DNA from: Candidatus Staskawiczbacteria bacterium RIFCSPHIGHO2_01_FULL_39_25
GTDB taxonomy: Bacteria > Patescibacteriota > Minisyncoccia > Minisyncoccales > Staskawiczbacteraceae
DNA length: 64,000 nucleotides
Direction of reading: 5' to 3'
Assembly: GCA_001820095.1 (NCBI GenBank)
Contig: MHOO01000003.1
Coordinates: forward strand, 987 to 64,986
Notes under the pieces: generated by a model
Databases searched by the model: none
What the model saw: the letters and a program-made list of their open reading frames with translations, nothing else
What the model was told of the DNA's origin: nothing
Translations under genes and position numbers: made by a program
In this document: positions 1 to 64,000 of the stretch, one piece after another
How positions within the stretch are numbered: position 1 is the stretch's first letter
Layout of the letters: each line of letters starts with the position of its first letter

Positions 1-22
1 CCTATGCGTTGTTATTGGAATC

Positions 23-1852
23 ATGTCCAAAAAATGGTGGAAAATATTATTTATTGCGAATGTAGTATTAATATTTTTTGCACTTATATTAATTAATTAT
101 AATTTTATTTGGTGGGCGACATTGCTGGGGTCCGGGTTAATAATAATTTTTGGAGTATTAAGAAGGGATATCTTTGAAGGCAGATGGATGTTTCTGCCGA
201 TGTTTTTCTTAATAGTATCTTTATTTTTTATTCTCTTCAGCCCTCAAATCAGATGGCTGCCCCAGAAGTCATTAGAGGTATATCTGTCCCAGCAAGCTAA
301 TTTCCAAATTGACTTGAAAGCCTTAAAAGCGTCCCCTATATTGGGTTCGGGGCCTGGAACATTTGCCTATGACTTCGCAAAGTATAGGGATAAAGATTTA
401 AATAAAAATCCTTTATGGAATCTTAACTTTAACGCAGGGGCTTCAAAGGTATTGACGAGCTTGGCTACCACAGGAATCTTAGGATTTATCATGCTTATTA
501 CATTGATAGTGTTTCCTCTGTTCTATGGAATTGAATACCTTATTTCTACTTCAAGCCTACCCCAGGAAGAAGCCCCGCATCCAGAGAAAATTTCATTAAT
601 TTTGGGAATTTTGGGTATTTTGTCGGTGGTAAGCTTAGGATATTTCTTTTACAATTCCAGCGTATCATCAGATTTTGTTTACTTTTTTGCCATTGCGGCG
701 CTCGTAGCATTAATATATAAGAACGATAAAGTATATAGCCTTAAGTCATCTTCTTTGCTTACCCTTGCGGTAACCTTTGTTTTCACCGCCATTTTCATTT
801 TTGGCCTCGGATTCTTAATGTTAGACGGGCAGAGGTATTTGGCTGAAGTAAATTATTACCGCGCTATCCAAGCGTTTCGTAGCGGGCAGAAGGACGCCGC
901 TATAGATTATGTGAAGATAGCTGCCAGGAATAACACTAATTTAGACTTGTATTTCAACCAGCTGGCCCTTTTCTCATTTTCAAAACTGCAGGATCAGATT
1001 GTTGAATCTGGCGCAAATGCCCAAAAAGCAGAGGACAAAAAGAAAATTGAAAAGCTATTTTCAGATTCTATCAATGCGGCAAACATCGCCATTGACCTTA
1101 ATAATAAGAATATTGATAATTGGCTTACTAAGGCCTATGTATGCCAAAACCTCATTGGGGTGGTCAATGATGCCGTAGATTGCGCAATACAGTCGTATGA
1201 TAAAGCGCTGGAATTAAATCCTACTAATCCCTATTTCTTAGTCCAGCAGGGCAATACCTATTTAATCCAAGCAAATACGCTGCCGAAAGATTCAGCGCAA
1301 AATAAAGATGCAATCTTGCTGAAAGCTAAAGAAAAATTTGACCAGGCACTTGTCTTAAAAGAAAATTACTCTCTTGCGTACTTGCAGTTGGCGTTAGTGG
1401 CAAGAGCCCAGGGCGATACTACAGAAAAGGTAGCAGCATTAGAAAATGCAAAAAAATATTCTCCTAATGATGCGGAGTTAGCTTTGCAGATAGGCTTAAT
1501 TTACTACCAAGATAAGAATTGGACTAAGGCCCAAGAAGAATTCCAAAGAGCCTTATCTATTTCTCCTAACTACGCCAATGCATTATACTACTCTGGTTTA
1601 ACCTATGATAAACAAGGGCGAAATTCTGATGCTATTGATGCCTTCGCTAAAATTTTAGAGGCAAATCCCAATAACGAAAATATCAAAAAAATCTTAGATA
1701 ACCTAAGAAGCGGAAGAGCGGCATTGGAGGGATTAGTTGCGCAACCGCCAGCTCCCACTACGCCAACCACAAGCCCGGAACCGACCAACCCGCCTTCGGA
1801 GCCAGGAACAGATAGTTCTGAAACTACTAAAAAAGAAACTGATACAAGGTAA
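23..1852 (+). CDS. Multi-pass membrane protein with C-terminal TPR repeats. The frame is open back to the window start, so the N-terminus may be truncated.
   Basis: 609-aa ORF with N-terminal hydrophobic helices, TPR-like repeats (ALQIGLIYYQDKNW, ALYYSGLTYDKQGR) and a Pro/Thr-rich tail. No in-frame stop between nt 2 and 23. Confidence 0.6.
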   Translation: MSKKWWKILFIANVVLIFFALILINYNFIWWATLLGSGLIIIFGVLRRDIFEGRWMFLPMFFLIVSLFFILFSPQIRWLPQKSLEVYLSQQANFQIDLKALKASPILGSGPGTFAYDFAKYRDKDLNKNPLWNLNFNAGASKVLTSLATTGILGFIMLITLIVFPLFYGIEYLISTSSLPQEEAPHPEKISLILGILGILSVVSLGYFFYNSSVSSDFVYFFAIAALVALIYKNDKVYSLKSSSLLTLAVTFVFTAIFIFGLGFLMLDGQRYLAEVNYYRAIQAFRSGQKDAAIDYVKIAARNNTNLDLYFNQLALFSFSKLQDQIVESGANAQKAEDKKKIEKLFSDSINAANIAIDLNNKNIDNWLTKAYVCQNLIGVVNDAVDCAIQSYDKALELNPTNPYFLVQQGNTYLIQANTLPKDSAQNKDAILLKAKEKFDQALVLKENYSLAYLQLALVARAQGDTTEKVAALENAKKYSPNDAELALQIGLIYYQDKNWTKAQEEFQRALSISPNYANALYYSGLTYDKQGRNSDAIDAFAKILEANPNNENIKKILDNLRSGRAALEGLVAQPPAPTTPTTSPEPTNPPSEPGTDSSETTKKETDTR

Positions 1853-1867
1853 GATATGCTAGGAACA

Positions 1868-1897
1868 AAAAAACAGGCTTTAGCCTGTTTTTTTGTT
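1868..1897 (+). terminator. Rho-independent terminator after the TPR protein
   Basis: aaacaggc-ttta-gcctgttt stem-loop followed by a T-run. Confidence 0.7.
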
Positions 1898-1900
1898 CTT

Positions 1901-1971
1901 TCGGGGTACTGGGAGTTGAACCCAGGTCACACGACCCCCAGCCGTGCATAATGCCGTTATACTATACCCCG
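1901..1971 (-). tRNA. tRNA-Pro (anticodon GGG)
   Basis: Reverse complement folds as a cloverleaf: acceptor CGGGGTA/TACCCCG, anticodon stem CACGG/TCGTG with loop CTGGGGG, T-arm CTGGG-TTCAACT-CCCAG. Confidence 0.85.
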
Positions 1972-1976
1972 TACTC

Positions 1977-2110
1977 TTAAAAATTCGAAATTCGAATAGG
2001 ACCTTACAGGGATGACCTGTGGGTCAAGCGAAATTCGAAACAAGTTTTGAAAATTCGTTAGTTTGGAATTTTGGATTTGTTTTGGATTTCGGATTTCGTG
2101 CTTCGGATTT
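1977..2110. repeat. Heptamer-array hairpin element, family C (CGAAATC/GATTTCG units), copy 1
   Basis: On the minus strand it reads TAA|ATCCGAAGCACGAAATCC directly after the rpmB stop. The same junction follows alaS at 25088. Confidence 0.85.
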
Positions 2111-2297
2111 ATACTTTTGCCATTCTTTTAATGCATTTCGCGCACGCTAGCACTCTTTTGCCGCTGGCTAACCTAGCCCACTGCAAGTTGGGGTATTTTC
2201 TTACCTTTTGAGTCGGATTATATTTTCCTCGTAATTTTACCAACGTCCACGACATTCCTGATTTCTTGCCGCAGATGGTACAGATTTTAGAAGCCAT
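2109..2297 (-). CDS. rpmB: 50S ribosomal protein L28
   Basis: 62 aa; MASKICTICGKK...YPNLQWARL...RVLACAKCIK matches the L28 pattern. Confidence 0.85.
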   Translation of the reverse strand: MASKICTICGKKSGMSWTLVKLRGKYNPTQKVRKYPNLQWARLASGKRVLACAKCIKRMAKV

Positions 2298-2298
2298 A

Positions 2299-2433
2299 AT
2301 TGTGAATTATTCTAATTATACTAATTGTTCTAGTTATTCTAAAGAAATCCTAAATCCTAATTTCTCATTTTGACATTCATCGCTTGGGATTTGATTAGGT
2401 TAATTAGAAATTAGGTCAATTAGAATAATTATA
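2299..2433. repeat. Low-complexity hairpin element, family D (TTCTAAT / ATTAGAA units), copy 1
   Basis: Left arm attattctaattatactaattgttctag... is complementary to right arm ...ggttaattagaaattaggtcaattagaataat. A related copy lies at 41407. Confidence 0.8.
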
Positions 2434-2487
2434 TAGTATCTTATCTTCTCTTTTTTTGCAATGTCTGGTATTATTACATAACATCCT

Positions 2488-3111
2488 ATGGATATCGTAG
2501 TCGCTATATTTTCTTTAATCATTTTACTTTTTTCCGTAATCATCCACGAATTAGCTCATGGCAGTGTTGCGTTTTCTTTGGGCGATCCCACGGCAAAGTA
2601 TGAAAAAAGGTTAACCCTGAATCCCTTAAGGCATTTGGATCCTTTTGGTTCTGTTATCTTGCCACTGCTTTTATTCATCAGCGGCAGCGCCGTATTAGTG
2701 GGATGGGCAAAGCCAGTGCCTATAAACCCCTATAATTTTAGAGACCAAAAATGGGGAGCATTCAAAGTTGCCATTGCGGGGCCGTTATCAAATATTGCCT
2801 TGGCATTATTTTTTGGGCTTGCCATACGGGGCATTCCTTATGATGTTTTTTTGCAGGTTCCCGGACTTTTTTTGATTTTTTCTTTCATTGTAAGGATAAA
2901 TTTAATGCTTGCTATTTTTAACCTGGTGCCAATTCCTCCCCTTGATGGTTCATGGATGCTTTTTAAATTATTGCCTGATAGCCTAGAATGGGTAAAAACA
3001 TTTTTGCAGCAATACGGAATCTATATTTTAATATTCCTGTTGTTTTTTGGAGGATTGTACGGAGTAAACTCTATTGCAGAATACTTTTTCCGCCTATTTA
3101 CAGGAATATAG
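2488..3111 (+). CDS. M50-family (site-2 protease-like) membrane zinc metalloprotease
   Basis: HELAHG zinc motif in the first TM helix, multiple TM helices, NLVPIPPLDG motif. Confidence 0.8.
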   Translation: MDIVVAIFSLIILLFSVIIHELAHGSVAFSLGDPTAKYEKRLTLNPLRHLDPFGSVILPLLLFISGSAVLVGWAKPVPINPYNFRDQKWGAFKVAIAGPLSNIALALFFGLAIRGIPYDVFLQVPGLFLIFSFIVRINLMLAIFNLVPIPPLDGSWMLFKLLPDSLEWVKTFLQQYGIYILIFLLFFGGLYGVNSIAEYFFRLFTGI

Positions 3112-3121
3112 TCGAACCCTG

Positions 3122-3150
3122 TTGACTTGATTTGCAATATTTGTTAAACT
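3122..3150 (+). promoter_or_regulatory. Candidate sigma70-type promoter of the str operon
   Basis: TTGACT (3122-3127), 17-nt spacer, TAAACT (3145-3150). Confidence 0.45.
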
Positions 3151-3188
3151 ATCAATGAGTGCAGATGCACTTTTTGTTTTTCTAGTTT

Positions 3189-3359
3189 CTTTGAATTACG
3201 AAATGCTTAATGAAAAGGCGAGTTTCGAGTCTTTTTTCAAAATCTGGGTCGAAAATTCGCAATAATTCTAAAACGTAGCAAGCTACGTTTTAGAATTCTA
3301 TCAAATTTTCACCTTCCAGATTTTGAAAAAATACCTCGAAAGCATTTCGTAATTCAAAG
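3189..3359. repeat. Near-perfect hairpin of about 170 nt immediately upstream of rpsL
   Basis: Perfect paired blocks: 3189-3208/3340-3359 (20 bp), 3232-3247/3316-3331 (16 bp), 3263-3278/3281-3296 (16 bp). Confidence 0.9.
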
Positions 3360-3377
3360 TAATTTAAAATTCACACC

Positions 3378-3794
3378 GTGCCAACAATACACCAGTTAAT
3401 TAAAAAACCCAGAAAAAGCATACAAGCCAAAAAGAAGGGCGTGGCTTTGCATTACGGTTTTAATGTATTGCAAAACAAGCCTTCGCACTATCCATCTCCG
3501 TTTAAAAGGGGGGTATGCATCAAGGTATTTACCCAAACTCCTAGAAAACCAAACTCTGCGTTAAGAAAAGTAGCCAGGGTTAAATTGTCAAATGGCATGG
3601 AGGTAACCGCCTATATTCCAGGGGAAGGCCATAATTTGCAAGAACACTCAGTGGTATTAATTAGGGGGGGAAGAGTAAAGGACTTGCCCGGAGTCAGATA
3701 CCACATTGTGAGAGGTGTGCTAGATACTACAGGGGTTGAAAACAGGAAGCAGGGAAGGTCAAGGTATGGGTCAAAGATGCCTAAAGCTAAATAA
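3378..3794 (+). CDS. rpsL: 30S ribosomal protein S12
   Basis: GTG start; [11 protein letters not shown]...[18 protein letters not shown]. Confidence 0.97.
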
Positions 3795-3821
3795 TTTTCA
3801 AATTGTAAATTGTAAATTCAC

Positions 3822-4292
3822 ATGCGAAGGGCCTATAAAAAACACAAAGTTGCCCCGGACACCTTATACCAAGACGTACAGGTTGCCCAATTGATCAACA
3901 AGGTGATGACCCAGGGGAAAAAGTCAACCGCACAAAAAATTGTGTACATGGCTTTTGATGCCATAAAACAAAAAACCCAAAAAGAGCCCTTGGAGGTTTT
4001 CAAGCAAGCGGTTGAAAATGCTTCTCCCGTATTAGAGGTAAAGCCAAAGAGGATCGGGGGAGCCACGTATCAGGTACCTATGGAGGTGCGGCAGGAACGG
4101 AGGATCTTTTTATCGTTAAAATGGATTATTGACGGAGCAAGGTCTGGAAAAGGCAAATCAATGGCAGAAAAGCTTAGCCAGGAGATCATGAACGTAGCCA
4201 ACAACGAAGGCATGGCAATGAAACGGAAAAACGATATGCATAGAATGGCAGAGGCAAACAAGGCTTTTGCTCATTTTGCGCGCTCTCGCTAG
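3822..4292 (+). CDS. rpsG: 30S ribosomal protein S7
   Basis: 156 aa; [15 protein letters not shown]...AFAHFAR. Confidence 0.97.
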
Positions 4293-4294
4293 AA

Positions 4295-4402
4295 CGTGAA
4301 TTCAGTATCTTGTATCTAGTAGCTAGAATGGAATTTTGAATACAGAATTCAGGATTCTTTTATTCTATTCTAGCTTCCAGCTGCTAGCTCCTAGATTCAA
4401 AT
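4295..4402. repeat. MITE-like palindromic element, family B, copy 1
   Basis: Starts ACGTGAAT just after the rpsG stop. Arms are 7-nt units (GTATCTT/GTAGCTA versus TAGCTTC/TAGATTC). Confidence 0.85.
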
Positions 4403-4404
4403 TT

Positions 4405-6480
4405 ATGAACAGAAGTCATCCTTTAGAAAAACTACGTAACTTCGGAATTATCGCTCACATTGACGCGGGAAAAACAACGGTTTCCGAGCGCCTTTTGTTT
4501 TATACGGGAGTAAGCCATAAAATCGGGGAAGTGCACGAAGGCGATACCGTCATGGACTGGATGCCTCAGGAACGCGAGCGCGGTATTACGATTACCGCAG
4601 CCGCCATTACTATGCAATGGAAAGGCATTCAAATGAACCTTATTGATACCCCCGGCCACATTGACTTTACGGCCGAGGTACAGCGCTCCCTGCGCGTATT
4701 AGACGGCGCTGTGGTAGTGTTTGACGGCGTAGCCGGAGTTGAGCCTCAATCAGAAACGGTATGGCGCCAGGCTGACAAATATGGCACGCCAAGGATTTGT
4801 TTTATCAATAAGCTGGACAGAATGGGTGGAAGTTTTGAAAAGTCATATCAGTCTATTTTAGATAAATTGACGAAAAACGCCGTGGCTATGACCATTCCCA
4901 TTGGAGAAGAAGAACATTTATCAGCCGTAATTGATTTACTGAAAATGAAAGCCATTTATTTTGAGGGCGAGAAAGGAGAAATAGTGGTAGAAAAAGAAAT
5001 TCCGGCGGATATGGTGGGAAAAGCAAAAGCCTGGAGGGAAAAAATGGTAGACCGTATTGCCGGGGAAGACGATGCCTTAACAAATAAATTACTGGGCGGT
5101 GAAGAAATTTCAAACGAAGAACTTATGGCGGCTATGCGAAAAGCTTGCCTGGCGTTTAAGCTGGTGCCGGTATTTTGCGGTTCGGCTTTAAAAAACAAGG
5201 GTACCCAATTTATTTTAGATGCCGTCATTGACTATTTGCCATCGCCTCTAGATATTGGTTTTGTAAAAGGAACCGACCCCAAAACCGGAGCTGAAATTGA
5301 AAGGAAATTTTCTGACACAGAGCCATTTGCAGCTTTGGTGTTTAAAGTTGCCACGGATCCCTTTGTAGGGCAACTTACTTTTTTCAGGGTATATTCAGGC
5401 GTATTAAATAAAGGAACCTATTTATTGAATTCCGTCACCGGAGAACAGGAAAGAATTGCACGGATTTTAAGGATGAAATCCAACTCGCGGGAAGAATTGG
5501 ATGTGATTTACGCTGGCGAAATTGGAGCTACGGTTGGTTTAAAAAATACCATTACCGGCCACACCTTGTGCGATAAGGAAAACCCGGTGGTGCTGGAAAA
5601 AATTTCATTTCCTGAACCGGTTATTTCTATGCGGGTTGAGCCAAAAACCAAGGCTGACCAGGAGAAGCTTATTATGTCTATTCGGAAATTGACCCAGGAA
5701 GACCCAACCTTCAGGATTAAAGAAGATATTGAAACGGGTGAAACTATTATTTCTGGCATGGGCGAACTACACTTAGATATTATTCAAGATCGGCTCAGGC
5801 GTGAATTTAATGTAGACGCAAACTTCGGCAAGCCGCAAGTGGCGTACCGTGAAACGATTACCGCAGAGTCAGAGGCTGAAGAAAAGTATGTGCGCCAATC
5901 CGGTGGAAAGGGGCAATATGGACATGTACGATTAAGGTTAAAGCCTTTGGAGCGAGGCACGGGTTTCCAATTTGTTGATGAAATTAAAGGAGGGGCTATT
6001 CCAAAAGAGTTTATCAAGCCGACCGAAAAGGGCGTGATTGAAGCGCTTGATAAGGGAATTATAGCCGGGTATCCCATGGTTGACGTTGAAGTTACGCTTT
6101 ACGATGGAAGCTTCCACGAAGTGGACTCTTCTGAATTTGCCTTTAAAATTGCCGGATCCATGGCTGTGCAAGCAGGGGCTAAAAAAGCTAAACCGGTTAT
6201 TTTGGAACCCATTATGAAAACCGAAGTAATTACTCCGGATGCTTTTTTTGGAACGGTTATTTCAGATTTAAGCTCTAGAAGAGGGAAAATTGAAGAAACC
6301 AAAGAACGGATGGGAATGAAAGTATTGGATGCTATGGTGCCGTTGTCCGAGATGTTTGGATATGCAACAGCGTTAAGAAGCTTAACAGAAGGCCGAGCAT
6401 CGTTTACTATGGAATTTAATAAATACGAGATTGTTCCAAATAATGTAGCACAGCAAATTATGGAAGGGAAAGTGAAATAA
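4405..6480 (+). CDS. fusA: Elongation factor G
   Basis: [27 protein letters not shown]. The start is moved to ATG 4405 because the upstream ORF extension lies in repeat B1. Confidence 0.97.
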
Positions 6481-6532
6481 TCATTGACTAATTTTTAGAT
6501 ATATAATACAATTAAAACATTAATAAAAACTT

Positions 6533-6662
6533 AACGTGAATCTGGCAGCTAGAAGCTTGAATCTTGAATAGAATACAGAATTCTGAATAATCGTGGCAAA
6601 GCCTATATTCTGAATTCAATATTCCATTCAAGCTACTAGATACTCTATTCTAGATTCTCACA
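6533..6662. repeat. MITE-like palindromic element, family B, copy 2
   Basis: ACGTGAATCTGG...TAGATTCTCAC; imperfect palindrome between fusA and tuf. Confidence 0.85.
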
Positions 6663-6666
6663 AACT

Positions 6667-7860
6667 ATGGCAGAAAAATTTGAGAGGTCCAAGCCTCACG
6701 TAAATATTGGTACCATCGGCCACGTTGACCATGGAAAAACCACGTTGTCAGCCGCAATTATGAAAGTTTCAGGATTGCGCGGTTTTAAGCATACTGAAGC
6801 TGATGTGGATAAAATTGACGCATCTCCGGAAGAAAAGGCACGAGGGGTGACGATTTCTATTACCCACTTGGAAACCGAAACTGCAAAAAGGCACTATGCC
6901 TTGATTGACTGCCCAGGACACGCTGACTACATTAAAAATATGATTACGGGAGCTGCCCAGATGGACGGCGGAATTTTATTGGTTTCTGCTCCAGATGGCC
7001 CTATGCCTCAAACCAAAGAGCACATTCTTTTAGCAAGACAGGTGGGATTACCATCATTGGTGGTATTTATGAATAAAGTTGATATGGTTGATGATCCTGA
7101 AATTTTAGACTTGGTTGAGTCAGAAGTGAGGGAATTATTGAAAAAATATGGGTTCCCAGGAGATGAAACTCCAATTATTAGAGGTTCTGCCTTAAAAGCA
7201 TTATCGGCATCTTCTGTTGATGATCCAGCCGTCAAGCCAATTGTAGAACTGCTTGACGCCGTAGACAGTTATATCCCTGAACCAGTAAGAGAATTAGAAA
7301 AGCCATTTGCCATGGCTATTGAAGACGTGTTCTCCATTGAAGGAAGGGGAACGGTAGCTACGGGAAGAATTGAAAGAGGCGTTGTGCATCCTAACGATGA
7401 AGTTGAAATTATAGGTATCAGGCCGACCCAAAAAACGGTAGTGGTTTCCGTTGAAATGTTCCAAAAGAGCTTAGACGAAGGAAGGGCGGGAGATAATGTG
7501 GGCATTTTATTGAGAGGCTTGAAGAAAGAAGATATTGAACGAGGCCAGGTGCTGGCAAAGCCGGGTTCTATTACCCCTCATACTGAATTTGATAGCGAAG
7601 TATATGTATTAAGCAAGGATGAAGGCGGAAGGCATACGCCATTTTTCACCGGTTATAAGCCTCAGCTTTACATTAGAACTTCTGACATTACCGGAGACGT
7701 AACCTTGCCAGAAGGAACCGAAATGGTAATGCCCGGAGATACCGCAAACCTGAAAGTTAAATTAATTGTGCCGGTAGCATTGGAAGAAAAAGGAAAGTTT
7801 GCTATTAGGGAAGGTGGAAAGACTGTGGGGGCGGGAGTGGTAACAAAGATCACCAAGTAA
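6667..7860 (+). CDS. tuf: Elongation factor Tu
   Basis: [22 protein letters not shown]. Confidence 0.98.
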
Positions 7861-7868
7861 ATTTTCAC

Positions 7869-8252
7869 GTGATGATGGCTCTTAAAAAAGCAACCATAAA
7901 ACCAAAAAAGGCAAAAGCAGAATCTCCGAAAGAGGAAGCGGTAGTTGTTATGCCCAAGCTTAGGATTAAGCTTAAGGCTTACGACCATAAGATTATAGAT
8001 AGTTCGGTCAGGCAGATTATTGATATTGCCAACCGCAGCGGCGTAGAAGTAGTTGGACCGGTGCCCTTGCCAACCGAAATATTAAAATACACGGTGAACC
8101 GATCTACTTTTGTCCATAAAAATGCCAGAGAGCAGTTTGAAATGAGGGTTCACAAAAGAGTCATTGACATCATAAATCCTAATCCTGAAATTATTGAAGC
8201 ATTGCGGGATTTAAACTTGCCATCCGGGGTTGACATCACCATCAAAATTTAA
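7869..8252 (+). CDS. rpsJ: 30S ribosomal protein S10, with a Lys-rich N-terminal extension if the GTG 7869 / ATG 7872 start is real
   Basis: RIKLKAYDHKIIDSS...VHKRVIDI. An alternative start at M28 (7950) would give a canonical length. Confidence 0.93.
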   Translation: MMMALKKATIKPKKAKAESPKEEAVVVMPKLRIKLKAYDHKIIDSSVRQIIDIANRSGVEVVGPVPLPTEILKYTVNRSTFVHKNAREQFEMRVHKRVIDIINPNPEIIEALRDLNLPSGVDITIKI

Positions 8253-8303
8253 TAGTATAGTTAAAATTAAACAATTGTTAACTTTTCCATGATATTTTTT
8301 GAT

Positions 8304-8363
8304 TCACCCGATCAAATAATTTTGCAAAGCAAAATTAGCGCAAGGCGCTATTTGACCGGGTAA
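8304..8363 (+). ncRNA. Three-helix structured element, family H, copy 1
   Basis: Outer stem acccgatcaaa/tttgaccgggt encloses hairpins attttgc-aaa-gcaaaat and tagcgc-aagg-gcgcta. The second copy at 37105 has the same architecture with different hairpin sequences. Confidence 0.6.
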
Positions 8364-8393
8364 AAATATTATAGAATAACAACATTGCCATTG

Positions 8394-8416
8394 AACTGGG
8401 CAATTGCCCAGTTTTT
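8394..8416 (+). terminator. Terminator-like stem-loop 15 nt upstream of the rplC start
   Basis: aactggg-caattg-cccagtt followed by ttttt. Confidence 0.45.
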
Positions 8417-8430
8417 CATTAGAAACAAAG

Positions 8431-9030
8431 ATGAAATTCATTTTAGGAAAAAAAATTGAAATGTCCCAGATGTTTGATGAAAAGGGAAAAGTAATCCCCG
8501 TAACTTTGATTTCAGCGGGGCCATGCGTAGTATTGCAGAAAAAAACCAAAGAAAAAGAAGGATACAATGCCCTGCAGGTGGGTTTTATAAAAATTGAAAA
8601 AAAGAGTAAGGTTAAGAAAACGATGAAGGGAAAAGAATATAGGTACATAAAAGAATTTTTAGTTATTAATGATCAATTATCCAAAAACGTTGGCGATGCA
8701 ATTAATCTTGCTGAATTTAAAGAAGGAGATAAGGTAAATATAGTGGGAATTTCCAAGGGAAAGGGGTTTCAAGGAGCAGTGAAAAGGCATGGGTTTTCAG
8801 GCAGGAATGCAACCCATGGCGCCAAGCACGAAGCCAGAACTGTCGGATCAATCGGGCAAAGGTTTCCTCAGCATACGATCAAAGGGAGAAGAATGCCAGG
8901 AAGGATGGGATACGAAAGGGTTACCGTAAAAAATTTAATAGTCGCAAAAATTGACGCAGAAAATAATATTTTGGCGTTGAAGGGAGCCGTACCGGGACAT
9001 AGAGGTACGTTGCTAGAGATTAGAGGATAG
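8431..9030 (+). CDS. rplC: 50S ribosomal protein L3
   Basis: MKFILGKKIEMSQMFDEKGKVIPVTLI...GFQGAVKRHGF. Confidence 0.95.
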   Translation: MKFILGKKIEMSQMFDEKGKVIPVTLISAGPCVVLQKKTKEKEGYNALQVGFIKIEKKSKVKKTMKGKEYRYIKEFLVINDQLSKNVGDAINLAEFKEGDKVNIVGISKGKGFQGAVKRHGFSGRNATHGAKHEARTVGSIGQRFPQHTIKGRRMPGRMGYERVTVKNLIVAKIDAENNILALKGAVPGHRGTLLEIRG

Positions 9031-9045
9031 GGCGCTTACGGAAGT

Positions 9046-9185
9046 CTTTTGCAATGATGTTAAAAGTACCGATAGTCGAAATTGCCAGCGCAATTTCGCT
9101 ATCTAAATTCTCGGCAGTTTGCGCCGCCAAAGGCGGCGACCATGCCAAACTGCCTGCGAAATTTACTTTTAACATCACTGCAAAA
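9046..9185 (+). ncRNA. 140-nt multi-helix structured element, family G, copy 1 (rplC-rplD spacer)
   Basis: P1 9046-9068/9163-9185 (23 bp). P2 is gatag/ctatc plus cgaaattgc-cagc-gcaatttcg. P3 is ggcagttt/aaactgcc enclosing cgccgcc-aaa-ggcggcg. Junction sequences are identical to the copy at 16276. Confidence 0.65.
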
Positions 9186-9246
9186 GTGAAAATCTTTTCC
9201 ATGCGCTAAAGTAAAATCTTTTATTAGTAATTAGAAATTTGCAGGC

Positions 9247-9888
9247 ATGAAATATCCAGTCTACAATCAAGAGGGCAAAGAGACGGGAGAAGTAAATCTT
9301 CCTAAGGACATATTTGAGGTTCCCTTGAACGCTGATTTGGTGCACCAAGTGGCAATTTCACAGACAGCCAATAAGAGGCAGGTTTCAGCCCATACGAAAG
9401 ACCGGGGTGCAGTACGCGGCGGAGGCAGGAAGCCTTGGAGGCAAAAAGGAACTGGGAGAGCACGAGTAGGGTCTATTAGGTCTCCATTATGGAGGGGCGG
9501 AGGAGTTACGGGAGGCCCAACCAATGAGAAAGTTTATGAAAAGACTATTCCTACTAAAATGAGAAGGAAGGCATTATTTATGGCGCTTAGCCAGAAAGCG
9601 AAAAATAACTTACTGATAGTATTAGATAAATTAGAGATGGAAAACCCAAAGACAAAAATGATGGTAGAAATCATTAAAAAGCTTCCCGGATCAAAAGAAA
9701 GCAGATTAATAACGGCATTGAACGGAGATAAGAAAGTGTTTTTATCAGCAAGGAATATTACAAAAACAAGGGTGGCAGAAGCAAGAAACTTGAATGTGGC
9801 AGATGTGTTAAATTATAAATATCTTATTGTGTCTAAAGACGGAATTAAGGATATAGAGAAGACTTTTGCAAGGCAAAAGTCTGAATAA
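9247..9888 (+). CDS. rplD: 50S ribosomal protein L4
   Basis: GGGRKPWRQKGTGRARVGSIRSPLWRGGG. Confidence 0.95.
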   Translation: MKYPVYNQEGKETGEVNLPKDIFEVPLNADLVHQVAISQTANKRQVSAHTKDRGAVRGGGRKPWRQKGTGRARVGSIRSPLWRGGGVTGGPTNEKVYEKTIPTKMRRKALFMALSQKAKNNLLIVLDKLEMENPKTKMMVEIIKKLPGSKESRLITALNGDKKVFLSARNITKTRVAEARNLNVADVLNYKYLIVSKDGIKDIEKTFARQKSE

Positions 9889-9966
9889 AGAATCTTGTAT
9901 TTGGAAGCTAGAATAAAAAACGATATAACATATTCAATCTTCAAGATACAAAATTCAAGATTCAAA
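9889..9966. repeat. MITE-like palindromic element, family B, copy 3 (short)
   Basis: agaatcttgtatttggaagctagaat...attcaatcttcaagatacaaaattcaagattc. Confidence 0.8.
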
Positions 9967-9969
9967 CAA

Positions 9970-10407
9970 ATGGCTTTATTTGATTTTTTAAAAAGAAAAA
10001 AGGAAGTAGAGAAAGCGAAAGAAAAAATAAAAAAAGAACCGGAAAAAGGGGCGGATAAGGCTTTGGTTGCAAAGCCAAAGAAAGTCGTGGAATCAGACGC
10101 AGAAAAACACGAGAACAAAAAAAATGTAAAGGGATTTTCCTATAGTATTGTAAAAGAACCTCATATTTCTGAAAAATCAACCTTATTAGCAGAAGGCAAT
10201 AAATATACTTTTAAAGTGGATGGCAATGCCAATAAGCCAGAAATAAAAAGATCAGTTGAAGGAATTTATGGGGTAAATGTCTTGGGGGTAAGTATCATAA
10301 AAATTCCAAAAAAGAAAAGAAGGCTAGGAAAAACCGAAGGGTTCAGAAAGGGGTACAGAAAGGCGGTAGTCACTATTAAGAAAGGGCAAAAGATAGAGGT
10401 ATTTTAA
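9970..10407 (+). CDS. rplW: 50S ribosomal protein L23 with a Lys/Glu-rich N-terminal extension
   Basis: IVKEPHISEKSTLL...YTFKVDGNANKPEIKRSVEGIYGV. ATG 9970 is chosen because the upstream ORF part lies in repeat B3. Confidence 0.9.
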   Translation: MALFDFLKRKKEVEKAKEKIKKEPEKGADKALVAKPKKVVESDAEKHENKKNVKGFSYSIVKEPHISEKSTLLAEGNKYTFKVDGNANKPEIKRSVEGIYGVNVLGVSIIKIPKKKRRLGKTEGFRKGYRKAVVTIKKGQKIEVF

Positions 10408-10425
10408 ATTAGTAATTAGTAATTC

Positions 10426-11274
10426 ATGAAGACGTATAAACCAACTACACCAAGCCGAAGAGGAATGACTGGAATTGACTTTTCTTTGCTTACCAAGAAA
10501 AAAGCAGAAAAGAGCCTTTTGAAATATGTCAGAAGAAGCGTTGGAAGGTCCAAAGCATCAGGAAGAATTACCGTACGACATAAAGGCGGAGGGGTAAAAA
10601 AACTCTATAGGATTATAGAATTCAGCCAGAGCATTATGGATGCGCCCGCGAAGGTGATTGCCTTAGAATATGACCCTAATAGGACCGCATTTATTGCACT
10701 AATAGAATATCCTTCAACAGTTTCGGGAAAAGTCCCAAAAAGACAATATATTATCGCCCCGCAGGATTTAAAAGTTGGCGATAGTATTATTTTTTCAGAT
10801 AAGGCGCTTCTTACGGCTGGAAACAGAATGAAGCTAAAAAATATATCGGTGGGGACTGCAGTGTATAACATTGAATTAGAGCCGGGCAGGGGAGGAATTT
10901 TAGTAAGATCAGCGGGGTCAGCAGCCCAAGTATTAGCGCAAGAGCACAGCTTTACCAACTTGAAAATGCCTTCGGGCGAAGTAAGAAGAGTAAAAGATGA
11001 ATGTTTTGCTTCTATAGGAATGGTTTCAAATCCAGAAAACAGATTTTATACGGTAGGAAAGGCAGGCAAATCAAGGCTAAAGGGAAGAAGGCCGCATGTG
11101 AGGGGAAGTGCCATGAATCCTGTTGACCATCCGCACGGAGGGGGCGAGGGCCGCCAGCCCATTGGATTAAAACATCCAAAAACTCCATGGGGTAAACCAG
11201 CATTAGGAGTGAAAACAAGATATCGAAAAAAGTGGACAAACAAATATATTATCAGCCGCAGGAAAAAGAAGTAA
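10426..11274 (+). CDS. rplB: 50S ribosomal protein L2
   Basis: RGSAMNPVDHPHGGGEGR. Confidence 0.97.
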   Translation: MKTYKPTTPSRRGMTGIDFSLLTKKKAEKSLLKYVRRSVGRSKASGRITVRHKGGGVKKLYRIIEFSQSIMDAPAKVIALEYDPNRTAFIALIEYPSTVSGKVPKRQYIIAPQDLKVGDSIIFSDKALLTAGNRMKLKNISVGTAVYNIELEPGRGGILVRSAGSAAQVLAQEHSFTNLKMPSGEVRRVKDECFASIGMVSNPENRFYTVGKAGKSRLKGRRPHVRGSAMNPVDHPHGGGEGRQPIGLKHPKTPWGKPALGVKTRYRKKWTNKYIISRRKKK

Positions 11275-11276
11275 CG

Positions 11277-11392
11277 TGAATATAGAATCTGGTATCTGGA
11301 AGCTAGAATGGAATAAAGAATAGTGAATGTGTATGAAATTCTAAATTCCAAATTCAATTCAAGCTTCAAGATACTAAATTCAAGATTCAAAA
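11277..11392. repeat. MITE-like palindromic element, family B, copy 4
   Basis: CGTGAATATAGAATCTGGTATCTGG...CAAGATACTAAATTCAAGATTCAAA. Confidence 0.85.
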
Positions 11393-11394
11393 CA

Positions 11395-11727
11395 ATGAGC
11401 AGGAGTTTAAAAAAAGGTCCGTTTGTGGATCAAAAATTAATAGAGAAGGTCTTAAAGGTAAGGAAAGAAGAAAAGGTTATTATTAAGACTTGGGCACGAT
11501 ATTCAACTATTTCTCCTGAAATGGTAGGGTTTACCTTTGGCGTGCATAATGGGAAGGAATTTGTTCCGGTATATGTAGGAGAGGATATGGTGGGGCACAA
11601 GTTAGGAGAATTTGCTCCTTCTACCAAGTTTTCAAGGCATGGAGGACGAATGCAGAAAGAGTTAGAGCAAAGATCTGAACAAGCCACCGCGGTAAAAACA
11701 GAAGCAGTAACAAAACCAGCAAAATAA
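11395..11727 (+). CDS. rpsS: 30S ribosomal protein S19 (with C-terminal extension)
   Basis: [12 protein letters not shown]...[13 protein letters not shown]. Confidence 0.95.
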
Positions 11728-11808
11728 CAATTGACAATTGACAATTGACAATTGACAACGTTTTCTAAAATTCGTTGGTCAAATGTTAAATGTCAAAGGT
11801 CAAATGTA
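11728..11808. repeat. Heptamer-array hairpin, family A, (ACAATTG)n / (GTCAAAT)n, copy 1
   Basis: Begins at the nucleotide after the rpsS TAA. Four ACAATTG units, an acg...cgt loop, then a GTCAAAT-type right arm. Confidence 0.9.
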
Positions 11809-11811
11809 GTA

Positions 11812-12291
11812 ATGGAAGTAAAAGTTTCATTGAACAATTTAAGAACGGCGCCACGAAAGTCACGGGAAGTGGTTGATTTAATACGGAATAAAAATGTGGC
11901 ACAAGCTAGGAGCCTCCTTGAGTTTACGGTTAGAAGATCAGCAGAACCTATACTAAAGCTTTTAAATAGCGCGGCAGCTTCGGCAGTACATGATTTTAAA
12001 TTAGAAGAATCTAATTTATACATTTCTAAAGTAACCGTAGATGAGGGGCCGAAATTAAAAAGATGGCATCCTATGTCCCGAGGCAGAGCATATCCTATTA
12101 TCAAAAGAACGTCGCATATTACTCTGATATTGTCAGAGAAATCCGAAGACGGGAGTTTCGGCAGAGCCGAAAACTCTCGCGTCTCGCAAGCACGAAATCC
12201 GAAATCCGAAACCGCCCCAACATTAAAGATTGTTAAAAAAAGCAAGCCAAATCTAAAATCTAAAACCAAGAAAATTAAAAAAAATAAATAA
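11812..12291 (+). CDS. rplV: 50S ribosomal protein L22 with a C-terminal extension of about 50 aa that reads through a family C repeat arm
   Basis: MEVKVSLNNLRTAPRKSREVVDLIR...RTSHITLILSEK core, then SEDGSFGRAENSRVSQARNPKSE... encoded by repeat sequence. Confidence 0.92.
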   Translation: MEVKVSLNNLRTAPRKSREVVDLIRNKNVAQARSLLEFTVRRSAEPILKLLNSAAASAVHDFKLEESNLYISKVTVDEGPKLKRWHPMSRGRAYPIIKRTSHITLILSEKSEDGSFGRAENSRVSQARNPKSETAPTLKIVKKSKPNLKSKTKKIKKNK

Positions 12292-12352
12292 AATTCAAAA
12301 TATGTTTCGAATTTCGATATTCGGATTTCGAATTTCTTTTGCAAAGCAAAAG
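12137..12352. repeat. Heptamer-array hairpin element, family C, copy 2 (the left arm lies inside the rplV ORF)
   Basis: gcacgaaatccgaaatccgaaac (12189-12211) is complementary to gtttcgaatttcgatattcggatttcgaatttc. It ends in the mini-hairpin cttttgc-aaa-gcaaaag just before the rpsC ATG. Confidence 0.85.
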
Positions 12353-12354
12353 CT

Positions 12355-13029
12355 ATGACTCACAAGGTACATCCAAAAGCATTTAGAATAAAAGGAATGG
12401 AGGATTTCAATATCCGCGGTTTTTATGGCAATAAAATGCCTCAGTATTTAGAGGAAGACTTTTTAATTAAGGATTTTCTAAGGGATAAATTATCGGAAGC
12501 GTCGGTTGCAAATATAGAAATAGAGCATTCTGCAAGTAAATTGAATATTATTATTGAAACAGCAAGGCCAGGGCTGATTATAGGGCGAGGAGGAGAAGGA
12601 GTAGAAATATTAAAGAAAGCCATAGAGCAGAAATTAAAAAATTTGAGAAAAACAAGCATTGGGGCTGCGTTAAAGTCTCAGGTGGGGCAAGTAAAAATAG
12701 ATATTAAAGAAATTAAAAACCCGTGGATTTCTGCGATGCTGGTTGCCCAGATGGCTGCTCAGCAAATTGAAAAAAGGATTCCTTTCAGGCAAGTATTAAA
12801 AAGAAGCATAGAGCGGGTGATGCAGAATAAAGAAGTGAAAGGCATAAAAATGGAGGTCTCAGGAAGATTAAACGGCATTGAAATTGCACGAAAAGAATGG
12901 TTAAAGCAAGGCAGAATGCCCCTGCAAACCATACGGGCAGATATTGATTATGCCCAAACGGAAGCGTATTGCACCTATGGAGCCATTGGGGTAAAAGTAT
13001 GGCTATATAAAGGAGAAAAGTTTGAATAA
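12355..13029 (+). CDS. rpsC: 30S ribosomal protein S3
   Basis: KVHPKAFRI...RPGLIIGRGGEG...SGRLNGIEIAR. Confidence 0.96.
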   Translation: MTHKVHPKAFRIKGMEDFNIRGFYGNKMPQYLEEDFLIKDFLRDKLSEASVANIEIEHSASKLNIIIETARPGLIIGRGGEGVEILKKAIEQKLKNLRKTSIGAALKSQVGQVKIDIKEIKNPWISAMLVAQMAAQQIEKRIPFRQVLKRSIERVMQNKEVKGIKMEVSGRLNGIEIARKEWLKQGRMPLQTIRADIDYAQTEAYCTYGAIGVKVWLYKGEKFE

Positions 13030-13110
13030 CAATTGACAATTGACAATTGACAATTGACAACGGTGCATTTAGCTCGTTGGTCAAATGTTAAATGTTAAAA
13101 GTCAAATGTA
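13030..13110. repeat. Heptamer-array hairpin, family A, copy 2
   Basis: TAA|CAATTGACAATTGACAATTGACAATTGACAACG...GGTCAAATGTTAAATGTTAAAAGTCAAATG. Confidence 0.9.
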
Positions 13111-13124
13111 TAAGCATGAGCTTA

Positions 13125-13532
13125 ATGATGCCGAAAAAAGTAAAACACCGAAAGTGGCATAAGGGAAAGACTAAAGGCGTGGAAACAAGAGCAACGGAAT
13201 TGAATTTTGGTAGTTTTGGCTTAAAGGCAATGGGGACTAAATGGATAACCGCCCGCCAAATTGAATCAGCTCGGCGTTACATTATCAGATACATGAAAAA
13301 GGGAGGCAAGTTATGGGTAAGGATTTTCCCAGACAAGCCGGTAACTTCAAAAGGGGAAGAAGTGCCGTTGGGAGGAGGCAAAGGGGCGGTTCACCATTAT
13401 GTATACCCTATAAAACCAGGAAGAATGATTTTTGAAGTGGATGGATTAAAAGAGGAGGTGGCCAGGGAGGCCTTAGTGGGAGCCAGCATCAAGTTGCCAA
13501 TTAAGACAAAATTTGTTAAAAGAGAGAATTAA
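13125..13532 (+). CDS. rplP: 50S ribosomal protein L16
   Basis: MMPKKVKHRKWHKG...ITARQIESARR. The upstream ATGs lie in the repeat arm. Confidence 0.95.
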   Translation: MMPKKVKHRKWHKGKTKGVETRATELNFGSFGLKAMGTKWITARQIESARRYIIRYMKKGGKLWVRIFPDKPVTSKGEEVPLGGGKGAVHHYVYPIKPGRMIFEVDGLKEEVAREALVGASIKLPIKTKFVKREN

Positions 13533-13613
13533 CAAATTTTGTCCTTAAGACTAATTTGTTAAAAGAGAGAATTAACAAATTTTGTCCTTAAGACTAATTT
13601 GTTAAAAGAGAGC
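13511..13613. repeat. 43-bp tandem repeat, 2.4 copies; the first copy is the 3' end of rplP
   Basis: atttgttaaaagagagaattaacaaattttgtccttaagacta starts at 13511, 13554 and (partial) 13597. Each unit contains the 10-bp hairpin aatttgttaa/ttaacaaatt. Confidence 0.95.
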
Positions 13614-13721
13614 AGTAGGATAGTCTATAAAGCTTCTGCGTAGTTTAGCGTCAGTTTAGCGGAGACTCCGCAAAACCAACGCGAAACATAACGCAAAACA
13701 GACGCGAAAGAATTTACAAAA
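13614..13721. repeat. Imperfect hairpin of GCGT/ACGC-containing short units (rplP-rpmC spacer)
   Basis: tctgcgtagtttagcgtcagtttagcgga opposed to tccgcaaaaccaacgcgaaacataacgcaaaacagacgcga. Confidence 0.7.
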
Positions 13722-13913
13722 ATGAAAATTGACGAATTAAGGAAAAAAGATAAAAAAGAATTAGAAAAATCGGTACAAGACTTACAAAAAAAGTTAAGTG
13801 ATGTTAGGTTTAAATTTTCTTCAAATAAGTTAAAAAATGTAAAAGAAATTGCCCAAACAAAAAAAGAAATCGCAAGGATATTAACTATTATTAACGAGAA
13901 AAATTACCAATGA
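13722..13913 (+). CDS. rpmC: 50S ribosomal protein L29
   Basis: 63 aa; MKIDELRKKDKKELEKSVQDLQKKL..., at the operon position between L16 and S17. Confidence 0.9.
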   Translation: MKIDELRKKDKKELEKSVQDLQKKLSDVRFKFSSNKLKNVKEIAQTKKEIARILTIINEKNYQ

Positions 13914-14146
13914 GCAAGAAGAAATTAACAGGAATTGTGGTCTCTGATAAAATGCAAAAAACTGCTGTGGTTAAGGTAGAAAGAATTAAAGAACACCCTA
14001 AATATAAAAGAAGGTATAAAATCCATACCAAGTATAAGGCCCACGATGAAAATAAAGAATATAAAGTGGGAGATAAAGTGGTGATTGAGGAAACCGCGCC
14101 AATTAGTAAAGATAAAAAGTGGAAAGTAATTTCGAAAAACAATTGA
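13910..14146 (+). CDS. rpsQ: 30S ribosomal protein S17
   Basis: KKLTGIVVSDKMQKTAVVKVER...KYKAHDENKEYKVGDKVVIEE. The TGA stop lies inside the first unit of repeat A3. Confidence 0.93.
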   Translation: MSKKKLTGIVVSDKMQKTAVVKVERIKEHPKYKRRYKIHTKYKAHDENKEYKVGDKVVIEETAPISKDKKWKVISKNN

Positions 14147-14225
14147 CAATTGACAATTGACAATTGACAACGTTTTTAGCAAAAATTCGTTGGTTAAATG
14201 TCAAATGTCACATGTCAAATGTCAG
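14140..14225. repeat. Heptamer-array hairpin, family A, copy 3
   Basis: caattgacaattgacaattgacaattgacaacg...ggttaaatgtcaaatgtcacatgtcaaatgtca. Confidence 0.9.
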
Positions 14226-14228
14226 GTT

Positions 14229-14597
14229 ATGATACAGCCAAGGTCAATGTTAAAAGTTGCAGATAATAGCGGAGCAAAAATAATCCAGTGCATTAACGTG
14301 CCTGGCGGAACAAGGAAACGCTATGCCCAAATAGGAGATATTATTGTGGGGGCTGTGAAAAAAGCAGAGCCAAGAAAATTGGTAAAGAAGCATGAGGTGG
14401 TAAAAGCAGTTATTGTACGGCAAAGGAAAGAAATAAGAAGAATAGATGGTTCTTATATACGATTTGATGATAATGCCGTAGTAGTATTAGGAGAGGGAAA
14501 GTTGCCTAAGGGAGGAAGAGTATTTGGCCCCGTAGCAAAAGAGGTCAAAGATAAAGGTTTTGATAAAATAGCCATGATGGCAAGTGAGTTACTATAA
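14229..14597 (+). CDS. rplN: 50S ribosomal protein L14
   Basis: [17 protein letters not shown]...IRFDDNAVV. Confidence 0.96.
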
Positions 14598-14599
14598 AT

Positions 14600-14917
14600 A
14601 TGAAGGTAAAAAAAGGTGACAATGTATTAATAATTTCAGGCAAGGATAAGGGCAGGACTGCAAAGATCTTAAGATCTCTTCCAAAAGAGAGGATGATTTT
14701 AGTTGAAGGAATAAATTTGAAGAGCAAGCACGTTAGGCCGAAAAAACAGGGAGAAAAAGGGCAGGTAGTTAAGGTTCCCGCCTCAATCGATGTGTCAGAT
14801 GTGAAATTTATCTGTCCGAAATGCGGAAAAGCCGCAAGGCTTGGATATAAGATAGAAAGTTCACAAGACAGTATGAAAAAATTTAGAATTTGCAAAAAGT
14901 GCAATTCAGAAGTGTAA
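14600..14917 (+). CDS. rplX: 50S ribosomal protein L24 with a C-terminal CxxC...CxxC zinc-ribbon segment
   Basis: MKVKKGDNVLIISGKDKG... then CPKCG...CKKC. Confidence 0.92.
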   Translation: MKVKKGDNVLIISGKDKGRTAKILRSLPKERMILVEGINLKSKHVRPKKQGEKGQVVKVPASIDVSDVKFICPKCGKAARLGYKIESSQDSMKKFRICKKCNSEV

Positions 14918-14921
14918 AAAT

Positions 14922-15482
14922 ATGCAGAAATTAAAAGAAAAATATAATAAAGAAGTAGTGCCTTTGATGATGGAGAAATTCGGTTATAAAAATCCGATGG
15001 CGGTTCCTAAAATCACCAAAGTCACCCTTAATACTTCTTTTGGCAAGGAGATTGTAAATAAAACTTCCGGCGAACGTGATAAAATGCATGCTTTAGTATT
15101 GCAGGATATGGGTTTGATTGCAGGACAAAAGCCCCGATTGGTAAAATCAAAGAAATCAATTGCTGGATTCAAACTTCGTGAAAGTTTGGAAATTGCTGCG
15201 ATGGTAACCTTAAGGAAAGGCAGGATGTGGGATTTTTTAGAAAGGTTAATTTACCTTTCTTTGCCAAAGTCGCGAGATTTTAAAGGGCTTGAACCAAGAG
15301 GGGTAGATAATGGCGGCAATCTTAACATTGGATTTCGCGAACACATAAACTTTCCCGAGATTTTTACTGAAAAAGAAAAAACAATTCTTGGGCTGGAAGT
15401 TACGGTTTCTACTAATGCTAAGAAAAGGGAAGAAGGGTTAGAATTATTCAGGTTAATGGGATTCCCAATTAAAGAAAAGTAA
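14922..15482 (+). CDS. rplE: 50S ribosomal protein L5
   Basis: LKEKYNKEVVP...NPMAVPKITKVTLN...GNLNIGFREHINFPE. Confidence 0.96.
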   Translation: MQKLKEKYNKEVVPLMMEKFGYKNPMAVPKITKVTLNTSFGKEIVNKTSGERDKMHALVLQDMGLIAGQKPRLVKSKKSIAGFKLRESLEIAAMVTLRKGRMWDFLERLIYLSLPKSRDFKGLEPRGVDNGGNLNIGFREHINFPEIFTEKEKTILGLEVTVSTNAKKREEGLELFRLMGFPIKEK

Positions 15483-15566
15483 CAATTGACAATTGACAAT
15501 TAACAATTGACAACGTTTCGTAAGATTCATTATGTCAAATGTTAAATGTCACATGTTAAATGTCAG
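15483..15566. repeat. Heptamer-array hairpin, family A, copy 4
   Basis: TAA|CAATTGACAATTGACAATTAACAATTGACAACG...TATGTCAAATGTTAAATGTCACATGTTAAATGTCA. Confidence 0.9.
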
Positions 15567-15571
15567 GTAAC

Positions 15572-15757
15572 GTGGCTAAAACATCACAAATAGCAAGTGC
15601 AAAAAAGAAACCAAAATATTCTTCCAGATTAGTAAGACGCTGTTTTAAGTGCGGAAGGAGAAGGGGATTTATGAGGGCCTTTGGATTGTGCAGAATATGT
15701 TTTCGGGAATTAGCTAACAAAGGGGAGATACCGGGAATTAAGAAATCAAGCTGGTAA
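15572..15757 (+). CDS. rpsN: 30S ribosomal protein S14, zinc-binding type Z (61 aa from GTG 15572; ATG 15560 lies in the repeat arm)
   Basis: (M)[60 protein letters not shown]. Confidence 0.93.
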
Positions 15758-15759
15758 AA

Positions 15760-15870
15760 ACGTGAATCTAGAATCTGGTATCTTGTAGCTGGAATACCTG
15801 TCTGCGCAGGCAGGAAATAAAGGAATAACGAATTCAAGCTTCAAGATTCAAAATTCAAGATTCTCACTAA
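15760..15870. repeat. MITE-like palindromic element, family B, copy 5, with a GC-rich apical palindrome
   Basis: ACGTGAATCTAGAATCTGGTATCTTG...; apex cctgtctgcgcaggcagg at 15797-15814. Confidence 0.85.
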
Positions 15871-15872
15871 AA

Positions 15873-16262
15873 ATGACTGATCCAATCACGGACATGTTAA
15901 ATCAAATAAGGAACGCAGAAGCTGTCCAAAAGACAGAGGTTTTGCTGCCTTTCTCAAAATTAAAGAATGAGATTGCTAATATACTATCCCAGAATGGATT
16001 TATTGGAGAAGCAAAAAAAATTGCAAAAGGAAAGAATAAAACGCTGAAAATACATTTAAAGTATGAAAATGGGGTGCCGGCAATAGAGGGAGCCAAAAGA
16101 GTTTCAAAGCCCGGCCAACGGATTTACGTAAAATCAACTGATATTAAGAAAGTAAGGGGAGGGTTTGGTGTTGCAATTATTTCAACCCCAAAGGGATTAA
16201 TGACCAATAGCCAGGCAAGAAAGGCAAAACTAGGAGGAGAAGTTCTTTTAGAAGTTTGGTAG
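15873..16262 (+). CDS. rpsH: 30S ribosomal protein S8
   Basis: MTDPITDMLNQIRNA...GVAIISTPKGLMT. Confidence 0.96.
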   Translation: MTDPITDMLNQIRNAEAVQKTEVLLPFSKLKNEIANILSQNGFIGEAKKIAKGKNKTLKIHLKYENGVPAIEGAKRVSKPGQRIYVKSTDIKKVRGGFGVAIISTPKGLMTNSQARKAKLGGEVLLEVW

Positions 16263-16275
16263 GGCGCTTATAGGG

Positions 16276-16415
16276 CTTTTGCAGCGATTTTAAAAGTACC
16301 GATAGTCGTCCCGACCAGCGTCGGGACGCTATCTAAATTCTCGGCAGTTTATTCCGCTGAAGCGGAAACCATGCTAAACTGCCTGCGAAATTTACTTTTA
16401 AAATCGTTGCAAAAG
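16276..16415 (+). ncRNA. 140-nt multi-helix structured element, family G, copy 2 (rpsH-rplF spacer)
   Basis: Same helices and junctions as 9046-9185, but the hairpins are replaced with compensation: cgtcccgac-cagc-gtcgggacg and ttccgc-tgaa-gcggaa. Confidence 0.65.
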
Positions 16416-16500
16416 AAAAGATATTTCAGTTGTTAAGAATTTTGTAAAAAAAGAGCGCCGATGGATTTTCGACGGTAGCTAGGAAGAGTAGGTTTGAGAG

Positions 16501-16529
16501 TTGACGAAGCACTAAAAATAATATATAAT
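16501..16529 (+). promoter_or_regulatory. Candidate internal sigma70-type promoter upstream of rplF
   Basis: TTGACG (16501-16506), 17-nt spacer, TATAAT (16524-16529). Confidence 0.5.
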
Positions 16530-16585
16530 AATCAATCTATAAAGTCAATTTTTAAATCATAATTCATAAATCGTAAATCACGCAA

Positions 16586-17137
16586 ATGAGCCGAATCGGT
16601 AAAAAATTAATTGAAATTCCTTCTGCTGTAAAAGTGGAATTTGACGGCCAGAATGTGAAAGTTTCAGGGCCAAAAGGGGAATTAAAAACCATAATCCATC
16701 GCGATATTAAAGCGGAAGCGAAAGATGGCAAGATTTTTGTATCCCCTAAAAGCAAGGATGCATCTAATAAGGTGAGAGGATTATGGGGCCTGTACCGGGC
16801 ATTAATTTTTAATATGATACAAGGGGTGGAAAAAGGCTTTGAAAAGAAACTGGAAATTGAGGGTGTTGGTTATAAAGCGGCAGTGCAGGGAGATGAATTG
16901 GTGTTGAACCTTGGATTTGTGAATCCGGTTAAAATTAAAAAGCCCGAAGGAATTACCTTTGCTGTTGAAAAAAATCTTATTACTATTTCAGGAATTAATA
17001 AAGAAGCTGTTGGACAAATTGCCGCAGAAATACGGGCAACTAAAAAAGCAGAGCCATATAAAGGCAAAGGCATTAAATACCAGGGAGAAAGGATTAGGAG
17101 AAAAGAAGGAAAGAAGGTAGTCGCCGCCAAGAAATAG
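16586..17137 (+). CDS. rplF: 50S ribosomal protein L6
   Basis: MSRIGKKLIEIPSAVKVEFDGQNVKVSGPKGEL. Confidence 0.96.
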   Translation: MSRIGKKLIEIPSAVKVEFDGQNVKVSGPKGELKTIIHRDIKAEAKDGKIFVSPKSKDASNKVRGLWGLYRALIFNMIQGVEKGFEKKLEIEGVGYKAAVQGDELVLNLGFVNPVKIKKPEGITFAVEKNLITISGINKEAVGQIAAEIRATKKAEPYKGKGIKYQGERIRRKEGKKVVAAKK

Positions 17138-17248
17138 GAATCTAGATTCTTGTATCTTGAAGCTAGAATACAAAAAAACAAGAGTAGGATTTAGAAATTC
17201 AATATTCAAAATTCTATTCAAGATACCAGATACAAGACTCAAGATTCA
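17138..17248. repeat. MITE-like palindromic element, family B, copy 6
   Basis: ggaatctagattcttgtatcttgaagctagaat...attcaagataccagatacaagactcaagattc. Confidence 0.85.
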
Positions 17249-17256
17249 TTTTGACT

Positions 17257-17598
17257 ATGTTAAAGAAACAACTAAAAAGACAAAGAATACATACCAGGAT
17301 ACGGGCAAAAATTTCAGGTACCAAAGAGCGTCCAAGGCTTTCTGTCTTTAAGTCGGGTAAGCACATGTATGCCCAATTAATAGATGATGAACATGGCAAG
17401 GTATTGGCGGCAGTTTCAGATATAAAGATTAAGAAAGGTACTAAAGTTGGCCATGCTATTGAAGTGGGAAAATTAATTGCAAAAGAAGGGTTAGCCAAAA
17501 AGATTGAAAAAGTAGTATTTGATAGAGGAGGGTTTGTGTTCCATGGAAGGGTAAAAGCAGTTGCTGAAGGTGCCCGCGAAGGCGGTTTGAAATTTTAA
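17257..17598 (+). CDS. rplR: 50S ribosomal protein L18
   Basis: [31 protein letters not shown]...[14 protein letters not shown]. Confidence 0.94.
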
Positions 17599-17615
17599 TA
17601 AACTTAAAATTTCAA

Positions 17616-17703
17616 AACGAATTTCCACAAAAAAACGAATTTTCACGAATAAACGAATTCGTGATTCGTGTGGATTCGTTAGTAAATTCGTGGTAATTCG
17701 TTA
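17616..17703. repeat. Imperfect hairpin of CGAAT/ATTCG units (rplR-rpsE spacer)
   Basis: aaacgaatttccac...aaacgaatt | cgtgattcgtgtggattcgtt...aattcgtt. Confidence 0.75.
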
Positions 17704-17709
17704 AAACAA

Positions 17710-18252
17710 ATGGCAGAAGATACAACAATAAAAAAACCACAGGAATTAGAAAAAGCTTCTCAAAAAGATGATGGCTTTAGGCCGGTCAGAAAGTTTGGTT
17801 CGCGTCCAGGTGCCCCAAAAGATGATTTTGAAACTAAGCTTTTGGATTTAGCAAGGGTTACCAGAGTTACCGGTGGCGGAAAAAGGATGAGTTTTAGGGC
17901 GGTTGTCGTAGCAGGAGATAAAAAAAGCAAAATTGGCATTGGCATAGATAAGGGGAAAGACGTATCCCAGGCAATAGAAAAAGCAACGAGCAGGGCTAAG
18001 AAAAATTTGATTACGGTGGTTATCGTAAATGGAACGATTCCCCACCAAGTGCAGGCAAAAGTAGGACCTGCGGTAATACTATTAAAACCCCAGAGAAAAG
18101 GCAGGGGCCTGGTGGCCGGGGGAGCTGTAAGGGTTATTTGTGACCTAGCAGGCATAAAAAACGTTTCTTCAAAAATTCTTTCTGGATCAAAAAATAAGCT
18201 TAACAATGCGCGGGCAACCATGGAAGCATTGCGCAAGCTAAAAGCTCGCTAA
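17710..18252 (+). CDS. rpsE: 30S ribosomal protein S5
   Basis: RVTRVTGGGKRMSFRAVVVAGD...GRGLVAGGAVR. Confidence 0.95.
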   Translation: MAEDTTIKKPQELEKASQKDDGFRPVRKFGSRPGAPKDDFETKLLDLARVTRVTGGGKRMSFRAVVVAGDKKSKIGIGIDKGKDVSQAIEKATSRAKKNLITVVIVNGTIPHQVQAKVGPAVILLKPQRKGRGLVAGGAVRVICDLAGIKNVSSKILSGSKNKLNNARATMEALRKLKAR

Positions 18253-18330
18253 CAATTGACCATTAACATGTGACCATTGACTGACGACGTCGCGATTGGT
18301 CAATTGTTAATTGTCAAATGTCAATTGTCA
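18253..18330. repeat. Heptamer-array hairpin, family A variant (CCATTGA units), copy 5; it fills the position where rpmD (L30) normally sits
   Basis: TAA|CAATTGACCATTAACATGTGACCATTGAC...GGTCAATTGTTAATTGTCAAATGTCAATTGTCA. Confidence 0.85.
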
Positions 18331-18334
18331 TATT

Positions 18335-18766
18335 ATGCAGATACATCAATTACAACCTATCCATAGCTCCAAGAACAGGAAACGGGTTGGCCGAGGAGGC
18401 AAGAAAGGCACGTATTCTGGAAAAGGAGGGAAGGGCCAAACCGCAAGAGCTGGCAGAAAACTGGCGCCTATTATCAGGGAGCTTATTAAAAGGTATCCAA
18501 AGCTAAAAGGATATCGCAGGTTTGTTTTGGAAAATAATTCAACGGTAGTAAATCTAGACATGCTTAATAAGCATTTCAAAGATGGAGAAGTTGTAAATCC
18601 AGCAAATTTGATTACAAAGGGAATAGTACATATGATAAAAGGCAAAGTTGGAGAGGTGAAGATTCTTGGAAAGGGCGTGTTGGATAAAAAGCTAACTATT
18701 GAAAACTGCAAGGTTTCAGAAACTGCAAAAAAAGCCATTGAAAAAGCGGGCGGCACCGTGAAATAA
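18335..18766 (+). CDS. rplO: 50S ribosomal protein L15
   Basis: MQIHQLQPIHSSKNRKRVGRGGKKGTYSGKGGKGQ. Confidence 0.94.
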   Translation: MQIHQLQPIHSSKNRKRVGRGGKKGTYSGKGGKGQTARAGRKLAPIIRELIKRYPKLKGYRRFVLENNSTVVNLDMLNKHFKDGEVVNPANLITKGIVHMIKGKVGEVKILGKGVLDKKLTIENCKVSETAKKAIEKAGGTVK

Positions 18767-18843
18767 CAATTTACCATTGACATTTGACCATTGACAGCAA
18801 CTTGCGGTTGGTCAATTGTTAATTGTTAAATGTTAATTGTTAA
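18766..18843. repeat. Heptamer-array hairpin, family A variant, copy 6
   Basis: TAA|CAATTTACCATTGACATTTGACCATTGACAGC...GGTCAATTGTTAATTGTTAAATGTTAATTGTTAA. Confidence 0.85.
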
Positions 18844-18846
18844 ACT

Positions 18847-20124
18847 ATGTGGTACGAAAAGATATTACTATTTTTCAAAAATAAAGAACTAAGGAATAAA
18901 TTTCTTTTTGTTTTTGGTCTTTTTTTAGTTTTTAGGATAGCAGCTAATGTTCCCATCCCGGGAATTGGCGTAGAAAATTTAAGAAAATTCTTTGCTGAAA
19001 ACCAGGTATTCGGCCTTTTGAATATATTCTCTGGCGGGGCGTTAAGCAACTTTTCAATTGTGCTGCTCGGCCTAGGCCCTTACATTACTGCTACTATTAT
19101 TTTGCAATTGCTAACCATGGTTTTCCCTGCGTTGGAAAAAATGTATAAAGAAGAAGGAGAAGCAGGCCGGCAGAAATTCAACCAATACGGCAGGCTCTTA
19201 ACTATTCCTTTGGCAGTATTTGAAGGATATGGGATGTTAACGCTCTTTCAGCGACAAGGGGTTATTAGCGCTTTATCACCGGAAATTCTCGTTAGTTCCA
19301 TTATCACTATTGTAGCTGGATCCATGTTTTTAATGTGGATTGGAGAAATTATCACTGAGCAGGGCATAGGAAACGGAATTTCACTGTTAATTTTCGCCGG
19401 TATCGTAGCAAGGCTGCCAATCAATATTTTCCAAACGTTTGTAAGCTGGGATCCATCTAAAATCCCTTCTTATATTTTGTTCTTTGCCTTATCTATCTTG
19501 ATTATTGCAGGGGTAGTACTAATTACCGAAGCCCGCAGGAATATACCGGTCTCATATGCAAAGCGGGTTAGGGGGTCAAAAATGTATGGCGGAGTTTCTA
19601 CGTATCTTCCTTTAAATGTGAACCCCGCAGGAGTTATCCCTATTATCTTTGCTCTTTCCATTCTTCTGTTTCCTAGCATGGTTGCCGGATTTTTTGGGAC
19701 GGTTCCCGGCATGGTGGGAGATGCAGCAAATGCCGTGGCGGCTTTTTTCAATAACCAATGGGTTAACGGTATATTTTACTTTATATTAGTTATTATGTTC
19801 ACCTATTTTTATACTGCTGTCACCTTTAATCCGCAAACTATTGCTGAAAACTTGCAGAAAATGGGCGGATTTATTCCAGGAGTAAGGCCCGGCAGATCAA
19901 CATCTGAATTTTTAAAACATATTTTAAACAGGGTATTATTTACGGGCGCCTTATCTCTTGGGCTCATTGCTGTGTTGCCAAATATTGTTGCGGGCATTAC
20001 CGAGGTTACTAGTTTTACCTTTTTAATTGGAGGCACGTCACTATTAATTATTGTAAGCGTGGTATTGGAAACCATGAGGCAGATCAACGCGCAATTACAG
20101 ATGCGGGAATACGACACTTTTTAA
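18847..20124 (+). CDS. secY: Preprotein translocase subunit SecY
   Basis: 425 aa, 10 TM helices; GIGNGISLLIFAGI, at the operon position after rplO. Confidence 0.97.
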   Translation: MWYEKILLFFKNKELRNKFLFVFGLFLVFRIAANVPIPGIGVENLRKFFAENQVFGLLNIFSGGALSNFSIVLLGLGPYITATIILQLLTMVFPALEKMYKEEGEAGRQKFNQYGRLLTIPLAVFEGYGMLTLFQRQGVISALSPEILVSSIITIVAGSMFLMWIGEIITEQGIGNGISLLIFAGIVARLPINIFQTFVSWDPSKIPSYILFFALSILIIAGVVLITEARRNIPVSYAKRVRGSKMYGGVSTYLPLNVNPAGVIPIIFALSILLFPSMVAGFFGTVPGMVGDAANAVAAFFNNQWVNGIFYFILVIMFTYFYTAVTFNPQTIAENLQKMGGFIPGVRPGRSTSEFLKHILNRVLFTGALSLGLIAVLPNIVAGITEVTSFTFLIGGTSLLIIVSVVLETMRQINAQLQMREYDTF

Positions 20125-20139
20125 TTTGAATGCAAATTA

Positions 20140-20222
20140 AAAAGTGAATTTTCAATTTTTCCCGCAAGGCGGGATCCCGTTTGCGGGAAAATTTTCAATC
20201 AATTTTCAATTACTTAATTTTC
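20140..20222. repeat. AATTTTC-unit low-complexity element (E-like) with two GC hairpins
   Basis: gaattttcaattttt-cccgcaaggcggg-atcccgtttgcggga-aaattttcaatcaattttcaatt. Confidence 0.75.
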
Positions 20223-20226
20223 AAAC

Positions 20227-20252
20227 AAAAATCCGCCTGAGGCGGATTTTTG
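20227..20252 (+). terminator. Rho-independent terminator after secY
   Basis: aaaaatccgcc-tgag-gcggattttt. Confidence 0.7.
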
Positions 20253-20263
20253 AGTAAGTAAAT

Positions 20264-20291
20264 TTGATAAATTTTATATTTTTGATACAAT
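20264..20291 (+). promoter_or_regulatory. Candidate promoter for adk
   Basis: TTGATA (20264-20269), 16-nt spacer, TGaTACAAT extended -10 (-10 hexamer 20286-20291). Confidence 0.45.
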
Positions 20292-20299
20292 GGTTGAAT

Positions 20300-21013
20300 A
20301 TGTCAAAGCAAGTTATTATTTTATTCGGGCCGCCGGGGGCGGGAAAAGGCACGCAGTCAGAGCTCTTATCTGAAAAGATGGGGCTGTATTTATTTGAGAC
20401 CAGCAAAATTCTAGAAAAGGAGTTTAAAAAAGCAGAAGATATGCCAGGAGATTCCCCTGAACGGTTTGTAGAAATTGAAGGCGAAAAATTTGATGTATTA
20501 AATGAAAAAGAAATTTGGAAAAAAGGGGAATTATGCAGTCCGCCGTGGGTAACCTATCTTACGATGAAAGAGTTTAAACGATTACATGATGATGGCGATA
20601 ATTTAATTATTGCGGGATCTCCAAGAACCGTTTACGAAGCCGAACGGGAGATGCCTCTTTTGGCTGAATTATATGGCAAGGAACATATAAAAATAGTACT
20701 AATAGAAATTTCAGCGGATGTAACGGTATTCAGGAACACGCATAGGAAGATTTGCGAGTTAATGCGCCACTCTATTTTATTTAATAAAGAAACCGAAACG
20801 CTGACGATTTGCCCTTTAGACGGTTCTAAATTAATGAAACGCAAAGATCTAGATGATCCCGAAACCATAAAAACAAGGCTTGAACAATATAAAGCAAGAA
20901 CCCTGCCGTTATTCAATTATTTTAAAGAGAATAATTTTAACGTCCATAAAATCAATGGAGAGGGAAGTGTGGCAAAGGTGCATGAAGAAATACTGCGAAT
21001 AGTGGAAGTGTGA
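20300..21013 (+). CDS. adk: Adenylate kinase (long form)
   Basis: MSKQVIILFGPPGAGKGTQ P-loop. The TGA stop is part of the GTGAAT terminus of repeat B7. Confidence 0.85.
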   Translation: MSKQVIILFGPPGAGKGTQSELLSEKMGLYLFETSKILEKEFKKAEDMPGDSPERFVEIEGEKFDVLNEKEIWKKGELCSPPWVTYLTMKEFKRLHDDGDNLIIAGSPRTVYEAEREMPLLAELYGKEHIKIVLIEISADVTVFRNTHRKICELMRHSILFNKETETLTICPLDGSKLMKRKDLDDPETIKTRLEQYKARTLPLFNYFKENNFNVHKINGEGSVAKVHEEILRIVEV

Positions 21014-21146
21014 ATATAGAATCTCATATCTTGAATCTGGAATACCTGCCTGCGCAGGCAGGGAATAAAAGAATACTGAATGTAAAAATTCACATTCTAA
21101 ATTCATTATTCAATTCAAGCTACAAGATACAAAATTCAAGATTCAA
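21009..21146. repeat. MITE-like palindromic element, family B, copy 7, with a GC-rich apical palindrome
   Basis: GTGTGAATATAGAATCTCATATCTTG...; apex cctgcctgcgcaggcagg at 21045-21062. Confidence 0.85.
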
Positions 21147-21151
21147 TTTAG

Positions 21152-21898
21152 ATGATTCATTTAAAAACCTCCGAGGAAGTTCAAATAATGGCTGAAGGGG
21201 GTAAGATTCTGGCAACTGCCTTAAAAGAAATAGAAAAAATGGCAAAGCCGGGAATTACCACCTTAGAACTGGATAGGGCCGCAGAGGCCCTTATTTTAAA
21301 GCACGGCGCAAAACCGGCATTTAAGGGATATGAGGGGTTTCCCTACTCTTTATGTGCATCGGTGAATGATGTGATAGTACATGGATTTCCCTCAAATTAT
21401 CGGTTGAAAGAAGGCGATATTGTCGGGTTGGATTTGGGCGTGTTGTACAAGGGCTATAATACTGATATGGCAGTCACGGTAGCGATAGGCGAGGTTTCAT
21501 TTGAAGCGAGAAGATTGCTGACGGTTGCAAAAAAAGCATTGCGGCTAGGCATCAAAAAAGCGCGCGCAGGCATCACTACGGGCGATATCGGCAATACCAT
21601 TCAGCGATACATTGAAGATCAAGGATATGGCGTAGTAAGGGATTTATGCGGGCATGGCATTGGCAAAGAGGTGCATGAAGAACCCCAAGTCCCTAATTAT
21701 GGGGACAGGCACAAGGGAACCGTATTAAAGGAGGGCATGGTCATTTGCATAGAACCCATGGTGACGGTAGGCAGCCATATGTTAAAGAGAGCAAAAGACG
21801 GCTATGGCTTTGCCACTAAAGACGGATTGCTGGCAGCCCATTTTGAACATACCGTTGCCATTACTAAAGATGGCTGCAAAGTATTAACAGAAATTTAA
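21152..21898 (+). CDS. map: Type I methionine aminopeptidase
   Basis: HGFPSNYRLKEGDIVGLDLG...GHGIGKEVHEEP...EHTV. Confidence 0.96.
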   Translation: MIHLKTSEEVQIMAEGGKILATALKEIEKMAKPGITTLELDRAAEALILKHGAKPAFKGYEGFPYSLCASVNDVIVHGFPSNYRLKEGDIVGLDLGVLYKGYNTDMAVTVAIGEVSFEARRLLTVAKKALRLGIKKARAGITTGDIGNTIQRYIEDQGYGVVRDLCGHGIGKEVHEEPQVPNYGDRHKGTVLKEGMVICIEPMVTVGSHMLKRAKDGYGFATKDGLLAAHFEHTVAITKDGCKVLTEI

Positions 21899-21902
21899 TG
21901 GG

Positions 21903-21929
21903 ACCACCTTTATTTGAAGGTGGTTTTTT
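21903..21929 (+). terminator. Rho-independent terminator after map
   Basis: accacctt-tatttg-aaggtggt followed by tttttt. Confidence 0.7.
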
Positions 21930-21943
21930 GTTACAATAAAGTC

Positions 21944-22687
21944 ATGAAACTCATTGTCGCAAATTGGAAGATGAATCCGGAAAGCGCTCAAAAGGCAACT
22001 GAGCTTTTTGAAGCTGTGAAAAATGGCGTTATAGATACTAAAAACGTTGAAGTGGTTATCTGTCCTCCGTTTGTATATTTGCCGTTATTTTCCGGATTGA
22101 CGCTGGGCGCGCAGAATGTTTTTTTCAAAGAAAAAGGGGCATTTACCGGAGAAGTTTCTCCTGTCATGCTTAAGGATTTAAAAGTGCAATATGTGATTAT
22201 AGGGCATTCAGAAGCCAGAAAGCATTTGAATGAAACCGATGAAATAATCAATAAGAAAGTTAAAGAATGCCTCTTAGTAGGCTTAACGCCAATTCTGTGC
22301 ATCGGGGAAACAATAGAAGAAAAAGAATCAGGCAGGAAAGAAGAAGTGTTAAAAAAGCAAATAACCGAAGGATTAGCCGGAGTGTCAAATGTTAATGGTC
22401 AAATGTCAAATGTAATTATCGCCTATGAGCCGGTATGGGCTATTGGCACCGGGCATAGTTGTTCTTCGGAAGAAACGCAAGAAATGGTGTCAGCCATAAG
22501 AGAAATTATTACAGATTTATATGAGAAAGAATTATCAGATACGATGAGAATTCTGTATGGGGGAAGCGTGGATAGCAAAAATTCAAATTCATATTTAGCT
22601 ATTTCGGGGCTTAGTGGGCTTTTAATTGGATCAGATTCTTTAGATGCCCAGGATTTTATTAAAATAGTAGCGTCAGCTGGCATTTGA
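21944..22687 (+). CDS. tpiA: Triosephosphate isomerase
   Basis: MKLIVANWKMN...IGHSEAR...IAYEPVWAIGTG. Contains the in-frame repeat-derived segment VSNVNGQMSNV. Confidence 0.93.
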   Translation: MKLIVANWKMNPESAQKATELFEAVKNGVIDTKNVEVVICPPFVYLPLFSGLTLGAQNVFFKEKGAFTGEVSPVMLKDLKVQYVIIGHSEARKHLNETDEIINKKVKECLLVGLTPILCIGETIEEKESGRKEEVLKKQITEGLAGVSNVNGQMSNVIIAYEPVWAIGTGHSCSSEETQEMVSAIREIITDLYEKELSDTMRILYGGSVDSKNSNSYLAISGLSGLLIGSDSLDAQDFIKIVASAGI

Positions 22688-22718
22688 CAAATCTTTAGAT
22701 TGCCGTAGTATTAGTGCA

Positions 22719-23246
22719 ATGAGTGAAGAAATTAAAAACGGGCAATTTTTCAGCCCCAGTAAGGGAAATTTAGCATTTAACGAAGTTATAAAAGAAATTT
22801 ATAATTATATTTCGGCTGAACCGGAATTTTTTTATGATATTATAGTAGGATGCGATTCGCCTTCTTCTGACAAGCCATTTTTTCCTATTGCTATTGTAGT
22901 ATTGAGAACGGGAGCTGGCGGCAGGTTCTTTTTGAAAAAAATGCATTACCCCGATGCTTATTTAAAAAGGTTTATGCACATTAATTGGAAGCAGCGGATT
23001 TTGCAAGAAGTGTATTTATCGTGCGAATTAGCCCTCTTGCTGCGGGAAACTTTGGAAAGGGAATTTGGAAAAGCAACTCCTACATTTAACTATCAATTTC
23101 AGTACATTCATGCTGATGTTGGCGAACAGGGAAAAACCAAAGAAATGGTAAAAGAAGTGGTTGGGTTAATCAAGAGCAACGGATTTGAACCCATGATAAA
23201 GCCACATTCTTTTGCGGCGTCAGTAGTGGCTGATAGATACACGTAA
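22719..23246 (+). CDS. Hypothetical protein, possibly YkuK/DUF458-like (RNase H-like fold)
   Basis: 175 aa; pattern YDIIVGCDSPSS...PIAIVVLRTGAGGRFF resembles DUF458. Assigned from memory only. Confidence 0.45.
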   Translation: MSEEIKNGQFFSPSKGNLAFNEVIKEIYNYISAEPEFFYDIIVGCDSPSSDKPFFPIAIVVLRTGAGGRFFLKKMHYPDAYLKRFMHINWKQRILQEVYLSCELALLLRETLEREFGKATPTFNYQFQYIHADVGEQGKTKEMVKEVVGLIKSNGFEPMIKPHSFAASVVADRYT

Positions 23247-23327
23247 TGAATTTAAAATTTGTACTTGAGCTTGCTCAAGGAGCTTGCGCTCTAATTTACA
23301 ATTTGAAATTACTGAATTTTAAAAAAG

Positions 23328-23351
23328 AAACGCCGGAAAGCCGGCGTTTTA
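23328..23351 (+). terminator. Rho-independent terminator
   Basis: aaacgccgg-aaag-ccggcgtttt. Confidence 0.7.
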
Positions 23352-23383
23352 CGTTAAAGAAAATTGTGATATAATTCCATATT

Positions 23384-25090
23384 ATGCAGTCGTATGAATT
23401 ACGTCAAAAGTTTCTGGGTTTTTTCGAGAAACATGGACATAAAATAGTGCCCAGTTCTTCGCTATTGCCTACCGACCCTTCGGTGCTGTTTACTACTGCC
23501 GGAATGCAACAATTCAAACCATATTACACTGGTGAAGCTGATGCTATGGCAGATTTCGGCTCTTTGAATACTGTTTCAATCCAAAAATCAATGCGCACAT
23601 CTGATATTGATGAAGTGGGCGACGATACGCATGATACGTTTTTTGAAATGCTTGGAAATTTCAGTTTTGGTGGATATTGGAAGAAGGAAGCTATTGAATA
23701 TGCTCATGAGTTTATAACTAAAATCGTAGGCTTAGAAATTTCTTATGTTACAGTTTTTAAGGGATCTGATGTTGTTCCAAAGGATAAAGAATCTAAAGAA
23801 ATCTGGAAATCTTTAGGTATTTCTGATGTACGTGAAGAGGGCATGGAAGACGTTTTCTGGGGTCCAACGGGAAGTAATGGTCCGTGCGGTCCTACTACTG
23901 AAATTTATTGCAAAAATGCCAATGGTAAGGATGTAGAAATTTGGAATATTGTGTTCAATGAATTTTTTTGCGATGGTTCACGTGAACAATTATTAGAAGG
24001 AATTGCAAAGTTTACTCCACTTGGTAAAAAGGGGATTGATACGGGCATGGGCTTGGAGCGTCTTGCCATGATAGCTCAAAAAACATCAAACATTTTTGAT
24101 ACCGATTTATTTTCACCGATTATGCGTACTATTCCCGATGTTGAATTACGAATTAAACGAATTATTGCCGATCATTTTCGTTCGTCAGTCTTTTTAATTT
24201 CTGATGGAGTATTACCTTCTAATAAAGACCAAGGCTATATTTTGCGCCGTCTCCTGCGTCGGGCCATGACATATGCAAAAATCAATGGCTTCCCCAAAGA
24301 GGGACCTGCCGATTTAATTCATGCCATTATTGATGTATATAAGGCACAATATCGGGAGCTTGATTCAAATCGCATGAAGATCATAGATATGGTTTATGAA
24401 GAAAGAGAAAAGTTTGGGGCAACTGTAGAAAAAGGGCTAAAAGAGTTAGAGAAAATGCAAAAAATTGATGCAAAAAATGCTTTCTTTCTCTATCAAACTT
24501 TTGGTGTTCCATTTGATATTATTAAAGAGCTGCGTGCAAAAGATCTTAATCAAGGAGCCTTTGAAGATGAATTAAAAAAGCATCAAGAGCTTTCGCGTAC
24601 GGCATCAGCTGGAATGTTTAAGGGGGGATTAGCCGACCATGATCCAAAAACCATTAAATTACACACAGCGCACCATTTGCTTTTGGCGGTGCTTGGAGAG
24701 TTATTTGGCAAGACAGTAAAGCAAAAAGGGAGTAATATTAACCAAGAACGCTTAAGGATTGATTTTTCTTTTGATAGAAAATTAACCGATGAGGAAAAAA
24801 AGAAAATTGAAGCCAGGGTGAATGAAAAAATACAGGAAGGGCTTTTAGTCGTAAAACGGGAAATGCCTAAAGAAGAAGCCGAAAAAATTGGAGCAGAAAT
24901 GGAATTTGGTGTAAAATACGGTAATACGGTATTAGTGTATTTTATTGAAGATAAAAAAGGAAATGTTTTTAGCAAAGAATTTTGCGGAGGCCCTCATGTG
25001 AGCAACACCTCCGAATTAGGAAAGTTTAAGATTATGAAAGAAGAAGCTGTCAGTGCGGGAGTAAGAAGGATTAAAGCAACCCTAGAATAA
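23384..25090 (+). CDS. alaS: Alanyl-tRNA synthetase, short form (568 aa; ends after the editing core, no C-Ala domain)
   Basis: LFTTAGMQQFKPYY, FEMLGNFSFGGY, GMGLERL, HTAHHLL...CGGPHV. Confidence 0.9.
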   Translation: MQSYELRQKFLGFFEKHGHKIVPSSSLLPTDPSVLFTTAGMQQFKPYYTGEADAMADFGSLNTVSIQKSMRTSDIDEVGDDTHDTFFEMLGNFSFGGYWKKEAIEYAHEFITKIVGLEISYVTVFKGSDVVPKDKESKEIWKSLGISDVREEGMEDVFWGPTGSNGPCGPTTEIYCKNANGKDVEIWNIVFNEFFCDGSREQLLEGIAKFTPLGKKGIDTGMGLERLAMIAQKTSNIFDTDLFSPIMRTIPDVELRIKRIIADHFRSSVFLISDGVLPSNKDQGYILRRLLRRAMTYAKINGFPKEGPADLIHAIIDVYKAQYRELDSNRMKIIDMVYEEREKFGATVEKGLKELEKMQKIDAKNAFFLYQTFGVPFDIIKELRAKDLNQGAFEDELKKHQELSRTASAGMFKGGLADHDPKTIKLHTAHHLLLAVLGELFGKTVKQKGSNINQERLRIDFSFDRKLTDEEKKKIEARVNEKIQEGLLVVKREMPKEEAEKIGAEMEFGVKYGNTVLVYFIEDKKGNVFSKEFCGGPHVSNTSELGKFKIMKEEAVSAGVRRIKATLE

Positions 25091-25205
25091 ATCCGAAGCA
25101 CGAAATCCGAAATCCGAAACAAACCTGAATTTTCAAAACATAAAAATTCAAAACTTGTTTCGAATTTCGAGATTCGGATTTCGAATTTCTTTTACGAAGT
25201 AAAAG
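25088..25205. repeat. Heptamer-array hairpin element, family C, copy 3
   Basis: TAA|ATCCGAAGCACGAAATCCGAAATCCGAAAC...GTTTCGAATTTCGAGATTCGGATTTCGAATTTC, then the mini-hairpin cttttac-gaa-gtaaaag. Confidence 0.85.
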
Positions 25206-25209
25206 CAAT

Positions 25210-26487
25210 ATGGCTAAAAAGATCTACGATATTTTACCGCCCAATAAAGTAAACAAACCGAAAGAAGCGGTCAATATTTTTATTGATCATAAAAAGAAAA
25301 GAACCAGAAAAGCACTTGAGCAGCCCCAACCTATAAAAAAGCGTTTTGCATTGAAGGAAATTTTGGTTGGGGGAGGGATTATTGTTTTCTTATGCGGAAT
25401 TTATCTATATAATGTTTTGCAGAGCGTTCAGGTGGAAATTTTGCCAAAACTAGAAGTATTGGCTTTGTCAGAAAAAGTCATGGCAGACATATCAGTCAAA
25501 GAAGTTGATATTGCTAAAAAAATGATTCCCGCTCAGTATTTTTCAGAAGAAAAGAGCGGTTCGCGGGAATTTGACGCAACGGGAAGCGCCTCAAATGAAG
25601 GCAAGGCTACAGGCACCATAAAAATTTATAATAAAATCAGCCCGTCAACGCCTTTTGTGCTTAAGGCGGGAACCCATTTCTTATCTGATTCGGGCAAATA
25701 TTTTGTTACCTTGGAAAGGCTTACTATTCCTGCCGGACAAAAAAATGCGCCGGGGTCCATAAGCGCCAAGGTGCAAGCCGAAGAATCCGGGAAAGAGTAT
25801 AATATCGGGCCTTCTAAGTTTTCTGTTCCGAAGTTATCTGGCACTGAATACTATTATAGTATCTGGGGTGAATCTACGAGCGCTATGACGGGGGGGTATG
25901 CGGGAACAGTAAAAAAAGTAACCGGCGATGATATTTCCCAGGCAAAAGAAGCCCTTACGAAAGAATTGCTAGCCGAAGCAATCGCATCGCTGAAAAATAA
26001 ACTTTCCGCAGAGGACGTTTTATTGGATAACGCTTTAGTAAGCGAAGTTGTTGAAGCTACTTCTAACGTAAACCAAAATACGGTCGTAGAAAAATTTACT
26101 GAACAGGCAAGAGTAAAAGTTTCAGCGTTGGTTTTCAAAAAGCATGATGTGGAAAAGTTTGTCAAAAGTATTGCGGCAGATAATCTGCCGGAAGAAAAAG
26201 ATTTCTTGGAAAAAACCTTAGATATTGCCTATGAACTAGAGTCAGCGGATATGAAAAAAGGGCTGGAAGTTCTTAATTTACAAGCATCGATTCAAACATA
26301 TTACAGGATAGAAACTACGGACTTAATTGATTTATTTGCTTCTAAATCAGCTGAGCAAATAAAACAAATTGTTGTTTCTAGGTATTCTGATAAAATCTCT
26401 GAAACAAAAGTTAAATTCTGGCCGTTTTGGGTGAATAAGGCCCCTAAGGACAAAGATAAAATTAACATCAATTTAAATTTTCAGTAG
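25210..26487 (+). CDS. Hypothetical membrane-anchored protein
   Basis: 425-aa ORF with one N-terminal TM helix (ILVGGGIIVFLCGIYLY); no recognisable motif. Confidence 0.6.
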   Translation: MAKKIYDILPPNKVNKPKEAVNIFIDHKKKRTRKALEQPQPIKKRFALKEILVGGGIIVFLCGIYLYNVLQSVQVEILPKLEVLALSEKVMADISVKEVDIAKKMIPAQYFSEEKSGSREFDATGSASNEGKATGTIKIYNKISPSTPFVLKAGTHFLSDSGKYFVTLERLTIPAGQKNAPGSISAKVQAEESGKEYNIGPSKFSVPKLSGTEYYYSIWGESTSAMTGGYAGTVKKVTGDDISQAKEALTKELLAEAIASLKNKLSAEDVLLDNALVSEVVEATSNVNQNTVVEKFTEQARVKVSALVFKKHDVEKFVKSIAADNLPEEKDFLEKTLDIAYELESADMKKGLEVLNLQASIQTYYRIETTDLIDLFASKSAEQIKQIVVSRYSDKISETKVKFWPFWVNKAPKDKDKININLNFQ

Positions 26488-26516
26488 ATCGTACCTGCTG
26501 TAACTGTGAACATATG

Positions 26517-26545
26517 CCCGCGCTAATAGGCGCGGGTTCTATTTT
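26517..26545 (+). terminator. Rho-independent terminator
   Basis: cccgcgc-taatag-gcgcggg followed by ttctatttt. Confidence 0.65.
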
Positions 26546-26556
26546 GAAGGGAAGTG

Positions 26557-26585
26557 TTGACTAAAAAAGATATATTTGTTAGTAT
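26557..26585 (+). promoter_or_regulatory. Candidate promoter of the infA-rpmJ-rpsM unit
   Basis: TTGACT (26557-26562), 17-nt spacer, TAGTAT (26580-26585). Confidence 0.45.
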
Positions 26586-26598
26586 TTATATTACATAA

Positions 26599-26847
26599 AT
26601 GAATCAAAACGAAGGTACCAATAGCGACCAAAATAGCAAGAAAATTATAAAATGCGAAGGTGTTGTTATGGAGGCTTTGCCAAACGCCTTTTTTAGGGTA
26701 TTATTAAGCGACGGCAGAGAGATTATAGGATTTTTATCGGGTAAAATGAGGCTTAATAAAATCAAGATTTTAACGGGCGATAAGGTAACCATAGAAATGA
26801 CGCCCTATGACGAGAAGAAAGGAAGGATAGTGTATAGGCTAAAATAG
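26599..26847 (+). CDS. infA: Translation initiation factor IF-1
   Basis: [52 protein letters not shown]. Confidence 0.93.
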
Positions 26848-26850
26848 CCA

Positions 26851-26933
26851 ACAATTGACCATTGACAATTAACCATTGACAACGTTTTTAAAAATTCGTT
26901 ATGTCAAATGTTAAATGTCACATGTCAAATGTT
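26851..26933. repeat. Heptamer-array hairpin, family A, copy 7
   Basis: acaattgaccattgacaattaaccattgacaacg-tttttaaaaatt-cgttatgtcaaatgttaaatgtcacatgtcaaatgtt. Confidence 0.9.
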
Positions 26934-26938
26934 ATATT

Positions 26939-27055
26939 ATGAAGGTCAGGCCATCAATAAAAAAAATTTGCAATGACTGCCAGATTGTAAAAAGAGAGGG
27001 AAATTTATACGTTATTTGCAAAAAAAATCCAAAACATAAACAACGCCAAGGCTAA
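26939..27055 (+). CDS. rpmJ: 50S ribosomal protein L36 (38 aa; below the ORF-track cutoff)
   Basis: Own translation: [38 protein letters not shown]. Confidence 0.9.
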
Positions 27056-27140
27056 CCATTGACCATTGACAATTGACCATTGACAACGTTTTTAAAAATT
27101 CGTTATGTCAAATGTCAAATGTCAAATGTCAAATGTCAAA
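27055..27140. repeat. Heptamer-array hairpin, family A, copy 8
   Basis: TAA|CCATTGACCATTGACAATTGACCATTGACAACG-TTTTTAAAAATT-CGTTATGTCAAATGTCAAATGTCAAATGTCAAATGTCAAA. Confidence 0.9.
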
Positions 27141-27142
27141 CT

Positions 27143-27532
27143 GTGCCACGTATCGCAGGGGTAACCATTCCCGAAAATAAAAGAATTGAAGTAGCCATTA
27201 CCTATATTTACGGTATCGGGAGTTCTTTAGGTAGAAAGATTTTAAGCCAGGCAAATATTGACGCTAATAAAAAAGCTAAAGATTTAACCCCCCAAGAAGT
27301 GAACCACTTAAGGGAAATCATTGAAAAAAGCCATAAAATTGAGGGAGATTTAAGAAGGCAAGTGATGGTAAATATAAAAAGACTAAAAGATATTAGCGCA
27401 TGGAGAGGATTGCGGCATGCCAAGAAATTACCCGTGAGAGGCCAAAGAACAAAGACAAATACCAGAACGGTGCGGGGCAATGTAAGAAAAACAATGGGGT
27501 CGGGAAGAAAGCCGGCAGCATCACCAACATAG
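27143..27532 (+). CDS. rpsM: 30S ribosomal protein S13 (GTG start)
   Basis: (M)PRIAGVTIPENKRIEVAITYIYGIG. Confidence 0.95.
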   Translation: MPRIAGVTIPENKRIEVAITYIYGIGSSLGRKILSQANIDANKKAKDLTPQEVNHLREIIEKSHKIEGDLRRQVMVNIKRLKDISAWRGLRHAKKLPVRGQRTKTNTRTVRGNVRKTMGSGRKPAASPT

Positions 27533-27606
27533 TCGAATTTTCAATTTTCAATTTACAATTTTCAATGAGTAGGTGTCAAAATTTCAACAAAGTGAAATTT
27601 TGACAG
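27533..27606. repeat. Family E element (AATTTTC units plus gtcaaaatttc/gaaattttgac hairpin), copy 2, + orientation
   Basis: tcgaattttcaattttcaatttacaattttcaatgagtaggtgtcaaaatttcaacaaagtgaaattttgacag. Confidence 0.85.
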
Positions 27607-27664
27607 ATTTTATTATTTCAAATTAGATCAATTCAAATTGATTTCAAATTTCAAATTAGATATT
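27607..27664. repeat. Family F element (ATTTGAA/TTCAAAT units), copy 1
   Basis: atttcaaattagatcaattcaaattgatttcaaatttcaaattag. Confidence 0.75.
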
Positions 27665-28117
27665 ATGGGGAAAAAACATATCATAGAAACAAATCAAGAG
27701 GACCTTATTAAGGAAAAAGATAAAGTTGATGCAACTCTGAAAAAAGACGTTCGGGTTAAGAGCGCCGACCGCGTTACCGAAGGCAGGGTATATGTATCGT
27801 CTTCTTATAATAACACCATTATTACCCTTACCAATGCCAAGGGGCAGGTTTTATCTAGCAAATCAGCGGGAGCCGTAGGTTTTAAGGGAACTAAGAAAGC
27901 CACTTCCTTTGCTGCTTCCCGTGTGGCAGAAGCCATTGCTAATGTGTCTAAAAAACTAGCCGTAGAAAGAATTGAAGTTTTCATTAAAGGTATAGGGGCG
28001 GGAAGAGAATCAGCGGTAAGGACCTTGGTTAACCAAGGATTAAATGTAGTTTCTATAAAAGATGTTACGCCCATCCCTCATAATGGGGGAAGGCCAAGAA
28101 AAATAAGAAGGGTATAA
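27665..28117 (+). CDS. rpsK: 30S ribosomal protein S11 (with N-terminal extension)
   Basis: GRVYVSSSYNNTIITLTNAKGQVLS...TPIPHNGGRPRKIRR. Confidence 0.95.
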   Translation: MGKKHIIETNQEDLIKEKDKVDATLKKDVRVKSADRVTEGRVYVSSSYNNTIITLTNAKGQVLSSKSAGAVGFKGTKKATSFAASRVAEAIANVSKKLAVERIEVFIKGIGAGRESAVRTLVNQGLNVVSIKDVTPIPHNGGRPRKIRRV

Positions 28118-28122
28118 ATTAT

Positions 28123-28725
28123 ATGGCAGAATTTAAACCATTATCACCAAAATCACCATCCAATGCAAATGATCCTTTTGCCAGTAAGCCTTCATTTGGC
28201 GGTGGACCAGGCGGAAAAAAGAAAAGAACCAAAGCTGCTTCTGAATATAAAAAATCGCTCCAGGAAAAACAGGCTTTAAAACACCTGTATGGCTTATCAG
28301 AGAGGCAGTTTAAACGGTATGTCAAAGAATCGTTAGAGAAAATGCAGAGGGTAGAAAATGTATCCGATGAGCTTATTAAAGCTTTAGAAAAGAGATTAGA
28401 TAACGTGATATTCAGGTTGGGTTTTGCAAAAACCAGAAGCCAATCCCGCCAGCTGGTTAACCATGCTTACTTTTTGGTAAATGGAAAATCGGTGAACATC
28501 CCTTCATTCCAAGTCAAAAAAGGGGATGTGGTAACCATTAAAGAAACAAAAAAGAAAAAAGAAGTTTTCAAAGATTTAGCAGTTAACGTAAAAAAAATGG
28601 AAGCTCCGGTTTGGCTAGATCTTAATAAAAGTACCTTTGAAGCAAAGACTATCGGAGAGCCAAGTTTGGCAGAAGTTAATCCGCCAGTGGAAATATCATT
28701 GGTATTTGAGTTCTATTCACGCTAA
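28123..28725 (+). CDS. rpsD: 30S ribosomal protein S4
   Basis: YGLSERQFKRY...RLDNVIFRLGFAKTRSQSRQLVNHAYFLVNGK. Confidence 0.95.
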   Translation: MAEFKPLSPKSPSNANDPFASKPSFGGGPGGKKKRTKAASEYKKSLQEKQALKHLYGLSERQFKRYVKESLEKMQRVENVSDELIKALEKRLDNVIFRLGFAKTRSQSRQLVNHAYFLVNGKSVNIPSFQVKKGDVVTIKETKKKKEVFKDLAVNVKKMEAPVWLDLNKSTFEAKTIGEPSLAEVNPPVEISLVFEFYSR

Positions 28726-28833
28726 TTCAATGAATTAGCGTGCGAAATTTTAATTGATTGTAATAATGAACAATAAGCAGTGGCCAATGAAATTTATTTC
28801 TGTTCACTGTTTACTGTTCATAAATAAAATTAT
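28726..28833. repeat. Imperfect hairpin (rpsD-rpoA spacer)
   Basis: aatgaacaataagcagtg opposed to cactgtttactgttcat. Confidence 0.6.
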
Positions 28834-29760
28834 ATGATTTCATTTCCATTACCGCCTAAGGTTATTAAAAAAGATGATAACCAGGCCATTTTTGAAATCC
28901 ATGGGCTGTATCCTGGCTACGGGGTAACTATTGGAAATACGTTGCGAAGGGTGTTACTGTCTTCGTTGGAAGGCGTTGCGGTTACCGAAGTAAAAATCAA
29001 AGGTGTTCCCCATGAGTTTTCCACCATACCCGGAGTTTTGGAAGACACCATTATGATTATTTTAAACCTGAAAAATTTGAGGTTTAAAATCCATGAAGGA
29101 AATTCGCAGAAAGTTGAACTGAAGGTGAGCGGAGAGAAAAAGGTTAAAGGGTCTGATTTCAAGATGTTTCCCCAAATAGAGCTTGCCAATCCTGACCTTC
29201 ATTTAGCTACCATTACTGATAAAAAAACCGAGCTTAATATAGAAATTACCATAGAAAAAGGAATCGGTTATGAACCTAAAGATTACCGGAAAATAAAGAA
29301 ATCAGAAATAGGTTCTATTGCTTTGGATGCTATTTTTACCCCTATTAAAAATGTAAATTTTCATGTTGAAAATATGCGCGTAGGGGAAAGGACTGACTTT
29401 GATAAGTTATCCCTTGAAATCCAAACCGATGGAACTATTACCCCCGAAGAAGCCTTTTATCGGGCATGTGAAATAATACTGAAGCACTTCAATATTATTA
29501 TTGAAGGCAAAACAGCAGAATTACCCAAGGCAGATAAAGAAAGCTCTGGTGGCGATGTTGTCATTACCGCCATTGAAGATTTGAAACTATCAACCAGAAC
29601 TGAAAATGCCTTGCTGGAGAACAGCGTTAAAACTATTGCCGGATTGGTAAAGAAATCTGAAAAATCATTGGCTGAATTAGAAGGAATGGGAGACAAGGCA
29701 ATATCAGAAATCAAGAAAAAATTAAAAAAATTGGGGCTTTCATTAAAGTCTGAAGAGTAA
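28834..29760 (+). CDS. rpoA: DNA-directed RNA polymerase alpha subunit
   Basis: GYGVTIGNTLRRVLLSSLEG...IEDLKLSTRTENALLENSVKTIAGL. Confidence 0.96.
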   Translation: MISFPLPPKVIKKDDNQAIFEIHGLYPGYGVTIGNTLRRVLLSSLEGVAVTEVKIKGVPHEFSTIPGVLEDTIMIILNLKNLRFKIHEGNSQKVELKVSGEKKVKGSDFKMFPQIELANPDLHLATITDKKTELNIEITIEKGIGYEPKDYRKIKKSEIGSIALDAIFTPIKNVNFHVENMRVGERTDFDKLSLEIQTDGTITPEEAFYRACEIILKHFNIIIEGKTAELPKADKESSGGDVVITAIEDLKLSTRTENALLENSVKTIAGLVKKSEKSLAELEGMGDKAISEIKKKLKKLGLSLKSEE

Positions 29761-29766
29761 CATTCT

Positions 29767-30117
29767 ATGCGAAAAAGAAATAAAGGCAGAATATTATCAC
29801 GTCTAAAGAACCAGAGAATAGCGTTGTTAAAATCACTAGCGACGAGCCTTTTTTTGCACGGGAAAATAACTACCACCGAAGCCAAGGCTAAAGAGCTTAG
29901 GAAGGTAGCCGAAAAGTTTATTACAAGAGCCCGGGTTAATTCTGTAGCAAATAGGAGGGTATTATCACAGACCATAACTCCCAGTGTAGTAAAAAAACTG
30001 GTTGATGAAATAGCTCCGAATTACGTCCAACGCCAGGGAGGATATACCAGGATTATAAAAATTGGCCCCCGCAAATCAGATGGGGCGAATATGGTTATCA
30101 TTGAACTGGTAAAATAA
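29767..30117 (+). CDS. rplQ: 50S ribosomal protein L17
   Basis: GRILSRLKNQRIALLKSLATSLFLHGKITTTEAKAKELR. Confidence 0.95.
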   Translation: MRKRNKGRILSRLKNQRIALLKSLATSLFLHGKITTTEAKAKELRKVAEKFITRARVNSVANRRVLSQTITPSVVKKLVDEIAPNYVQRQGGYTRIIKIGPRKSDGANMVIIELVK

Positions 30118-30131
30118 TAATCGCTTATCAT

Positions 30132-30494
30132 ATGGAAATAATAAAAAGAGAAAATCATACTATTGATGCAACTGATAAAGTATTGGGCCGGTTAGCCACC
30201 CAAGTTTCCGTTTTGTTGCGAGGGAAAAATAAGGCGGGGTTTGCTCCTTATAAAGATATTGGGGATTTTGTTACCATAAAGCATGTTGATAAATTAAAGT
30301 TCACTGGGAAAAAATTTGATAATAAAATATATTACCATCACTCGTTGTATCTGGGAGGGTTAAAAAAGGCCACTATGAAAGAGCTTTCCATTAAAAAGGG
30401 CCATTCGGAAATATTCAGAAAAGCGGTCATGGGAATGCTGACCAAGAATAAATTGAGGGCCAGGCAAATTAAACGGTTAATATTTGAAAAGTAA
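30132..30494 (+). CDS. rplM: 50S ribosomal protein L13
   Basis: IDATDKVLGRLATQVSVLLRGKNK...YYHHSLYLGGLK. Confidence 0.93.
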   Translation: MEIIKRENHTIDATDKVLGRLATQVSVLLRGKNKAGFAPYKDIGDFVTIKHVDKLKFTGKKFDNKIYYHHSLYLGGLKKATMKELSIKKGHSEIFRKAVMGMLTKNKLRARQIKRLIFEK

Positions 30495-30514
30495 CATTAT
30501 TACAAGCATATACT

Positions 30515-31048
30515 ATGCCAAGAACTAAAAAAACAACTCCAATAGAAAAAGAAATTGAAGCTCCCAAAGAAGCGGTAATGCCGGTTATTTCCGAAGAACA
30601 GGCAGAAAATGGGATGCCCGAAGATTTTCCCATAGAAAAAGAGCTGGCATCAAAGCCAGACCGCTATTTTGAAGCAGTAGGAAGAAGAAAGACTGCCGTA
30701 GCCCGCGTACGTCTTTTTACCAGGGGAGAAAAGCAGTTTTTGATTAACGGAAAACCTTACCAGACGTATTTTACTCTTGAGGAGGACCAGCAAAAATCTA
30801 CCGCTTCTATGAGAAAAATGAAATGCTTGGATAAATTTAAAGTAACTGTCGTGGTAAAAGGTGGAGGGCACAGCGCCCAAGCAGAGGCAGTAAGGCATGG
30901 CACTGCTAGGGTGTTAGTTGATTTTAATAATAATTTTAAGAAACGCTTAAGGAAGGTAGGATATTTAACCCGAGACCCCAGAATGCGAGAGCGAAAAAAG
31001 TTTGGATTAAAACGTGCTAGAAAAGCCCCTCAGTGGGCGAAGAGGTAA
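30515..31048 (+). CDS. rpsI: 30S ribosomal protein S9 (with N-terminal extension)
   Basis: GRRKTAVARVRL...GGGHSAQAEAVRHGTARVL...RDPRMRERKKFGLKRARKAPQWAKR. Confidence 0.93.
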   Translation: MPRTKKTTPIEKEIEAPKEAVMPVISEEQAENGMPEDFPIEKELASKPDRYFEAVGRRKTAVARVRLFTRGEKQFLINGKPYQTYFTLEEDQQKSTASMRKMKCLDKFKVTVVVKGGGHSAQAEAVRHGTARVLVDFNNNFKKRLRKVGYLTRDPRMRERKKFGLKRARKAPQWAKR

Positions 31049-31083
31049 GGGAGGACGTTTGAAACAGTTTACTATTTCTAAAC

Positions 31084-31110
31084 AAAAAGCCACATCATGT
31101 GGCTTTTTGT
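31084..31110. terminator. Bidirectional terminator between convergent rpsI and the PEGA-domain gene
   Basis: aaaaagccac-atcat-gtggcttttt. Confidence 0.75.
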
Positions 31111-31111
31111 T

Positions 31112-32500
31112 TTAGGGAATCAATCTTTCAGAAGCCAGCATATTTTTCTTAGTTAACAAATAGAGCTGCTTATCTGCCTGGCTAAAATATATTTTGAGTG
31201 GATTATTAGTGTTATTTCTCTCAATTTCTATAGTCTTATCATCTCCCAAAGACAGTTTTTCAGGTAATACAACGGTATTAATGTTGCCCCGGGTGTCAGT
31301 TTCAGAAATAGCTACTTTGTCTCCAAGGTTGAAAATTAGGTACTCATTGTTAAGCCAATAGCAATTGCTGATTTTTTCTGAAAATCTGTTTAATAGCATT
31401 TTTTCTGCTGTGGTTGATGGTATGGAAGAAAATAAGATTTCATGGTCGTTGCAGTAAAGTATTTTCTGCCCATCAGGGGAAATTTTAAAGTCTTTTACGG
31501 AACTATAAAAACTTTCCACTATTTTTAAGCTTGGGTTTACCCATAAGAGAAGCTCGTCTTCCTGTAAAAATACTATTCCTGAAATAATTTTTATCTTATA
31601 AGCGCCATTCTTTTTGATATTCAACGGTTGGAGGTTTATTTTACTCTGCAGATTGCCGGCAACATTAGAAGCATACATAAACCCATCATACGAAAACCAG
31701 GTAATAGTTTGGTTTGCTAATTGATAAACAATAACATTTTTCAAGACCGGCAGGCTTTTCTTGCTTGAATAAAGGTTTTTATCTTTAACGAAGAATATTT
31801 CTTGGTTATCCTGGGGGTTGAAAGAAATTTCTTTTGCATTGGTTAATAGGGGGATAACAGTAATGCTAAATTTCGGTAAAATAAGTTTTATGAGAAAATA
31901 ACTGCCTGAAATGTTTATTAGAGCCCGGCTTGAGTCGCCAGACCACTGCAAATCTAAAACTTGTGGCGCTGTGGTGGGCAAATTTATGCCTGCCAACAAA
32001 GACAGGTTTTGCGCCTGCTGGGTTTTAAGGTTGATAATTTTAAAGTCAACTTTCTTATCTGATATAGCCGCCAGCAATAGGTTATTTTCATTAGGCGACA
32101 GGGAAAAGTAATCAACATTGTTATCTAGCAGTTTAAATGTATTATTCTGTTTTATCAAAATGACGTGTTCTAATTTTGTTACCTCATTTTCTTTTACCGC
32201 CAGGTTTTTCTGGTAATCATAGTAACCTTCTTTCTTTATCGCCACCGAATGGGTCTTTGCCGAAAGGTTTTGCACAAACGCAGAATTTGATAGGATGCCG
32301 GTTTTTGTTTTTATTTTAGAGTCAATAATTACCTCGGCTGATGAGGGCAAGGCTTTCACATAAATTCCGCCCGTAGCCACGATTTTTCTTTTTTCAAAAT
32401 CAATCCTATACCCAAGAGAATAAAGCACAATGTAGGGGGTTATAATAAAAAACAGCGCCGCGCAAATTAGCAGTATGATTAGTCTTGTCTTTTTTGTCAT
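31112..32500 (-). CDS. Membrane-anchored protein with a PEGA-like domain and a repeat-rich (beta-propeller-like) region
   Basis: N-terminal TM helix, then SSAEVIIDSK...HSVAIKKEGYYDYQKNLAV (PEGA-type motif). Confidence 0.65.
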   Translation of the reverse strand: MTKKTRLIILLICAALFFIITPYIVLYSLGYRIDFEKRKIVATGGIYVKALPSSAEVIIDSKIKTKTGILSNSAFVQNLSAKTHSVAIKKEGYYDYQKNLAVKENEVTKLEHVILIKQNNTFKLLDNNVDYFSLSPNENNLLLAAISDKKVDFKIINLKTQQAQNLSLLAGINLPTTAPQVLDLQWSGDSSRALINISGSYFLIKLILPKFSITVIPLLTNAKEISFNPQDNQEIFFVKDKNLYSSKKSLPVLKNVIVYQLANQTITWFSYDGFMYASNVAGNLQSKINLQPLNIKKNGAYKIKIISGIVFLQEDELLLWVNPSLKIVESFYSSVKDFKISPDGQKILYCNDHEILFSSIPSTTAEKMLLNRFSEKISNCYWLNNEYLIFNLGDKVAISETDTRGNINTVVLPEKLSLGDDKTIEIERNNTNNPLKIYFSQADKQLYLLTKKNMLASERLIP

Positions 32501-32537
32501 TGAATAATCCTACCAAAAATAGAGCTTAAATTCACTA

Positions 32538-32566
32538 TTGACATACAGATGTATGGGTGATATAAT
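32538..32566 (+). promoter_or_regulatory. Consensus sigma70 promoter with extended -10
   Basis: TTGACA (32538-32543), 17-nt spacer ending TGa, TATAAT (32561-32566). Confidence 0.65.
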
Positions 32567-32596
32567 TAAAGATAGTACCTTACTTTAGCTGAAAGG

Positions 32597-32806
32597 ATGC
32601 CTTCTATGTGGTGGTACGTCTATCATCGGCCATCGGTGCAGAATGGTATGGATGCAAGAATAAGAGAGATTGTACAAGCAAGAACCGCAAAAGAAGCGGG
32701 TGAAAAATTAAGAGAAATTGCAAAAAGAGATGGCAAGGTATTCTGTGCTACATTGCATGGTCCTTACCATAGCATGGAAGAGGCCCAAACCGTGCACAAG
32801 TTGTAA
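32597..32806 (+). CDS. Small hypothetical protein (69 aa) with its own consensus promoter and terminator
   Basis: ORF preceded by gaaagga and flanked by the promoter at 32538 and the terminator at 32816; no recognisable motif. Confidence 0.5.
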   Translation: MPSMWWYVYHRPSVQNGMDARIREIVQARTAKEAGEKLREIAKRDGKVFCATLHGPYHSMEEAQTVHKL

Positions 32807-32815
32807 ATAAAAAAG

Positions 32816-32847
32816 CCTGGTTCTTCATTGAATCAGGTTATTTTTTT
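32816..32847 (+). terminator. Rho-independent terminator
   Basis: cctggtt-cttcattg-aatcagg followed by ttattttttt. Confidence 0.6.
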
Positions 32848-32900
32848 GCAAATTTTTTTGGGTTGACAGCAAAATAAAAAAAGCATAATATAAGCCTACT

Positions 32901-34220
32901 ATGGAACCGGAAATTAAAATCACCAAAGAGTTGCAGGTGGTAACTCTGAAAACAAAAACCGCGGATAAATTCATTATCAGCGGCAATAAAGAATTGGCAG
33001 GAGAGATTGAAGTACGCGGATCTAAAAACGCGGCAGGCCCTGCGCTTGTTGCTTGTTTGCTTACCCAAGAAGAGTGCATCATTGATAACCTGCCTCTTAT
33101 TGAAGATATTTCCATTACCCTTGAAATTTTAAAGGATTTAGGGGCAGAGGTAGAATTTTTGTCGGAGAGAAAAGTAAGAATTAAATGCCAGGACATTAAT
33201 CCTGAAAAAATGGATTTTGTAAAATTTGCAAAGACCAGGATTTCAGTATTATTTTTAGGTCCCTTGTTTGCCCGGTTTAATCAATTTAAATTTCCTTCTC
33301 CCGGCGGAGATAAAATAGGATTGCGGCCGATTACCGTACAACTGAACGCATTAAGAAAACTGGGCGCGCGAATTGAAAAAGAGGGGGAAGCCTATTCGGT
33401 TGAGCGCAACGGGGTTACCGGGAAGGAAATTGTACTGCAGGAATTTTCAGTAACCGCTACCGAAATTATCATGATGGCTTCAGTTTTTGCACAAGGAAAA
33501 ACGGTCATTAAGGGGGCTGCTACCGAGCCACATGTGGAAGATTTGGGAAACATTCTTTTGAAAATGGGGGCGAACATAAAAGGCCACGGTACTCATACTA
33601 TTGAAATTGAGGGTGTTGTATCGCTTCATGGATATGAACATTCGGTGATTGCCGACTACTTAGAGGCGGGAACATTCATGGTGATAGCGGCACTAACTCC
33701 GGGAAGAGTGAAAGTAAAAAACGTTGATTTTAGCCACTTGGATTTATTCTTGTCCAAGCTTGAAGAAATGGGGGTTAACTTTGACAAGGGAGAAAACTCG
33801 GTAACCGTTTTTTATTCCCCGTTTATAAAGCCGGTAAAAGTGCAGGTGCTGCCTCATCCTGGCATTGCTACTGATCTATTGCCTATAATGGTTCCTTTGT
33901 TAACCCGCGCGCAGGGCAAAAGCGTTATCCATGACCCTTTATACGGGGGCAGGTTTGGCTATGTTGATGAGTTAAGAAAAATGGGGGCCGATATAGAAAT
34001 TGTTGACCCGCACCGGTCTTTTGTATTCGGGCCTAACATCTTGAGGGGAATAACCATTGAATCTTCAGACATCAGGGCGGGAGCCGGATTGATTATTGCA
34101 GCCTTGATGGCGGAAGGAAAAACCACGATTAATAATATCTTTCAAATTGACCGCGGATATGAGAGAATAGAAGAACGATTGCAGAAGCTGGGAGCAGACA
34201 TCAGGCGAATTTCAAACTAG
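32901..34220 (+). CDS. murA: UDP-N-acetylglucosamine 1-carboxyvinyltransferase
   Basis: IEVRGSKNAAGPALVACLL...CIIDNLP...DIRAGAGLIIAAL. Confidence 0.95.
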   Translation: MEPEIKITKELQVVTLKTKTADKFIISGNKELAGEIEVRGSKNAAGPALVACLLTQEECIIDNLPLIEDISITLEILKDLGAEVEFLSERKVRIKCQDINPEKMDFVKFAKTRISVLFLGPLFARFNQFKFPSPGGDKIGLRPITVQLNALRKLGARIEKEGEAYSVERNGVTGKEIVLQEFSVTATEIIMMASVFAQGKTVIKGAATEPHVEDLGNILLKMGANIKGHGTHTIEIEGVVSLHGYEHSVIADYLEAGTFMVIAALTPGRVKVKNVDFSHLDLFLSKLEEMGVNFDKGENSVTVFYSPFIKPVKVQVLPHPGIATDLLPIMVPLLTRAQGKSVIHDPLYGGRFGYVDELRKMGADIEIVDPHRSFVFGPNILRGITIESSDIRAGAGLIIAALMAEGKTTINNIFQIDRGYERIEERLQKLGADIRRISN

Positions 34221-34255
34221 CTTGAAATTCGCCCCAATTTAAAATAATATAAATC

Positions 34256-34368
34256 GTCAAAATTTTCCTAGGTCGGGATTTTCCGCTAAAGCGGATAAAT
34301 CTCGCGACCCTATTGTGAAAATTTTGACACCTACTCATTGAAAATTGAAAATTGTAAATTGAAAATTC
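34256..34368. repeat. Family E element, copy 3, inverted relative to copies 2 and 4, with an enlarged hairpin loop
   Basis: The reverse complement reads cgaattttcaatttacaattttcaattttcaatgagtaggtgtcaaaatttt..., matching 27535-27583. Confidence 0.85.
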
Positions 34369-34374
34369 GTTGAT

Positions 34375-35382
34375 ATGTTTAACAATAAAATAGCTATTGA
34401 CCTTGGAACTTGCAACTCCTTAGTATACTTGCGTGGCAAGGGAGTAGTATTAAGCGAACCTTCTGTGGTGGCAATTTCCTTGTCTGATAATAGGATTCTG
34501 GCGGTAGGGGAAGCAGCAAAAGAAATGATAGGCCGGACTCCGGCTGATATTAAGGTATACCGGCCACTTAAAGACGGCGTCATTGCTGATTACAAAGTAA
34601 CTCAGGCAATGATGCGCCATTTCATTGCCAAGGCAACTCCTAACTTTAACTTTTTTAAGCCTGAACTGGTTATTTCGGTTCCTGCCGGCATTACCAGCAC
34701 CGAGAGGAGAGCGGTCATTGAAGCAGCTCTTTCGGCAGGGGCCAGGCAGGCATTTGTAGCCAAAGAGCCAATTTTAGCAGCCATTGGAGCAGGCATACCG
34801 ATTAACTCGTGCTCCGGCCATATGATTATTGATATTGGAGGGGGAACCTCTGAAGTGGCAGTCATTTCTTTGGGCGGTATTGTGACGGCCCATTCGGTAC
34901 GGGTAGCAGGGGATAAAATAGATCTTGCCATTACCGACTACATAAAAAAGAAATACAATTTAGCCATTGGCACCCAATCGGCAGAAGAAATAAAAATAAA
35001 GGTGGGGACAGCGCTCCCGCAGAAAGAACCCAGGTTTATGGAAATCCAGGGACGCGACTTGATTTTAGGTTTGCCAAGAAATATTAAAATATCAAATAAT
35101 GAGGTGTGCGAAGCAATTTCCGATGTATTGGCTGAAATTATCCAGGCGGCGAAACAGGTCTTATCTGAAACTCCGCCAGAGCTTTCCGCTGATATTATGA
35201 ATAAGGGAATTATTATGGCTGGCGGAGGATCATTGCTTCCTAAAATAAATGAGTTAGTTGCTCAAAGCACCGGGGTCCCCTGTTTTATTGCTGAAGAACC
35301 CTTGTTTTGCGTTATCAAGGGCACCGGCACAGTTTTAGAGCATTTAGAGGAATATAAAAAAGTGGTAATGTCAAAAAAATAG
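34375..35382 (+). CDS. mreB: Rod shape-determining protein MreB (paralog 1)
   Basis: IAIDLGTCNSLVY...IIDIGGGTSEVAVISLGGIV...MAGGGSLL. Confidence 0.95.
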   Translation: MFNNKIAIDLGTCNSLVYLRGKGVVLSEPSVVAISLSDNRILAVGEAAKEMIGRTPADIKVYRPLKDGVIADYKVTQAMMRHFIAKATPNFNFFKPELVISVPAGITSTERRAVIEAALSAGARQAFVAKEPILAAIGAGIPINSCSGHMIIDIGGGTSEVAVISLGGIVTAHSVRVAGDKIDLAITDYIKKKYNLAIGTQSAEEIKIKVGTALPQKEPRFMEIQGRDLILGLPRNIKISNNEVCEAISDVLAEIIQAAKQVLSETPPELSADIMNKGIIMAGGGSLLPKINELVAQSTGVPCFIAEEPLFCVIKGTGTVLEHLEEYKKVVMSKK

Positions 35383-35384
35383 AA

Positions 35385-35500
35385 TCTTGAATTTAGTATC
35401 TTGAAGCTTGAATTGAATTTTGAATTTGGAATGTGATGTTTTACATTCAGTATTCTCTTATTCTATTCTAGATTCAAGATACCAGATTCTAGATTCATAG
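35385..35500. repeat. MITE-like palindromic element, family B, copy 8, inverted relative to copies 4 and 9
   Basis: Its reverse complement (tgaatctagaatctggtatcttgaatctagaatagaat...caagatactaaattcaagattc) aligns with 11279-11392. Confidence 0.85.
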
Positions 35501-35504
35501 TGCT

Positions 35505-36458
35505 GTGCACCAAAAACAGTGGGAATTTTTAAAAAATAAATTTGATAACGACCAGCTTTCCCATGCTTATATCTTTGAAGGCCCCGACCAATTAGGCAAG
35601 CAATTTTTAGCTAAGGAATTTATAAAATATATCCACTGCATCGATTCGCTAAAACCCTGCCAAAATTGCGTTAACTGCAAGCTTATAGAAAAGGAAAATT
35701 TTCCGGATTTATTAGTGGTAAGGTCTAATGCCAGCACTACTTCCCTGAAAGAGCAGGTTGATAACATGGAAATTGATATTTCACAGATAAGGAGCGCGCA
35801 GAATTTTTTAAGCTATAAATCGTACTATGGTTCTTTTAAATCAATGATCATAGATAATGCTGATCGGATGAATGTAGAAGCCCAAAGCTGTTTTTTAAAG
35901 CAGCTTGAGGAGCCAAAGGGCAAAACCATCATGATATTGGTTACCGCAAAGCCGCAGATGCTTTTGCCTACCATTTTTTCACGATGCCAAGCTGTTAAGT
36001 TTTTTTTGGCAAGCGCCGGCGAAATTAAAAAATATTTAGAAAGCAAAAATGTTACGGAAAAAAAAGCAGAATACTTAGCGGAATTGAGCGAGGGAAAGCC
36101 AGGAAGGGCGCTGCAATTTTTGGAAAACTCCGCAGCATTAGAGCACGAGCAAAAAACTCTTCAAGATTTATTGCAGGTTATCAATTCAGATTTGGCAACT
36201 AAGTTCCAGTACGTAAAAAAGTTAAACTTGGAAGAAGGCGGCTTTAACCGCATCATGGAAATCTTGCAGCGATATTTCAGGTATTTGCTCTTGCAAAAAA
36301 ACGGTATTCTTTTAAAAAACCCTGCAGTAGAGACTAAAGCATTTACCATGGGGCAGATTAAGAAAATTATTACGCTGATTGAGGACCTTATCCTTCAGGC
36401 ATCGGTTACCAATACCAGCCCCAAGTTGGCGCTGGAAATACTATTAATGGAAATATAA
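35505..36458 (+). CDS. holB: DNA polymerase III delta-prime subunit
   Basis: LSHAYIFEGPDQLGK...CQNCVNC...SRCQAVKF. Confidence 0.8.
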   Translation: MHQKQWEFLKNKFDNDQLSHAYIFEGPDQLGKQFLAKEFIKYIHCIDSLKPCQNCVNCKLIEKENFPDLLVVRSNASTTSLKEQVDNMEIDISQIRSAQNFLSYKSYYGSFKSMIIDNADRMNVEAQSCFLKQLEEPKGKTIMILVTAKPQMLLPTIFSRCQAVKFFLASAGEIKKYLESKNVTEKKAEYLAELSEGKPGRALQFLENSAALEHEQKTLQDLLQVINSDLATKFQYVKKLNLEEGGFNRIMEILQRYFRYLLLQKNGILLKNPAVETKAFTMGQIKKIITLIEDLILQASVTNTSPKLALEILLMEI

Positions 36459-36537
36459 ATCACATAACCCATAACATAGAACGCGTAACAAAAAAAACGG
36501 CGTCGTAATTTGTTCCATGTTCCATGTTTCATGTTCC
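36459..36537. repeat. Heptamer array (GTTCCAT)n preceding frr
   Basis: tgttccatgttccatgtttcatgttccatg, with ATG every 7 nt; the ORF-track start 36517 lies inside it. Confidence 0.8.
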
Positions 36538-37095
36538 ATGAATTATAAGGAATTCATTGACAAAGTAAAACCGGAATTTGAAAAAGCCTTTAAGTTTTTA
36601 GAAGGCGAGATTGCCAAAATAAGGACGTCGCGGGCTTCTCCTGCCTTGGTTGAGGATATTCAGGTAAATTGTTTTGGCAATACCTTTGCGTTAAAGCAGT
36701 TGGCGGCTATTTCCTCTCCCCAGCCAAACCAAATTGCCATACAGCCATGGGATGTTTCTTATATTGAACCGATAGAAAAAGCTATTTTACAATCGGGGCT
36801 GGGCATGTCTTCGGCAGTTGATAAGAATATCATAAGGTTAAGCTTGCCATTGCTTACGGAAGAATATCGGCGTAGTTTAATCAAGGTGTTGAATGAAAAA
36901 TCTGAAGATGCGCGCCAAACCATGCGCCATTGGCGGGAAGATGCTTGGAATAAAATTCAAGCTGCCCAAAAAGAAAAGAAAGTTACCGAAGACGATAAAT
37001 TTAAAGCAAAAGATGAATTGCAGAAAATGATTGATGAATACGGCAAAAAGATCAAGGATCTGATTTCAAAAAAGGAAATGGATATAACTGGATAA
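36538..37095 (+). CDS. frr: Ribosome recycling factor
   Basis: EIAKIRTSRASPALVEDIQV...LSLPLLTEEYRRSL. Confidence 0.95.
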   Translation: MNYKEFIDKVKPEFEKAFKFLEGEIAKIRTSRASPALVEDIQVNCFGNTFALKQLAAISSPQPNQIAIQPWDVSYIEPIEKAILQSGLGMSSAVDKNIIRLSLPLLTEEYRRSLIKVLNEKSEDARQTMRHWREDAWNKIQAAQKEKKVTEDDKFKAKDELQKMIDEYGKKIKDLISKKEMDITG

Positions 37096-37104
37096 ATAAA
37101 AAAG

Positions 37105-37174
37105 TTCACCCGGTCAAATAATTTTTGCTTTTGCAAAAATTAAAATCCTAAGGGATTTTATTTGATCGGGTAAA
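37105..37174 (+). ncRNA. Three-helix structured element, family H, copy 2
   Basis: Outer stem acccggtcaaa/tttgatcgggt encloses atttttgc-tttt-gcaaaaat and aaaatcc-taa-gggatttt. Confidence 0.6.
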
Positions 37175-37212
37175 GAATTAATTGAGAGAAAAGAAAAAGA
37201 ATTATTATAACA

Positions 37213-37291
37213 ACAATTGACAATTAACCATTGACAATTGACAGGAGTAAGAACGCTCGGTCAAATGTCAAATGTCAAATGTCAAATGTCA
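37213..37291. repeat. Heptamer-array hairpin, family A, copy 9
   Basis: acaattgacaattaaccattgacaattgacagg...cggtcaaatgtcaaatgtcaaatgtcaaatgtca. Confidence 0.9.
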
Positions 37292-38417
37292 CGTTGTGTT
37301 TTTAACTTTACTCATTGCTTTCTTGAGCCTCATAGCCTTAATGATTATCCATGAGTTTGGCCATTTTATCATTGCCAAAAAATTCGGCGTTAAGGTGGAA
37401 GAATTCGGCATAGGGTATCCGCCAAGGATTTTTGGCAAAAAATTCGGGGAAACTATATACTCTATCAATCTGGTGCCGCTGGGGGCCTTTGTGAAAATTT
37501 ATGGAGAAGAAGGCGGGATAGATGATTACCGAAGTTTTGCCAACCTTGCCATTTGGAAACGGATTTTAATTGTCTTGGGCGGCGTCATTGCGTTTTGGGT
37601 GGCGTCAGCCATTATTTTTTCTATTGCGTTTACGATAGGGGCTTTTGTTCCCATTGGAGACCAGGATATCCAAGGGTTTGCTAAAACCCATATTGCCATT
37701 GTGGCAATTGAAAAGGCATCTCCCGCTGATATTGCAGGGTTAAAAACGGGCGATAGGGTGATTAACCTTATTAATGCCAGCCAGAACATAGAGGTTAATA
37801 AAATTGCCGATTTCCAAAAATTTATCCAAGACAATAAAGGGAAATCCATTGCCCTAATTATCAGCAGGGATGGCAAGTATATTCCTTTTACTCTTACTCC
37901 GCGGGCGCAACACGGACCAAATGAAGGTCCTCTGGGCGTTGCGGTGGAAAGAATGGCAGAGGTGATTGAAAAACATCCCTGGTATGAGGCTCCGGTGCGG
38001 GGGACTATTTACTGTGTAACGGCTACGGGCAACGCCGTCAAAAGCATTGTTGACGTTCTGACAAGCATGTTTACAGGAAAAGGAGTTCCTGCGGGAGCGG
38101 AATTTGCCGGTCCTGTTGGCATTACGATCTTTTTGGCGCGGGCGGCTGACTACGGCCTTGGTTTTTTCTTGTATTTCATCGGCTCAATTTCTGTGCTGGT
38201 GGCTTTGTTTAACCTGTTTCCTATTCCTGCTTTAGACGGGGGAAAGCTTTTGTTTTTGATCATTGAAAAAATAAAAGGCAGGCCGGTTTCCGTGAAAATA
38301 GAACAAACATTAACGGTTATATTTTTTATTTTATTAATTTCCATGTCAATTTTTATAACTATTAAGTTTGATATCCCTCGCCTTTCAGATTTTTTTCGGG
38401 CAGGCGTTGGCAAATGA
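37272..38417 (+). CDS. rseP: RseP-type M50 site-2 protease with a PDZ domain. The start is uncertain: ATG 37272 lies in the repeat arm, and in-frame GTG 37296 is an alternative.
   Basis: HEFGHF zinc motif, PDZ-like AGLKTGDRVINL, NLFPIPALDGG. Confidence 0.88.
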   Translation: MSNVKCHVVFLTLLIAFLSLIALMIIHEFGHFIIAKKFGVKVEEFGIGYPPRIFGKKFGETIYSINLVPLGAFVKIYGEEGGIDDYRSFANLAIWKRILIVLGGVIAFWVASAIIFSIAFTIGAFVPIGDQDIQGFAKTHIAIVAIEKASPADIAGLKTGDRVINLINASQNIEVNKIADFQKFIQDNKGKSIALIISRDGKYIPFTLTPRAQHGPNEGPLGVAVERMAEVIEKHPWYEAPVRGTIYCVTATGNAVKSIVDVLTSMFTGKGVPAGAEFAGPVGITIFLARAADYGLGFFLYFIGSISVLVALFNLFPIPALDGGKLLFLIIEKIKGRPVSVKIEQTLTVIFFILLISMSIFITIKFDIPRLSDFFRAGVGK

Positions 38418-38531
38418 TTTTTAATTCAAAATTCAAAAACAATTTAAAAGCACTAATTTAAAAACACGTTTTAATATTTTACATTTATCATTGTTTTTAA
38501 ATTTATCATTTTAAATTTGAAATTATACAAT

Positions 38532-39773
38532 ATGCTCCAGTCTAAATTATTCTACAAGACCAATAAAAATAAATCGGCTAATGCAGATTCTGTTTCCCAT
38601 GACCTGTTAATCAGGGCGGGGTACATAGACCAGCTTATGGCTGGCGTATACACCTTTTTGCCACTAGGCTTTAAAGTGTTTAAAAATGTGGAACACATCA
38701 TCAGGGATCATATGGAGCAGATTGGCGGGCAAGAGCTATTAATGCCCGTCTTGCACCCCAAAGAAAATTGGGTGAAAACCGGAAGGATTGAAAAGGAAAA
38801 GGAAATTTTATTTGTGGTAAAAGGCAATGGAGAAAAAGAATACGTGCTTGGCCCAACCCATGAAGAGATAGTGTCGCCATTGGCGCGGAAAATCATCTTT
38901 TCGTATAAAGATTTGCCCTTGTATGTCTTTCAGATACAGGAAAAATTCAGGGATGAGCTGCGGCCCAAGTCAGGGCTGTTAAGGACCCGTGAGTTTGCTA
39001 TGAAAGATTTTTACTCATTCCATGCAAACCAAGCTGACCTTGATTCTTATTATGCGACAGTTGCCAAAGCGTATAAAAATATTTTTTCAGAATGCGGCAT
39101 CGGGAAAATAACCTACCGGACGCTGGCATCGGGCGGAAGCTTTTCAAAATATTCTGATGAATTCCAGATGCTGACCGAGGCCGGCGAAGACACTGTTTTT
39201 ATCTGCAAAAAATGCAAGCTGGCAATTAACAAAGAAATAAAGGCGGAAAATCCATCGTGCCCGGAATGCAAGAATAGCGATTTTGAAGAGAAAAAATCAA
39301 TTGAGGTGGGCAATATTTTTAAGATGGGTACGCGGTACTCATTGCCGTTTGAATTGAAGTTTACCGATAAAGACGGCCACGACAAACCGGTGATTATGGG
39401 TTGCTATGGCATTGGCTTGGGCAGGCTTATGGGGGCAGTAGTGGAGGCATCGCATGACGAGAAGGGAATTATATGGCCAAAAACCATCGCGCCATTCTCG
39501 GTACATTTGCTGCAGCTTGACGGCAAGCCAAAAATACAGGCTGCCGCCAAGAAAATATATGCGCAGTTGCAAAAAGAAAATATTGAAGTATTATACGATG
39601 ATAGGCAGAACAAGGCTGCCGGAGAAAAATTCGCCGATGCTGATTTGCTGGGAATTCCTTATAGGATTGTAGTTTCAGAAAAAACATTTGCAAAAAATTC
39701 TGTGGAATTCAAAGAAAGGGGCAAAGCGGCAATAAAATTGGTAAAAATCAACCAGCTTTCCAAATTATTTTAA
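38532..39773 (+). CDS. proS: Prolyl-tRNA synthetase, short form (no editing insertion) with a CxxC...CxxC segment
   Basis: LIRAGYIDQLMAGVYTFLPLG...REFAMKDFYSF...GCYGIGLGRL. Confidence 0.92.
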   Translation: MLQSKLFYKTNKNKSANADSVSHDLLIRAGYIDQLMAGVYTFLPLGFKVFKNVEHIIRDHMEQIGGQELLMPVLHPKENWVKTGRIEKEKEILFVVKGNGEKEYVLGPTHEEIVSPLARKIIFSYKDLPLYVFQIQEKFRDELRPKSGLLRTREFAMKDFYSFHANQADLDSYYATVAKAYKNIFSECGIGKITYRTLASGGSFSKYSDEFQMLTEAGEDTVFICKKCKLAINKEIKAENPSCPECKNSDFEEKKSIEVGNIFKMGTRYSLPFELKFTDKDGHDKPVIMGCYGIGLGRLMGAVVEASHDEKGIIWPKTIAPFSVHLLQLDGKPKIQAAAKKIYAQLQKENIEVLYDDRQNKAAGEKFADADLLGIPYRIVVSEKTFAKNSVEFKERGKAAIKLVKINQLSKLF

Positions 39774-39782
39774 TTATATTGT

Positions 39783-40844
39783 ATGCTTAATAAACTTTTC
39801 TCATTTTTATCGCTGGATATGGCCATTGATCTTGGAACGGCCAATTCTTTGGTATACGTTAAAGATAGGGGAATCATTATCAATGAACCGTCCGTGGTGG
39901 CCGTCAATAATAAAACGGGCCAGATTTTGTCTATTGGCGAAGAGGCAAAAAAAATGGTGGGGCGCACTCCTTCCTACATTACTGCCACCAGGCCTCTGGT
40001 CAATGGCGTCATATCAGACTTTGAGGTTACCGAGCAGATGCTCAAATACTTTATTGAAAAAGCGGTAGCCGGCAGCAAGAAAATGTTCCGGTTCGGCTAT
40101 ATGCCGAGGGTCATTATTGGAATTCCCTGCGGAGTCACCGAAGTGGAACGGAAAGCCGTGCGAGACGCCGCCAAGAATGCGGGCGCCAGGACGGTTTTTT
40201 TAATTGAGGAGCCGGTGGCTTCAGCCATTGGGGCAAAGCTTCCCATCCAGGAAGCAGGCGGGAATTTCATTGTTGATATTGGCGGGGGGACTACAGAAGT
40301 AGCGGTAATTTCGTTAGGTGGCATTGTGGCATTCCGTAGCTTGCGGGTGGCCGGAGACAAGCTGAATGATGATATTGTCCAGTTTGCCCAAAAGGAATAC
40401 AAGCTTTTAATTGGTGAAAGGACGGCTGAACATATTAAGATAAACATCGGGTCAGCCATGCCCTTAAAAGATAAAAAAGAGATGCCTATGCGCGGGCGTA
40501 ATTTGGTTACGGGGCTTCCAGAAGAGGTGGTTATTTTCAATGATGATGTGCAGAGGGCATTAGAGCGGTCAGTACGCCAGATTGTAGCTGCCATTAAAAC
40601 CACTATTGAAGAAACCCCGCCAGAACTTCTGGCCGACGTGATGACCAATGGCATTTATCTGGCCGGCGGGGGATCGTTGCTTAAGGGTCTTGATGCGCTT
40701 ATTGCCAGAGAAACAAAAATGCCATGCAAAATTATTGATGACCCGTTGACTTCCGTAGTTCGCGGATCGGGCATGGCGTTAGAAAATATAGAAACGCTGA
40801 TAGGATTGGTGCAGAAGGATGAAGAGTGGGCAGGGCCAATCTAA
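39783..40844 (+). CDS. mreB: Rod shape-determining protein MreB (paralog 2)
   Basis: MAIDLGTANSLVY...IVDIGGGTTEVAVISLGGIV...LAGGGSLLKGLD. Confidence 0.93.
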   Translation: MLNKLFSFLSLDMAIDLGTANSLVYVKDRGIIINEPSVVAVNNKTGQILSIGEEAKKMVGRTPSYITATRPLVNGVISDFEVTEQMLKYFIEKAVAGSKKMFRFGYMPRVIIGIPCGVTEVERKAVRDAAKNAGARTVFLIEEPVASAIGAKLPIQEAGGNFIVDIGGGTTEVAVISLGGIVAFRSLRVAGDKLNDDIVQFAQKEYKLLIGERTAEHIKINIGSAMPLKDKKEMPMRGRNLVTGLPEEVVIFNDDVQRALERSVRQIVAAIKTTIEETPPELLADVMTNGIYLAGGGSLLKGLDALIARETKMPCKIIDDPLTSVVRGSGMALENIETLIGLVQKDEEWAGPI

Positions 40845-40912
40845 TTTTCAATTTTCAATTTTAAATTTTCAATAAGTAGGTATCAAAATTTCGACAAAGC
40901 GAAATTTTGATG
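40845..40912. repeat. Family E element, copy 4, + orientation
   Basis: ttttcaattttcaattttaaattttcaataagtaggtatcaaaatttcgacaaagcgaaattttgatgag. Confidence 0.85.
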
Positions 40913-40937
40913 AGTTTAAAATTTATATAAAAAAAGA

Positions 40938-40970
40938 GGCCCCGGGCGCGTAATGCGTCGGGGGCTTTTG
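40938..40970 (+). terminator. GC-rich terminator after mreB paralog 2
   Basis: ggccccgggcgcg-taat-gcgtcgggggc followed by tttt. Confidence 0.6.
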
Positions 40971-41121
40971 GTTTCCAGGGTGCAAAATACGATATTTGAC
41001 TTCATAACTTCATTATAGCATAGGCAAGGGTATATGTCAATAGTTGTGAGAATTTGTCAAGTTTGATAGAATAAATCAACAATATTCGTAATTCGCTTAG
41101 ATTTGTAATTCGTAAGAAGAG

Positions 41122-41409
41122 ATGATTTCTAAAGACCAAGTAAAACATATCGCAAAATTGGCGCGGCTGGAATTAACGGAAAAAGAAACGGAAAAAATGC
41201 AGCATGATTTGTCTGCTATTTTGGATTATTTTAATGTCTTAAAAAAGGTAAAGTCCCAAAAAATTAAAACTACTGAAAAGACCGTAGAGTTGGAGAAAGT
41301 AACACGAGAGGACAAGGTGGGTGAGAAACATCCTGGTGAGGCCGGCGACCTGCTTAGATTAGCTCCCAGCACGAAAGATGGATACATTAAAGTGAAGAAC
41401 ATTTTCTAA
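41122..41409 (+). CDS. gatC: Glu/Asp-tRNA amidotransferase subunit C
   Basis: ISKDQVKHIAKLARLELTEKE...ILDYFNVL. Confidence 0.9.
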   Translation: MISKDQVKHIAKLARLELTEKETEKMQHDLSAILDYFNVLKKVKSQKIKTTEKTVELEKVTREDKVGEKHPGEAGDLLRLAPSTKDGYIKVKNIF

Positions 41410-41546
41410 TTTCTAATTATTCTAATTGTTTCTAATTGACCTAAAGAATTCCTAATCTACGAAATCCCAACGCGTCCAGATAATTAGGCATTTTAGAATT
41501 AGGATTTGATTAGAATAATTAGGTTAATTAGTATAATTAGGTTAAT
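41407..41546. repeat. Low-complexity hairpin element, family D, copy 2
   Basis: taatttctaattattctaattgtttctaattgacc...aattaggatttgattagaataattaggttaattagtataattagg. Confidence 0.8.
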
Positions 41547-41548
41547 TC

Positions 41549-42970
41549 ATGGAAAGTTTACTCGATCTCACCATCTCCCAAGCGCATAACGGTTTGAAAA
41601 ACAAGGATTTTTCTAGTACGGAAATTACCAAAGCCTACTTAGACCAGATAAAAAAAACCGACGGCGCGCTGAATTCTTACCTATCAATAACGGAAGAGCT
41701 GGCAGTAGAACAGGCGGAGGCGGCTGATAAGATTATTGCCACCCAGAAAGAATTTTCTCCTTTACTGGGCGTACCCTGTTCTATAAAAGATGCTATTTTG
41801 GTGCAGGGGGCTCCGTGTACTGCGGCCTCAAAAGTATTGGAAAATTATGTTGCTCCTTATGATGCAACAGTAATTAAAAAATTGAAAAAAGACGGCGCCG
41901 TAATATTAGGCAAAACAAACTTGGATGAATTTGCCATGGGAGTTTCTACAGAAAACTCGGCGTTTCAAGTTACAAAAAATCCGCATGACCAAGCCCATGT
42001 TCCGGGGGGAAGTTCGGGAGGGTCTGCGGCATCGGTAGCTGGCAAGCAAGCCTGCTATTCTTTGGGTTCTGATACGGGAGGGTCTATTAGGCTGCCGGCT
42101 TCTTTCTGCGGGGTAGTGGGGTTAAATCCTACCTATGGAGCGGTTTCTCGCTATGGGTTGATTGCGCTGGCTTCATCATTAGACCAGATAGGGCCTATGG
42201 CAAAAACGGTTGAGGACACGAAAATAGTATTTAACGCCATTTCAGGGAAGGATGCGCTTGATGCCACTTCGGTTGAATATCAATTTGAAGAATCTGAAAT
42301 TTCTTTAAAAGGGCTTACCATTGGCGTTCCCAAAGAGTATTTTGAAAAGGGCATGGATAAAGAGGTAGAGGCCATTATAAAAAATGCCATTAAGAAAGCT
42401 CAAGAACAGGGCGCTAAAATCCAGGAAATCAGCTTGCCTCATACCAAATATGCTATTGCCTGTTACTATATCATTGTGCCTTCGGAAGCTTCCGCCAATT
42501 TAGCAAGATATGATGGTATAAAGTATGGGTTAAGCAAACAAGAATCAAAAGATTTGCTGTCAGTATATGTGCAGTCGCGCGGCGAAGGATTTGGAGCGGA
42601 GCCAAAGCGCAGGATTTTGGTGGGAACCCATGCGCTTTCCAGCGGGTACTACGACGCTTATTATAAAAAAGCCCAAGAGGTGCGGGGATTAATCAGGCAA
42701 GATTTTATTAATGCTTTTAAGAAGGTAGATGTCATTTTTAGCCCGGTCTCTCCATTTCCCGCTTTTAAAGTAGCAGAAAAGGTAGATGACCCGCTTTCTA
42801 TGTATTTGGTGGATGTGTATACTGGGTCGGTAAAGTTGGCGGGGTTGCCTGCTTTATCATTGCCGGCGGGAAAGGCGGGCAAATTACCGGTTGGGCTTCA
42901 GATTATTGGGAACTATTTTGAAGAAAATAAGATATTATCAATTGCCCAGCAGATGGAAAAATTGGTATAA
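41549..42970 (+). CDS. gatA: Glu/Asp-tRNA amidotransferase subunit A
   Basis: GKTNLDEFAMG...GGSSGGSAASVA...GSDTGGSIRLPA. Confidence 0.96.
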   Translation: MESLLDLTISQAHNGLKNKDFSSTEITKAYLDQIKKTDGALNSYLSITEELAVEQAEAADKIIATQKEFSPLLGVPCSIKDAILVQGAPCTAASKVLENYVAPYDATVIKKLKKDGAVILGKTNLDEFAMGVSTENSAFQVTKNPHDQAHVPGGSSGGSAASVAGKQACYSLGSDTGGSIRLPASFCGVVGLNPTYGAVSRYGLIALASSLDQIGPMAKTVEDTKIVFNAISGKDALDATSVEYQFEESEISLKGLTIGVPKEYFEKGMDKEVEAIIKNAIKKAQEQGAKIQEISLPHTKYAIACYYIIVPSEASANLARYDGIKYGLSKQESKDLLSVYVQSRGEGFGAEPKRRILVGTHALSSGYYDAYYKKAQEVRGLIRQDFINAFKKVDVIFSPVSPFPAFKVAEKVDDPLSMYLVDVYTGSVKLAGLPALSLPAGKAGKLPVGLQIIGNYFEENKILSIAQQMEKLV

Positions 42971-42993
42971 TAATTAAACGTTGTAACTTACAT

Positions 42994-43539
42994 ATGACAT
43001 ATTGGGAACAGTGGTATAGTTTATTTGGAATAACCGATTTTATTTACTTTATTTCTTCTCCAAAAATCCAAGAAGAGCTTTTTCCCATAAAGCTGGTGTT
43101 TATCTTTTTTACCATATTTTTCTTGGGCGCCGTCATTTGGTTTTATATGAATAGCAGTTATCTGACCTATAAATTTTCGCAAGATGTGACAGAATTCTTA
43201 TCATGGCAGGCATACGGTTTAAAAGAAGTGAATAAACGTTGGAAAAAAATTATGAAACGGATGGAAACTGATTTAGAGCCGGAATATAAAATAGCAGTGA
43301 TAGAGGCAGATGATTTATTGTATCAAATGCTAGATGAGCGAGGATATGAAGGAGAAACCTTTGAGGAACTGGCTAAGAATGCCAGTAAAAAGATGTCAGT
43401 TAATGTGGAAGACATTTTAGAAGCCCATACGGTAAGGAACTCAATAGTGTACAACCCTGACTTTAAACTGGATGCAGAAACCGCCAGAAAGATGTTATTA
43501 AATTATGAAAACGCCATAAAAAATATCGCCGTTGCTTAG
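42994..43539 (+). CDS. Hypothetical membrane protein
   Basis: 181-aa ORF with one or two N-terminal TM helices; no recognisable motif. Confidence 0.55.
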   Translation: MTYWEQWYSLFGITDFIYFISSPKIQEELFPIKLVFIFFTIFFLGAVIWFYMNSSYLTYKFSQDVTEFLSWQAYGLKEVNKRWKKIMKRMETDLEPEYKIAVIEADDLLYQMLDERGYEGETFEELAKNASKKMSVNVEDILEAHTVRNSIVYNPDFKLDAETARKMLLNYENAIKNIAVA

Positions 43540-43544
43540 CGAAA

Positions 43545-43571
43545 AACTAGCCTTTAGGGGCTAGTTTTTTG
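43545..43571 (+). terminator. Rho-independent terminator
   Basis: ctagcc-tttagg-ggctag followed by tttttt. Confidence 0.65.
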
Positions 43572-43746
43572 TTGCAAAAGTTGTAGAATGAAATCAGCAG
43601 AATTTACTGGTATAGATTAAGACCGGCAGACCACAAAATGGTGCTTAATCCCACTAGGATAATGAGAATAGTCCAGATAATCCTAAAAACTTTTTTCGAT
43701 TTAAATTTCATTTTTTATATTATTTTATTTATATTAGTGAGTATTC

Positions 43747-44175
43747 GTGTTTATTGCCATGATAGCAGATTTTAAAAATAAACAAAAGAAGGGCCCGTGG
43801 AGCAAACTTTTATTTGCTTTGGGGGGCGTGTTAATTTTATTGGTGTTTGTTGTTTTAGTTATTGCAAATATCAAGGTATACAACAAAAGGAAGGAGCTTG
43901 CTACGCAGGTTGATAATTTAAAAAACAAGATAGAAGCTATCCAGCAGAAAAATGAAGATTTAAAAAAGGGCATATCAAAATCAAACGATGATGCCTATAT
44001 AGAAAAGGTGGCGCGAGAGGATCTGGATTTGCAGAAAGAGGGCGAAACAGTAATTTCTTTTATAAAAGCGCCAAACCAGCAGTCATCCAATAATAGAGAA
44101 AAGAGGAATATTCTGCAGGCGTGGCTGGGGTGGGCGAGCAGCGGCTGGGACTGGCTGAAAAATAGTTTTAAATAA
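43747..44175 (+). CDS. Septum formation initiator (FtsB/DivIC-like)
   Basis: Single TM helix, coiled coil (LATQVDNLKNKIEAIQQKNEDLKK) and the IEKVAREDLDLQKEGETVI motif. Confidence 0.7.
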   Translation: MFIAMIADFKNKQKKGPWSKLLFALGGVLILLVFVVLVIANIKVYNKRKELATQVDNLKNKIEAIQQKNEDLKKGISKSNDDAYIEKVAREDLDLQKEGETVISFIKAPNQQSSNNREKRNILQAWLGWASSGWDWLKNSFK

Positions 44176-44179
44176 GTTT

Positions 44180-44253
44180 GCGGGCATCGTATAGTGGCAG
44201 TACGTAACCTTCCCAAGGTTAAAGTGTGAGTTCGATTCTCATTGCCCGCTCCA
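44180..44253 (+). tRNA. tRNA-Gly (anticodon CCC) with encoded CCA
   Basis: Acceptor GCGGGCA/TGCCCGC, anticodon arm TAACC-TTCCCAA-GGTTA, T-arm GTGAG-TTCGATT-CTCAT, then T-CCA. Confidence 0.9.
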
Positions 44254-44357
44254 CTAGAAAACTAATCGGCTTTTTATCGAGGATTTTGACGGCCACGCGA
44301 AGCGCGGCCCACGGTTTTTGTAAGGGGAGAACCGTTCCGTCTGTTCCGAAAAGTCGC

Positions 44358-44385
44358 GCCTCGCGGTTTTGCAAAATGAGGTTCG
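44358..44385. repeat. Left copy of a 28-bp inverted repeat, the core of a diverged GC-rich element of about 130 bp
   Basis: gcctcgcggttttgcaaaatgaggttcg is the exact reverse complement of 45288-45315. Confidence 0.9.
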
Positions 44386-44416
44386 AGCCGACGATTTCTT
44401 TGATTGCAATAACGAA

Positions 44417-44447
44417 TAAAAAAATCCCCAACTTTGGTAAGTTGGGG
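44417..44447 (-). terminator. Terminator of the minus-strand membrane-protein operon
   Basis: ccccaactt-tggt-aagttgggg, with a T-run on the minus strand. Confidence 0.7.
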
Positions 44448-44470
44448 TCTGTTGTTTTTCGACTGCTCTA

Positions 44471-44740
44471 TTAGTGAGTAGCAGTCAATTCCTCGTGTTT
44501 CTGATCTTGAGAATTGTCGGGACTGTATTGCCCCTCTGTTTTCTCAAGTAGGTATTGAATGAATCCTCCGATGCCAGCGCCGATTAATCCAACGCCGAGA
44601 GCAATGACAGGGGTGGGATCCCCCAGTTTTTCGTTTTCATGGTGGATCGCAACCACAATCAGTGCGACCACCCCCAAAACGAAGGGGAATACGTAGAGCA
44701 GAATTAATCCCCACGTCATTTCTCTGATCTTGGTCATCAT
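44471..44740 (-). CDS. Small two-TM membrane protein
   Basis: 89 aa with two hydrophobic helices (one Gly-rich, GVGLIGAGIGGF). The codon region is GC-richer than its surroundings. Confidence 0.55.
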   Translation of the reverse strand: MMTKIREMTWGLILLYVFPFVLGVVALIVVAIHHENEKLGDPTPVIALGVGLIGAGIGGFIQYLLEKTEGQYSPDNSQDQKHEELTATH

Positions 44741-44752
44741 GGCTTGCCTCCT

Positions 44753-45169
44753 TTAGAGTTTGGTGAACGAAACGCAGAACACAACGATCCATACGAGAAT
44801 AAATCCAGCTGGTAAAAAACTAAGGAGCCTATGGAATGTTGGCCCTCTATTGATTCTGTCCCATTCGGGGCCAATGAACACGTTGACTGTATCTGGTTCT
44901 TCCGCGTGCTTCATTTGTGCAAGCCGCGTCTGCCAGTATTCAACCCACTGTTGACTCTTCATGTTGATTAGAAACCATATCACTCCAATGATCATGCCAA
45001 ACAACCCTATGCTGAAAAACAACCCAAACCCTGCATCTCTCGTGAAAAGAACCGAGAGCATCGCCGAATTGATGATCATGAACATCTGGCTCCTTGACCA
45101 TCGTAACGTGACTTCCGTGTTACGCGACATTGCCATGCCAGTGTACATTGCTTTTTCGTCGTTTGTCAT
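44753..45169 (-). CDS. Three-TM membrane protein of unknown function
   Basis: 138 aa. RBS gggaga lies upstream and a consensus-like promoter lies at 45220-45248. Confidence 0.6.
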   Translation of the reverse strand: MTNDEKAMYTGMAMSRNTEVTLRWSRSQMFMIINSAMLSVLFTRDAGFGLFFSIGLFGMIIGVIWFLINMKSQQWVEYWQTRLAQMKHAEEPDTVNVFIGPEWDRINRGPTFHRLLSFLPAGFILVWIVVFCVSFTKL

Positions 45170-45219
45170 GCAAGTTTCTCCCTTCTGGGGATCGAGATTT
45201 GAATGTGCTACACTATCCT

Positions 45220-45248
45220 CTTATACCAAACTAAATACTAAATGTCAA
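45220..45248 (-). promoter_or_regulatory. Candidate promoter of the minus-strand membrane-protein operon
   Basis: On the minus strand: TTGACA (45248-45243), 17-nt spacer, TATAAG (45225-45220). Confidence 0.55.
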
Positions 45249-45287
45249 TTTTTTTTAAATCCAGGGCGAAGCAAAAACGAACGACGG

Positions 45288-45315
45288 CGAACCTCATTTT
45301 GCAAAACCGCGAGGC
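45288..45315. repeat. Right copy of the 28-bp inverted repeat
   Basis: cgaacctcattttgcaaaaccgcgaggc. Confidence 0.9.
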
Positions 45316-45420
45316 GGCCATCAGGCTACCGAGCGGAACGGAAATCTCGTTCAAAACGCACTGGGGAGCCGTTCGCGACGTCCGCCGGTTCGTCGGCCAA
45401 AAATCAAAATGTTTTATTGT

Positions 45421-45588
45421 GGAGTATATATACAACCACGCTAAAACCTATTTTGTGGAAAATTGACGAACGAACCGACGACGAACAAGACCGTATGCCC
45501 GCGGGCACACGGGGCGAAACAAACGACGAGCAAAAATTTTCTGGGCTGGGGGGAGAAAATTTTTGCCGTTAAGGCGAGTAAATTTTAA
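45421..45588. repeat. Left arm of a perfect 168-bp inverted repeat
   Basis: I reverse-complemented it by hand; it is identical at 168/168 positions to 47079-47246. Confidence 0.95.
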
Positions 45589-45633
45589 ATATTGAGAATT
45601 TAGATAAAAGATGATAATATATATGTAAATATT

Positions 45634-46548
45634 ATGAATCAAAAAGGTTTTATTCAAATACCTGTACTCGTCTCAATTATTGTGGGTGTTTTAATTTTGG
45701 GTAGTGGAGGATATTTTGGAGTAAAACAATATAGAAACTATCAATTAGAAAGAATTGAAAAAGAAAAAATTTATCAAACAGAAAAAGAAACTCAACAGCA
45801 AAAAGATTTGGAAGTTGAAAAGTTGAAAAAAGAGGTAGAGGAATTAAAAAATAAGAAACCAGAGGTTGTACAACAAACCATAGTTAAAGAAGTTATTGTG
45901 CCAAAAACAGAAATGGATCTTCCATCTATAATTAAACAATGGAGACCCAGAATAGTCTATATTGTTTGTGAATGGAGGTATTCTGATACTGGAGAAGTTT
46001 ATGCTCAAGGCAGCGGCTCAGGATTACTTTTTGCAAAATCTAAAGACAATTTAGCTTTACTTGTAATGACAAACAAACATGTTTTAGCGGATGGTCAATA
46101 TGTGGCAAGTTCGTGCGATATTTCTTTTCCTAGTTTAAATGAAACATTTAAGGTGAGTACAAATTCTTTGATGGAATCTGTTTCGGGACTTGACTGGGGA
46201 TTAATTCGTTTCCAATCTTCCAACGGATACTTGAATTCTCTTGTTGTATCTGGTCCCATTGAATCATATCCCTCTGTTTGTAAAAAACCTGCGTTAGTAG
46301 GAGATGAAATAGTTATTTTAGGTTATCCTGGAATTGGTTCTCAATCTGATATAACAGCGACAGAAGGAATAATCTCAGGGCGTGATGGAGATTATTACAT
46401 TACCTCTGCTAAAATCGATCGTGGTAATTCTGGTGGAGCTGCTATATCTTTAAAAGACAATTGCTATCTAGGTATTCCAAGTTTTGCACAAGTTGGTCAA
46501 ATAGAATCCTTGGGAAGGATTTTAGACATAGAAGCAGTGTATAAATAA
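45634..46548 (+). CDS. Membrane-anchored trypsin-like (S1/HtrA-type) serine protease with a coiled-coil linker
   Basis: N-terminal TM helix, EKEKIYQTEKETQQQKDLEVEKLKKEVEELK, then TNKHV (His) and DRGNSGGAA (Ser) motifs. Confidence 0.8.
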   Translation: MNQKGFIQIPVLVSIIVGVLILGSGGYFGVKQYRNYQLERIEKEKIYQTEKETQQQKDLEVEKLKKEVEELKNKKPEVVQQTIVKEVIVPKTEMDLPSIIKQWRPRIVYIVCEWRYSDTGEVYAQGSGSGLLFAKSKDNLALLVMTNKHVLADGQYVASSCDISFPSLNETFKVSTNSLMESVSGLDWGLIRFQSSNGYLNSLVVSGPIESYPSVCKKPALVGDEIVILGYPGIGSQSDITATEGIISGRDGDYYITSAKIDRGNSGGAAISLKDNCYLGIPSFAQVGQIESLGRILDIEAVYK

Positions 46549-46561
46549 TCACAGTATTATA

Positions 46562-47068
46562 ATGACAAATGAACTAAAAACATGTAGCGATTGCGGTCAA
46601 GAACTTAGGAGGTGTTTGAAATGCAAACAAGTGATAAAAATTGGTGATGATAAAAGAAAAAGTATTGGATTTAAACTTCTTATTATCTTTATAGTTTTAT
46701 TTTTTGTTTCGATTGTTTTGCTGAATTTTAAATTTGATATATTCTATAAATTGATAGCAGAAAATCAAAGTTTTTTTGGGCAAATAATTTTTATCTTTGC
46801 ATTTTGCATATTAGGAATTTCTTCTAGGGCATTTAGTTTTTATTATAGAGCGAAAAGAGAAGGTTTTGCATGGAGGACATCTAACCCCCAGCAGGTATAT
46901 TTTGTTGAATATTTGATTATTAGTTTTGTAGCTTCGGTTTTTATATTCTCTATTCTAATAATCATGTCGTCGCTGCCAACTTATATTTTTTATCTATTGG
47001 GCGGTTCAGTTGGTATTGTGGCCGGATATAGAGGATATGCATTTTTAGACAATATGAGGATTGGATAG
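46562..47068 (+). CDS. Zinc-ribbon (CxxC-x6-CxxC) protein with four TM helices
   Basis: CSDCGQELRRCLKCKQ followed by hydrophobic helices. Confidence 0.6.
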   Translation: MTNELKTCSDCGQELRRCLKCKQVIKIGDDKRKSIGFKLLIIFIVLFFVSIVLLNFKFDIFYKLIAENQSFFGQIIFIFAFCILGISSRAFSFYYRAKREGFAWRTSNPQQVYFVEYLIISFVASVFIFSILIIMSSLPTYIFYLLGGSVGIVAGYRGYAFLDNMRIG

Positions 47069-47078
47069 TAAAACATAT

Positions 47079-47246
47079 TTTAAAATTTACTCGCCTTAAC
47101 GGCAAAAATTTTCTCCCCCCAGCCCAGAAAATTTTTGCTCGTCGTTTGTTTCGCCCCGTGTGCCCGCGGGCATACGGTCTTGTTCGTCGTCGGTTCGTTC
47201 GTCAATTTTCCACAAAATAGGTTTTAGCGTGGTTGTATATATACTC
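47079..47246. repeat. Right arm of the perfect 168-bp inverted repeat
   Basis: See 45421-45588. It contains the internal palindrome tgcccgcgggca. Confidence 0.95.
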
Positions 47247-47339
47247 TGGTTTAAATAGGGGTAATGGAAGAAAAAATAGAGTAGTAAGCAAAAGAGCCAG
47301 GGATGGGCGTTTATTTATGGAGCAAAATAAAGAAATTGT

Positions 47340-47410
47340 GCCGCTTTAGCTTAGTGGCAAAGCAATGCTTTCGTAAAGCATGGACGCAAGTTCGATTCTT
47401 GCAAGCGGCT
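47340..47410 (+). tRNA. tRNA-Thr (anticodon CGT)
   Basis: Acceptor GCCGCTT/AAGCGGC, anticodon arm ATGCT-TTCGTAA-AGCAT, T-arm GCAAG-TTCGATT-CTTGC. Confidence 0.9.
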
Positions 47411-47446
47411 CTTGATATAACCTTCTCAATATGGTATTAGCTAGAT

Positions 47447-47712
47447 AGCACCAATTTTTAGGGCAGGGTCGGGGGACCTCTGCCTAGCACGACGGCTGAT
47501 GAGACGGTTTGAGTTACCTTGCCAAGGTTGAAACTGCGGCAATGTTTCTCCCTCAACAAGCGGAAGCTTGTTTTATACTGTGACAAGGGCAGGCATTTTT
47601 AGGTTCCGGGCCTGAACCCGCAGCGTATGCTGCTTAGCAGTATATGTTGAGGCCAAAACCTTGGCTCTTAGTCGTCAGGGGCTGTGTGGAATATTACACA
47701 CAGCCCTTTTTT
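47447..47712 (+). ncRNA. Candidate structured RNA or leader of unknown class, ending in a strong terminator upstream of cfa
   Basis: Helices: aacaagc-GGAA-gcttgtt (47555-47572), tatactg/cagtata (47574-80/47638-44), cctcaac/gttgagg (47551-57/47646-52), gcagc-gtat-gctgc (47620-33), gccaaggtt/aaccttggc (47521-29/47657-65). Terminator at 47678-47712. Confidence 0.4.
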
Positions 47713-47743
47713 CTTTATAAAAAATATATTACATTTAAAGAAA

Positions 47744-48856
47744 ATGCCTTACGCCAAACAGTATATTCAATCTCTCTTAGACAGTGCGGGGATTCAAATT
47801 AACGGCCCCAATGCTTTTGATATCCAGGTCTATAATGATCAGTTGTATCGCCGTATGTTAAGGGGTAATTCTTTGGCGCTGGGAGAATCCTATATGGAAG
47901 GATGGTGGGATGCAAAAGAGTTGGATGTATTTTTCTTTAAAATTTTTCAAGCCCGCCTTCATGAAAAAATGGCATGGTCCTGGTCGGAAATTATATCTTT
48001 TTTGCATGCAGTAATTTTTAACCTTGAAACCAAGTCCCGTTCTTTTATTGTCGGCAGGCAGCATTATGATATTGGAAATGATATTTATGCCGCCATGCTT
48101 GGCAAAACGCTTACCTACAGTTGCGGCTACTGGAAAGATGCCCAAAATCTTGACCAAGCGCAAGAGGCAAAACATAACCTTATATGCCAAAAGATAGGGT
48201 TAAAAAAGGGTGATAGAGTGCTGGATATTGGGTGCGGATGGGGGAGTTTCTTGAAATTTGCGGCAAAGGCCTATGGCGCGAAAGGCACGGGCATTACTGT
48301 TTCAAAAGAGCAAGCGGCATTGGCAAAAAATCTTTGCACAGGTTTACCTATAGAAATTCTCTTGCAAGATTATCGCGATACTACGGGAAAATTTGACCAT
48401 ATTGTTTCTGTGGGAATGTTTGAGCATGTAGGAGTGAAAAATTACCGTACCTACATGGAAGATGTGAACAATCTTTTAAAAGACGACGGTTTGTTTCTTC
48501 TTCATACCATTGGTTCAAGCCGTGGCATATCCATTGACCCTTGGATAGAAAAATATATTTTTCCTAATAGCATGCTTCCTTCTGCTGCGCATATTAGCAA
48601 GGCCATAGAGGGTATTTTTGTCATGGAGGATTGGCATAACTTCGGAGCATATTACGATAAAACGCTCATGGCATGGTTTGAAAATTTCAACGCGCATTGG
48701 CTCCAACTGCAATCAAAATACTCTGAAACGTTTTATAGGATGTGGAAGTATTACTTGCTTAGCTGCGCGGCCAGTTTTAGGGCGCGCCATAACCAACTAT
48801 GGCAAATTATCCTTTCAAAAAGGGGAGTAAAAGGAGGATATGTATCGGTAAGATAA
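47744..48856 (+). CDS. cfa: Cyclopropane-fatty-acyl-phospholipid synthase
   Basis: HYDIGNDIY...VLDIGCGWGSF...VSVGMFEHVG. The start is moved to ATG 47744 because the ORF-track start lies inside the terminator hairpin. Confidence 0.92.
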   Translation: MPYAKQYIQSLLDSAGIQINGPNAFDIQVYNDQLYRRMLRGNSLALGESYMEGWWDAKELDVFFFKIFQARLHEKMAWSWSEIISFLHAVIFNLETKSRSFIVGRQHYDIGNDIYAAMLGKTLTYSCGYWKDAQNLDQAQEAKHNLICQKIGLKKGDRVLDIGCGWGSFLKFAAKAYGAKGTGITVSKEQAALAKNLCTGLPIEILLQDYRDTTGKFDHIVSVGMFEHVGVKNYRTYMEDVNNLLKDDGLFLLHTIGSSRGISIDPWIEKYIFPNSMLPSAAHISKAIEGIFVMEDWHNFGAYYDKTLMAWFENFNAHWLQLQSKYSETFYRMWKYYLLSCAASFRARHNQLWQIILSKRGVKGGYVSVR

Positions 48857-48913
48857 CTATCTTTAATTGTTTTTTAAAATATGCTACATTTAAAATACTA
48901 AATCCACTACAAT

Positions 48914-50015
48914 ATGGTCCAAATAACTCAAAATATAGAGGGATTAGAGGAGAAAGTCCATTATTTAGTGGACCGCCTTTGATGTAAATGGAAAGCAAAA
49001 AGAGTTAAAGAAGCTGGAAGCAGAAACACAGGCCCCTGAATTTTGGAAAGACCAGGAAAGGGCAACTGCCGCAAGCCAAAAGATCGCTTTTTTAAAAGAG
49101 GAAATAGAAACAATAGAATCACTGAAAAAAGAATTAATTGACCTAAAAGAGCTGGAGTATTTGACAAAAAGCGATGAAAACCTTAAGAAAGAACTAGAAA
49201 AAAAGTGGAGCGTATTGAAAGAAAAAATTGCCAAAGAAGAATTTAGAATTTTCTTATCTGGCAAATACGACCGCAATAATGCGATTATAGAAATATTTTC
49301 GGGGGCAGGGGGTGTGGATGCCCAGGATTGGGCCACGATGCTTTTGAGGATGTATGAGAGGTATTGCGCACAAAAAAGGTTTTCAGTCCAGGTGTTGCAC
49401 CAGTCGTTTGGGGAGGCAGGCGGGCCGGATGGAAGAATTGGCACAAAATCAGCTACCTTGGAAATAAAAGGGAAGTATGCTTACGGCCTTTTAAAAAAAG
49501 AGACGGGAGTCCATAGATTGGTGCGCATTTCTCCGTTTAGTGCCCAAAAATTGCGCCATACATCTTTTGCGTTGGTTGAGGTTTTGCCGGAAATAGAGCA
49601 GCAAGATACAGAAATTGAAATAAAGCCTGAAGAGTTAAAAATAGATACATTCAGGGCATCAGGGCCTGGGGGGCAGTACGTCAACAAAACGGAATCAGCC
49701 ATACGAATTACCCATATACCAACAGGTCTGGTAGTTTCTTCGCAGTCAGAACGGCTGCAAGGCAAGAATAAGGAACACGCCATGAAAATCCTGTATGCCA
49801 AACTGCATCAGTTGCAAGCAGTAGAACATAAAAAAGAGCTGAAGGAAATTAAGGGCGAATCAATTTCTGCGTCTTGGGGGAACCAGATACGGTCATATGT
49901 CCTGCACCCTTATAGGATGGTAAAAGATTTAAGAACGCAGTATGAAACATCGGACACGGAAGGAGTATTGGATGGGGAATTAGATGAATTTATACAGGCC
50001 GAAATAAGAATCTAG
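48914..50015 (+). CDS. prfB: Peptide chain release factor 2, requiring a programmed +1 frameshift at CTT TGA T (48977-48983)
   Basis: Frame 1 is MVQITQNIEGLEEKVHYLVDRL, then TGA. The +1 frame continues DVNGKQKELKKLEAETQAPEFWKDQERA...SGPGGQYVNKTESAIRITHIPTG. Confidence 0.9.
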
Positions 50016-50121
50016 AATCTGGAATCTTGAATCTGGAATAGAATGCTGAATATGGGGCTTCGTATTCTAAATTCCAAATTCAATTCAAGCTACCAGATAC
50101 TAAATTCAAGATTCAAGTTAT
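50016..50121. repeat. MITE-like palindromic element, family B, copy 9
   Basis: tctagaatctggaatcttgaatctggaatagaat...attcaagctaccagatactaaattcaagattcaag. Confidence 0.85.
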
Positions 50122-50124
50122 AAA

Positions 50125-50805
50125 ATGATAAAATTTCAAAACGTTACAAAAATATATCCTCCAGATACTACCGTGTTGCACGACATTTGTTTTGAAGTAA
50201 AAGAAGGCGAGTTTGTTTCTATTGTAGGCAAGTCGGGTGCCGGAAAGACTACGTTAGTAAAATTGATTCTAGGGTTAGAAGAACCAACTTCTGGCAGTGT
50301 GTTTTTTGCGGGCAAAAATATCAGCGAAGCTTACGGCGCAGATCTCCAGGAAATACGGAGAAAAATAGGCGGTATTTACCAGGATTATAAGCTTCTGCCC
50401 GCAAAAACCGTTTATGAAAATGTAGCTTATGTCATGGCTGTAGAGGGTAAAGAAAACGAAGAAATCATTTCCCAAGTGCCTAAAGTATTAGAGGTTATAG
50501 GCCTTGCGGAAAAAAGCAATAACTTTCCAAAAGAGCTTTCGGGCGGGGAGCAGCAAAGGCTGGCCATTGCAAGGGCTTTGGTAAACCACCCCGATGTGGT
50601 TATTGCCGACGAGCCAACGGGAAACTTGGATCCCTATAACACCTATGAAGTCATAAGGCTTTTGCAGAAAATCCATCAGTCAGGCAAAACGGTTATTTTA
50701 TCAACTCACGATCGGGAAATTGTGAATAAATTAGGCAAGAGGGTCATTACCATAGAAAACGGCAGGGTTGTCCGCGACGAAGAAAAAGGAAGATTCATTA
50801 TCTAA
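50125..50805 (+). CDS. ftsE: Cell division ATP-binding protein FtsE
   Basis: GKSGAGKTT Walker A, LSGGEQQR signature, VVIADEPTGNLD Walker B. Confidence 0.95.
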   Translation: MIKFQNVTKIYPPDTTVLHDICFEVKEGEFVSIVGKSGAGKTTLVKLILGLEEPTSGSVFFAGKNISEAYGADLQEIRRKIGGIYQDYKLLPAKTVYENVAYVMAVEGKENEEIISQVPKVLEVIGLAEKSNNFPKELSGGEQQRLAIARALVNHPDVVIADEPTGNLDPYNTYEVIRLLQKIHQSGKTVILSTHDREIVNKLGKRVITIENGRVVRDEEKGRFII

Positions 50806-50947
50806 TTTGAAATTTGAAATTTGAAATTTGAATTCAATATTTCAATGATTAAATATTGCAATTTGAAAACACGACGTCGGCTTTTAATCATTTCAAATTC
50901 AATTAATTCAAATTGATTTCAAATTGTAAATTGTAAATTTCAAATTC
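50806..50947. repeat. Family F element (ATTTGAA)n / (TTCAAAT)n hairpin, copy 2
   Basis: TAA|TTTGAAATTTGAAATTTGAAATTTGAATTC...CATTTCAAATTCAATTAATTCAAATTGATTTCAAATTGTAAATTGTAAATTTCAAATTC. Confidence 0.85.
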
Positions 50948-51868
50948 GTGAATATGCTTACTAATCTAAAACGGGTTTTTCATTTTGCTTTTATTGATTT
51001 TTATCGCAACAAAGGAATGTCCGTTGCCGCAATTTTTGTATTGACTATTACCATGTTACTGGTAACCGGCCTTTTCTTTATGCGAGGCGTTAGCAATTTT
51101 TTAGTTGAAACCATACAAAATAAAATTGATATTGCCGCGTACTTTAAAGCAGATACTGAAGAAAAAGATATTTTAACCGTTAAAGAAGAAATTTTAAAAG
51201 ATTCTCCTGATATTAAAAGCATCAAATATGTATCACGAGAAGAAGCGTTGAATGATTTTATTGAAAAGCATAAAGATAATAATACTTTTTTAAAATCGTT
51301 AACCGAGGTAGGAGAGAACCCATTTTTAGCTTCTTTGAATATTATTACCAATGGAAGTACTGCCCAATATGAGCAAGTTAGTAATACCCTGCAAAAAGAT
51401 GAGTACGATACATTCATTGAGAAGGTTGATTTTTCTGAAAAAAAAGGTACTATTGAGAAGATTTTCTCAATCACGTCAAATATCAATAAATTTGGGTTAA
51501 TCTTGGGAGCTGTGTTGGTATTGGTAGCGGTATCAGTGGTTTTTAATACCATAAAGCTGATTATTGAATCATCAAAAGACGAAATTGCTACTATGAAAAT
51601 TGTGGGGGCTTCTACCTGGCTGATTAAGGCGCCCTTTATCATTCAGGGAGCAATTTTTGGAGCTATAGCGTTTACTACCTGTCTTTTAGTAACTCTAGCG
51701 GTTACGTACTTTTTATCGCCAGGGTTATCGGTTATTATGCCTGGATTCATCCTGTTTGAATATTTTATACTGAATCTCTGGATGATTATATTAATCCAAT
51801 TAGGTTTCGGGGTTGGATTAGGAATCGCTTCAAGCTTTATTGTGGTAAGAAAGTACCTTAAAGTCTAA
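50948..51868 (+). CDS. ftsX: Cell division permease FtsX
   Basis: Four-TM topology with a large periplasmic loop; IATMKIVGAS motif; adjacent to ftsE. Confidence 0.9.
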   Translation: MNMLTNLKRVFHFAFIDFYRNKGMSVAAIFVLTITMLLVTGLFFMRGVSNFLVETIQNKIDIAAYFKADTEEKDILTVKEEILKDSPDIKSIKYVSREEALNDFIEKHKDNNTFLKSLTEVGENPFLASLNIITNGSTAQYEQVSNTLQKDEYDTFIEKVDFSEKKGTIEKIFSITSNINKFGLILGAVLVLVAVSVVFNTIKLIIESSKDEIATMKIVGASTWLIKAPFIIQGAIFGAIAFTTCLLVTLAVTYFLSPGLSVIMPGFILFEYFILNLWMIILIQLGFGVGLGIASSFIVVRKYLKV

Positions 51869-51912
51869 TTTGAAATTTGAAATTTACAATTTGAAATCAA
51901 TTTGAAATATTA
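51868..51912. repeat. Family F heptamer array, copy 3 (single arm)
   Basis: aatttgaaatttgaaatttacaatttgaaatcaatttgaaat. Confidence 0.75.
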
Positions 51913-51942
51913 GAGTAGAGAAATCAAGAAAAAAATTCAAAA

Positions 51943-52014
51943 TTGCGGGATCGTCTAATGGTAGGACAACAGATTCTGGATCTGTTTATCTTGGTTCGAA
52001 TCCAAGTCCCGCAG
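51943..52014 (+). tRNA. tRNA-Gln (anticodon CTG)
   Basis: Acceptor TGCGGGA/TCCCGCA, anticodon arm ACAGA-TTCTGGA-TCTGT, T-arm CTTGG-TTCGAAT-CCAAG. Confidence 0.9.
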
Positions 52015-52066
52015 CACGCATGGGCTAAGTCGGGTGACCGAGTTGCATATGTAAATTTAAATAAAT

Positions 52067-52390
52067 ATGGGCGAAATTATTACTTACAAATCTAGTCCTA
52101 TCTCTAAGTACTGCCAAATGAAGTTTGGTGATGGAGATAGAATATTAATTTCTGTGGCGCGATCTGGGATTAAAATTGTTAAATTAAAATGGGCAGGTTT
52201 AGTTCCTTCAGAAACTATTTTTCAAATTTCAACAGCTGATCTCTTTTCCGATAATTACAAATTTGCACGAGGTCGACTTACAGAAAGATCGTTTGCGCTT
52301 GATATGTTGGATGTTTTTAAAGAAATATTTTTAAAACTGGATTCGCTTAATGAAGTTAAAGAGGAGCTAAATTTAATCTTCGTGAAATAA
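52067..52390 (+). CDS. Hypothetical protein
   Basis: 107-aa ORF; no recognisable motif. Confidence 0.45.
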   Translation: MGEIITYKSSPISKYCQMKFGDGDRILISVARSGIKIVKLKWAGLVPSETIFQISTADLFSDNYKFARGRLTERSFALDMLDVFKEIFLKLDSLNEVKEELNLIFVK

Positions 52391-52592
52391 AATTTAATCG
52401 TGTTTAAAAAATAATTAACTCAAGAGGAATTTGAATCAATAGCTCGTATAGGAATTTACCAAAAGATGGTTATATCATAAAATCCCTTTTAGGATTTAAG
52501 ACGGAGGGTGAAATAAAAGAAGAAACAAGAATAAATGGTTTTACTGCGAGTGAGGGTTATATTATTGAATCAAACTCATAAATAATAAAATT

Positions 52593-52850
52593 ATGATTCT
52601 TCATCAATGTCCAGAGTGCGATAAATCATTTAATAGTGGGTTAGACCTGTTTAACCACATAGAAAATTATCATCGCCAAATTGGAGCTATAACAAAAGAA
52701 AGCAAATGTCCTTACTGCAATAGTGAAAAAATTATGCCATTAGGCATAGAAAAGAATGGCGATGTTAATATTCAAACAGGGGGACTACAAGGAAAAGAAT
52801 ATCAAATTTATCGTTGCGAAAACTGCACACATCTTTGCAAGGGCAATTGA
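52593..52850 (+). CDS. Small zinc-finger protein (C2H2-type spacing plus a second Cys4 ribbon)
   Basis: CPEC-x12-H-x4-H (CPECDKSFNSGLDLFNHIENYH), then CPYC...CENC. Confidence 0.5.
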   Translation: MILHQCPECDKSFNSGLDLFNHIENYHRQIGAITKESKCPYCNSEKIMPLGIEKNGDVNIQTGGLQGKEYQIYRCENCTHLCKGN

Positions 52851-52879
52851 TTGTATATTTATGAGATTTATGCTATAAT
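52851..52879 (+). promoter_or_regulatory. Candidate promoter of the HD-hydrolase leader
   Basis: TTGTAT (52851-52856), 17-nt spacer ending TGc, TATAAT (52874-52879). Confidence 0.5.
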
Positions 52880-52885
52880 GAAAAT

Positions 52886-53051
52886 GTAGATGTAGATCGA
52901 AAAAAGAAAAACGCTTATTTTTCCCTTTTAGGGTAGGCAATCTGGGAAATCTGCGGAAAGCCAGATGAAATAAGCGACTAATCGTTCAAAGGCGGTTGGG
53001 AGATTTCATTCAGTGTAGTCAGCTGGATTAAATCTCTTAACCGCTTTTTTT
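52886..53051 (+). promoter_or_regulatory. Structured 5' leader (riboswitch- or attenuator-like, class unknown) with an intrinsic terminator
   Basis: Closing helix cgcttattt/aaataagcg (52912-20/52968-76) encloses ccc-tttta-ggg and atctgg-...-ccagat. Terminator gcggttgggag/ctcttaaccgc (52992-53044) plus T7. Confidence 0.4.
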
Positions 53052-53100
53052 GTTGGTCGGCTCAAAGTTAGTAGTTAGGAGTAAGTAAAAAGTAAAAATT

Positions 53101-53718
53101 ATGAATAATATAAATAACAATTTAGTAGAAAAAGCTCTTATTAAAGCTATTGAGCTTCATAAAGGTCAGGTAAGAAAGGGTGATGGTAAAATTCCTTATG
53201 TAGTCCATCCGATTGAAGTGGGCATTATAGTTGCCAGATACACAAACAACCCAGAACTTGTTGCTTCTGCTATTCTCCACGACACAGTAGAGGACTGCAA
53301 TTACTCATTAGAGAAAGTTGAAGAAGAATTTGGCGATGAGGTGAAAAACTTGGTTTCTGCTTTGACCGAAGACAAAACAATACCCGCTTGGATAGACAGA
53401 AAAGTAGAAAATTTACAGAGGTTAAAACTTAACCAAGACGCTTATTTCATTAAAACGGCTGATATTTTGGCAAATATGCGTTCACTGATTTCCGCACTCA
53501 AAGAAGAAGGAGATGTGGTATGGTCTCGGTTTAATACACATAAAGAGATGAAAATGGAATACTTTAAGGCGATTCTACAAGATACAGAAAACTTTCTGCC
53601 AGTGAAATTTCTTGAAGAATATGTTTCTGCTCTCAAAGACCTTGAATACTCTGAATTTTTAGAGAAAAAATCGGCACTCGGCTTTGTGGTTGAGAAATTA
53701 GGACTTGGTAAAAAATAA
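53101..53718 (+). CDS. HD-domain protein of the RelA/SpoT hydrolase type (small alarmone hydrolase-like)
   Basis: AIELHKGQVRKGDGKIPYVVHPIEV...AILHDTVEDC...FGDEVKNLVSALTE. Confidence 0.8.
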   Translation: MNNINNNLVEKALIKAIELHKGQVRKGDGKIPYVVHPIEVGIIVARYTNNPELVASAILHDTVEDCNYSLEKVEEEFGDEVKNLVSALTEDKTIPAWIDRKVENLQRLKLNQDAYFIKTADILANMRSLISALKEEGDVVWSRFNTHKEMKMEYFKAILQDTENFLPVKFLEEYVSALKDLEYSEFLEKKSALGFVVEKLGLGKK

Positions 53719-53920
53719 AAAACTTGAAATTCTTTTGCAGAAACTGCTATACTCTAATTGGAGTAGTGAGAGTTGATATTTTTCAGCATTTGGCTGGAAA
53801 CATTAATGTGTAATAAGTCCGTCATCTGCCTTTGTGCAGTGGATTTGCAAAGTTTGCAAAAGGTGCGGTTAAAAACAGTGGTGGCTTACGGGTCTATCAA
53901 GAGTGCTACTCCAATAAAAA

Positions 53921-53941
53921 ACTCCCAAAAGGAGATTTTTT
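53921..53941. terminator. Short bidirectional stem-loop; probable terminator of the minus-strand R-M operon
   Basis: ctcc-caaaa-ggag flanked by an A-run and a T-run. Confidence 0.45.
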
Positions 53942-53984
53942 ATTTGTAAAAACAAATTTTCTATTATACAGTTATGTTAAAGTT

Positions 53985-54212
53985 TTAAATGAGTGCGTCT
54001 AATTCTAAACGCATTGCTCTCCAATCAAAGGTTCGCAGTTCGTCCAAAAGGGGGAGATTAGAATCAGAACTGTTCAAAACTGGCGTAAAATCGCCAGTTT
54101 TGTTCGTAAAATCGGCTGTTTTGGTCGGTTCGAATTTTTTAAAATCAATAATATCAATGAGCCGCTGATATGGGCTCTCTGGAATATTCATTGTAATTTT
54201 AATAGCTAACAA
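53985..54212 (-). CDS. Small hypothetical ORF downstream of the endonuclease gene
   Basis: 75-aa ORF (possibly starting at the internal MNIPES); no motif. Confidence 0.3.
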   Translation of the reverse strand: MLAIKITMNIPESPYQRLIDIIDFKKFEPTKTADFTNKTGDFTPVLNSSDSNLPLLDELRTFDWRAMRLELDALI

Positions 54213-54225
54213 TTACCTTATCTAC

Positions 54226-55929
54226 CTAAGCCGGTGTCATAGAGAAAGCGGAGGTAATTTTACTAGAAATACCTTGATACCATTCAGCTTCATTGGAGGC
54301 TTTTAGTGCTAAGCTTGCCATTTCGCTCAGGAGTACTTTTATATCCTGAGAATTTGGTTTATTTTGAGCGTTTTTTGCATTTTCAAGCAATCTTCTAAAG
54401 TCATCCAGGGCTAATGGTATAATCGTTGAGCGACCACCGTAATATTGAACATCGGTACGCGAAAGGACAAAGTAATGGGCAAGAGTAGCAGGATTTATTT
54501 GTGGTGCTATAAAAATTGCAAAAACTGGCTTTGTAGTATTCTTCCGATGATTACCATAATGCCGCGATACCGGCTCTCCCTCCATTTCATATTGTCGTTG
54601 CCCTGATGACAAAGTTACCTCAACTATGGCTTCAAAATCAGCATATTTACATACAATATCTGGCGTATTACCTGGTGCTGCGTAAAGTGGCGCACCGTGA
54701 TTATCAACTCGAAAGTTTCCTTCTATTGTTCCGTCATCAAGCATTTCCATAGCTCTCCACGTATTCCATTCAAGAAATAGAGCAGGGTCAGCTATGTCAG
54801 AATTACGAATCCGGTCAAAAGTATCTTGGATATCACTGTATTCCTCATAAGTACGAAGCTTACTTCTTTCTTGGCCAAGTATACGTTCGAGGTTTTTACT
54901 TAGCAATGCAGAGAAAATATCTTTAAGCTCCTCAATCGTCTTTGTGTGTAATGTTTCAATCGGATATTCACTGCTTTGCAAGGCAATATTCTGTATTAAA
55001 CCATCCATATTATCTGTGAGAAGTATCGGAGTTGTTGCTGGAAATAAATAATTTACATATTCTTCTTTTGAATCAAAATCTTGTGATTTTCTTGAAACTG
55101 TCTCAAGGATATAGTCTACATCTTTAGCTCGCTCCGGCATAACAAAAACCCGTAATGATTTTGCATTAAAAGTAAAAAGGCCTGTTGCTCTTAGATATCT
55201 TATCGAAGCATCGGCATAATCAGTATGATTGCGTTGCTTGATTCTAATAAATGATTTTAGCGAAGAGTCGTCTGATTCCCTTGTTGAGATTTCACCGCTT
55301 CTTATTTCTTCTGCAAATAGCGAAGTGAGCTCCTGTTCAAAATATTGTGCAATAAATTCTCTATAATTCACTTGCCGTCGCTCTCTGTTTTTTCGAGCCG
55401 CTTTTCGAAAGTTCTCAATTTTACGCTGGATGGTTTTATAATTTTTATAATTCGTAAGCTTAATAACAAATAAAGCAATTTCCGTTTTACTAAGACCTTC
55501 AAGGTCGCGGACCAGCCGCATTAATTCGAGGTAAGGTTTAACTGCAAATTTTCTATTTTCATCGATATGGTAGGGTGATGGCAATTGAAATTTTAACATC
55601 TGTCTAAGCAGAGTTTCCTCCGGACGGTTACCGTAAATAAAACTATGACCAGCTGGTGTCAACGCTATGACTGGTTTAAGATCAACAAAGCCAAGTGATT
55701 TTGGTCCACGAGTTATGCGATCTCTGGCACTAAAAGCTGGATCAGAAGATTGACTGCCTTCAAAAAATGGCTGGTGTACCAATGCTTCATAATATTCGCG
55801 CTGCGTTTCTGCAGTCCATTTTTTACCTGAAAAGTTTTCGATGAGAAAACGTATCTCATCTTTCATTTTGAAAGGTGATCTTGGAGAAGTTACAAAGAAA
55901 ATAGTCTTTTTGCCTGTAATGATGGCCAT
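54226..55929 (-). CDS. AlwI/BstNBI-family type II (IIS or nicking-type) restriction endonuclease
   Basis: Blocks match my recollection of N.BstNBI/PleI/MlyI: SPRSP, AFSARDR, GLSKTEIALF, DYADASIRYLRATGLF, PGNTPDIVCKYADFEAIVEVTLSSGQRQYEMEGEPVSRHY, IFIAPQIN. Confidence 0.78.
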   Translation of the reverse strand: MAIITGKKTIFFVTSPRSPFKMKDEIRFLIENFSGKKWTAETQREYYEALVHQPFFEGSQSSDPAFSARDRITRGPKSLGFVDLKPVIALTPAGHSFIYGNRPEETLLRQMLKFQLPSPYHIDENRKFAVKPYLELMRLVRDLEGLSKTEIALFVIKLTNYKNYKTIQRKIENFRKAARKNRERRQVNYREFIAQYFEQELTSLFAEEIRSGEISTRESDDSSLKSFIRIKQRNHTDYADASIRYLRATGLFTFNAKSLRVFVMPERAKDVDYILETVSRKSQDFDSKEEYVNYLFPATTPILLTDNMDGLIQNIALQSSEYPIETLHTKTIEELKDIFSALLSKNLERILGQERSKLRTYEEYSDIQDTFDRIRNSDIADPALFLEWNTWRAMEMLDDGTIEGNFRVDNHGAPLYAAPGNTPDIVCKYADFEAIVEVTLSSGQRQYEMEGEPVSRHYGNHRKNTTKPVFAIFIAPQINPATLAHYFVLSRTDVQYYGGRSTIIPLALDDFRRLLENAKNAQNKPNSQDIKVLLSEMASLALKASNEAEWYQGISSKITSAFSMTPA

Positions 55930-57380
55930 GTTATTTCTTTTTTATTCACCGATTTACCATTTGCCTGAAGCGGGTCATTGCCGATAGATAAAAATGTCTT
56001 AATACGATTTTCTGAAACATCAAATGCTTTATTAGATATATCGCAGCCGATGAAATTACATTTTGCTTTAATAGCCGCTATTGCTGAAGAACCACTGCCG
56101 AGAAAAGGGTCGCAAATAGTGTAATTATCACCAGCACTTGCCTTAATCATCATATCAAATACTTCTACTGGTTTCTGGGTTGGATATTGAGCATTGTGTA
56201 TTCTCTTTATTTTCCAAACGTCAGGTATTGATTTACTGCTTAATTTTCTCTTATTACTATTTGTAGCAAACATAATAAATTCGTGCTGTCTCCTAAAGTA
56301 GTGTCCCATGCCTACATTTACTTTATCCCACACAATTACATTTTTAACATCAAAATATTTACGCATTAAAGGCGCTAGCGAAAGTAGGGAAAATGAATCA
56401 AACATGATGTACAAATGTCCGGTATCTTTTTTAAGAACTCTTTTACATTCAGCTAGAAATTCTTTGTAATTTTCTTCAGTATCCTGAAATTCAGCAAACC
56501 ATCGACCATTCTCTTTTCCCTTATCGGCATATTTACCAACTATTCTTCCGCTATGTAGCATCAAATGATTATTCATGCCAGAGTATGCCGGATCAGTGGT
56601 TATCAAATCTATACTGTGATCATCTAACTTTTTAAGGAATCTAATACAGTCGTCTTGAACAATTCTGACGGTTTTGCCTGATGTATAATCTTGTTCATAT
56701 TTCCTGATCGGCGCATCAGATTTCAATGTTTCTGAATTTTGTTTTTTCTCGGTAATGATTTCCGGAATATCTACCCCAGTTTCTTGGATTACATCAATCA
56801 CTATTCCTTGTATTGCAACGTCGCGGCCACTTCTAAAAATCAGAGGTTCCATGCTTTTATTTGCTGGCTGTAAACGTATTTGTCCTTTTTCTTTATAAAA
56901 TTTCTTAAGTGTTGCTTCGTGGTTGTCGATTAGTGCTACCACTTTTTGTCCATTGTTGGCGGTCGTCTGCTGCCGAACCAAAACAATGTCTCCGTTATTA
57001 ATATTTTCATCAATCATACTATCACCAACAACGCGAAGCGCATAGACCTCTGATGAAGCTGGAATTTTACTTTTTGGTACTGCAATTATCTCCTTATTTT
57101 CAATCGCTTCTATGGGTTGGCCGGCAGCAATAGTTCCCAGTAAGGGAACCTTAATCATCGGCTCAGATTCATAGATATCAATCGCGCGAGCATTATTACC
57201 AGCCTTTTTCAAGTATCCCTTTTTAGCAAGAGTTTTTATGTGTTGATGAACAGTAGAAACGGCGGAAAGTTTGAGTCCAGCACAAATTTCCTCAAGTGTG
57301 GGGGGATATTTTTTCTTGCTGATAAACTTCTTAATGAAGTCCAATACCTCTTTTTGTCTTTTCGTAATTGGTAATGGCAT
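55890..57380 (-). CDS. Fusion protein: full-length LexA (wHTH plus S24 autopeptidase) joined to a beta-class N6A/N4C DNA methyltransferase
   Basis: aa 1-200 are LexA-like: TKRQKEVLDFI, cleavage site IAAG (A86-G87), GDSM (S121), TLKKF (K159). aa ~235-496 are the MTase: TDPAY (263-266), YPTQKP, DPFLGSGSS. The 3' end overlaps the endonuclease start by 40 nt. Confidence 0.85.
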   Translation of the reverse strand: MPLPITKRQKEVLDFIKKFISKKKYPPTLEEICAGLKLSAVSTVHQHIKTLAKKGYLKKAGNNARAIDIYESEPMIKVPLLGTIAAGQPIEAIENKEIIAVPKSKIPASSEVYALRVVGDSMIDENINNGDIVLVRQQTTANNGQKVVALIDNHEATLKKFYKEKGQIRLQPANKSMEPLIFRSGRDVAIQGIVIDVIQETGVDIPEIITEKKQNSETLKSDAPIRKYEQDYTSGKTVRIVQDDCIRFLKKLDDHSIDLITTDPAYSGMNNHLMLHSGRIVGKYADKGKENGRWFAEFQDTEENYKEFLAECKRVLKKDTGHLYIMFDSFSLLSLAPLMRKYFDVKNVIVWDKVNVGMGHYFRRQHEFIMFATNSNKRKLSSKSIPDVWKIKRIHNAQYPTQKPVEVFDMMIKASAGDNYTICDPFLGSGSSAIAAIKAKCNFIGCDISNKAFDVSENRIKTFLSIGNDPLQANGKSVNKKEITWPSLQAKRLFSL

Positions 57381-57498
57381 AAAGTTTATTGATGAGGTTA
57401 AATTTAAGTGCTATATTATCATTGTACCGAAAATTTTACGAAAATAGGATAGGGCAGTTTATCCACATATTGTTTACTTTTTTATAGCAACGTTAGTA

Positions 57499-57527
57499 TT
57501 GACATATAAATATCTATAAACTAAAAT
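57499..57527 (+). promoter_or_regulatory. Candidate promoter of the XRE/ImmA operon, with an 8-bp palindrome at the predicted start site
   Basis: TTGACA (57499-57504), 17-nt spacer, TAAAAT (57522-57527); TACATGTA at 57529-57536. Confidence 0.55.
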
Positions 57528-57555
57528 ATACATGTACTAATTAAAATTCAAAATC

Positions 57556-57903
57556 ATGAACAATGAATTTGGCGTAAAACTTAAAAATTTGAGGGAGAAA
57601 CATTTCCCGGGCCATAGTATGCGCAAGGTTGCCGATCTTGTAGCGCCCCAGATTCAGTCCGGTGATTATTTTTTTACCCAGCTAAACAAAATGGAATCTG
57701 GTGTCTTGATCCCCTCCGCAAATTTACTACTAAAAATATTGGATGCCTATAGTGCTGACGCAGAAGAAAGAAAAGAAGTGCTTATCGCATATGCCACCGC
57801 GGCAGCTTTGAAAAAGGTTGATGAAGTGGGACAGGCCTCAAAGCAAAATATCCATCGCGAGGTAGTTGAGAGTTTGCACAGGAAACTTAAAAAGAAAAAT
57901 TAA
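57556..57903 (+). CDS. XRE-family helix-turn-helix regulator (ImmR-like)
   Basis: FGVKLKNLREKHFPGHSMRKVADLV...LNKMESGVLIPSANLLLKILDAY. Confidence 0.8.
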   Translation: MNNEFGVKLKNLREKHFPGHSMRKVADLVAPQIQSGDYFFTQLNKMESGVLIPSANLLLKILDAYSADAEERKEVLIAYATAAALKKVDEVGQASKQNIHREVVESLHRKLKKKN

Positions 57904-58547
57904 TGGGACTAAAAATTACAAAAAAGGGTATTCCTATAGCCAAGCTTTATATTTCCGATGAAGACATTGAGTGGCAGGCCATGGCTGATTTGATTACCTA
58001 CCGAAAAAAGTGGCTTGCTGCTTATGGCAAACCACTAACTGGGCCTCTCGATGTAGATAATTTTATAAAAGAACTTTGGGGTATGGAAGTTACATATGAA
58101 GAATTGCCGCAATCTGCAGACGAGGAATCACTGGGCGTCTTTAAACCGGAAACCCAGGAAGTAATCATTGATCCGGTAGCCTGTAATCACCCTAAAAGAA
58201 TTTCGTTCACTGTCGCCCATGAAGCTGGCCATTTATCACTACACGTATTTCTTTTCGTGGTTAAAGAAGGAAAGTTTGTTGGTTGGAAAAAAGACCACGC
58301 TTCTTGTGACAAAAACTTGGAATATCAAGCAAACCTATATGCTGGCTCGTTATTGGCTCCTGAGCAAGAGATCTGCGGCCTGTTAAAGGAAAAAGGGTTG
58401 TCTATAAATAATTTGATAGCTAATCCAATTGACCTGTCCGCACATCTTGCGTCCTTCCAGGAAAAATTTGGGCTATCTAGGCACGCTTTAGAAATTAGAC
58501 TTAACCGGCTCGGAGTTCCTATGGCAGATGCAAAATATTTGAATTGA
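57903..58547 (+). CDS. ImmA/IrrE-family (COG2856) zinc metallopeptidase
   Basis: HEAGHLSLH (HExxH) motif; TAATG overlap with the XRE gene. Confidence 0.85.
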   Translation: MGLKITKKGIPIAKLYISDEDIEWQAMADLITYRKKWLAAYGKPLTGPLDVDNFIKELWGMEVTYEELPQSADEESLGVFKPETQEVIIDPVACNHPKRISFTVAHEAGHLSLHVFLFVVKEGKFVGWKKDHASCDKNLEYQANLYAGSLLAPEQEICGLLKEKGLSINNLIANPIDLSAHLASFQEKFGLSRHALEIRLNRLGVPMADAKYLN

Positions 58548-58554
58548 GTTATCT

Positions 58555-58584
58555 AAAAAACCGCTTTTTTGAGCGGTTCTTTAG
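58555..58584 (+). terminator. Possible terminator after the ImmA-like gene
   Basis: aaccgc-ttttttga-gcggtt followed by cttt. Confidence 0.45.
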
Positions 58585-58738
58585 GGCACTGAATTTGTCC
58601 TGACAGGATCATCAATGGATTATATGAGTCATAGTTTGATGGCTTAACTCATAAATCCGGTCGACTGATTTTTCTTGTTCTGTATCCATCATAACAGGTT
58701 CGGTGCCCGATAGCAAACCTAACGAAGTTCTTACTAAA

Positions 58739-59020
58739 ATGAGTATATCAGACCAATTGGTAAGGCTAGTCTGGACAAAGGCTATTATTGTTCCCGGGCG
58801 CGACTCAAGCAAAATGCGTAAAGATGCTTGTGGTGCATGGATTCATTGGGAGCAATACGGAAACCGAAACAGTCAATTTGGTTGGGAAGTTGATCACATC
58901 ATCGCTACTACAAGAGGTGGAAGTGATTTAATTTTCAATCTCCGCCCACTACACTGGCAAAACAATGCCAGAAAGTCAGATGGAAGAAGTCTCGTTTGTC
59001 CAGTTACGGCCTCAGCCTAA
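58739..59020 (+). CDS. Small HNH endonuclease (ATG 58739 preferred over GTG 58703)
   Basis: GWEVDHIIATTRGGSDLIFNLRPLHWQNNARKSD. Confidence 0.8.
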   Translation: MSISDQLVRLVWTKAIIVPGRDSSKMRKDACGAWIHWEQYGNRNSQFGWEVDHIIATTRGGSDLIFNLRPLHWQNNARKSDGRSLVCPVTASA

Positions 59021-59059
59021 CCGAAAGCGTTGAAATTCGCTCCGGCCGGAGCATTGTGC

Positions 59060-59092
59060 GTCGCCTTGTTGCAACAGGGCGACTTTTATTTT
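59060..59092 (+). terminator. Rho-independent terminator closing the island
   Basis: gtcgccttg-ttgcaa-cagggcgac followed by ttttatttt. Confidence 0.7.
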
Positions 59093-59280
59093 ATCTTATT
59101 CTTCTCCGGCCAGAAGCTTCTCCATTTGCATAATATCGGCATCCGGGAAGCGCAGCAGTTCTTCCCATTTGGTGTTTATGAACTCGTTCCACTTGGGGAG
59201 CTTTGAAGGGAAGTATCGAGTGACCAGAGAGGGTCGCAAAAAATCGCCAAAGGGGCGATTTTTTGTTACTATAAACGAAT

Positions 59281-61953
59281 ATGCAGACAAGTAGCTGGTA
59301 TTCAAAAAAAGTTTCAGATATCCTCAATGAACTGCAGTCAAACGAGGAGGGATTGAGCGTCAAGGAAGCAGACAGCAGGTTGCAACAATACGGGAAAAAT
59401 AAGTTGCCGGAGGCCAAGCCTGACGGACTTTTGATTATATTCCTTCGTCAATTCAAAAGTCCTTTGATTTACATTCTTTTGGCTGCAGCAATTGTAGTCT
59501 TGGCGATGGGGGAGACAGTAGATTTTCTGATTATCATAGCAGTGCTTACATTTAATGCGATTGTGGGGGCCGTTCAGGAAGGAAGGGCCCAAAACACTCT
59601 GATGGCGTTGAAAAAATATACTACTGCAAAAACCGTTGTATTGAGAGGCGGCATGGAAATAATGGTAAAGGACGAGGATGTGGTTCCAGGAGACGTTATT
59701 ATCCTGCAGGAGGGAAACAAAGTACCGTCTGATGCCCGGGTAATGGTGTCAAACAGCCTTACCCTAGACGAATCCGCTTTTACCGGCGAATCAACGCCAG
59801 TGCATAAAGTCTCTGAAGAATTACATAGAGAGTATTCATCGATTGCAGAACAGAAAAATATTATTTTTAAGGGAACCAATATCGTTTCAGGCAGTGGCAG
59901 GGCAGTGGTTATTGCTACTGGAATCAACACAGAAATAGGTAAAATCGCTAAGCAAATTTCAGCCATAGATACTGAAATTCCCCTTAAAGCAAACATCCGT
60001 TATTTATCGCGGGCTATTATTGTCACCGTGGTGGTTATCGATGTGATGTTACTTATTACGGGACTATTTTCTGGGAAGGGCATCAAAGAAATGTTTACCA
60101 CCGTAGTGTCTCTTTCTGTTTCCGTCATTCCCGAAGGGTTGCCCATTGTCATGACACTAATTCTGGCAACCGGAGTATGGAGGATGTCAAAACGTAATGC
60201 CCTGGTAAAAAGACTTCAGGCAGTTGAAGCATTGGGCCAGGCCCAGGTCATTGCTTTAGATAAGACTGGCACCATTACCAGAAATGAAATGGTGGTGCAG
60301 AAAATCTTCGTTGGTAATACGCTCTATGATGTCGGCGGGACAGGGTATGAGCCAAAGGGAGAAATTAGAATGGGCAAAGAAATGATAGAACCGCTCAACC
60401 ATCCTGATTTGGTTTTTGCCATCAAACACTCAGCTTTGTGTACGGACGCAAGGATTATGTTGTCAGAAGAAGGTAAATGGGTAGCCATGGGAGATCCCAC
60501 GGAAGCGGCATTGCTGGCGGTGTCGCAAAAAATAGGGTTCCATAAAGATTTGCTTGAAAATGAGTTTACAGTAATCAGAGAATTTCCCTTTGACTACCGT
60601 CTTAAATATAGAGTCTCTTTAAGGAAAGACGAAAATCATACTACGTTAATTGTATCGGGCGCGCCGGAAAATATTCTTAATATTTCAAAAAAAGTATGGC
60701 GTAATGGCGAAAGTCATCCGTTATCAGCTGGTGAAAAAGAAGCGCTAAAAAACACATTTGAGAAAATATCAGCGCAAGGATTCCGGGTGGTTGCGCTGGG
60801 AGTGCACAGCAACCCTGCAAAAAACATAACGCCAGGAAAAATATCAAATCTGACATTTGTCGGATTCTTTGCCATGAAAGACCCCCTTAGGGCTGAAATT
60901 TATGATGCCGTTCAAAAAGCATCTAAAGCCGGCATGCGGATTATTATGATTACTGGCGACCACAGAATAACTGCCATGGCAATTGCCAGGGAAGCCGGCA
61001 TTTATAGGGAGGGAGACAGAGTTATGGGCGGGGATGAGTTGGATAAAATGACTGATTTGGAACTTGTCCAAAGGGTCAATGGTGTTTCGGTGTTTGCCAG
61101 AGTTTCTCCAGAGCATAAGTTAAAAATAATCAATGCGTTCAAGGCTAACAAGAAAATAATTGCTATGACGGGAGACGGAGTAAACGATGCGCCATCACTG
61201 GTGGCGGCTGATTTGGGAATTGCCATGGGTCGTATAGGCACCGAAGTAGCAAAAGAGGCGTCGGATATTATACTGTTGGATGATAACTTTACCAGTATTG
61301 TAGCTGCCATAGAAGAAGGGAGGAGTATTTACAAAACCATTAAAAAGGTAATTCTCTACCTTTTCTCTACCAGTTTGGGCGAAGTGTTAACGATTACGGG
61401 AGCCATTTTATTGGGATACCCGCTCCCTATTCTTCCGGCGCAAATAATCTGGCTTAACTTTGTGACTGATGGATTTTTAGATGTTGCCATAGCTATGGAA
61501 CCCAGAGAAGAGAATTTGATCAAGGAAAAATTCAAAAAACCTAATAAATTCTTGGTTGATTCGTTAATGCTGCAAAGGATGTTCCTTATGGCTGTTGTCA
61601 TGATGGCAGGAACATTATTTATTTTTAGCGGATTATTCAAAATGGATTTGATAAAAGCGCAAACTATGTCACTGGTGGTGCTGGCAATCTTCCAGTGGTT
61701 TAACGCATGGAACTGCCGATCGGAAAACAAATCAATTTTCCAGATAAATCCATTTTCAAACCCATTTTTAGTGAGCGCTACGGTTATTGTAATAGTGTTG
61801 CAGTTGCTGGCCGTTTATAGTCCTTTTTTGCAAAAGATATTGCATACGATGCCATTAGCGGCGCATGAGTGGCTCTTAGCTGTTACCGTTGCCTTTTCTA
61901 TAGTCGTCGTAGAAGAATTAAGAAAGTTACTTTATCGAAAATTTAAAAAATGA
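59281..61953 (+). CDS. P-type cation-transporting ATPase (P2, Ca2+/Mg2+-type)
   Basis: TGESTPV, PEGLP, DKTGTIT, TGDHRITA, GDGVNDAPS. Confidence 0.95.
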   Translation: MQTSSWYSKKVSDILNELQSNEEGLSVKEADSRLQQYGKNKLPEAKPDGLLIIFLRQFKSPLIYILLAAAIVVLAMGETVDFLIIIAVLTFNAIVGAVQEGRAQNTLMALKKYTTAKTVVLRGGMEIMVKDEDVVPGDVIILQEGNKVPSDARVMVSNSLTLDESAFTGESTPVHKVSEELHREYSSIAEQKNIIFKGTNIVSGSGRAVVIATGINTEIGKIAKQISAIDTEIPLKANIRYLSRAIIVTVVVIDVMLLITGLFSGKGIKEMFTTVVSLSVSVIPEGLPIVMTLILATGVWRMSKRNALVKRLQAVEALGQAQVIALDKTGTITRNEMVVQKIFVGNTLYDVGGTGYEPKGEIRMGKEMIEPLNHPDLVFAIKHSALCTDARIMLSEEGKWVAMGDPTEAALLAVSQKIGFHKDLLENEFTVIREFPFDYRLKYRVSLRKDENHTTLIVSGAPENILNISKKVWRNGESHPLSAGEKEALKNTFEKISAQGFRVVALGVHSNPAKNITPGKISNLTFVGFFAMKDPLRAEIYDAVQKASKAGMRIIMITGDHRITAMAIAREAGIYREGDRVMGGDELDKMTDLELVQRVNGVSVFARVSPEHKLKIINAFKANKKIIAMTGDGVNDAPSLVAADLGIAMGRIGTEVAKEASDIILLDDNFTSIVAAIEEGRSIYKTIKKVILYLFSTSLGEVLTITGAILLGYPLPILPAQIIWLNFVTDGFLDVAIAMEPREENLIKEKFKKPNKFLVDSLMLQRMFLMAVVMMAGTLFIFSGLFKMDLIKAQTMSLVVLAIFQWFNAWNCRSENKSIFQINPFSNPFLVSATVIVIVLQLLAVYSPFLQKILHTMPLAAHEWLLAVTVAFSIVVVEELRKLLYRKFKK

Positions 61954-62537
61954 AGACGATTTTTGTTATTGCGCTTCTTATAGTAGCTGTCGGACTTATT
62001 AGCAGTATAGGTTATCTTTTGTTTAAAGATAAAACAATTCCTGTTGAGCTATCGGATCAGGCCCAAGAAATAGATAAGGTCGTAAAATTAATAGATTTTT
62101 CTGAAATTAATTCAGAATTTCCATTTTCAGCAAAGATTCCCAAAGAATTTGAAGCGGAGTATATTTCTGAATTGAAGGCGATAAATATATATAATCCAGC
62201 TTTAAGGGGAAGTAATAATATAGAAAAATCCCAGTTGTATATTAGTTTTTTTAAAGCGAGCAGATTTTTAACTTTAAGCACTGTAGACATTACCAAACAA
62301 GATAACATGATTATAAAAGGACACGAAGCTATTTTATATGAAATTACAAAGAAAGATGGAGTGCCTAATTTTGCAGGGCAGCCAGGTTGGAGAAACTTTA
62401 AACACCAAGCGCTAGATATTCGTTTAACAAAAGATAGCCCCAGTTACTTTTACTCATTCGCCTATGTGCCTGATTTAGGAGAAAAAACATTTAATAGCAT
62501 TATTGATTCTCTAGTATTTATGAACCAAGATAACTAA
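61950..62537 (+). CDS. Hypothetical exported/membrane-anchored protein
   Basis: 195-aa ORF; N-terminal TM/signal helix; ATGA overlap with the ATPase stop. Confidence 0.55.
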   Translation: MKTIFVIALLIVAVGLISSIGYLLFKDKTIPVELSDQAQEIDKVVKLIDFSEINSEFPFSAKIPKEFEAEYISELKAINIYNPALRGSNNIEKSQLYISFFKASRFLTLSTVDITKQDNMIIKGHEAILYEITKKDGVPNFAGQPGWRNFKHQALDIRLTKDSPSYFYSFAYVPDLGEKTFNSIIDSLVFMNQDN

Positions 62538-62671
62538 ATGCATCCTAAGCTAGTAATTCCGGGCTGGGATTAAAAGCGTTTACTTTTACATTTGGCAGGG
62601 ACTGTCCTCTTTACGAGAATAGTCCTTTTTTATTACCCCAAGTTTGATATAATAAGAGCGACTGAAATACA

Positions 62672-63550
62672 ATGCGCTCTAAAATATTTTTAATCTTAAT
62701 TGTTTCTTTAGGATTTTTTTCATACAATCCCATCTTAATTGATGCTGCTAACCAGACGAGTGTTATTGAATTGCAGCAGAAAATACAAGCTCTCCAAAAA
62801 GAAATCAAGCGCCTCCAATTACTACTGGTTGACATGAGGCTGAAAAAGGAGCTGGTGTCCGGCTCGTATTTAGTAATGGATGTTTCTGATAATGCCGTCA
62901 TTTCAGAAAAGAATACTCATCAGCGCTACCCCATAGCTTCTCTCACGAAGTTAATGAACGCAGTTATCGCTCTAGAACATATTGATGCCGATAGGACAAT
63001 AACCCTCAACGAGGACATGCTCAAACCCTTAGGATATAGCCCGTCTCTTTTTCTATCTTCAACGGTTAGCGCAAAAAACCTCCTTAAGGCAAGCCTTATC
63101 CAGTCAACCAATGATGCTTCAGAGTCGTTAGCCTACTTTATAGGGACTGCAAAATTTGTAAGCTTAATGAATCAGAAGGCAAAAGAGCTTGGCATGCAAG
63201 ATACCTATTTTTATGACGCTCATGGGTTAAGCCTGTCTAACCAATCTACGGCTTCCGATCTTGCCAAGCTGGTAACGTATATTCAAAAAAACCATCCGGA
63301 AATCTTAGAGATTACCAAGGATAATAACTTTTGGCTTCCTGACCCATCGGGAAAAATGCTGAAATTTAAAAACTTAAATGATTTTTATCGGTTACCCGAA
63401 TTTCTCGGCGGTAAAACCGGTTACTTGCCAGAAGCCAAGGAATCACTGGCTTCGGTGTTTAACCTGGAGGGCAAGTCTGTCATTGTAGTATTGCTCTATT
63501 CTAAAAACCGCCAAGCTGATGTTGCCAAGATTATGAGGAACCTTAAATAA
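62672..63550 (+). CDS. D-alanyl-D-alanine carboxypeptidase (S11 penicillin-binding protein family)
   Basis: SLTKLM (SxxK), QSTND (SxN-like), GKTGY (KTG). Confidence 0.88.
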   Translation: MRSKIFLILIVSLGFFSYNPILIDAANQTSVIELQQKIQALQKEIKRLQLLLVDMRLKKELVSGSYLVMDVSDNAVISEKNTHQRYPIASLTKLMNAVIALEHIDADRTITLNEDMLKPLGYSPSLFLSSTVSAKNLLKASLIQSTNDASESLAYFIGTAKFVSLMNQKAKELGMQDTYFYDAHGLSLSNQSTASDLAKLVTYIQKNHPEILEITKDNNFWLPDPSGKMLKFKNLNDFYRLPEFLGGKTGYLPEAKESLASVFNLEGKSVIVVLLYSKNRQADVAKIMRNLK

Positions 63551-63559
63551 GCAAAAGAC

Positions 63560-63595
63560 GCATGCAAAATCGCCCATATGGGCGATTTTGCATGC
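63560..63595. other. Perfect 16-bp stem-loop after the carboxypeptidase gene (no T-run)
   Basis: gcatgcaaaatcgccc-atat-gggcgattttgcatgc. Confidence 0.8.
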
Positions 63596-63667
63596 GCCCA
63601 ATTGATAATAAAATTTAAATTTAGTAACATGAAGAAATTCTGTAAATTAAAATAAAAAATATTTTTT

Positions 63668-64000
63668 ATGAAAATAGCTATTAATTTAACCAGGGAAAAG
63701 GTGGGAGGGATTACTTCTTCAAACATTAACCTCATCAATTATTTGTATAAGCTTAATTATGAGTTTACAGGTATTGAATTAGTAGGCCGGATGCATATGG
63801 AAGGCCCCGCGCTTTTCAGGTCTTTTGCCCCGGAAATATTTGACCATCATATTATTAGTACCCATCATTTGCCATTACAGAATATTTTAAGACGCAGCAA
63901 TTCTCTGCAAGAAGTGAAAAAAGCCTACCGAGAACCTATAAAAATCATCAGGAAAATTTTACGCCAAACACGGCCGGATGTAGTTTTGTTAAGCGGAACG
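63668..64000 (+). CDS. Glycosyltransferase-like protein, 5' partial (runs off the window)
   Basis: Own translation: MKIAINLTREKVGGITSSNINLINYL...RPDVVLLSGT, an N-terminal pattern typical of GT4-type enzymes; no stop before nt 64000. Confidence 0.55.
   Translation, partial: MKIAINLTREKVGGITSSNINLINYLYKLNYEFTGIELVGRMHMEGPALFRSFAPEIFDHHIISTHHLPLQNILRRSNSLQEVKKAYREPIKIIRKILRQTRPDVVLLSGT

Follow-up and report, generated by a model that had tools for sequence, protein, structure and literature searches.

A dispersed family of three-way-junction elements placed behind genes of Patescibacteria

The window analysed here, a 64,000-nt stretch of a Candidatus Staskawiczbacteria contig, has two copies of one structured element, in the spacers that follow rplC (copy A) and rpsH (copy B). 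The first-pass annotation had placed copy B at 16276-16415 (+), which is correct, and had ended copy A one base too early, since it runs over 9046-9186 (141 nt). The parts of both copies and their surroundings are:

9028..9030 (+): TAG stop codon of rplC (L3; ORF 8404..9030); the long form of the element begins at the next base
9031..9045 (+): copy A, 5' outer extension of the 'long form' (GGCGC, a UUAC loop, GGAAG-U)
9046..9068 (+): copy A, 5' strand of P1, 23 nt
9069..9070 (+): copy A, J1/2, 'CC', invariant among the 72 aligned copies, an invariance qualified by its falling within the search pattern GTACCGATAG
9071..9103 (+): copy A, P2, GAUAG/CUAUC and then 9 bp of CGAAAUUGC/GCAAUUUCG, with the CAGC loop at 9086-9089
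9104..9112 (+): copy A, J2/3, UAAAUUCUC
9113..9154 (+): copy A, P3, outer helix GGCAGUUU/AAACUGCC, inner hairpin 9121-9138, bulge ACCAUGC 9139-9145
9155..9163 (+): copy A, J3/1, UGCGAAAUU, near-invariant and outside the metagenome search pattern
9164..9186 (+): copy A, 3' strand of P1, 23 nt
9187..9207 (+): copy A, 3' outer extension (bulge UGAAAAU, then CUUUUCC, AU and GCGCU)
16260..16262 (+): TAG stop codon of rpsH (S8; ORF 15873..16262)
16263..16275 (+): copy B, 5' outer extension GGCGCUUAUAGGG, with a degenerate 3' partner
16276..16415 (+): copy B, three-way junction, P1 16276-16298 with 16393-16415, CC at 16299-16300
16301-16333 (+): copy B, P2, CAGC loop at 16316-16319
16334-16342 and 16384-16392 (+): copy B, J2/3 and J3/1
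16343-16383 (+): copy B, P3, ACCAUGC bulge at 16368-16374
16501..16529 (+): sigma-70-type promoter-like site TTGACG-17-TATAAT between copy B and rplF, outside the element

The shared architecture that had been described is correct, as read from the sequences and folds of both copies: a 23-bp closing helix P1, a P2 with a GAUAG/CUAUC base and a 9-bp hairpin with a CAGC loop, and a P3 that surrounds a second hairpin and has ACCAUGC as its 3' bulge. Copies A and B form one common P1-closed three-way junction with MFE of -70.1 and -73.2 kcal/mol and fold z-scores of -9.6 and -10.3, respectively, and 0 of 200 shuffles equal either stability. The junction strands are indeed identical in the two copies, and their 22- and 26-nt strings occur within the window at copies A and B only, with 0 chance occurrences expected. 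TAG followed by GGCGCTTA precedes both copies as claimed, but the distance from stop codon to P1, said to be equal, is 15 nt in A and 13 nt in B. Both hairpins have been swapped for unrelated sequence with full pairing kept, and the two compensated P1 pairs named earlier (U-A to C-G and G-C to U-A) are present, along with an extra difference, an A·C mismatch in copy A that is G·U in copy B. The hairpins differ at essentially all positions and P1 and the junctions are 87–100% identical. To judge from the sequences, the hairpin difference looks like a swap of modules between family variants rather than stepwise compensatory evolution. Genuine stepwise covariation is visible across the family only, not between A and B.

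Outside P1, the 5' outer extension of copy A (9031..9045) pairs with 9196-9207 in the fold of 9026-9224 and has its homologue in the outer helix of the 16S-intron copies (see below). The GURAAAAU and YUUUUCC stretches of its 3' extension are also seen in L035, L086 and L078. A pairing of GGCGCUU with AGAGCGCC around copy B is probably coincidental, as AGAGCGCC is kept in L109, which is without this element. The promoter-like site at 16501..16529 has 11 of 12 consensus matches, the best within 8000-17500, and its TATAAT -10-like string is found in the empty L111 spacer and in L109 as well; the site suggests that copy B may lie in the 3' UTR of rpsH. Beyond A and B, the window has no further copies or distant relatives detectable with covariance model R1 at E up to 10 (copy B scores 142 bits), and no other GCTCGG...CCTCGC closing pairs.

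The first-pass annotation had described a two-copy element behind rplC and rpsH. The copies are real but not limited to these genes: they belong to a large dispersed family found by unrelated genes. Pattern scans and the covariance model recovered ∼100 copies from Patescibacteria MAGs and from groundwater and sediment metagenomes, with element sizes of ∼140–190 nt. Among 185,579 species genomes scanned with a junction-only pattern, 3 other Patescibacteria MAGs gave 4 loci, a P2-side pattern matched on 93 metagenome contigs, and R1 gave ∼100 forward hits, a sampling that is biased by the exact-match search patterns. Some loci are dense in copies, with 3–4 co-oriented ones within 10–14 kb in each of L095, L088, L093 and L042. 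Viral contigs contain no matches to the 3' pattern, and blastn found nothing in plasmids (72,556) and phage records (50,697); a viral, plasmid or phage origin is rejected on the lack of matches in those sets. The failure to match the element with any known RNA family was borne out by a search of Rfam 15 on both strands: the gathering thresholds yielded only 4 tRNAs in the whole window, and E up to 10 yielded only two chance snoRNA hits of 14 bits in 8900-9350. No description of this element was found in the literature consulted. We conclude that the family is new and previously undescribed, belongs to Patescibacteria (CPR) and has no Rfam match.

Covariation on more copies had been named as a test of the fold, and it is strongly borne out by 72 further distinct copies. 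MAFFT alignment A2, built from these 72 copies without fitting to the structure, gives 43 pairs in RNAalifold, of which 29 show compensatory changes. Paired cells amount to 97.1%, versus 79.3% in shuffled alignments and 29–48% with partners slid; double compensatory changes affect 29 of 45 pairs (607 doubly changed cells), and 0 of 500 shuffles match the observed pairing values. The P2 hairpin pairs covary family-wide, and in diverged copies covariation reaches even the 'invariant' P2 base, which becomes GACCC/GGGUC, and one junction pair. Here the AA of J2/3 pairs with the UU of J3/1, and UUC and C lengthen P3; column pair 89-182 goes from A-U to C-G and pair 88-183 from A-U to G·U (L042:1156, L093). 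Family-wide, P1 has 25–40 bp and usually ends in GCUCGG/CCUCGC with a U·C/C·U internal loop, so that both ends carry CUCG on one strand and form no terminal inverted repeat at the double-stranded level. P3 stacks on P1 and has the ACCAUGC bulge and a hairpin of variable size, and the P2 and P3 hairpins come in discrete recurring types. The unpaired bases of junction, loop and bulge are almost invariant across the family; ACCAUGC is at least 90% conserved though it lies outside the metagenome search pattern, a P2-side motif. The alignment shows purifying selection both on the fold and on the core's unpaired bases, of which no fewer than 25 fall outside the search patterns. The earlier claim of selection on an RNA fold thus stands as far as a compensated fold is concerned, whereas the choice between RNA and single-stranded DNA is not settled by covariation.

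Copies lie in transcribed spacers, typically beginning 0–3 nt after the upstream stop codon and ending 10–60 nt before the next start. The stop codon is ≤3 nt away in 29 of 54 copies and ≤9 nt away in 37 of 54, and the orientation is mostly sense: 61 copies share the strand of their upstream gene, against 5 that do not. Since the stop spacing varies (0–4 nt), all three stop codons are used and the flanks show no repeat, we reject TA as a target. Flanking genes encode S7, S8, S9, L3, L14, L23, S19, EF-G, SecY, SecA, Adk, enolase, RRF, GrpE, FtsK, DHFR, ThyX, GalT and others; r-proteins make up 8 of 43 distinct upstream genes, in addition to EF-G, RRF (twice), SecA and SecY. Three copies lie in 16S genes, within the S788 group I intron, at its 5' end and directly behind the 5' splice site. 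The element itself is not a group I intron, as Intron_gpI matches only the sequence 3' of it (L035, L086) and nothing in the window. Other copies are found before a tRNA, between divergent genes, antisense between genes (L011) and upstream of a divergent promoter region (L101). In the window, almost every spacer of the S10-spc operon has a hairpin element of ∼100–190 nt. Many downstream genes are without a visible Shine-Dalgarno sequence, and the idea that P1 places an upstream Shine-Dalgarno beside the downstream AUG is unsupported, the spacing through the helix being ∼19 nt or more.

We compared the junctions of the window in four relatives with S8 identity of 82–85%. The L3–L4 spacer is empty in L109 (11 nt) and L111 (28 nt) and has another structured insert in L108; the S8–L6 spacer is empty in L111 (88 nt) and is occupied by another three-way-junction element in L109, whose R1 match is a copy after SecY instead. 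Distant lineages have the element at the junctions of the window, after L3 (L059) and after S8 (L107, L042). Cores with ≤3 differences in ∼165 nt occur with at least 3 unrelated flanks. Copies are truncated in L014 and in L022, where what resembled an ORF within the P3 loop is the next gene cutting the copy off, a nested insert of ∼90 nt lies inside the P3 hairpin in L019, and 11 contigs end within the element. At some junctions, e.g. after rpsI, the element is present in at least 6 lineages with coding identity of only ∼75–84%, each time with an intact fold. There is turnover among junctions: the family is multi-copy and present or absent at orthologous sites, as an interspersed repeat is. 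This variable presence, together with the unrelated neighbours, excludes a gene-specific regulatory RNA. An r-protein leader or riboswitch is likewise rejected, as the neighbours are mutually unrelated, copies lie in a 16S intron and the anchor is the upstream stop rather than the downstream start. No autonomous version (5' half, ORF, 3' half) was found in ∼620 kb of loci, and no transposase, reverse transcriptase or other partner gene among the loci. Target-site duplications were absent from the flanks of the 72 copies and from the comparisons of filled and empty sites, in which the empty sites come from diverged relatives, so that short duplications may have escaped notice.

Taken as a whole, the element is best explained, with a rough probability of 0.55, as a dispersed, non-coding, mobile or recombining structured repeat family comparable to REP, ERIC or MIRU. 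It would spread by mobility or recombination, as a module that passes through a single-stranded intermediate (RNA or lagging-strand DNA), with the conserved junction serving as recognition surface for a copying or processing machinery. By clamping the ends, P1 would leave the insert structurally insulated and tolerated in essential operons and in the intron loop. In mRNA the element would most likely behave like other intercistronic hairpin repeats, as a barrier shielding the preceding cistron's 3' end; besides, it may serve as an entry site for RNase III, of which the 25–40 bp of P1 are a plausible substrate, or a pause site for terminating ribosomes, as for stop-proximal REPs. Several observations speak against a repeat. 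The loci show no partner gene, autonomous version or target-site duplication. Retention at junctions such as that after rpsI agrees with long-term keeping, possibly for a host function, no less than with selfish turnover. The exact conservation of many unpaired bases across lineages is less usual in a MITE than in a functional RNA, and tolerance alone leaves the tight anchoring to stop codons unexplained.

A possible, though not probable, alternative is that the element is a host-beneficial cis-acting 'punctuation' RNA of operons, with a junction recognised by a host factor (e.g. RNase III on P1, or an RNA-binding protein) that processes or stabilises segments of polycistronic mRNA or modulates termination and re-initiation, copies having been recruited to highly expressed operons. 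This would agree with the sense bias (61 to 5), the start 0–3 nt past the stop codon in about half of the copies, the over-representation of translation and secretion operons, the invariant junction bases beside covarying helices, the persistence of same-junction copies across lineages and the long hairpin elements in almost every S10-spc spacer of the window, and a precedent is given by REPs less than 16 nt from a stop codon, which are reported to stall ribosomes and lower translation (PMC12306157). It does not fit the same junctions that are without the element in close relatives, nor sites where punctuation makes no sense, such as antisense (L011), upstream of a divergent promoter region (L101) or inside an intron, and neither RNase III nor exonuclease barriers need an invariant junction. 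We consider it unlikely that the core is a new Patescibacteria-specific catalytic or protein-recruiting RNA, that is, a self-cleaving or self-ligating 'punctuation' ribozyme or an RNA-level mobile element. The narrower proposal of a new class of small self-cleaving or self-ligating ribozyme, or of an RNA-level mobile element using such chemistry, with the core as active site, is very improbable. Sequence-variable helices around a strictly conserved junction, bulge and loop are what small ribozymes have, multi-copy sense insertion and the location in a group I intron loop recall twin-ribozyme arrangements, and no known family matches. However, the core has no likeness to the hammerhead, which we reject because CUGANGA is absent from CC, UAAAUUCUC and UGCGAAAUU, GAA is likewise absent from the junction strands, the register of GAAA misfits P1 and Rfam gives no hit; other three-way-junction ribozymes were likewise rejected on a reading of the junction strands; models of twister, twister-sister, pistol, hatchet and HDV-like ribozymes do not match at E up to 10. 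A pseudoknot between the CAGC loop and the ACCAUGC bulge was also rejected, as variants of the two are not compensated by each other, and cleavage at many r-protein operon junctions would be costly.

It might also be argued that the element is a DNA-level palindrome with no selected RNA role, in which changes arise by template switching, hairpin-templated repair and module exchange and the relevant fold is that of single-stranded DNA, e.g. of the lagging-strand template, as in IS200/IS605 ends or attC. Template switching in palindromes can create and maintain hairpins that look compensated without selection on RNA (PMC8794818), whole hairpins have been exchanged between A and B with the remainder near-identical, and P2 and P3 hairpins are of discrete recurring types. 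The complementary strand is the more stable one in 65 of 72 copies with RNA parameters and in 70 of 72 with DNA parameters, and in it U·C/C·U becomes tandem G·A and UUCG becomes CGAA. Copies on a contig are co-oriented, as expected of strand-specific single-stranded-DNA transposition where genes follow replication, and GC skew is positive over the whole window. Against this, G·U exceeds A·C on the sense (+) strand (73 versus 43), covariation extends to long-range P1 pairs 100–140 nt apart, the conserved mismatch loops remain without being corrected to perfect palindromes, the R-box consensus of attC is absent, and no HUH/tyrosine transposase or integrase was seen at the loci. As a self-standing account we find it very improbable. 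It should be noted that folding energy and the G·U/A·C count point to opposite strands, and that this account is one of a mechanism of spread and overlaps with the mobile or recombining repeat that we favour.

With ∼100 copies, a covariance model that works and a fold, of RNA or DNA, that is well supported and can be aligned, the family is a ready candidate for inclusion in Rfam. Its conserved core must be read by some machinery, and its placement after stop codons is a striking rule. Repeated expansion of spacers in the most essential operons is unexpected in the tiny genomes of Patescibacteria, hosts that cannot be cultured alone. The element has a link with group I introns in the 16S genes of CPR, accounts for some of the contig breaks in CPR assemblies and could mark operon architecture and strain turnover in CPR metagenomes. 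It is also a concrete substrate for studies of RNase III processing, of ribosome pausing at stop codons and of new ribozyme chemistry. If the core were catalytic or recruiting, the element would be one that inserts just behind stop codons and within intron loops, and it would explain some of the so far puzzling non-intron insertions and enlarged spacers of CPR genomes.

Several known systems share features with the family. Like integron attC sites, the element comes right after the stop of the preceding ORF in fixed orientation, has structure conserved above sequence and a variable distal part; the functional form of attC is a folded single strand. Unlike attC, it is without the R''/R' core (RYYYAAC/GTTRRRY), has a branched fold and resides in housekeeping operons instead of cassettes, and no integrase was seen at the loci. 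RNase III excises intervening sequences of 23S rRNA via a long closing helix. The rRNA genes of CPR contain group I introns and other insertions (PMC11270868); three copies of the element lie at S788 in 16S genes, but most copies are in mRNA spacers and not in rRNA, and the element itself has no group I core. MITEs, such as Correia/NEMIS of Neisseria, which are processed by RNase III, are likewise short, non-autonomous, multi-copy and intergenic, with truncated and nested copies, and their termini, like those of the element, pair as a long helix in the transcript. Unlike in a MITE, the ends GCTCGG...CCTCGC break the perfect inverted repeat at the same two positions family-wide, the internal junction bases and not the termini alone are most conserved, and no target-site duplication or related autonomous IS was found among the examined loci.

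ERIC/IRU (∼127 bp, Enterobacteria) and mycobacterial MIRU are likewise interspersed repeats, ∼50–130 bp long, of intergenic operon regions that are transcribed. In RNA, ERIC folds as a long imperfect hairpin, which unlike the element is simple and occurs in either orientation. MIRUs were reportedly described by Supply et al. in 1997 as lying between cistrons in one orientation relative to transcription. They carry small ORFs overlapping the stop and start codons on either side, in contrast to the element, which has no conserved ORF because its helices change by compensatory substitution and copy B lacks the ATG of the internal ORF of copy A. A REP consists of a single GC-rich hairpin, ∼35 nt long with GTAG on its 5' side, and is mobilised by RAYT transposases, whereas the element is a three-way junction of 140–190 nt with an invariant unpaired core. 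GTAG is found at the element only sometimes and within the context of the upstream stop codon, which is not the REP/REPIN pattern, no RAYT was found among the examined loci and, unlike REPs, the element is restricted to Patescibacteria. REPs shield upstream mRNA from 3' exonucleases. The REP/BIME/REPIN sequences of Proteobacteria are likewise high-copy, non-coding, extragenic palindromic and transcribed in operons, and many REPs lie within a few nt of the upstream stop codon, with ribosome stalling reported (PMC12306157). Finally, REPs and the element alike form families within a genome that undergo turnover.

Our data fit the reading of the element found after rplC (L3) and rpsH (S8) as a dispersed, non-coding insertion element that depends on its structure. 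Its two copies in the window are:

9046-9186, + strand: copy A, after rplC, by direct reading
9031-9207, + strand: copy A in its long form, by outer pairing and bulge
16276-16415, + strand: copy B, after rpsH, by direct reading

Both fold as the first-pass annotation had proposed, as seen by direct reading, alignment and folding. A 23-bp helix P1 closes a three-way junction, P2 combines GAUAG/CUAUC with a 9-bp hairpin whose loop is CAGC, and P3 (GGCAGUUU/AAACUGCC) surrounds a second hairpin and has ACCAUGC as its 3' bulge. Minimum free energies of -70.1 (copy A) and -73.2 kcal/mol (copy B) lie about 10 SD under those of dinucleotide shuffles. Some details had to be corrected: copy A ends at 9186 rather than 9185, and the distance from the TAG stop to the start of P1, previously taken to be equal, is 15 nt in copy A and 13 nt in copy B. 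Both copies are of a 'long form' with ∼15 extra outer base pairs and a GURAAAAU bulge. Within the window the junction strings occur at these two copies only (0 expected by chance), as do matches of the covariance model R1. Two ORFs overlap copy A (51 aa, 9054-9209, + strand; 60 aa, 9020-9202, - strand), one of them annotated as a gene in a public assembly (L001 3155-3337); since the ATG is absent in copy B and helix substitutions are compensatory, both are almost certainly spurious.

A Candidatus Staskawiczbacteria MAG from the Rifle aquifer encodes an S8 protein identical to the window's. Searching 185,579 species genomes with the unpaired junction strings alone hit three other Patescibacteria MAGs, at four loci in total, and a second pattern, anchored solely on the P2 side, gave 93 metagenome contigs from groundwater and sediment. 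From 72 distinct full-length copies, aligned by MAFFT blind to structure (alignment A2), R1 was built; it finds ∼100 forward-strand copies in the loci, including diverged ones that the exact patterns overlooked. Because copies were sampled by exact match, GUACCGAUAG and CUAUCUAAAUUC look more invariant than they are. Several contigs hold 3–4 copies per 10–14 kb, co-oriented in every case, and 11 contigs terminate within the element, the assembly breakage expected of a repeat.

Both the fold and the core of the element are under selection. RNAalifold applied to A2 returns the proposed architecture, with double compensatory changes in 29 of 43 pairs. Counted over these pairs and two junction pairs (3,226 cells), standard pairs make up 97.1%, versus 79.3% when 3' partners are shuffled and 29–48% when they are slid by 1–3 columns; doubly changed cells number 607 (199 in shuffles), and none of 500 shuffles reached any observed pairing measure. 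The helices thus vary and stay paired over 72 copies, as had been claimed from two. The 3' half (ACCAUGC, CUGCGAAAUUUAC) is at least 90% conserved, though it lies outside the metagenome search pattern, and in diverged copies covariation reaches positions that the search patterns required to be constant: the P2 base GAUAG/CUAUC becomes GACCC/GGGUC in the copies L095:13867 and L038:41, and at the junction one A-U pair turns into C-G and the A-U pair beside it into G.U (L042:1156, L093). The latter changes indicate that AA of J2/3, the strand between P2 and P3, pairs with UU of J3/1, and that P3 stacks on P1.

P1 is closed in most members by GCUCGG/CCUCGC, a U.C/C.U 2x2 internal loop (A2 columns 15-16 with 205-206) flanked by G-C pairs, which a few copies (L039, L069) replace with Watson-Crick UU/AA. 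This loop, CUCG facing CUCG, is also seen in common variants of P2 (CGCCUCGUC/GACUCGGCG) and of the P3 hairpin (UUCUUCGC/GCUCAGAA), so that it is present in up to three arms. A subfamily (L029 4496-4710; L034; L065; L011 6265-6475) bears an extra outer helix of ∼15 bp, GGACUUUCGCGAUUG/CAAUCGCGUAAGUCC, around the standard element.

Between copies A and B the junction strands are the same, P1 is 87% identical, with both compensated pairs noted earlier and an A.C in copy A that is G.U in copy B, and both hairpins are exchanged for unrelated, still-pairing sequences. Across A2, the hairpin sequences come in a set of distinct types, each seen repeatedly. Judged from the sequences, the two copies differ by exchange of entire hairpin modules; the full compensation first reported is real, and in this pair it does not reflect gradual covariation. 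Hairpins can also arise and persist by template switching without RNA selection (PMC8794818). On the sense strand G.U outnumbers A.C (73 versus 43), whereas the complementary strand is the more stable fold in 65 of 72 copies, because there tandem G.A takes the place of U.C/C.U, and CGAA that of UUCG. Count and fold energy point to opposite strands, and the folded molecule may be RNA or DNA; genes on these contigs are strongly co-oriented, which makes the directions of transcription and replication inseparable here.

Copies show a clear sense bias: the upstream gene lies on the same strand in 61 cases and on the opposite strand in 5, and 45 copies stand between two co-directional genes. An upstream sense ORF could be recognised for 54 copies: the element begins no more than 3 nt from the stop codon of this ORF in 29 of them, and no more than 9 nt from it in 37. 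Each of the three stop codons is represented, and the next start codon follows at a broad spacing of 10 to >100 nt. Upstream genes are of many kinds, with a tendency towards highly expressed operons: S8 (three lineages), L3 (two), S7, S9, L14, L23 and S19; EF-G, SecY, SecA, Adk, RRF, GrpE and enolase; ATP synthase, FtsK, DHFR, ThyX and others. A role as gene-specific regulator is excluded by the data on dispersed copies. Only the L011 copy, of the subfamily with an extra outer helix, was found antisense to both neighbours. Some copies separate divergent genes, ahead of a CIRCE/hrcA promoter region (L101), and at L077 a tRNA begins 8 nt downstream. In three 16S rRNA genes a long-form copy starts precisely at the S788 insertion point (GGAUU|GGCG...), adjoining a group I intron core on its 5' side:

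L035, 554-951: S788 insertion
L086, 1275-1776: S788 insertion
L078, about 540-1290, - strand: S788 insertion

These insertions of ∼500–750 nt (GGATT|...|AGATACCC) comprise the long-form element and then the intron core. Past the element comes AGUCC, a candidate internal guide sequence; the element would then occupy the P1 loop of the intron.

The element turns over among junctions, as seen in the same operon of four relatives with S8 identity of 82–85%. The L3-L4 junction is empty in L109 (11 nt) and L111 (28 nt); in L108 it is filled by another structured insert, distantly related to the element. The S8-L6 junction is empty in L111 (88 nt) and carries in L109 another P1-closed three-way-junction element with a similar closing motif; in L109, R1 finds a copy after SecY instead. 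The same junctions are filled by this family in lineages whose L3 or S8 is merely 53–57% identical (after L3 in L059; after S8 in L107 and L042), and cores with no more than 3 differences in ∼165 nt have at least three unrelated flanks. Truncated copies exist (L022, L014), and one (L019) has a ∼90-nt insert nested in its P3 hairpin. Downstream of rpsI the element is retained in six lineages, with adjoining coding sequence mostly ∼75–84% identical (a few pairs align lower) and helices that differ at up to one third of positions with pairing intact. Persistence there and turnover elsewhere mean that the family both persists and moves. Contig L044 spans two sites, with the 5' flank of L042, the 3' flank of L026 and the element between, reflecting either inter-copy recombination or chimeric assembly at the repeat.

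The window holds other repeats as well. Family X consists of ∼100-nt hairpins, four ACAATTGAC units facing four GTCAAATGT units with single mismatches at a period of 6–7 bp; copies start at or just past stop codons of r-protein genes, with no clear strand preference. Family Y comprises imperfect hairpins of ∼110–150 nt (GAATCTGGTATCTGGAAGCTAGAATGGAAT ... ATTCAATTCAAGCTTCAAGATAC) with periodic mismatches.

Family X in the window: 11716-11816; 13018-13124; 14128-14231; 15471-15572; 18241-18337; 18755-18849; 26840-26941; 27044-27145; 37202-37298
Family Y in the window: 4289-4399; 6529-6663; 9874-9969; 11269-11394; 15755-15863; 17129-17253; 21003-21150; 35373-35497; 49999-50120

Together with the three-way-junction element they occupy nearly all S10-spc spacers in the window; the corresponding spacers measure 2–30 nt in L109 and L111. 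Further P1-closed branched elements (L109 10391-10540 and 14557-14745; L108 3910-4045; L095 12646-12845; L042 8384-8566) have interiors unlike those of our family and share some of its features (GC-UC-GG/CC-UC-GC-type closure, CCAGCG loop, ACCAUGC bulge, CUGCGAA), which suggests a superfamily of structured inserts adjoining stop codons. Within the spc operon, rplF is preceded by a near-consensus promoter-like site, TTGACG-17-TATAAT (16501-16529), and similar -10-like strings at the matching place (L111 10405-10425; L109 about 10950-10965) suggest an internal promoter after rpsH. An alanyl-tRNA synthetase gene call (L111 16697-18760) has an N-terminal match to PF05635 (23S_rRNA_IVP), the family of proteins that 23S rRNA intervening sequences encode.

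By our inference, a single-stranded intermediate mediates the spread or exchange of the element, with the conserved junction as the recognition surface for a putative machinery. P1, by clamping both ends, would make the insert tolerable in essential operons and in an intron loop. In mRNA, by analogy with other intercistronic hairpin repeats, it would be a barrier against 3' exonucleases. RNase III may also cleave it, or it may make the terminating ribosome pause, as with REPs, where pausing is reported within 15 nt of stop codons (PMC12306157).

As had been supposed, no known family accounts for the element: Rfam gave no match, whether gathering thresholds or E values up to 10 were used, plasmid, phage and viral collections gave none, and neither Rfam nor the searched literature, among it surveys on structured RNAs and on insertions and introns in CPR rRNA, describes it. 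We rate it as new among bacterial interspersed structured repeats. A catalytic or specific processing function of the core is unlikely; it would make the element categorically new. Nearest in kind are REP/BIME, ERIC, MIRU and RNA-folding MITEs. Unlike these, it shows no target duplication, its asymmetric ends make a double-stranded terminal inverted repeat impossible, and it combines a branched fold and a strictly conserved unpaired core with tight anchoring to stop codons.

Follow-up and report, generated by a model that had tools for sequence, protein, structure and literature searches.

Heptanucleotide-armed foldback hairpins between stop and start codons in the ribosomal protein operon of a Staskawiczbacteria bacterium

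Introduction

Heptanucleotide repeats have long been known to be over-represented in bacteria, without explanation. Other short repeats are built as palindromes or inverted arms: the bacterial MITEs Correia, ERIC, BOX, RUP and Nezha are short extragenic palindromes of the same type as REP/REPIN, and the eukaryotic Foldback elements, which are kilobase-scale, have inverted arms of short tandem repeats. Among the heptanucleotide repeats, TAACTGA direct repeats are found in Beggiatoaceae, Cyanobacteria and Bacteroidetes (MacGregor 2015, PMC4679880). They carry stops in three frames and so overlap only the ends of ORFs, most of them end a few nucleotides before a start codon, usually without a ribosome-binding site, and they occur inside ribosomal protein (r-protein) operons in variable copy number (PMC4679880). 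In Xanthomonas, 70–75 convergent pairs of GGGAATC heptamers are able to form stem-loops (Rehm et al. 2015, PMC4692102), and these pairs prefer sites between co-oriented ORFs, at most 50 bp from a stop codon or overlapping it (PMC4692102). At the VII/IX junction of phage f1, a long hairpin stops just short of the second gene's start codon, and the two genes stay coupled only if the upstream stop reaches the hairpin (PMC12548453).

Here we analyze a 64-kb stretch of DNA (the window) from a Staskawiczbacteria bacterium that contains multiple copies of a repeat we call Family A. In each element a loop separates a (CAATTGA)n left arm from a (GTCAAAT)n right arm. Like the TAACTGA repeats, Family A has 7-nt tandem units, three-frame stops, nearby starts, a location in r-protein operons and variable copy number; it differs in its heptad (CAATTGA/GTCAAAT) and in its host, a CPR bacterium. 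Whereas the TAACTGA repeats are direct arrays with one inverted case reported (PMC4679880), Family A has two inverted arrays that give a hairpin of ~80–90 nt with a shared loop. The Xanthomonas repeats are likewise paired convergent heptameric simple-sequence repeats, but GGGAATC is G-rich, quadruplex-prone and found in high-GC genomes, and neither a nucleotide-exact stop/start geometry nor a link to coupling is described for it (PMC4692102). REP/REPIN elements (REPINs: PMC3116915) and Family A are alike in being short, multi-copy, extragenic imperfect palindromes that are transcribed in operons and vary in presence between relatives. In contrast to REP/REPIN and MITEs, however, Family A shows no GTAG/CGTC head or target duplication, no RAYT or IS partner is seen in the window or the adjoining 10 kb, and its arms are tandem heptads that slip by unit. 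The geometry of f1 VII/IX is the same as that of Family A, although it was shown experimentally, for one gene pair, and ours is inferred from sequence only. The tandem-repeat arms recall Foldback elements, which are eukaryotic and have other repeat periods, and this is a resemblance only. Both heptamers with all-frame stops and inverted pairs of heptamers lying between co-oriented ORFs thus have published precedents.

Results

A first-pass annotation of the window had listed nine Family A hairpins, and all nine were located at the positions given there, on the + strand throughout and in gene sense. An nhmmer profile of Family A returned the same nine matches in the window and no more, and the number of matches to the arm patterns expected by chance is 0. 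A tenth copy in the same genome lies 7.6 kb beyond the window end (L253, 18490–18576). The nine copies, and a solo array of the right-arm type, are as follows.

11728..11811, + strand: copy 1, rpsS/rplV junction; rpsS TAA ends at 11727, rplV ATG at 11812 (homology start); ΔG −29.8, z −6.5
13030..13115, + strand: copy 2, rpsC/rplP junction; TAA ends at 13029, rplP ATG (MSLMMPKK) at 13116
14140..14228, + strand: copy 3, rpsQ/rplN junction; rpsQ terminates at the first TGA of the element (14144–14146), rplN ATG (MIQPRS) at 14229
15483..15571, + strand: copy 4, rplE/rpsN junction; TAA ends at 15482, rpsN GTG at 15572
18253..18334, + strand: copy 5, rpsE/rplO junction; CCATTGA/CAATTGT variant with a different loop; TAA ends at 18252, rplO ATG at 18335
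18767..18846, + strand: copy 6, rplO/secY junction; variant arms, different loop; TAA ends at 18766, secY ATG at 18847
26852..26938, + strand: copy 7, infA/rpmJ junction; infA TAG ends at 26847, then CCAA; rpmJ ATG (MKVRPS) at 26939
27056..27142, + strand: copy 8, rpmJ/rpsM junction; TAA ends at 27055, rpsM GTG (MPRIAGV) at 27143
37214..37295, + strand: copy 9, directly 5' of an M50 peptidase gene and 118 nt after frr; likely GTG start at 37296
22384..22415, + strand: solo right-arm-type array (GTCAAAT-like, x4) within tpiA, translated as SNVNGQMSNV in a variable loop

The arms are heptanucleotide simple-sequence repeats, with a 7-nt unit repeated head-to-tail at least three times; TRF gave a period of 7 and 3.9–5.1 copies per arm in all nine elements. 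The two arrays of each element are convergent and able to pair, forming imperfect stems of ~30 pairs with one A·A or C·U mismatch per heptad, and fold energies range from −24.6 to −30.2 kcal/mol (z −3.0 to −6.5). The conserved AACG-...-CGTT loop claimed in the annotation holds for about five or six of the nine copies (AACG-T5..A5TT-CGTT), while those at 18253, 18767 and 37214 have other loops. Sense and antisense folding energies are similar, with the antisense strand folding better in three copies, and we therefore rejected a folding contrast between the strands as proof of RNA-level structure. Pairing is kept mostly through sequence identity and covariation is minimal: A-U is found beside G-U/G-C at one position, and both sides change at only two apical positions. 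In the table of pairs, G·U cells outnumber A·C cells by 11 to 3.

At the 5' side, CAATTG or CCATTG directly follows the TAA of rpsS, rpsC, rplE, rpsE, rplO and rpmJ, the six abutments that had been noted in the annotation, and the rpsQ TGA indeed lies inside the first heptad, at 14144–14146. Measured from the end of the stop codon, the stem begins at −3 to +2 nt in the eight junction copies. The preponderance of TAA carries no weight, since 21 of the 30 genes listed end in TAA, the usual stop in this DNA. All three frames are closed in 9/9 left arms, bearing out the statement that the left arm stops a ribosome in any frame. The cassette-like behaviour had been put forward as a trait of Family A, but families with other heptads share the stop/stem/start geometry; in Family B, for example, the gaps are −3 to 4 nt on the 5' side and 5–13 nt on the 3' side, and of the two gaps the 5' one is the smaller in 13/13 hairpin junctions. 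Nor is the stop property a necessity, as the left arm of Family C is stop-free and is translated as the C-terminal tail of L22.

At the 3' side, starts supported by homology lie outside the stem in every Family A copy, and three of the nine are GTG. The stems are followed by CAnnnT and then the start codon, which falls 4–8 nt beyond the stem in the junction copies and is unpaired in all MFE and centroid folds. The annotation had proposed checking whether the distance between the right arm and the true start is fixed, and it is: in 8/10 copies the start codon is exactly 6 nt past the last TGT, although the sequence of the spacer is variable. Copies with no adjacent upstream ORF (37214 and L253) still keep this spacing. 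The right arm had also been said to present ATG in all three frames, which is true of only five copies (two copies offer it in two frames and two in one frame), and the further suggestion that it offers an AUG to an exiting ribosome is not supported: none of the ATGs in the arms coincides with a supported start, and these ATGs are base-paired. No SD-like motif was found upstream of 30 window genes. Separately, we observed that gene callers place starts within the right arm (rplN and rpsM here, SecY in L250); such calls create false N-terminal extensions.

We compared the locus with related Staskawiczbacteria, whose SecY proteins are 82–87% identical. No copy of Family A was found in seven related loci. 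At the sites that Family A fills in the window, relatives L126, L129 and L251 have spacers of 0–22 nt without Shine-Dalgarno motifs, and L250, L127 and L251 have heptad hairpins unrelated to Family A, at the same junctions or at neighbouring ones, beginning 0–5 nt after the stop. Upstream C-termini and stop positions are unchanged between filled and empty sites except for rpsQ, which where Family A is present has one additional residue and terminates at the TGA of the element. Because relatives have tiny spacers or unrelated heptad hairpins there, these comparisons show the Family A copies to be recent insertions into ancestrally tiny stop-start spacers without SD motifs. One option in the first-pass annotation was neutral insertion, and this fits the comparative data, in which the relatives' junctions at the same sites are empty and tight. 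A strain contig (L001) is 99.96% identical to the window over 21 kb and differs only by one 7-nt unit and one substitution: the left arm of copy 2 is shorter by one heptad (TTGACAA), and the substitution lies in copy 4. Unit number is thus polymorphic between close strains, as in simple-sequence repeats, and this one-unit difference indicates slippage; the arms change as whole 7-nt units are gained or lost.

Family A also occurs independently in metagenomes, with copies in other CPR r-protein junctions such as rplW/rplB (L203), rpsL/rpsG (L152) and rpsQ/rplN (L135). In these independent copies an upstream stop lies within −8 to +7 nt in 11/12, and starts lie 4–9 nt downstream. Gene-sense orientation predominates (9/9 in the window; 11 vs 4 in independent loci). 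We also scanned genome contigs with the left-arm pattern; the source genome was not among the matches listed, and those listed were mostly generic (CAATTGA)n/(CCATTGA)n arrays in Cyanobacteria, Bacteroidota, Planctomycetota, Chloroflexota and others. The arrays among the matches listed, from several phyla, show that the Family A heptad is cosmopolitan. Within the window, the copies most alike are neighbours (copies 7 and 8 have 94% identity), which suggests local spread.

Family A was also compared with known element classes. As in MITEs, it has terminal inverted repeats, small size and multiple copies (nine in the window and one beyond), with empty sites in related genomes. The flanks of the nine copies contain no exact direct repeat that would mark a target-site duplication, and TAA/TA near the right end was rejected as one, since TAA lies within 0–4 nt in only 4/9 and the offsets vary. 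No transposase or other mobilising gene was found in the 64-kb window (Pfam scans, 30 proteins) or in the adjoining ~10 kb on one side. A REP/REPIN identity, defined by a palindrome of 20–40 nt with a GTAG or CGTC head and a RAYT gene, was rejected: the arms start AACAATTGAC, without a GTAG/CGTC head, and the window has no Y1 transposase. The stems are AT-rich and lack a U tract, terminator-like sites are not enriched in the window, and no copy is among them; a role as intrinsic terminators was rejected. Sigma-70 promoters formed by the left-arm TTGACA were also rejected, with 65 promoter-like sites (−35 and −10 hexamers spaced by 16–18 nt) against 53 ± 8 in shuffles and a 10/12 match in only one copy. 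Rfam 15, run on the window at gathering score, returned four tRNAs alone and no match to Family A. The arrangement of a stop in or at the stem and a start just beyond it is that of a candidate coupling hairpin.

Discussion

Family A is one of several strain-specific small foldback-repeat families with heptanucleotide-array arms. On balance we lean towards reading it as a selfish or neutral repeat, whose exact stop/hairpin/start geometry would reflect a survivorship filter and not design. Selection would keep only those copies that are unable to extend ORFs and that fold away between stop and start. A TGA every 7 nt in the left arm visits the three frames and would clip an ORF at or before the first in-frame TGA, so that an insertion would persist only at ORF ends. 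The inserted 85 nt is predicted to fold as a single hairpin, with the stop inside its base or touching it and the next start unpaired 4–8 nt past the stem; as a result of this folding, stop and start would remain juxtaposed, as they were across the ancestral spacer of 0–12 nt. A terminating ribosome would melt the base of the stem, and translational coupling of the RNA-unfolding type could thereby survive in these operons. Copies with the stem offset from the stop, or with a buried start, would be lost because they would starve the essential r-protein gene that follows. ATGs within the arms would be a by-product of the heptad sequence.

Several observations count against this reading. The window contains neither a transposase or other mobilising gene nor a clear target-site duplication. 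Given spacers of 0–22 nt in relatives, insertion after a stop with the old spacer left behind would predict a looser stem-to-start spacing than the constant 6 nt, which hints that initiation geometry is under active selection or that the target lies close to the start. The copies at 37214 and in L253 preserve the start spacing with no ORF adjoining them upstream. The gene-sense bias counts against a purely DNA-level parasite, which need not show one.

Family A could instead be an active translational device, although we consider this unlikely. Here the hairpin would be selected to join stop and start and to gate the downstream start, as a prokaryotic shunt or coupling module for SD-less operons, either through re-initiation by the same ribosome across ~85 nt or through recruitment of a 30S subunit once the stem base melts. 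The spacing of exactly 6 nt in 8/10 copies with variable spacer sequence, the stop in or at the first helix, the absence of SD motifs, the orientation bias, and the copies that lie just before a start without an upstream ORF would all fit such a role, and a role in regulating translation has been proposed for heptamer repeats that end shortly before starts in r-protein operons (PMC4679880). However, close relatives have the same operon without a hairpin at these junctions, and because these relatives translate it, a device is not required. The copies are also strain-specific, with unit number varying between strains; unrelated families give the same geometry, as a filter would; and sense and antisense fold equally well, with minimal covariation. 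A stronger form, more doubtful still, is that heptad hairpins in general may be a genuine translational module of SD-less CPR operons, with the stop at the 5' base and the start 6 nt past the 3' base, in which the ribosome would be handed across ~85 nt by shunt-like re-initiation or strict 1:1 coupling and slippage would tune or phase-vary the coupling. In that case any heptad array able to pair with itself would suffice, and new families would arise time and again for that reason.

It is improbable that the elements act in mRNA processing or stability, with the stem as a cleavage site for a double-strand-specific RNase or as a barrier to 3' or 5' exonucleases that would segment the polycistronic r-protein mRNA. 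The mRNA segmentation associated with REP and Correia elements offers a comparison. Stems of ~30 pairs and −25 to −30 kcal/mol lie between cistrons in the transcript sense, and the excess of G·U over A·C cells (11 to 3) is compatible with constraint on the sense RNA. Liang and Deutscher are said to have reported in 2015 that intra-operon REP hairpins stabilise upstream mRNA and, within ~15 nt of the stop, affect translation, which we count as support. But the elements are not conserved across relatives, mismatches every 7 bp would make a poor RNase III substrate, and the fixed spacing to the start is left unexplained.

Least probable is a site-specific, non-autonomous mobile DNA, moved by a transposase encoded elsewhere (e.g., a hairpin-recognising single-strand Y1 type) and inserted on the 3' side of a short target (AA^T or TAA), in which case abutment would be target choice and not selection: the left flank ending in AA in 9/9 window copies, the T before the start in 8/10, the single orientation in the window, the discrete length of ~4.5 units per arm, the loops common to several copies with neighbours most alike, and the empty sites in relatives favour it, but no transposase is found in the 64-kb window or the added 10 kb, an exact target duplication is absent, families with unrelated termini abut stops equally and would each need the same target, and at 38% GC the genome has AA^T too often for this target to account for the placement without selection.

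The genomes of CPR bacteria are minimal, and the usual description of them is mobile-DNA-poor. Here, nearly every junction of the most essential operon is filled by repeats of 80–140 nt with nucleotide-level regularity. The hairpin-filled and hairpin-free relatives form a natural experiment on coupling without Shine-Dalgarno sequences, and the contrast between filled and empty junctions bears both on how much structure stop-start junctions tolerate and on the origin and spread of heptanucleotide repeats.

Family A hairpins and their fit to the gene junctions

All nine Family A copies reported in the first-pass annotation were present where it had placed them, on the + strand, as is the str/S10/spc/alpha ribosomal-protein gene run. 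A profile HMM built from these copies recovered nine full copies in the window and no more (63–80 bits in the sense and 30–44 bits in the antisense orientation), plus a tenth in this genome, 7.6 kb beyond the end of the window. Degenerate arm patterns, for which shuffles predict no matches, matched only the Family A sites and one solo arm. The left arm consists of ~4.5 units of CAATTGA (variants CCATTGA, CAATTAA, CATGTGA), the apical part of 12–23 nt, and the right arm of 4–5 units of GTCAAAT (variants GTTAAAT, GTCAATT). Each copy is predicted to fold as a single hairpin of ~30 pairs (−24.6 to −30.2 kcal/mol; z −3.0 to −6.5 against dinucleotide shuffles), with helices of 5–6 bp broken by one mismatch per heptad, A.A or, in the CCATTGA variants, C.U. 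The loop described earlier as conserved is common to about 5–6 copies and does not extend to the rest of the nine. Strand asymmetry and covariation in Family A gave nothing informative, and searches of the copies found no Rfam match and no terminator or promoter signal.

The solo arm (22384–22415) is an array of four right-arm-type heptads within tpiA; it lacks stops, reads in frame as SNVNGQMSNV, and encodes a loop that differs in length among relatives. The tenth copy (L253, same genome) lies directly before rpmG, after a region (17890–18490, ~7 kb past the window end) that holds a tRNA gene apparently split by a ~190-nt insert into a 5’ half (~18219–18252) and a 3’ half (~18451–18486). Some 300 nt of GC-rich structured non-coding sequence precede this tRNA.

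Downstream starts were assigned by comparing N-termini with those of orthologues in relatives whose junctions are tight and unambiguous. On the upstream side the proposed geometry was borne out: six copies (after rpsS, rpsC, rplE, rpsE, rplO, and rpmJ) begin on the base after TAA, rpsQ ends at the element's first TGA, and TGA or TAA in the left arm closes all three frames in all nine. The infA stop is 4 nt upstream of its copy, and the copy at 37214 lies 118 nt downstream of frr. The companion idea, that the right arm offers an ATG in every frame on exit, holds for the idealised repeat; among real copies ATG occurs in three frames in five, in two frames in two, and in one frame in two. Six of the nine contain an in-frame open arm ATG, none of the homology-set starts is an arm ATG, and three starts are GTG. 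Public gene calls for rplN (14205), rpsM (27119), and SecY of the related locus L250 (10001) begin at a right-arm ATG, giving false N-terminal extensions (e.g. MSHVKCQV, MSNVKCQT); those of rplN and rpsM have no counterpart in orthologues. The suggestion that true starts keep a fixed distance from the right arm fared better: counted from the last TGT of that arm, the start is at 6 nt in 8 of 10 copies and at 4 and 8 nt in the other two. In every Family A MFE and centroid fold the start codon and the preceding 4–8 nt are unpaired, and the stop codon is predicted to have its last bases within the first helix.

An SD-like motif was found in none of 30 genes examined (gene starts in 9000–30200), and leaders are A/T-rich. 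The operon's best sigma-70-like match (TTGACG, 17 nt, TATAAT; 16501–16529) lies inside the 323-nt rpsH–rplF spacer and may be an internal promoter. Elsewhere in the window, an AlwI-family restriction endonuclease gene (54226–57380, − strand) adjoins the gene for a DNA methylase that carries a fused LexA-like DNA-binding domain and S24 peptidase domain; nearby genes encode a small HNH protein and a pair made up of an HTH protein and an M78 (IrrE-like) peptidase.

Relatives with empty junctions

SecY of the window (18847–20124) is identical to a protein that NCBI assigns to Candidatus Staskawiczbacteria (Parcubacteria, CPR). It has >100 homologues with 82–87% identity from that group, and through SecY homologues the same operon was collected from relatives. 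Where the window has Family A, three of these loci (L126, L129, and L251) have spacers of 0–22 nt, for example TAA-T-ATG at rpsE–rplO, TAA-TT-ATG at rplE–rpsN, and an overlapping TGATG at rpsQ–rplN. Upstream C-terminal residues and stop positions are the same as in the window, with the sole exception of rpsQ, which is one residue longer in the window. A profile search of seven related loci (L126–L129 and L250–L252) gave no Family A match. Because the relatives have empty, tight junctions and lack profile matches, the copies are lineage-specific insertions of the window strain. Spacers in relatives stand at 0–12 nt (e.g. TAA-T-ATG), and the ancestral junctions are of the classic coupling type.

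Other hairpin families share the geometry

At least six further heptad-arm hairpin families, with units GAATCTA/G, CGAATTT/CGAAATC, AATTTTC, TAATTAG, AATTTGA, and ACATAAC/CATGTTC, occupy most other gene junctions of the window.

Further heptad-arm hairpins of the window, by family (coordinates in nt)
Family B: 6540–6660, 9889–9965, 11275–11390, 15760–15870, 17138–17250, 21010–21150, 35380–35500, 50005–50120
Family C: 1975–2115, 12191–12340, 25091–25190
Family D: 20150–20215, 27533–27640, 34336–34370, 40840–40925
Family E: 2295–2430, 41400–41550
Family F: 50800–50950, 51864–51910
No family letter: 36455–36545

In Family B, the distance from stop to stem is −3 to 4 nt and that from stem to start codon 5–13 nt; at all 13 Family A and B junctions the 3’ gap exceeds the 5’ gap. 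In L250 (SecY 87% identical), from the same ANAN16 sample series as the window-strain contig L003, nearly every junction is occupied by other heptad hairpins (units e.g. CGAATAA, TAGAAAA, ACATAAC/CATGTTC). L251 and L127 carry a few additional hairpin-element families at some junctions, those of L251 (TAGCGTA/TAGGGTT, CTTCAAG-type) being heptad-built. In all three loci the hairpins start 0–5 nt past the stop, and a few nt separate them from the start codon. Since Families B to F behave like Family A at the window's junctions, and the relatives' families do so too, the stop–stem–start geometry is not tied to the sequence of Family A. By contrast, the Family C left arm (CGAAATC) closes no frame and is read as part of the Lys-rich L22 tail; in the hairpin at 12191–12291 it lies inside rplV, encoding ...ARNPKSET... 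of the C-terminal tail, and the right arm lies past the stop.

Two other structured repeats were seen. A ~160–170-nt element occurs twice (9031–9200 and 16263–16430; 83% identical), directly after the TAG of rplC and rpsH; the spacers as a whole fold at −83 and −105 kcal/mol, compensation is complete in two internal stem-loops (GAAATTGC/GCAATTTC versus GTCCCGAC/GTCGGGAC; GCGCCGCC/GGCGGCG versus ATTCCGC/GCGGAA), and Rfam gave no match even at E ≤ 1. Relatives carry a non-heptad hairpin repeat (L127 5153–5277 and 9264–9378; L251 5069–5171 and 9337–9429; L126 9898–10000) at rpsQ–rplN, rpsE–rplO, and rplO–secY, with GC-rich stems, e.g. ACCCGCC...GGGCGGGT or CCCCGCCCTC...GAGGGCGGGG, and a conserved 3’ tail (~TTCGCT[TA]CG[CT]T.ATAAAn-ATC) ending directly at ATG.

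Variation and spread

Five metagenome contigs (L001–L005) are 99.7–100% identical to the window. Over 21 kb, L001 differs only in that copy 2 (rpsC–rplP) has lost one TTGACAA unit and the left arm of copy 4 (rplE–rpsN) carries a single substitution. Other strain differences include a 33-nt deletion in the repeat-filled rpsM–rpsK spacer and one unit missing in L003 from a 43-nt tandem repeat (13501–13612; 2.6 copies, 97% match) that overlaps the rplP end and the rplP–rpmC spacer; L002, L004, and L005 each show a few to ~15 other small differences, which cluster at contig ends in L004 and L005. Nearest neighbours are the most similar: copies 7 and 8, on either side of rpmJ, share 94% identity, and the pair that flanks rplO (copies 5 and 6) has variant arms in common. 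Unit loss and the likeness of neighbours are marks of slippage-prone, locally spreading repeats.

We scanned species-representative genomes with the left-arm pattern and metagenome contigs with the two-arm pattern. Among the species-representative matches listed were (CAATTGA)n and (CCATTGA)n arrays from many phyla, some of them hairpins. The metagenome matches listed (non-redundant, A-type, low GC) include 11 in sense between co-directional genes and 4 antisense, in which TAA of the gene once more directly adjoins the gene-proximal arm. Among these listed matches, the upstream stop is within −8 to +7 nt of the arm in 11 of 12, starts lie 4–9 nt downstream, and several occupy r-protein junctions in other CPR bacteria, one of them rpsQ–rplN of a distant member. 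Among these matches, the lack of post-stop preference or frequent interruption of ORFs that would have spoken against the cassette idea was therefore not seen.

Interpretation

The most economical account treats Family A and its kin as foldback SSR elements, selfish or neutral, and their cassette-like look as the residue of selection. Because its TGA codons fall in all frames, the 5’ arm could not be absorbed into an ORF, and a self-contained hairpin would take the inserted bases out of the path, so that stop and start remain adjacent. The stop would have to contact the stem, such that a terminating ribosome opens the stem base and makes the stretch immediately before the next start accessible. 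The same coupling logic was shown experimentally for genes VII and IX of phage f1 (PMC12548453), whereas for Family A we infer the steps.

However, the very constant 6-nt spacing to the start, the two copies that lack an adjacent upstream ORF and still lie just before a start, and the bias to the gene sense all oppose a purely passive reading, and an active role of the hairpin in initiation therefore stays alive as a rival. Such a role cannot be essential, because some lineages have no hairpins. A role in processing or stability is possible, as is movement by a hairpin-recognising transposase; a search of 30 window proteins found no transposase signal. Classical MITEs have a target duplication, whereas Family A does not, and a REP/REPIN identity was rejected, as the copies lack a GTAG/CGTC head and the window a RAYT.

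Traits of Family A have precedents. Heptanucleotide repeats are established as over-represented in bacteria (Mrazek 2007, as cited in PMC4679880). The TAACTGA repeats (MacGregor 2015, PMC4679880), for which translational regulation was proposed, close all three frames; they overlap the stop of the preceding gene, run up to starts that have no RBS, and are found within r-protein operons. The GGGAATC heptamers of Xanthomonas (Rehm et al. 2015, PMC4692102) form 70–75 convergent pairs between co-oriented ORFs, near or overlapping stops. Family A unites traits of both types in a CPR genome, and adds nucleotide-exact geometry and clear empty-site controls. Its interest lies mainly in the tractable natural experiment that it offers on coupling and on how heptad repeats originate.

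Follow-up and report, generated by a model that had tools for sequence, protein, structure and literature searches.

Patescibacteria account for a large part of the diversity of bacteria, are mostly unculturable and have tiny genomes, and their means of gene exchange are poorly known. In a 64-kb stretch of the genome of Candidatus Staskawiczbacteria bacterium RIFCSPHIGHO2_01_FULL_39_25, referred to here as the window, two genes lie between inverted copies of a long sequence that match without a single difference. What brought such a repeat into being, and what does it mean for the genes that it encloses? The original prediction, made from the DNA letters, offered a foldback-type mobile cassette, an invertible segment, or a transcript forming 168 bp of perfect double-stranded RNA. 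We addressed the question through the repeat itself, the sequences that flank it, and related loci in other Patescibacteria.

A repeat search of the window finds the two arms, which we term B and B′, to be complementary at 168 of 168 positions and 1489 nt apart. The perfect repeat therefore stands as predicted, with the left arm shifted by one base (45,422, not 45,421) and an interior of 1489 rather than 1490 nt. It is the longest inverted repeat in the window, the runner-up being 87 nt at 90% identity, and a perfect match of this length cannot have originated by chance. The arms were also correctly described as GC-rich (GC fraction 0.452; whole window, 0.389; interior, 0.316) and as carrying CGAAC/GACGA motifs. 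Arm B contains internal hairpins at 45,491–45,512 and 45,529–45,565, and in arm B′ the plus strand presents two hairpins and then T-rich tracts directly 3′ of the cargo operon. Folding of the hairpins is more favorable on the strand that reads outward (z = −2.6 versus −1.1), where they look like terminators. The coordinates of these and the other features of the locus are given in Table 1.

Table 1 Features of the tRNA-Gly island and its cargo cassette, in window coordinates
Feature	Position	Strand	Basis
tRNA-Gly(CCC)	44180..44253	+	ARAGORN; Rfam 61.4 bits
Arm A: remnant of a large serine recombinase (LSR) gene, its final ~50 codons	44252..44410	-	
29-nt perfect inverted repeat, left copy; encodes NLILQNREA of the recombinase tail	44357..44385	.	
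Hairpin 3′ of the 89-aa gene, with a terminator score on either strand	44426..44447	.	
89-aa membrane protein gene without family assignment, in part of the place of the recombinase body	44471..44740	-	
138-aa 8xMP-family membrane protein gene (PF24838)	44753..45169	-	
29-nt perfect inverted repeat, right copy, in arm A′	45288..45316		
Arm A′: inverted, diverged duplicate of the recombinase tail	45290..45424	+	
Arm B: 168-nt perfect inverted repeat, left copy	45422..45589	.	
Promoter-like TTGAGA-17-TAATAT with upstream TG, just inside the cassette	45592..45620	+	consensus match only
Cargo gene 1: HtrA/DegS-like S1 serine protease with membrane anchor and coiled coil, no PDZ domain	45634..46548	+	
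Cargo gene 2: N-terminal CxxC-CxxC zinc ribbon, then four transmembrane segments	46562..47068	+	
Arm B′: right copy of the 168-nt repeat	47079..47246	.	

The two genes between the arms are those that had been predicted, and the promoter-like site ahead of them is likewise real. Cargo gene 1, which starts 45 nt past arm B, encodes a protein of 304 residues with a Pfam Trypsin_2 match (E = 1.1e-10) and a conserved catalytic triad; in its family, H149 and S266 are invariant, D187 is present in at least 90% of members, and the cysteines are conserved. The family profile matches the structures of DegP, DegQ, DegS, and HtrA1 with E from 1e-9 to 1e-5. Because the triad and the structural matches are accompanied by no PDZ domain in a Pfam domain search, we regard the protein as a PDZ-less relative and not a canonical HtrA. 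Its homologs number 1058 at E ≤ 1e-5, the named ones being from Patescibacteria, and the protease is often paired with an XRE regulator inside mobile islands. Cargo gene 2 encodes 168 residues with four hydrophobic segments and gives only a weak double-zinc-ribbon match; it belongs to a rare orphan family with 10 cluster representatives at E ≤ 1e-3 among 1.84 billion. A search for anti-phage defense systems returned a weak protease-domain match to RT-Protease_XI and no matches for the other three island proteins.

The assertion that no recombinase lies nearby proved to be wrong or incomplete. Abutting the 3′ end of tRNA-Gly(CCC) is arm A, the relic of an LSR tail that reads KEIVGSNLILQNREAR...PWAAL...FLVE, antisense into the tRNA end, and that aligns in tblastn with residues 463–507 of the recombinase at locus L024 (40% identity, E = 0.004). 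The motif K-x-(I/V)-G-S-N-x-x-(I/L) is common to the relic and to the recombinase tails of L097, L170, L195, L201, and L212, and by visual comparison the tail of L212 resembles arm A recognizably at the DNA level as well. The inverted copy of this tail, arm A′, meets arm B: it reads NLILQNREAAIRLPSGTEISFKTHWGAV...CFIVE, and the distance from motif to junction is 45 codons, equal to that in arm A. Over these 45 codons the two copies share about 40% amino-acid identity and the 29-nt perfect core. Arm A′ ends ...ATT GTG GAG, the last codon, GAG, being bases 1–3 of arm B; this overlap resembles the 4–9-nt overlap of the corresponding arms in L060, L097, L170, and L201. In a tblastn search the 64-kb window contains no intact large serine recombinase, nor does it hold an XRE/HTH regulator homolog. 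The exact 89-residue protein encoded between A and A′ occurs only in contigs of the same strain, and the segment 44,254–45,421, which holds the 8xMP gene, has a GC fraction of about 0.47 versus 0.39 for the window.

By analogy with intact elements, the 3′ end of tRNA-Gly(CCC), a gene that is itself intact, would be the left attachment junction (attL) of an island. The sequence CTC(CAC) occurs at 44,248–44,253, at 45,419–45,424 (as the reverse complement), and at 47,244–47,246, a common core of only 3–6 nt of which all three junctions share 3 nt, too short for significance by itself. The comparison with an empty site that had been proposed could be made in part: two distant relatives (L107 and L109) have DivIC, tRNA-Thr, and PrfB in the same succession, and in them both tRNA-Gly and the entire island are missing. 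Homologs of the neighboring DivIC gene came only from the same strain or from distant genera, and none gave an exact empty site.

To place the locus among its relatives, we surveyed 85 loci (810 kb) containing relatives of the protease for inverted-repeat pairs of at least 40 nt and at least 95% identity. Nine of the 11 pairs bracket the protease cassette or an adjoining compartment (L020/L021, L024, L042, L060, and L097), and the remaining two are both in L048, about 4 kb from the protease. From four loci (L060, L097, L170, and L201) we define a class of island with two compartments, in which the tRNA gene is followed by A–LSR–A′, then by B–(small XRE regulator)–cargo–B′, and then by chromosomal sequence. 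In intact relatives, the A/A′ pair is 104–155 nt long and overlaps the C-terminal codons of the recombinase, the B/B′ pair is longer (100–460 nt) and surrounds the cargo, and most pairs are 93.5–100% identical. The complete 888-kb chromosome L060 provides the clearest layout: tRNA-Ala, a recombinase gene between A and A′ (124 nt, 100%), then an HTH gene, the protease, and a 206-residue protein between B and B′ (299 nt, 99.7%), with the core CCAC at attL, at the center, and at attR. Inverted repeats of 104–155 nt bracket all eight of the complete recombinase genes of this group that lie outside any larger repeat; the exception is L024, whose recombinase gene lies within a 329-nt repeat pair. 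The outer end of arm A overlaps the tRNA 3′ end by 4–6 nt in six of the six relatives that retain an intact recombinase and its flank, and the outer end of B′ is the end of the island in all four loci that define the class. Read as its reverse complement, the central A′·B block matches the B′·A junction that circularization would form. In L024, L153, and L212, B′ is joined directly to the 3′ end of the recombinase gene, which is the predicted circular-junction form, and no tRNA gene lies between them in the two that were scanned (L024 and L212). We found no description of this two-compartment layout in full-text searches of the literature, the nearest being PMC2853133, and these islands are apparently a widespread, undescribed group in Patescibacteria.

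One arm family is present on at least 120 metagenome contigs. Its pairs are inward facing in 28 cases, direct in one, and otherwise oriented in none. Arms are 96–98.5% identical between elements whose proteases are only 33% identical; they have a sharp inner boundary, show compensatory changes at three pairs of one hairpin, and end in a hairpin and T-run. The cargo is that of typical islands, namely restriction-modification genes, HNH nucleases, and proteases. Because the terminators of this family point inward, opposite to those in the window, a common transcriptional role for the arms is not established. The window arms have no similarity to those of this family or of L020, L024, L042, L060, and L097, either by blastn with word sizes of 7–9 or by nhmmer with two profiles.

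Overall, these observations favor the reading, to which we assign a probability of roughly 0.6, that B and B′ are the cargo arms of a small integrative element, now decayed, that lodged in the chromosome at the tRNA-Gly(CCC) 3′ end. The link to mobile DNA made in the original prediction is thus supported, and its picture of the cassette was incomplete: the cassette would be one half of an island with two compartments, a layout found again in many Patescibacteria. The island is about 3 kb long and begins at the tRNA 3′ end; by analogy with L060, L097, L170, and L201, its right end (attR) would be the outer end of B′. With neither an intact recombinase nor an XRE regulator in the window, its membership in the class rests on the 53-residue relic (E = 0.004) and the layout. 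The island would have arrived by serine-recombinase integration at the tRNA. The body of the recombinase would since have been lost, leaving the diverged tail copies A and A′ as its sole remnants and a two-gene membrane-protein operon in its place, and the cargo compartment would have remained intact between B and B′. Mutual recombination could keep these arms identical, through gene conversion or through crossovers that would flip the 1.49-kb interior; as no recombinase is left, any such exchange would depend on homologous recombination by the host. The divergence of A from A′ and the identity of B and B′ fit a recent duplication of B/B′ as well as they fit ongoing homogenization. The arms may also serve as outward-facing terminators, which would end the cargo operon whichever way round it lies and would shield its neighbors.

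A bolder proposal, which we consider doubtful, treats the long inverted repeats as more than a by-product: they would form the functional heart of a novel type of serine-recombinase element, and the window cassette would be a fossil of its mechanism. If this were true, the circular form would carry two inverted, extended attachment regions of about 300–450 nt, and flipping or amplification as in the yeast 2-micron plasmid, or integration through either copy, could become possible. A single-stranded form imported by these naturally competent cells could likewise fold, by pairing of A′ with A and of B with B′, into a double-stranded attP.

Could the assemblies themselves have produced the repeat, or does the cassette invert? 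That one arm was spuriously duplicated is effectively refuted. Metagenome assemblers do make palindromic contigs at such repeats, as a demonstrated fold-back in L191 attests, but the 168-nt repeat is found in at least 15 independent assemblies or contigs of the same strain, and every other assembly of the locus that reaches both arms contains it (NCBI, ENA, JGI, and Logan; several assemblers). Both arms recur across independent assemblies, each attached to its own unique flank; five contigs span the two (the window, L001, L002, L003, and L011), and analogous repeats are present within the complete chromosome L060. The assemblies are all at least 99.97% identical and represent one near-identical strain; in one of them a single SNP occurs in one arm only. 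A different left flank in L003 and L012 (LysR, 60–70% GC), considered as a second insertion site, was judged to be a chimeric scaffold. It also seems rather unlikely that the segment is a programmed phase-variable switch, in which RecA or a recombinase encoded elsewhere flips the 1.49-kb cassette and alters expression of the protease operon or its neighbors. Perfect identity over 168 bp is ample for homologous recombination, and the C segment of phage P1 is a precedent for long inverted repeats around an invertible segment beside a serine recombinase. Relative to the CMAS flank, L001, L002, L003, L005, L006, L011, and L014 have the orientation of the window and L004/L013, L007, and L008 the inverse, and a second element likewise appears in both orientations (L199 versus L224). 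However, when the segment inverts by exchange between perfect arms, every new junction is at least as long as the arm, so that assembly graphs with k ≤ 141 cannot separate the isomers; assemblers fold back at such repeats, and no contig carries the inverted form across both arms. Real inversion and graph ambiguity therefore cannot be distinguished in the short-read assemblies, and the orientation of the cassette in any one of them should not be trusted. Moreover, flipping would have no obvious effect in cis, since the segment carries the promoter-like site within it and is flanked by symmetrical arms, and tblastn with large serine recombinases reveals no invertase in the window.

Two further explanations were weighed. 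In one, the cassette is a nonautonomous transposon of the foldback or MITE type, also termed a mobile insertion cassette; it would move alone, with the arms serving as terminal inverted repeats for a transposase that acts in trans. Passenger genes between long terminal inverted repeats with no transposase would suit this explanation, as would L150, where an arm-bounded cargo unit has no recombinase adjacent to it. We nevertheless consider it improbable. As the original prediction had already remarked, no target-site duplication is present, the left flank reading ATTGTG up to the arm and the right flank TGGTTT beyond it. No other arm copies occur within the window or in the collections searched, although a 22-nt arm pattern with zero matches in metagenome and IMG/VR viral collections is a weak negative because these apparently lack the source samples. 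The left arm has its outer end where the recombinase-tail copy stops, an arrangement shared with intact elements, which insert whole at a tRNA, and the islands of relatives are delimited by tRNA-type junctions, which argues against a self-standing foldback transposon. Insertion into a pre-existing palindrome, or a long palindromic target duplication (an IS1630-type idea cited in PMC2853133), was rejected for the window arms, which are nonpalindromic and inverted rather than direct. Slightly less probable again is a role for the arms in RNA, either as 168 bp of double-stranded RNA from a spanning transcript or as a small structured RNA made from each arm. Stable hairpins do occur within the arms, and the large arm family has a hairpin with compensatory substitutions and a terminal hairpin and T-run such as an sRNA gene would have. 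Yet whole-arm folding is no better than in shuffled controls (z = −0.9 and −1.8), no Rfam family is matched in the arms or their vicinity with gathering cutoffs or with relaxed ones, and no promoter was found upstream of the left arm. Because the arm hairpins fold better on the outward strand and are terminator-like, they would halt a transcript spanning both arms, and the predicted double-stranded RNA is left unsupported.

If B and B′ are indeed the cargo arms of a decayed integrative element, the window cassette is what a dead element once carried, and the practical lesson from it is modest. The island type to which it would belong is compact (3–10 kb), combines a single large serine recombinase and a small regulator with exchangeable cargo that includes restriction-modification systems, nucleases, and membrane proteases, and is abundant in groundwater and sediment metagenomes. 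Paired inverted-repeat compartments offer a simple signature for finding such islands and their cargo, and the same signature explains assembly breaks and fold-backs at these loci. The layout also raises the mechanistic question of why an element with a serine integrase retains its attachment region in a second, inverted version, and large serine integrases with long, structured attachment regions would be of interest to genome engineers.

Several known systems share individual features with these islands. The cargo protease has the trypsin-fold domain and His/Asp/Ser triad of the HtrA/DegS (S1C) proteases; unlike them, it lacks a PDZ domain, has an N-terminal membrane anchor, a coiled coil, and conserved cysteines, and belongs to a family often found beside an XRE regulator in mobile islands. 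The transposon-like restriction-modification units described by Furuta, Abe & Kobayashi 2010 (PMC2853133) have imperfect repeats of 26–65 bp and 8-bp target duplications and occupy ordinary sites. Like the cassettes considered here, they are compact, often carry restriction-modification genes, and have long inverted repeats with no transposase inside, whereas our arms are near perfect over 100–460 nt, show no duplication, and are tied to serine-recombinase/tRNA islands.

The yeast 2-micron plasmid offers a likeness of layout only. Its two 599-bp inverted repeats with FRT sites divide the circle into two unique segments, and in the deduced circle of an L060-type island a region of about 420 nt that contains the recombination core would occur twice, in inverted orientation, and would divide the circle into a recombinase segment and a cargo segment. 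FLP, however, is a tyrosine recombinase and the plasmid a replicating eukaryotic one, and no replication genes are seen here. The G segment of phage Mu with Gin and the C segment of P1 with Cin (repeats of about 0.6 kb) are likewise segments of a few kilobases between long, near-identical inverted repeats, with a serine recombinase gene adjacent, as in the intact relatives here. Those systems use small invertases and an enhancer to switch alternative coding ends of tail-fiber genes; here the enzyme is of the large integrase type, neither a coding nor a promoter switch can be discerned, and inversion is putative. With respect to the tRNA islands and prophages of large serine recombinases (phiC31/Bxb1 type), the differences are that the window recombinase is only a relic, that the known elements are not known to have long inverted repeats separately bracketing recombinase and cargo, and that they have not been reported to contain the entire attP region (120 + 300 nt) a second time, internally, in inverted and nearly identical form. 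The islands otherwise resemble them in insertion at a tRNA 3′ end that the element rebuilds, in a recombinase gene beside one of the junctions, in a short core that attL, attR, and the deduced attP have in common, and in variable cargo that includes restriction-modification genes.

A repeat search of the window confirmed the perfect 168-nt inverted repeat described in the original prediction, whose left arm had been placed one base off. The arms are 100% complementary and enclose 1489 nt, and all other inverted repeats of the window fall far short of them; two genes fill the interior, both in the same direction. In an alignment of 28 relatives of the protease, H149 and S266 are invariant and D187 is at least 90% conserved; several cysteines are retained as well. 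The profile of this alignment matches the protease domains of the DegP, DegQ, DegS, and HtrA1 structures (E 1e-9 to 1e-5), and the cassette protease has no PDZ domain. NCBI has the identical protease sequence under Candidatus Staskawiczbacteria from the Rifle aquifer, annotated as a hypothetical protein. The protease belongs to a large family (1,058 matches at E ≤ 1e-5), whose named members are all Patescibacteria; that of the zinc-ribbon (ZnR) membrane protein is tiny, 10 of 1.84 billion cluster representatives matching at E ≤ 1e-3. The locus is also present in NCBI, ENA, JGI, and Logan assemblies, all of one strain (at least 99.97% identical), with one SNP in one arm of one assembly. Because both arms recur in every contig that reaches both across these assemblies, and five contigs span the two, duplication of an arm by assembly is excluded.

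We checked 810 kb around relatives of the protease for inverted repeats, comprising 80 loci from species-representative genomes and five from look-ups. Eleven pairs of at least 40 nt and at least 95% identity were found in these 85 loci; nine bracket the protease cassette or an adjoining compartment, and the remaining two both lie in one locus, L048, ~4 kb from the protease. In L020, ARAGORN reports a tRNA with anticodon TTA (which would read UAA) at 5924-5997, directly upstream of the protease gene and, together with a GIY-YIG nuclease gene, within a 50-nt perfect inverted-repeat cassette.

Features of the window cassette, of the intact element L060, and of repeat pairs in other surveyed loci
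Feature	Locus	Position	Strand	Details
tRNA-Gly(CCC)	window	44180-44253		left of cassette
Second perfect inverted repeat	window	44357-44385 / 45288-45316		29 nt; brackets 89-aa and 8xMP genes
Arms B / B'	window	45422-45589 / 47079-47246		168 nt
Promoter-like TTGAGA-17-TAATAT	window	45592-45620	+	immediately inside left arm
Protease (cargo gene 1)	window	45634-46548	+	304 aa; Pfam Trypsin_2 match
ZnR membrane protein (cargo gene 2)	window	46562-47068	+	168 aa; N-terminal CxxC...CxxC, four hydrophobic segments
tRNA-Thr(CGT)	window	47340-47411		right of cassette
tRNA-Ala	L060	3660-3733
A	L060	3728-3851		124 nt, 100% (A/A')
Large serine recombinase	L060		-	501 aa; between A and A'
A'	L060	5291-5414		overlaps B
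B	L060	5411-5709		299 nt, 99.7% (B/B')
Cargo	L060			between B and B': 83-aa XRE regulator, protease-family member, 206-aa protein
B'	L060	7830-8128
Repeat	L020/L021			50 nt, 100%
Repeat	L024			329 nt, 99.7%; third copy also present
Repeat	L042			141 nt; one copy at each contig end
Repeats	L097			245 nt, 98.8%; 120 nt, 99.2%

L060, from a complete 888-kb chromosome, carries both compartments, with the A/A' repeat around the recombinase gene and the B/B' repeat around the cargo. Its junctions read ...GGTCCACCAAAG at the tRNA end and ...ACACCACAGAAA at the right end, and its centre, as reverse complement, ...ACACCACCAAAG. Judged from these sequences, the outer ends share a CCAC core and behave as attL and attR, and the central A'·B is an inverted copy of the B'·A junction expected from excision. 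The layout is a general one: in L060, L097, L170, L181, L191, L195, L201, and L205, a complete recombinase gene of this clade sits between inverted repeats of 104-155 nt (93.5-100% identical) that extend over its last codons, making eight such genes; the exception is L024, where the recombinase lies within a 329-nt repeat pair. The outer end of A overlaps the tRNA 3' end by 4-6 nt in all six cases with flank. In L024 (1746-3614), L153, and L212 (4330-4900), an outward-oriented B' abuts the recombinase 3' end directly, as predicted for these elements once excised and circularised (attP). A scan of L024 and L212 found no tRNA between B' and the recombinase, and the L212 recombinase ORF reads across the B' junction. 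Another locus, L150 (7101-13926), has a 462-nt perfect pair around a six-gene cargo with no adjoining recombinase, the outer end of its arm lying 2 nt from the tRNA-Val 3' end; recombinase-less copies like that of the window thus exist elsewhere.

A tblastn search of the window with the L024 recombinase matched 44410-44252 (minus strand) to residues 463-507 (40% identity, E = 0.004). This relic, A, translates as KEIVGSNLILQNREARLFGTDGTVLPLQKPWAALRVAVKILDKKPISFLVE, runs antisense into tRNA-Gly, and has the tail motif K-x-(I/V)-G-S-N-x-x-(I/L), features common to the tails of L097, L170, L195, L201, and L212; on visual comparison, the L212 tail resembles it at the DNA level as well. The 29-nt repeat encodes NLILQNREA, and the partner copy, A' (45290-45424, plus strand), goes on AIRLPSGTEISFKTHWGAV...CFIVE. 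From motif to end, A and A' have an equal length of 45 codons, with ~40% identity, and the last A' codon, GAG, forms bases 1-3 of the 168-nt arm, an A'/B overlap like that of the intact elements. Given these tail relics and this overlap, the window island can be read as tRNA-Gly, A (relic), the 89-aa and 8xMP genes where intact elements have the recombinase, A' (relic) · B, protease, ZnR, B', ...tRNA-Thr. Between its deduced junctions only CTC(CAC) is shared, which is consistent with this reading and too short for proof. In our assessment, the window feature is a decayed island of the two-compartment inverted-repeat type, and the cassette itself is ordinary cargo. One Rifle scaffold (L003/L012, 1-2011) fuses DNA of 60-70% GC with a LysR regulator to window position 44287, 34 nt past tRNA-Gly and within the relic; it is most likely chimeric.

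The window consists of core chromosomal DNA, encoding ribosomal proteins, SecY, EF-Tu/G, MreB, and GatCA, and 60 of its 65 ORFs are on the plus strand. Between tRNA-Gly and the left arm, two minus-strand genes, encoding the 89-aa membrane protein and an 8xMP-family protein (PF24838), occupy DNA with a GC content of 0.47 versus 0.39 for the window. CGAAC/GTTCG is enriched 22-fold in the noncoding DNA of the island (13.7 per kb over 44254-44470, 45170-45589, and 47079-47246 versus 0.63 per kb in the window), and the arms of L060, L097, and L111 carry similar (T/C)CGAAC motifs at a distance of 15-45 nt from the junction core. Such motifs may be protein-binding sites. Two distant relatives, L107 and L109, have the same GatCA-DivIC...PrfB-ABC-FtsX synteny, with nothing but a small ORF and tRNA-Thr in the DivIC-PrfB gap. 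They lack tRNA-Gly, the island, and the cyclopropane-fatty-acid-synthase (CMAS) gene to its right, so the region is variable; no exact empty site for the island was found in relatives, these two included.

Several other features of the window were observed. Between tRNA-Thr and the CMAS gene, a GC-rich noncoding stretch of ~270 nt (47425-47712, plus strand), missing from L107 and L109, folds at -117 kcal/mol (z = -5.8 versus shuffled controls), with a strong terminator at its end (47677-47708). It matches no Rfam family at threshold, a weak Moco-riboswitch-like match having E = 0.06; a leader or a structured RNA of no known class are possible identities. Dozens of 90-150-nt intergenic hairpins across 4288-50120 (such as 11716-11816, 13018-13118, 21002-21150, and 26840-26941) are made of tandem heptamers (AATTGAC x4 ... 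GTCAAAT x4, GAATCTn ... AGATTCn, and others) and fold on the coding strand with z of -4 to -6. They are probably the terminators of this lineage, and their modular build is unusual. An intergenic region carries 2.5 tandem copies of a 43-nt unit at 13510-13617 (two perfect copies and a partial one). Two large minus-strand ORFs (54226-57380) stand amid the almost all-plus-strand window; one is probably the source of the AlwI-type restriction endonuclease match in the window ORF set, and together they may form another acquired block, around which no long inverted repeat was seen.

In relatives, the paired arms of an element are 98.8-100% identical, whereas between elements arms are 87-98% identical or cannot be aligned. 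This pattern argues that the paired arms exchange sequence, by gene conversion and, where crossover occurs, by inversion; the alternative is repeated recent duplication. In the window, B/B' is perfect and A/A' decayed, suggesting that B/B' is either still recombining or younger than A/A'; a length of 168 bp is ample for RecA. Contigs of the strain show both orientations of the 1.49-kb interior: the CMAS flank is joined to the protease start in L004/L013, L007, and L008, and the window-type orientation is found in L001, L002, L003, L005, L006, L011, and L014. A second, unrelated element (L199 versus L224) likewise occurs in two orientations. These contigs cannot be taken as proof of inversion, however, because any new junction made by a flip between perfect arms is at least as long as the arm, k was ≤ 141 in most of the assemblies, many contigs end within an arm, and no contig of the inverted form spans both. 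Assemblers also misassemble such repeats, as in L191 (1-7017), a perfectly palindromic metagenome contig with 2163-nt arms (100%) around a HaeIII restriction-modification cargo, in which the recombinase and two tRNAs are doubled as mirror images. Here the assembler folded back at the inverted repeat, a caution for every short-read contig at these loci.

The arms of L024, L042, and L097 are mutually homologous; those of L042 and L097 are 96-98.5% identical over ~134-152 nt, the proteases 33%, and nothing else is alignable. A 20-mer of these arms occurs in at least 120 metagenome contigs and has no match in IMG/VR. Among the matches listed, two-copy contigs comprise 28 inward pairs, one direct pair, and none in the other two arrangements, 43 of 91 single-copy arms are no more than 200 nt away from the end of their contig, and a divergent recombinase adjoins the left arm in 13 of 16 visible cases. 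Conservation stops sharply on the inner (cargo) side. On one side, the conserved block often runs on into the XRE gene. In the core, one hairpin has compensatory changes at three base pairs in a row; another is invariant and precedes an inward-facing T-run. Cargo is varied and includes DNA methylases and restriction enzymes (such as the HaeIII system of L191), HNH nucleases, zinc ribbons, proteases, a P-type ATPase, AlaRS, and LexA-like genes.

Read outward, each window arm presents two hairpins followed by T-rich tracts and folds better than inward (z = -2.6 versus -1.1), with one hairpin pairing perfectly, via G·U, on the outward strand only. The right arm would terminate the protease operon, and after a flip the mirror arm would do likewise. 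Unlike the window arms, the large arm family has its clear terminator facing inward, and we therefore claim no shared transcriptional role. The retained inverted copy of the attachment region may allow isomerisation like that of the 2-micron plasmid or integration through either copy; it may otherwise provide accessory recombinase or regulator sites, or let a single-stranded form fold to a double-stranded site.

The interest of these elements lies in the family-wide architecture rather than in the window cassette, and no description of the two-compartment layout was found in the literature searched. Targeting, core, and cargo are common to these elements and the tRNA islands of large serine recombinases, for which, to our knowledge, long internal inverted repeats have not been reported. 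The layout is also like that of the invertible segments beside serine invertases, notably the phage P1 C segment with its long repeats, although those belong to another enzyme class and theirs is the known switch. The likeness to the yeast 2-micron plasmid is in layout only. Transposon-like restriction-modification units between inverted repeats have been described as well (Furuta et al., PMC2853133), but their repeats are short and imperfect, and they come with target duplications of 8 bp.
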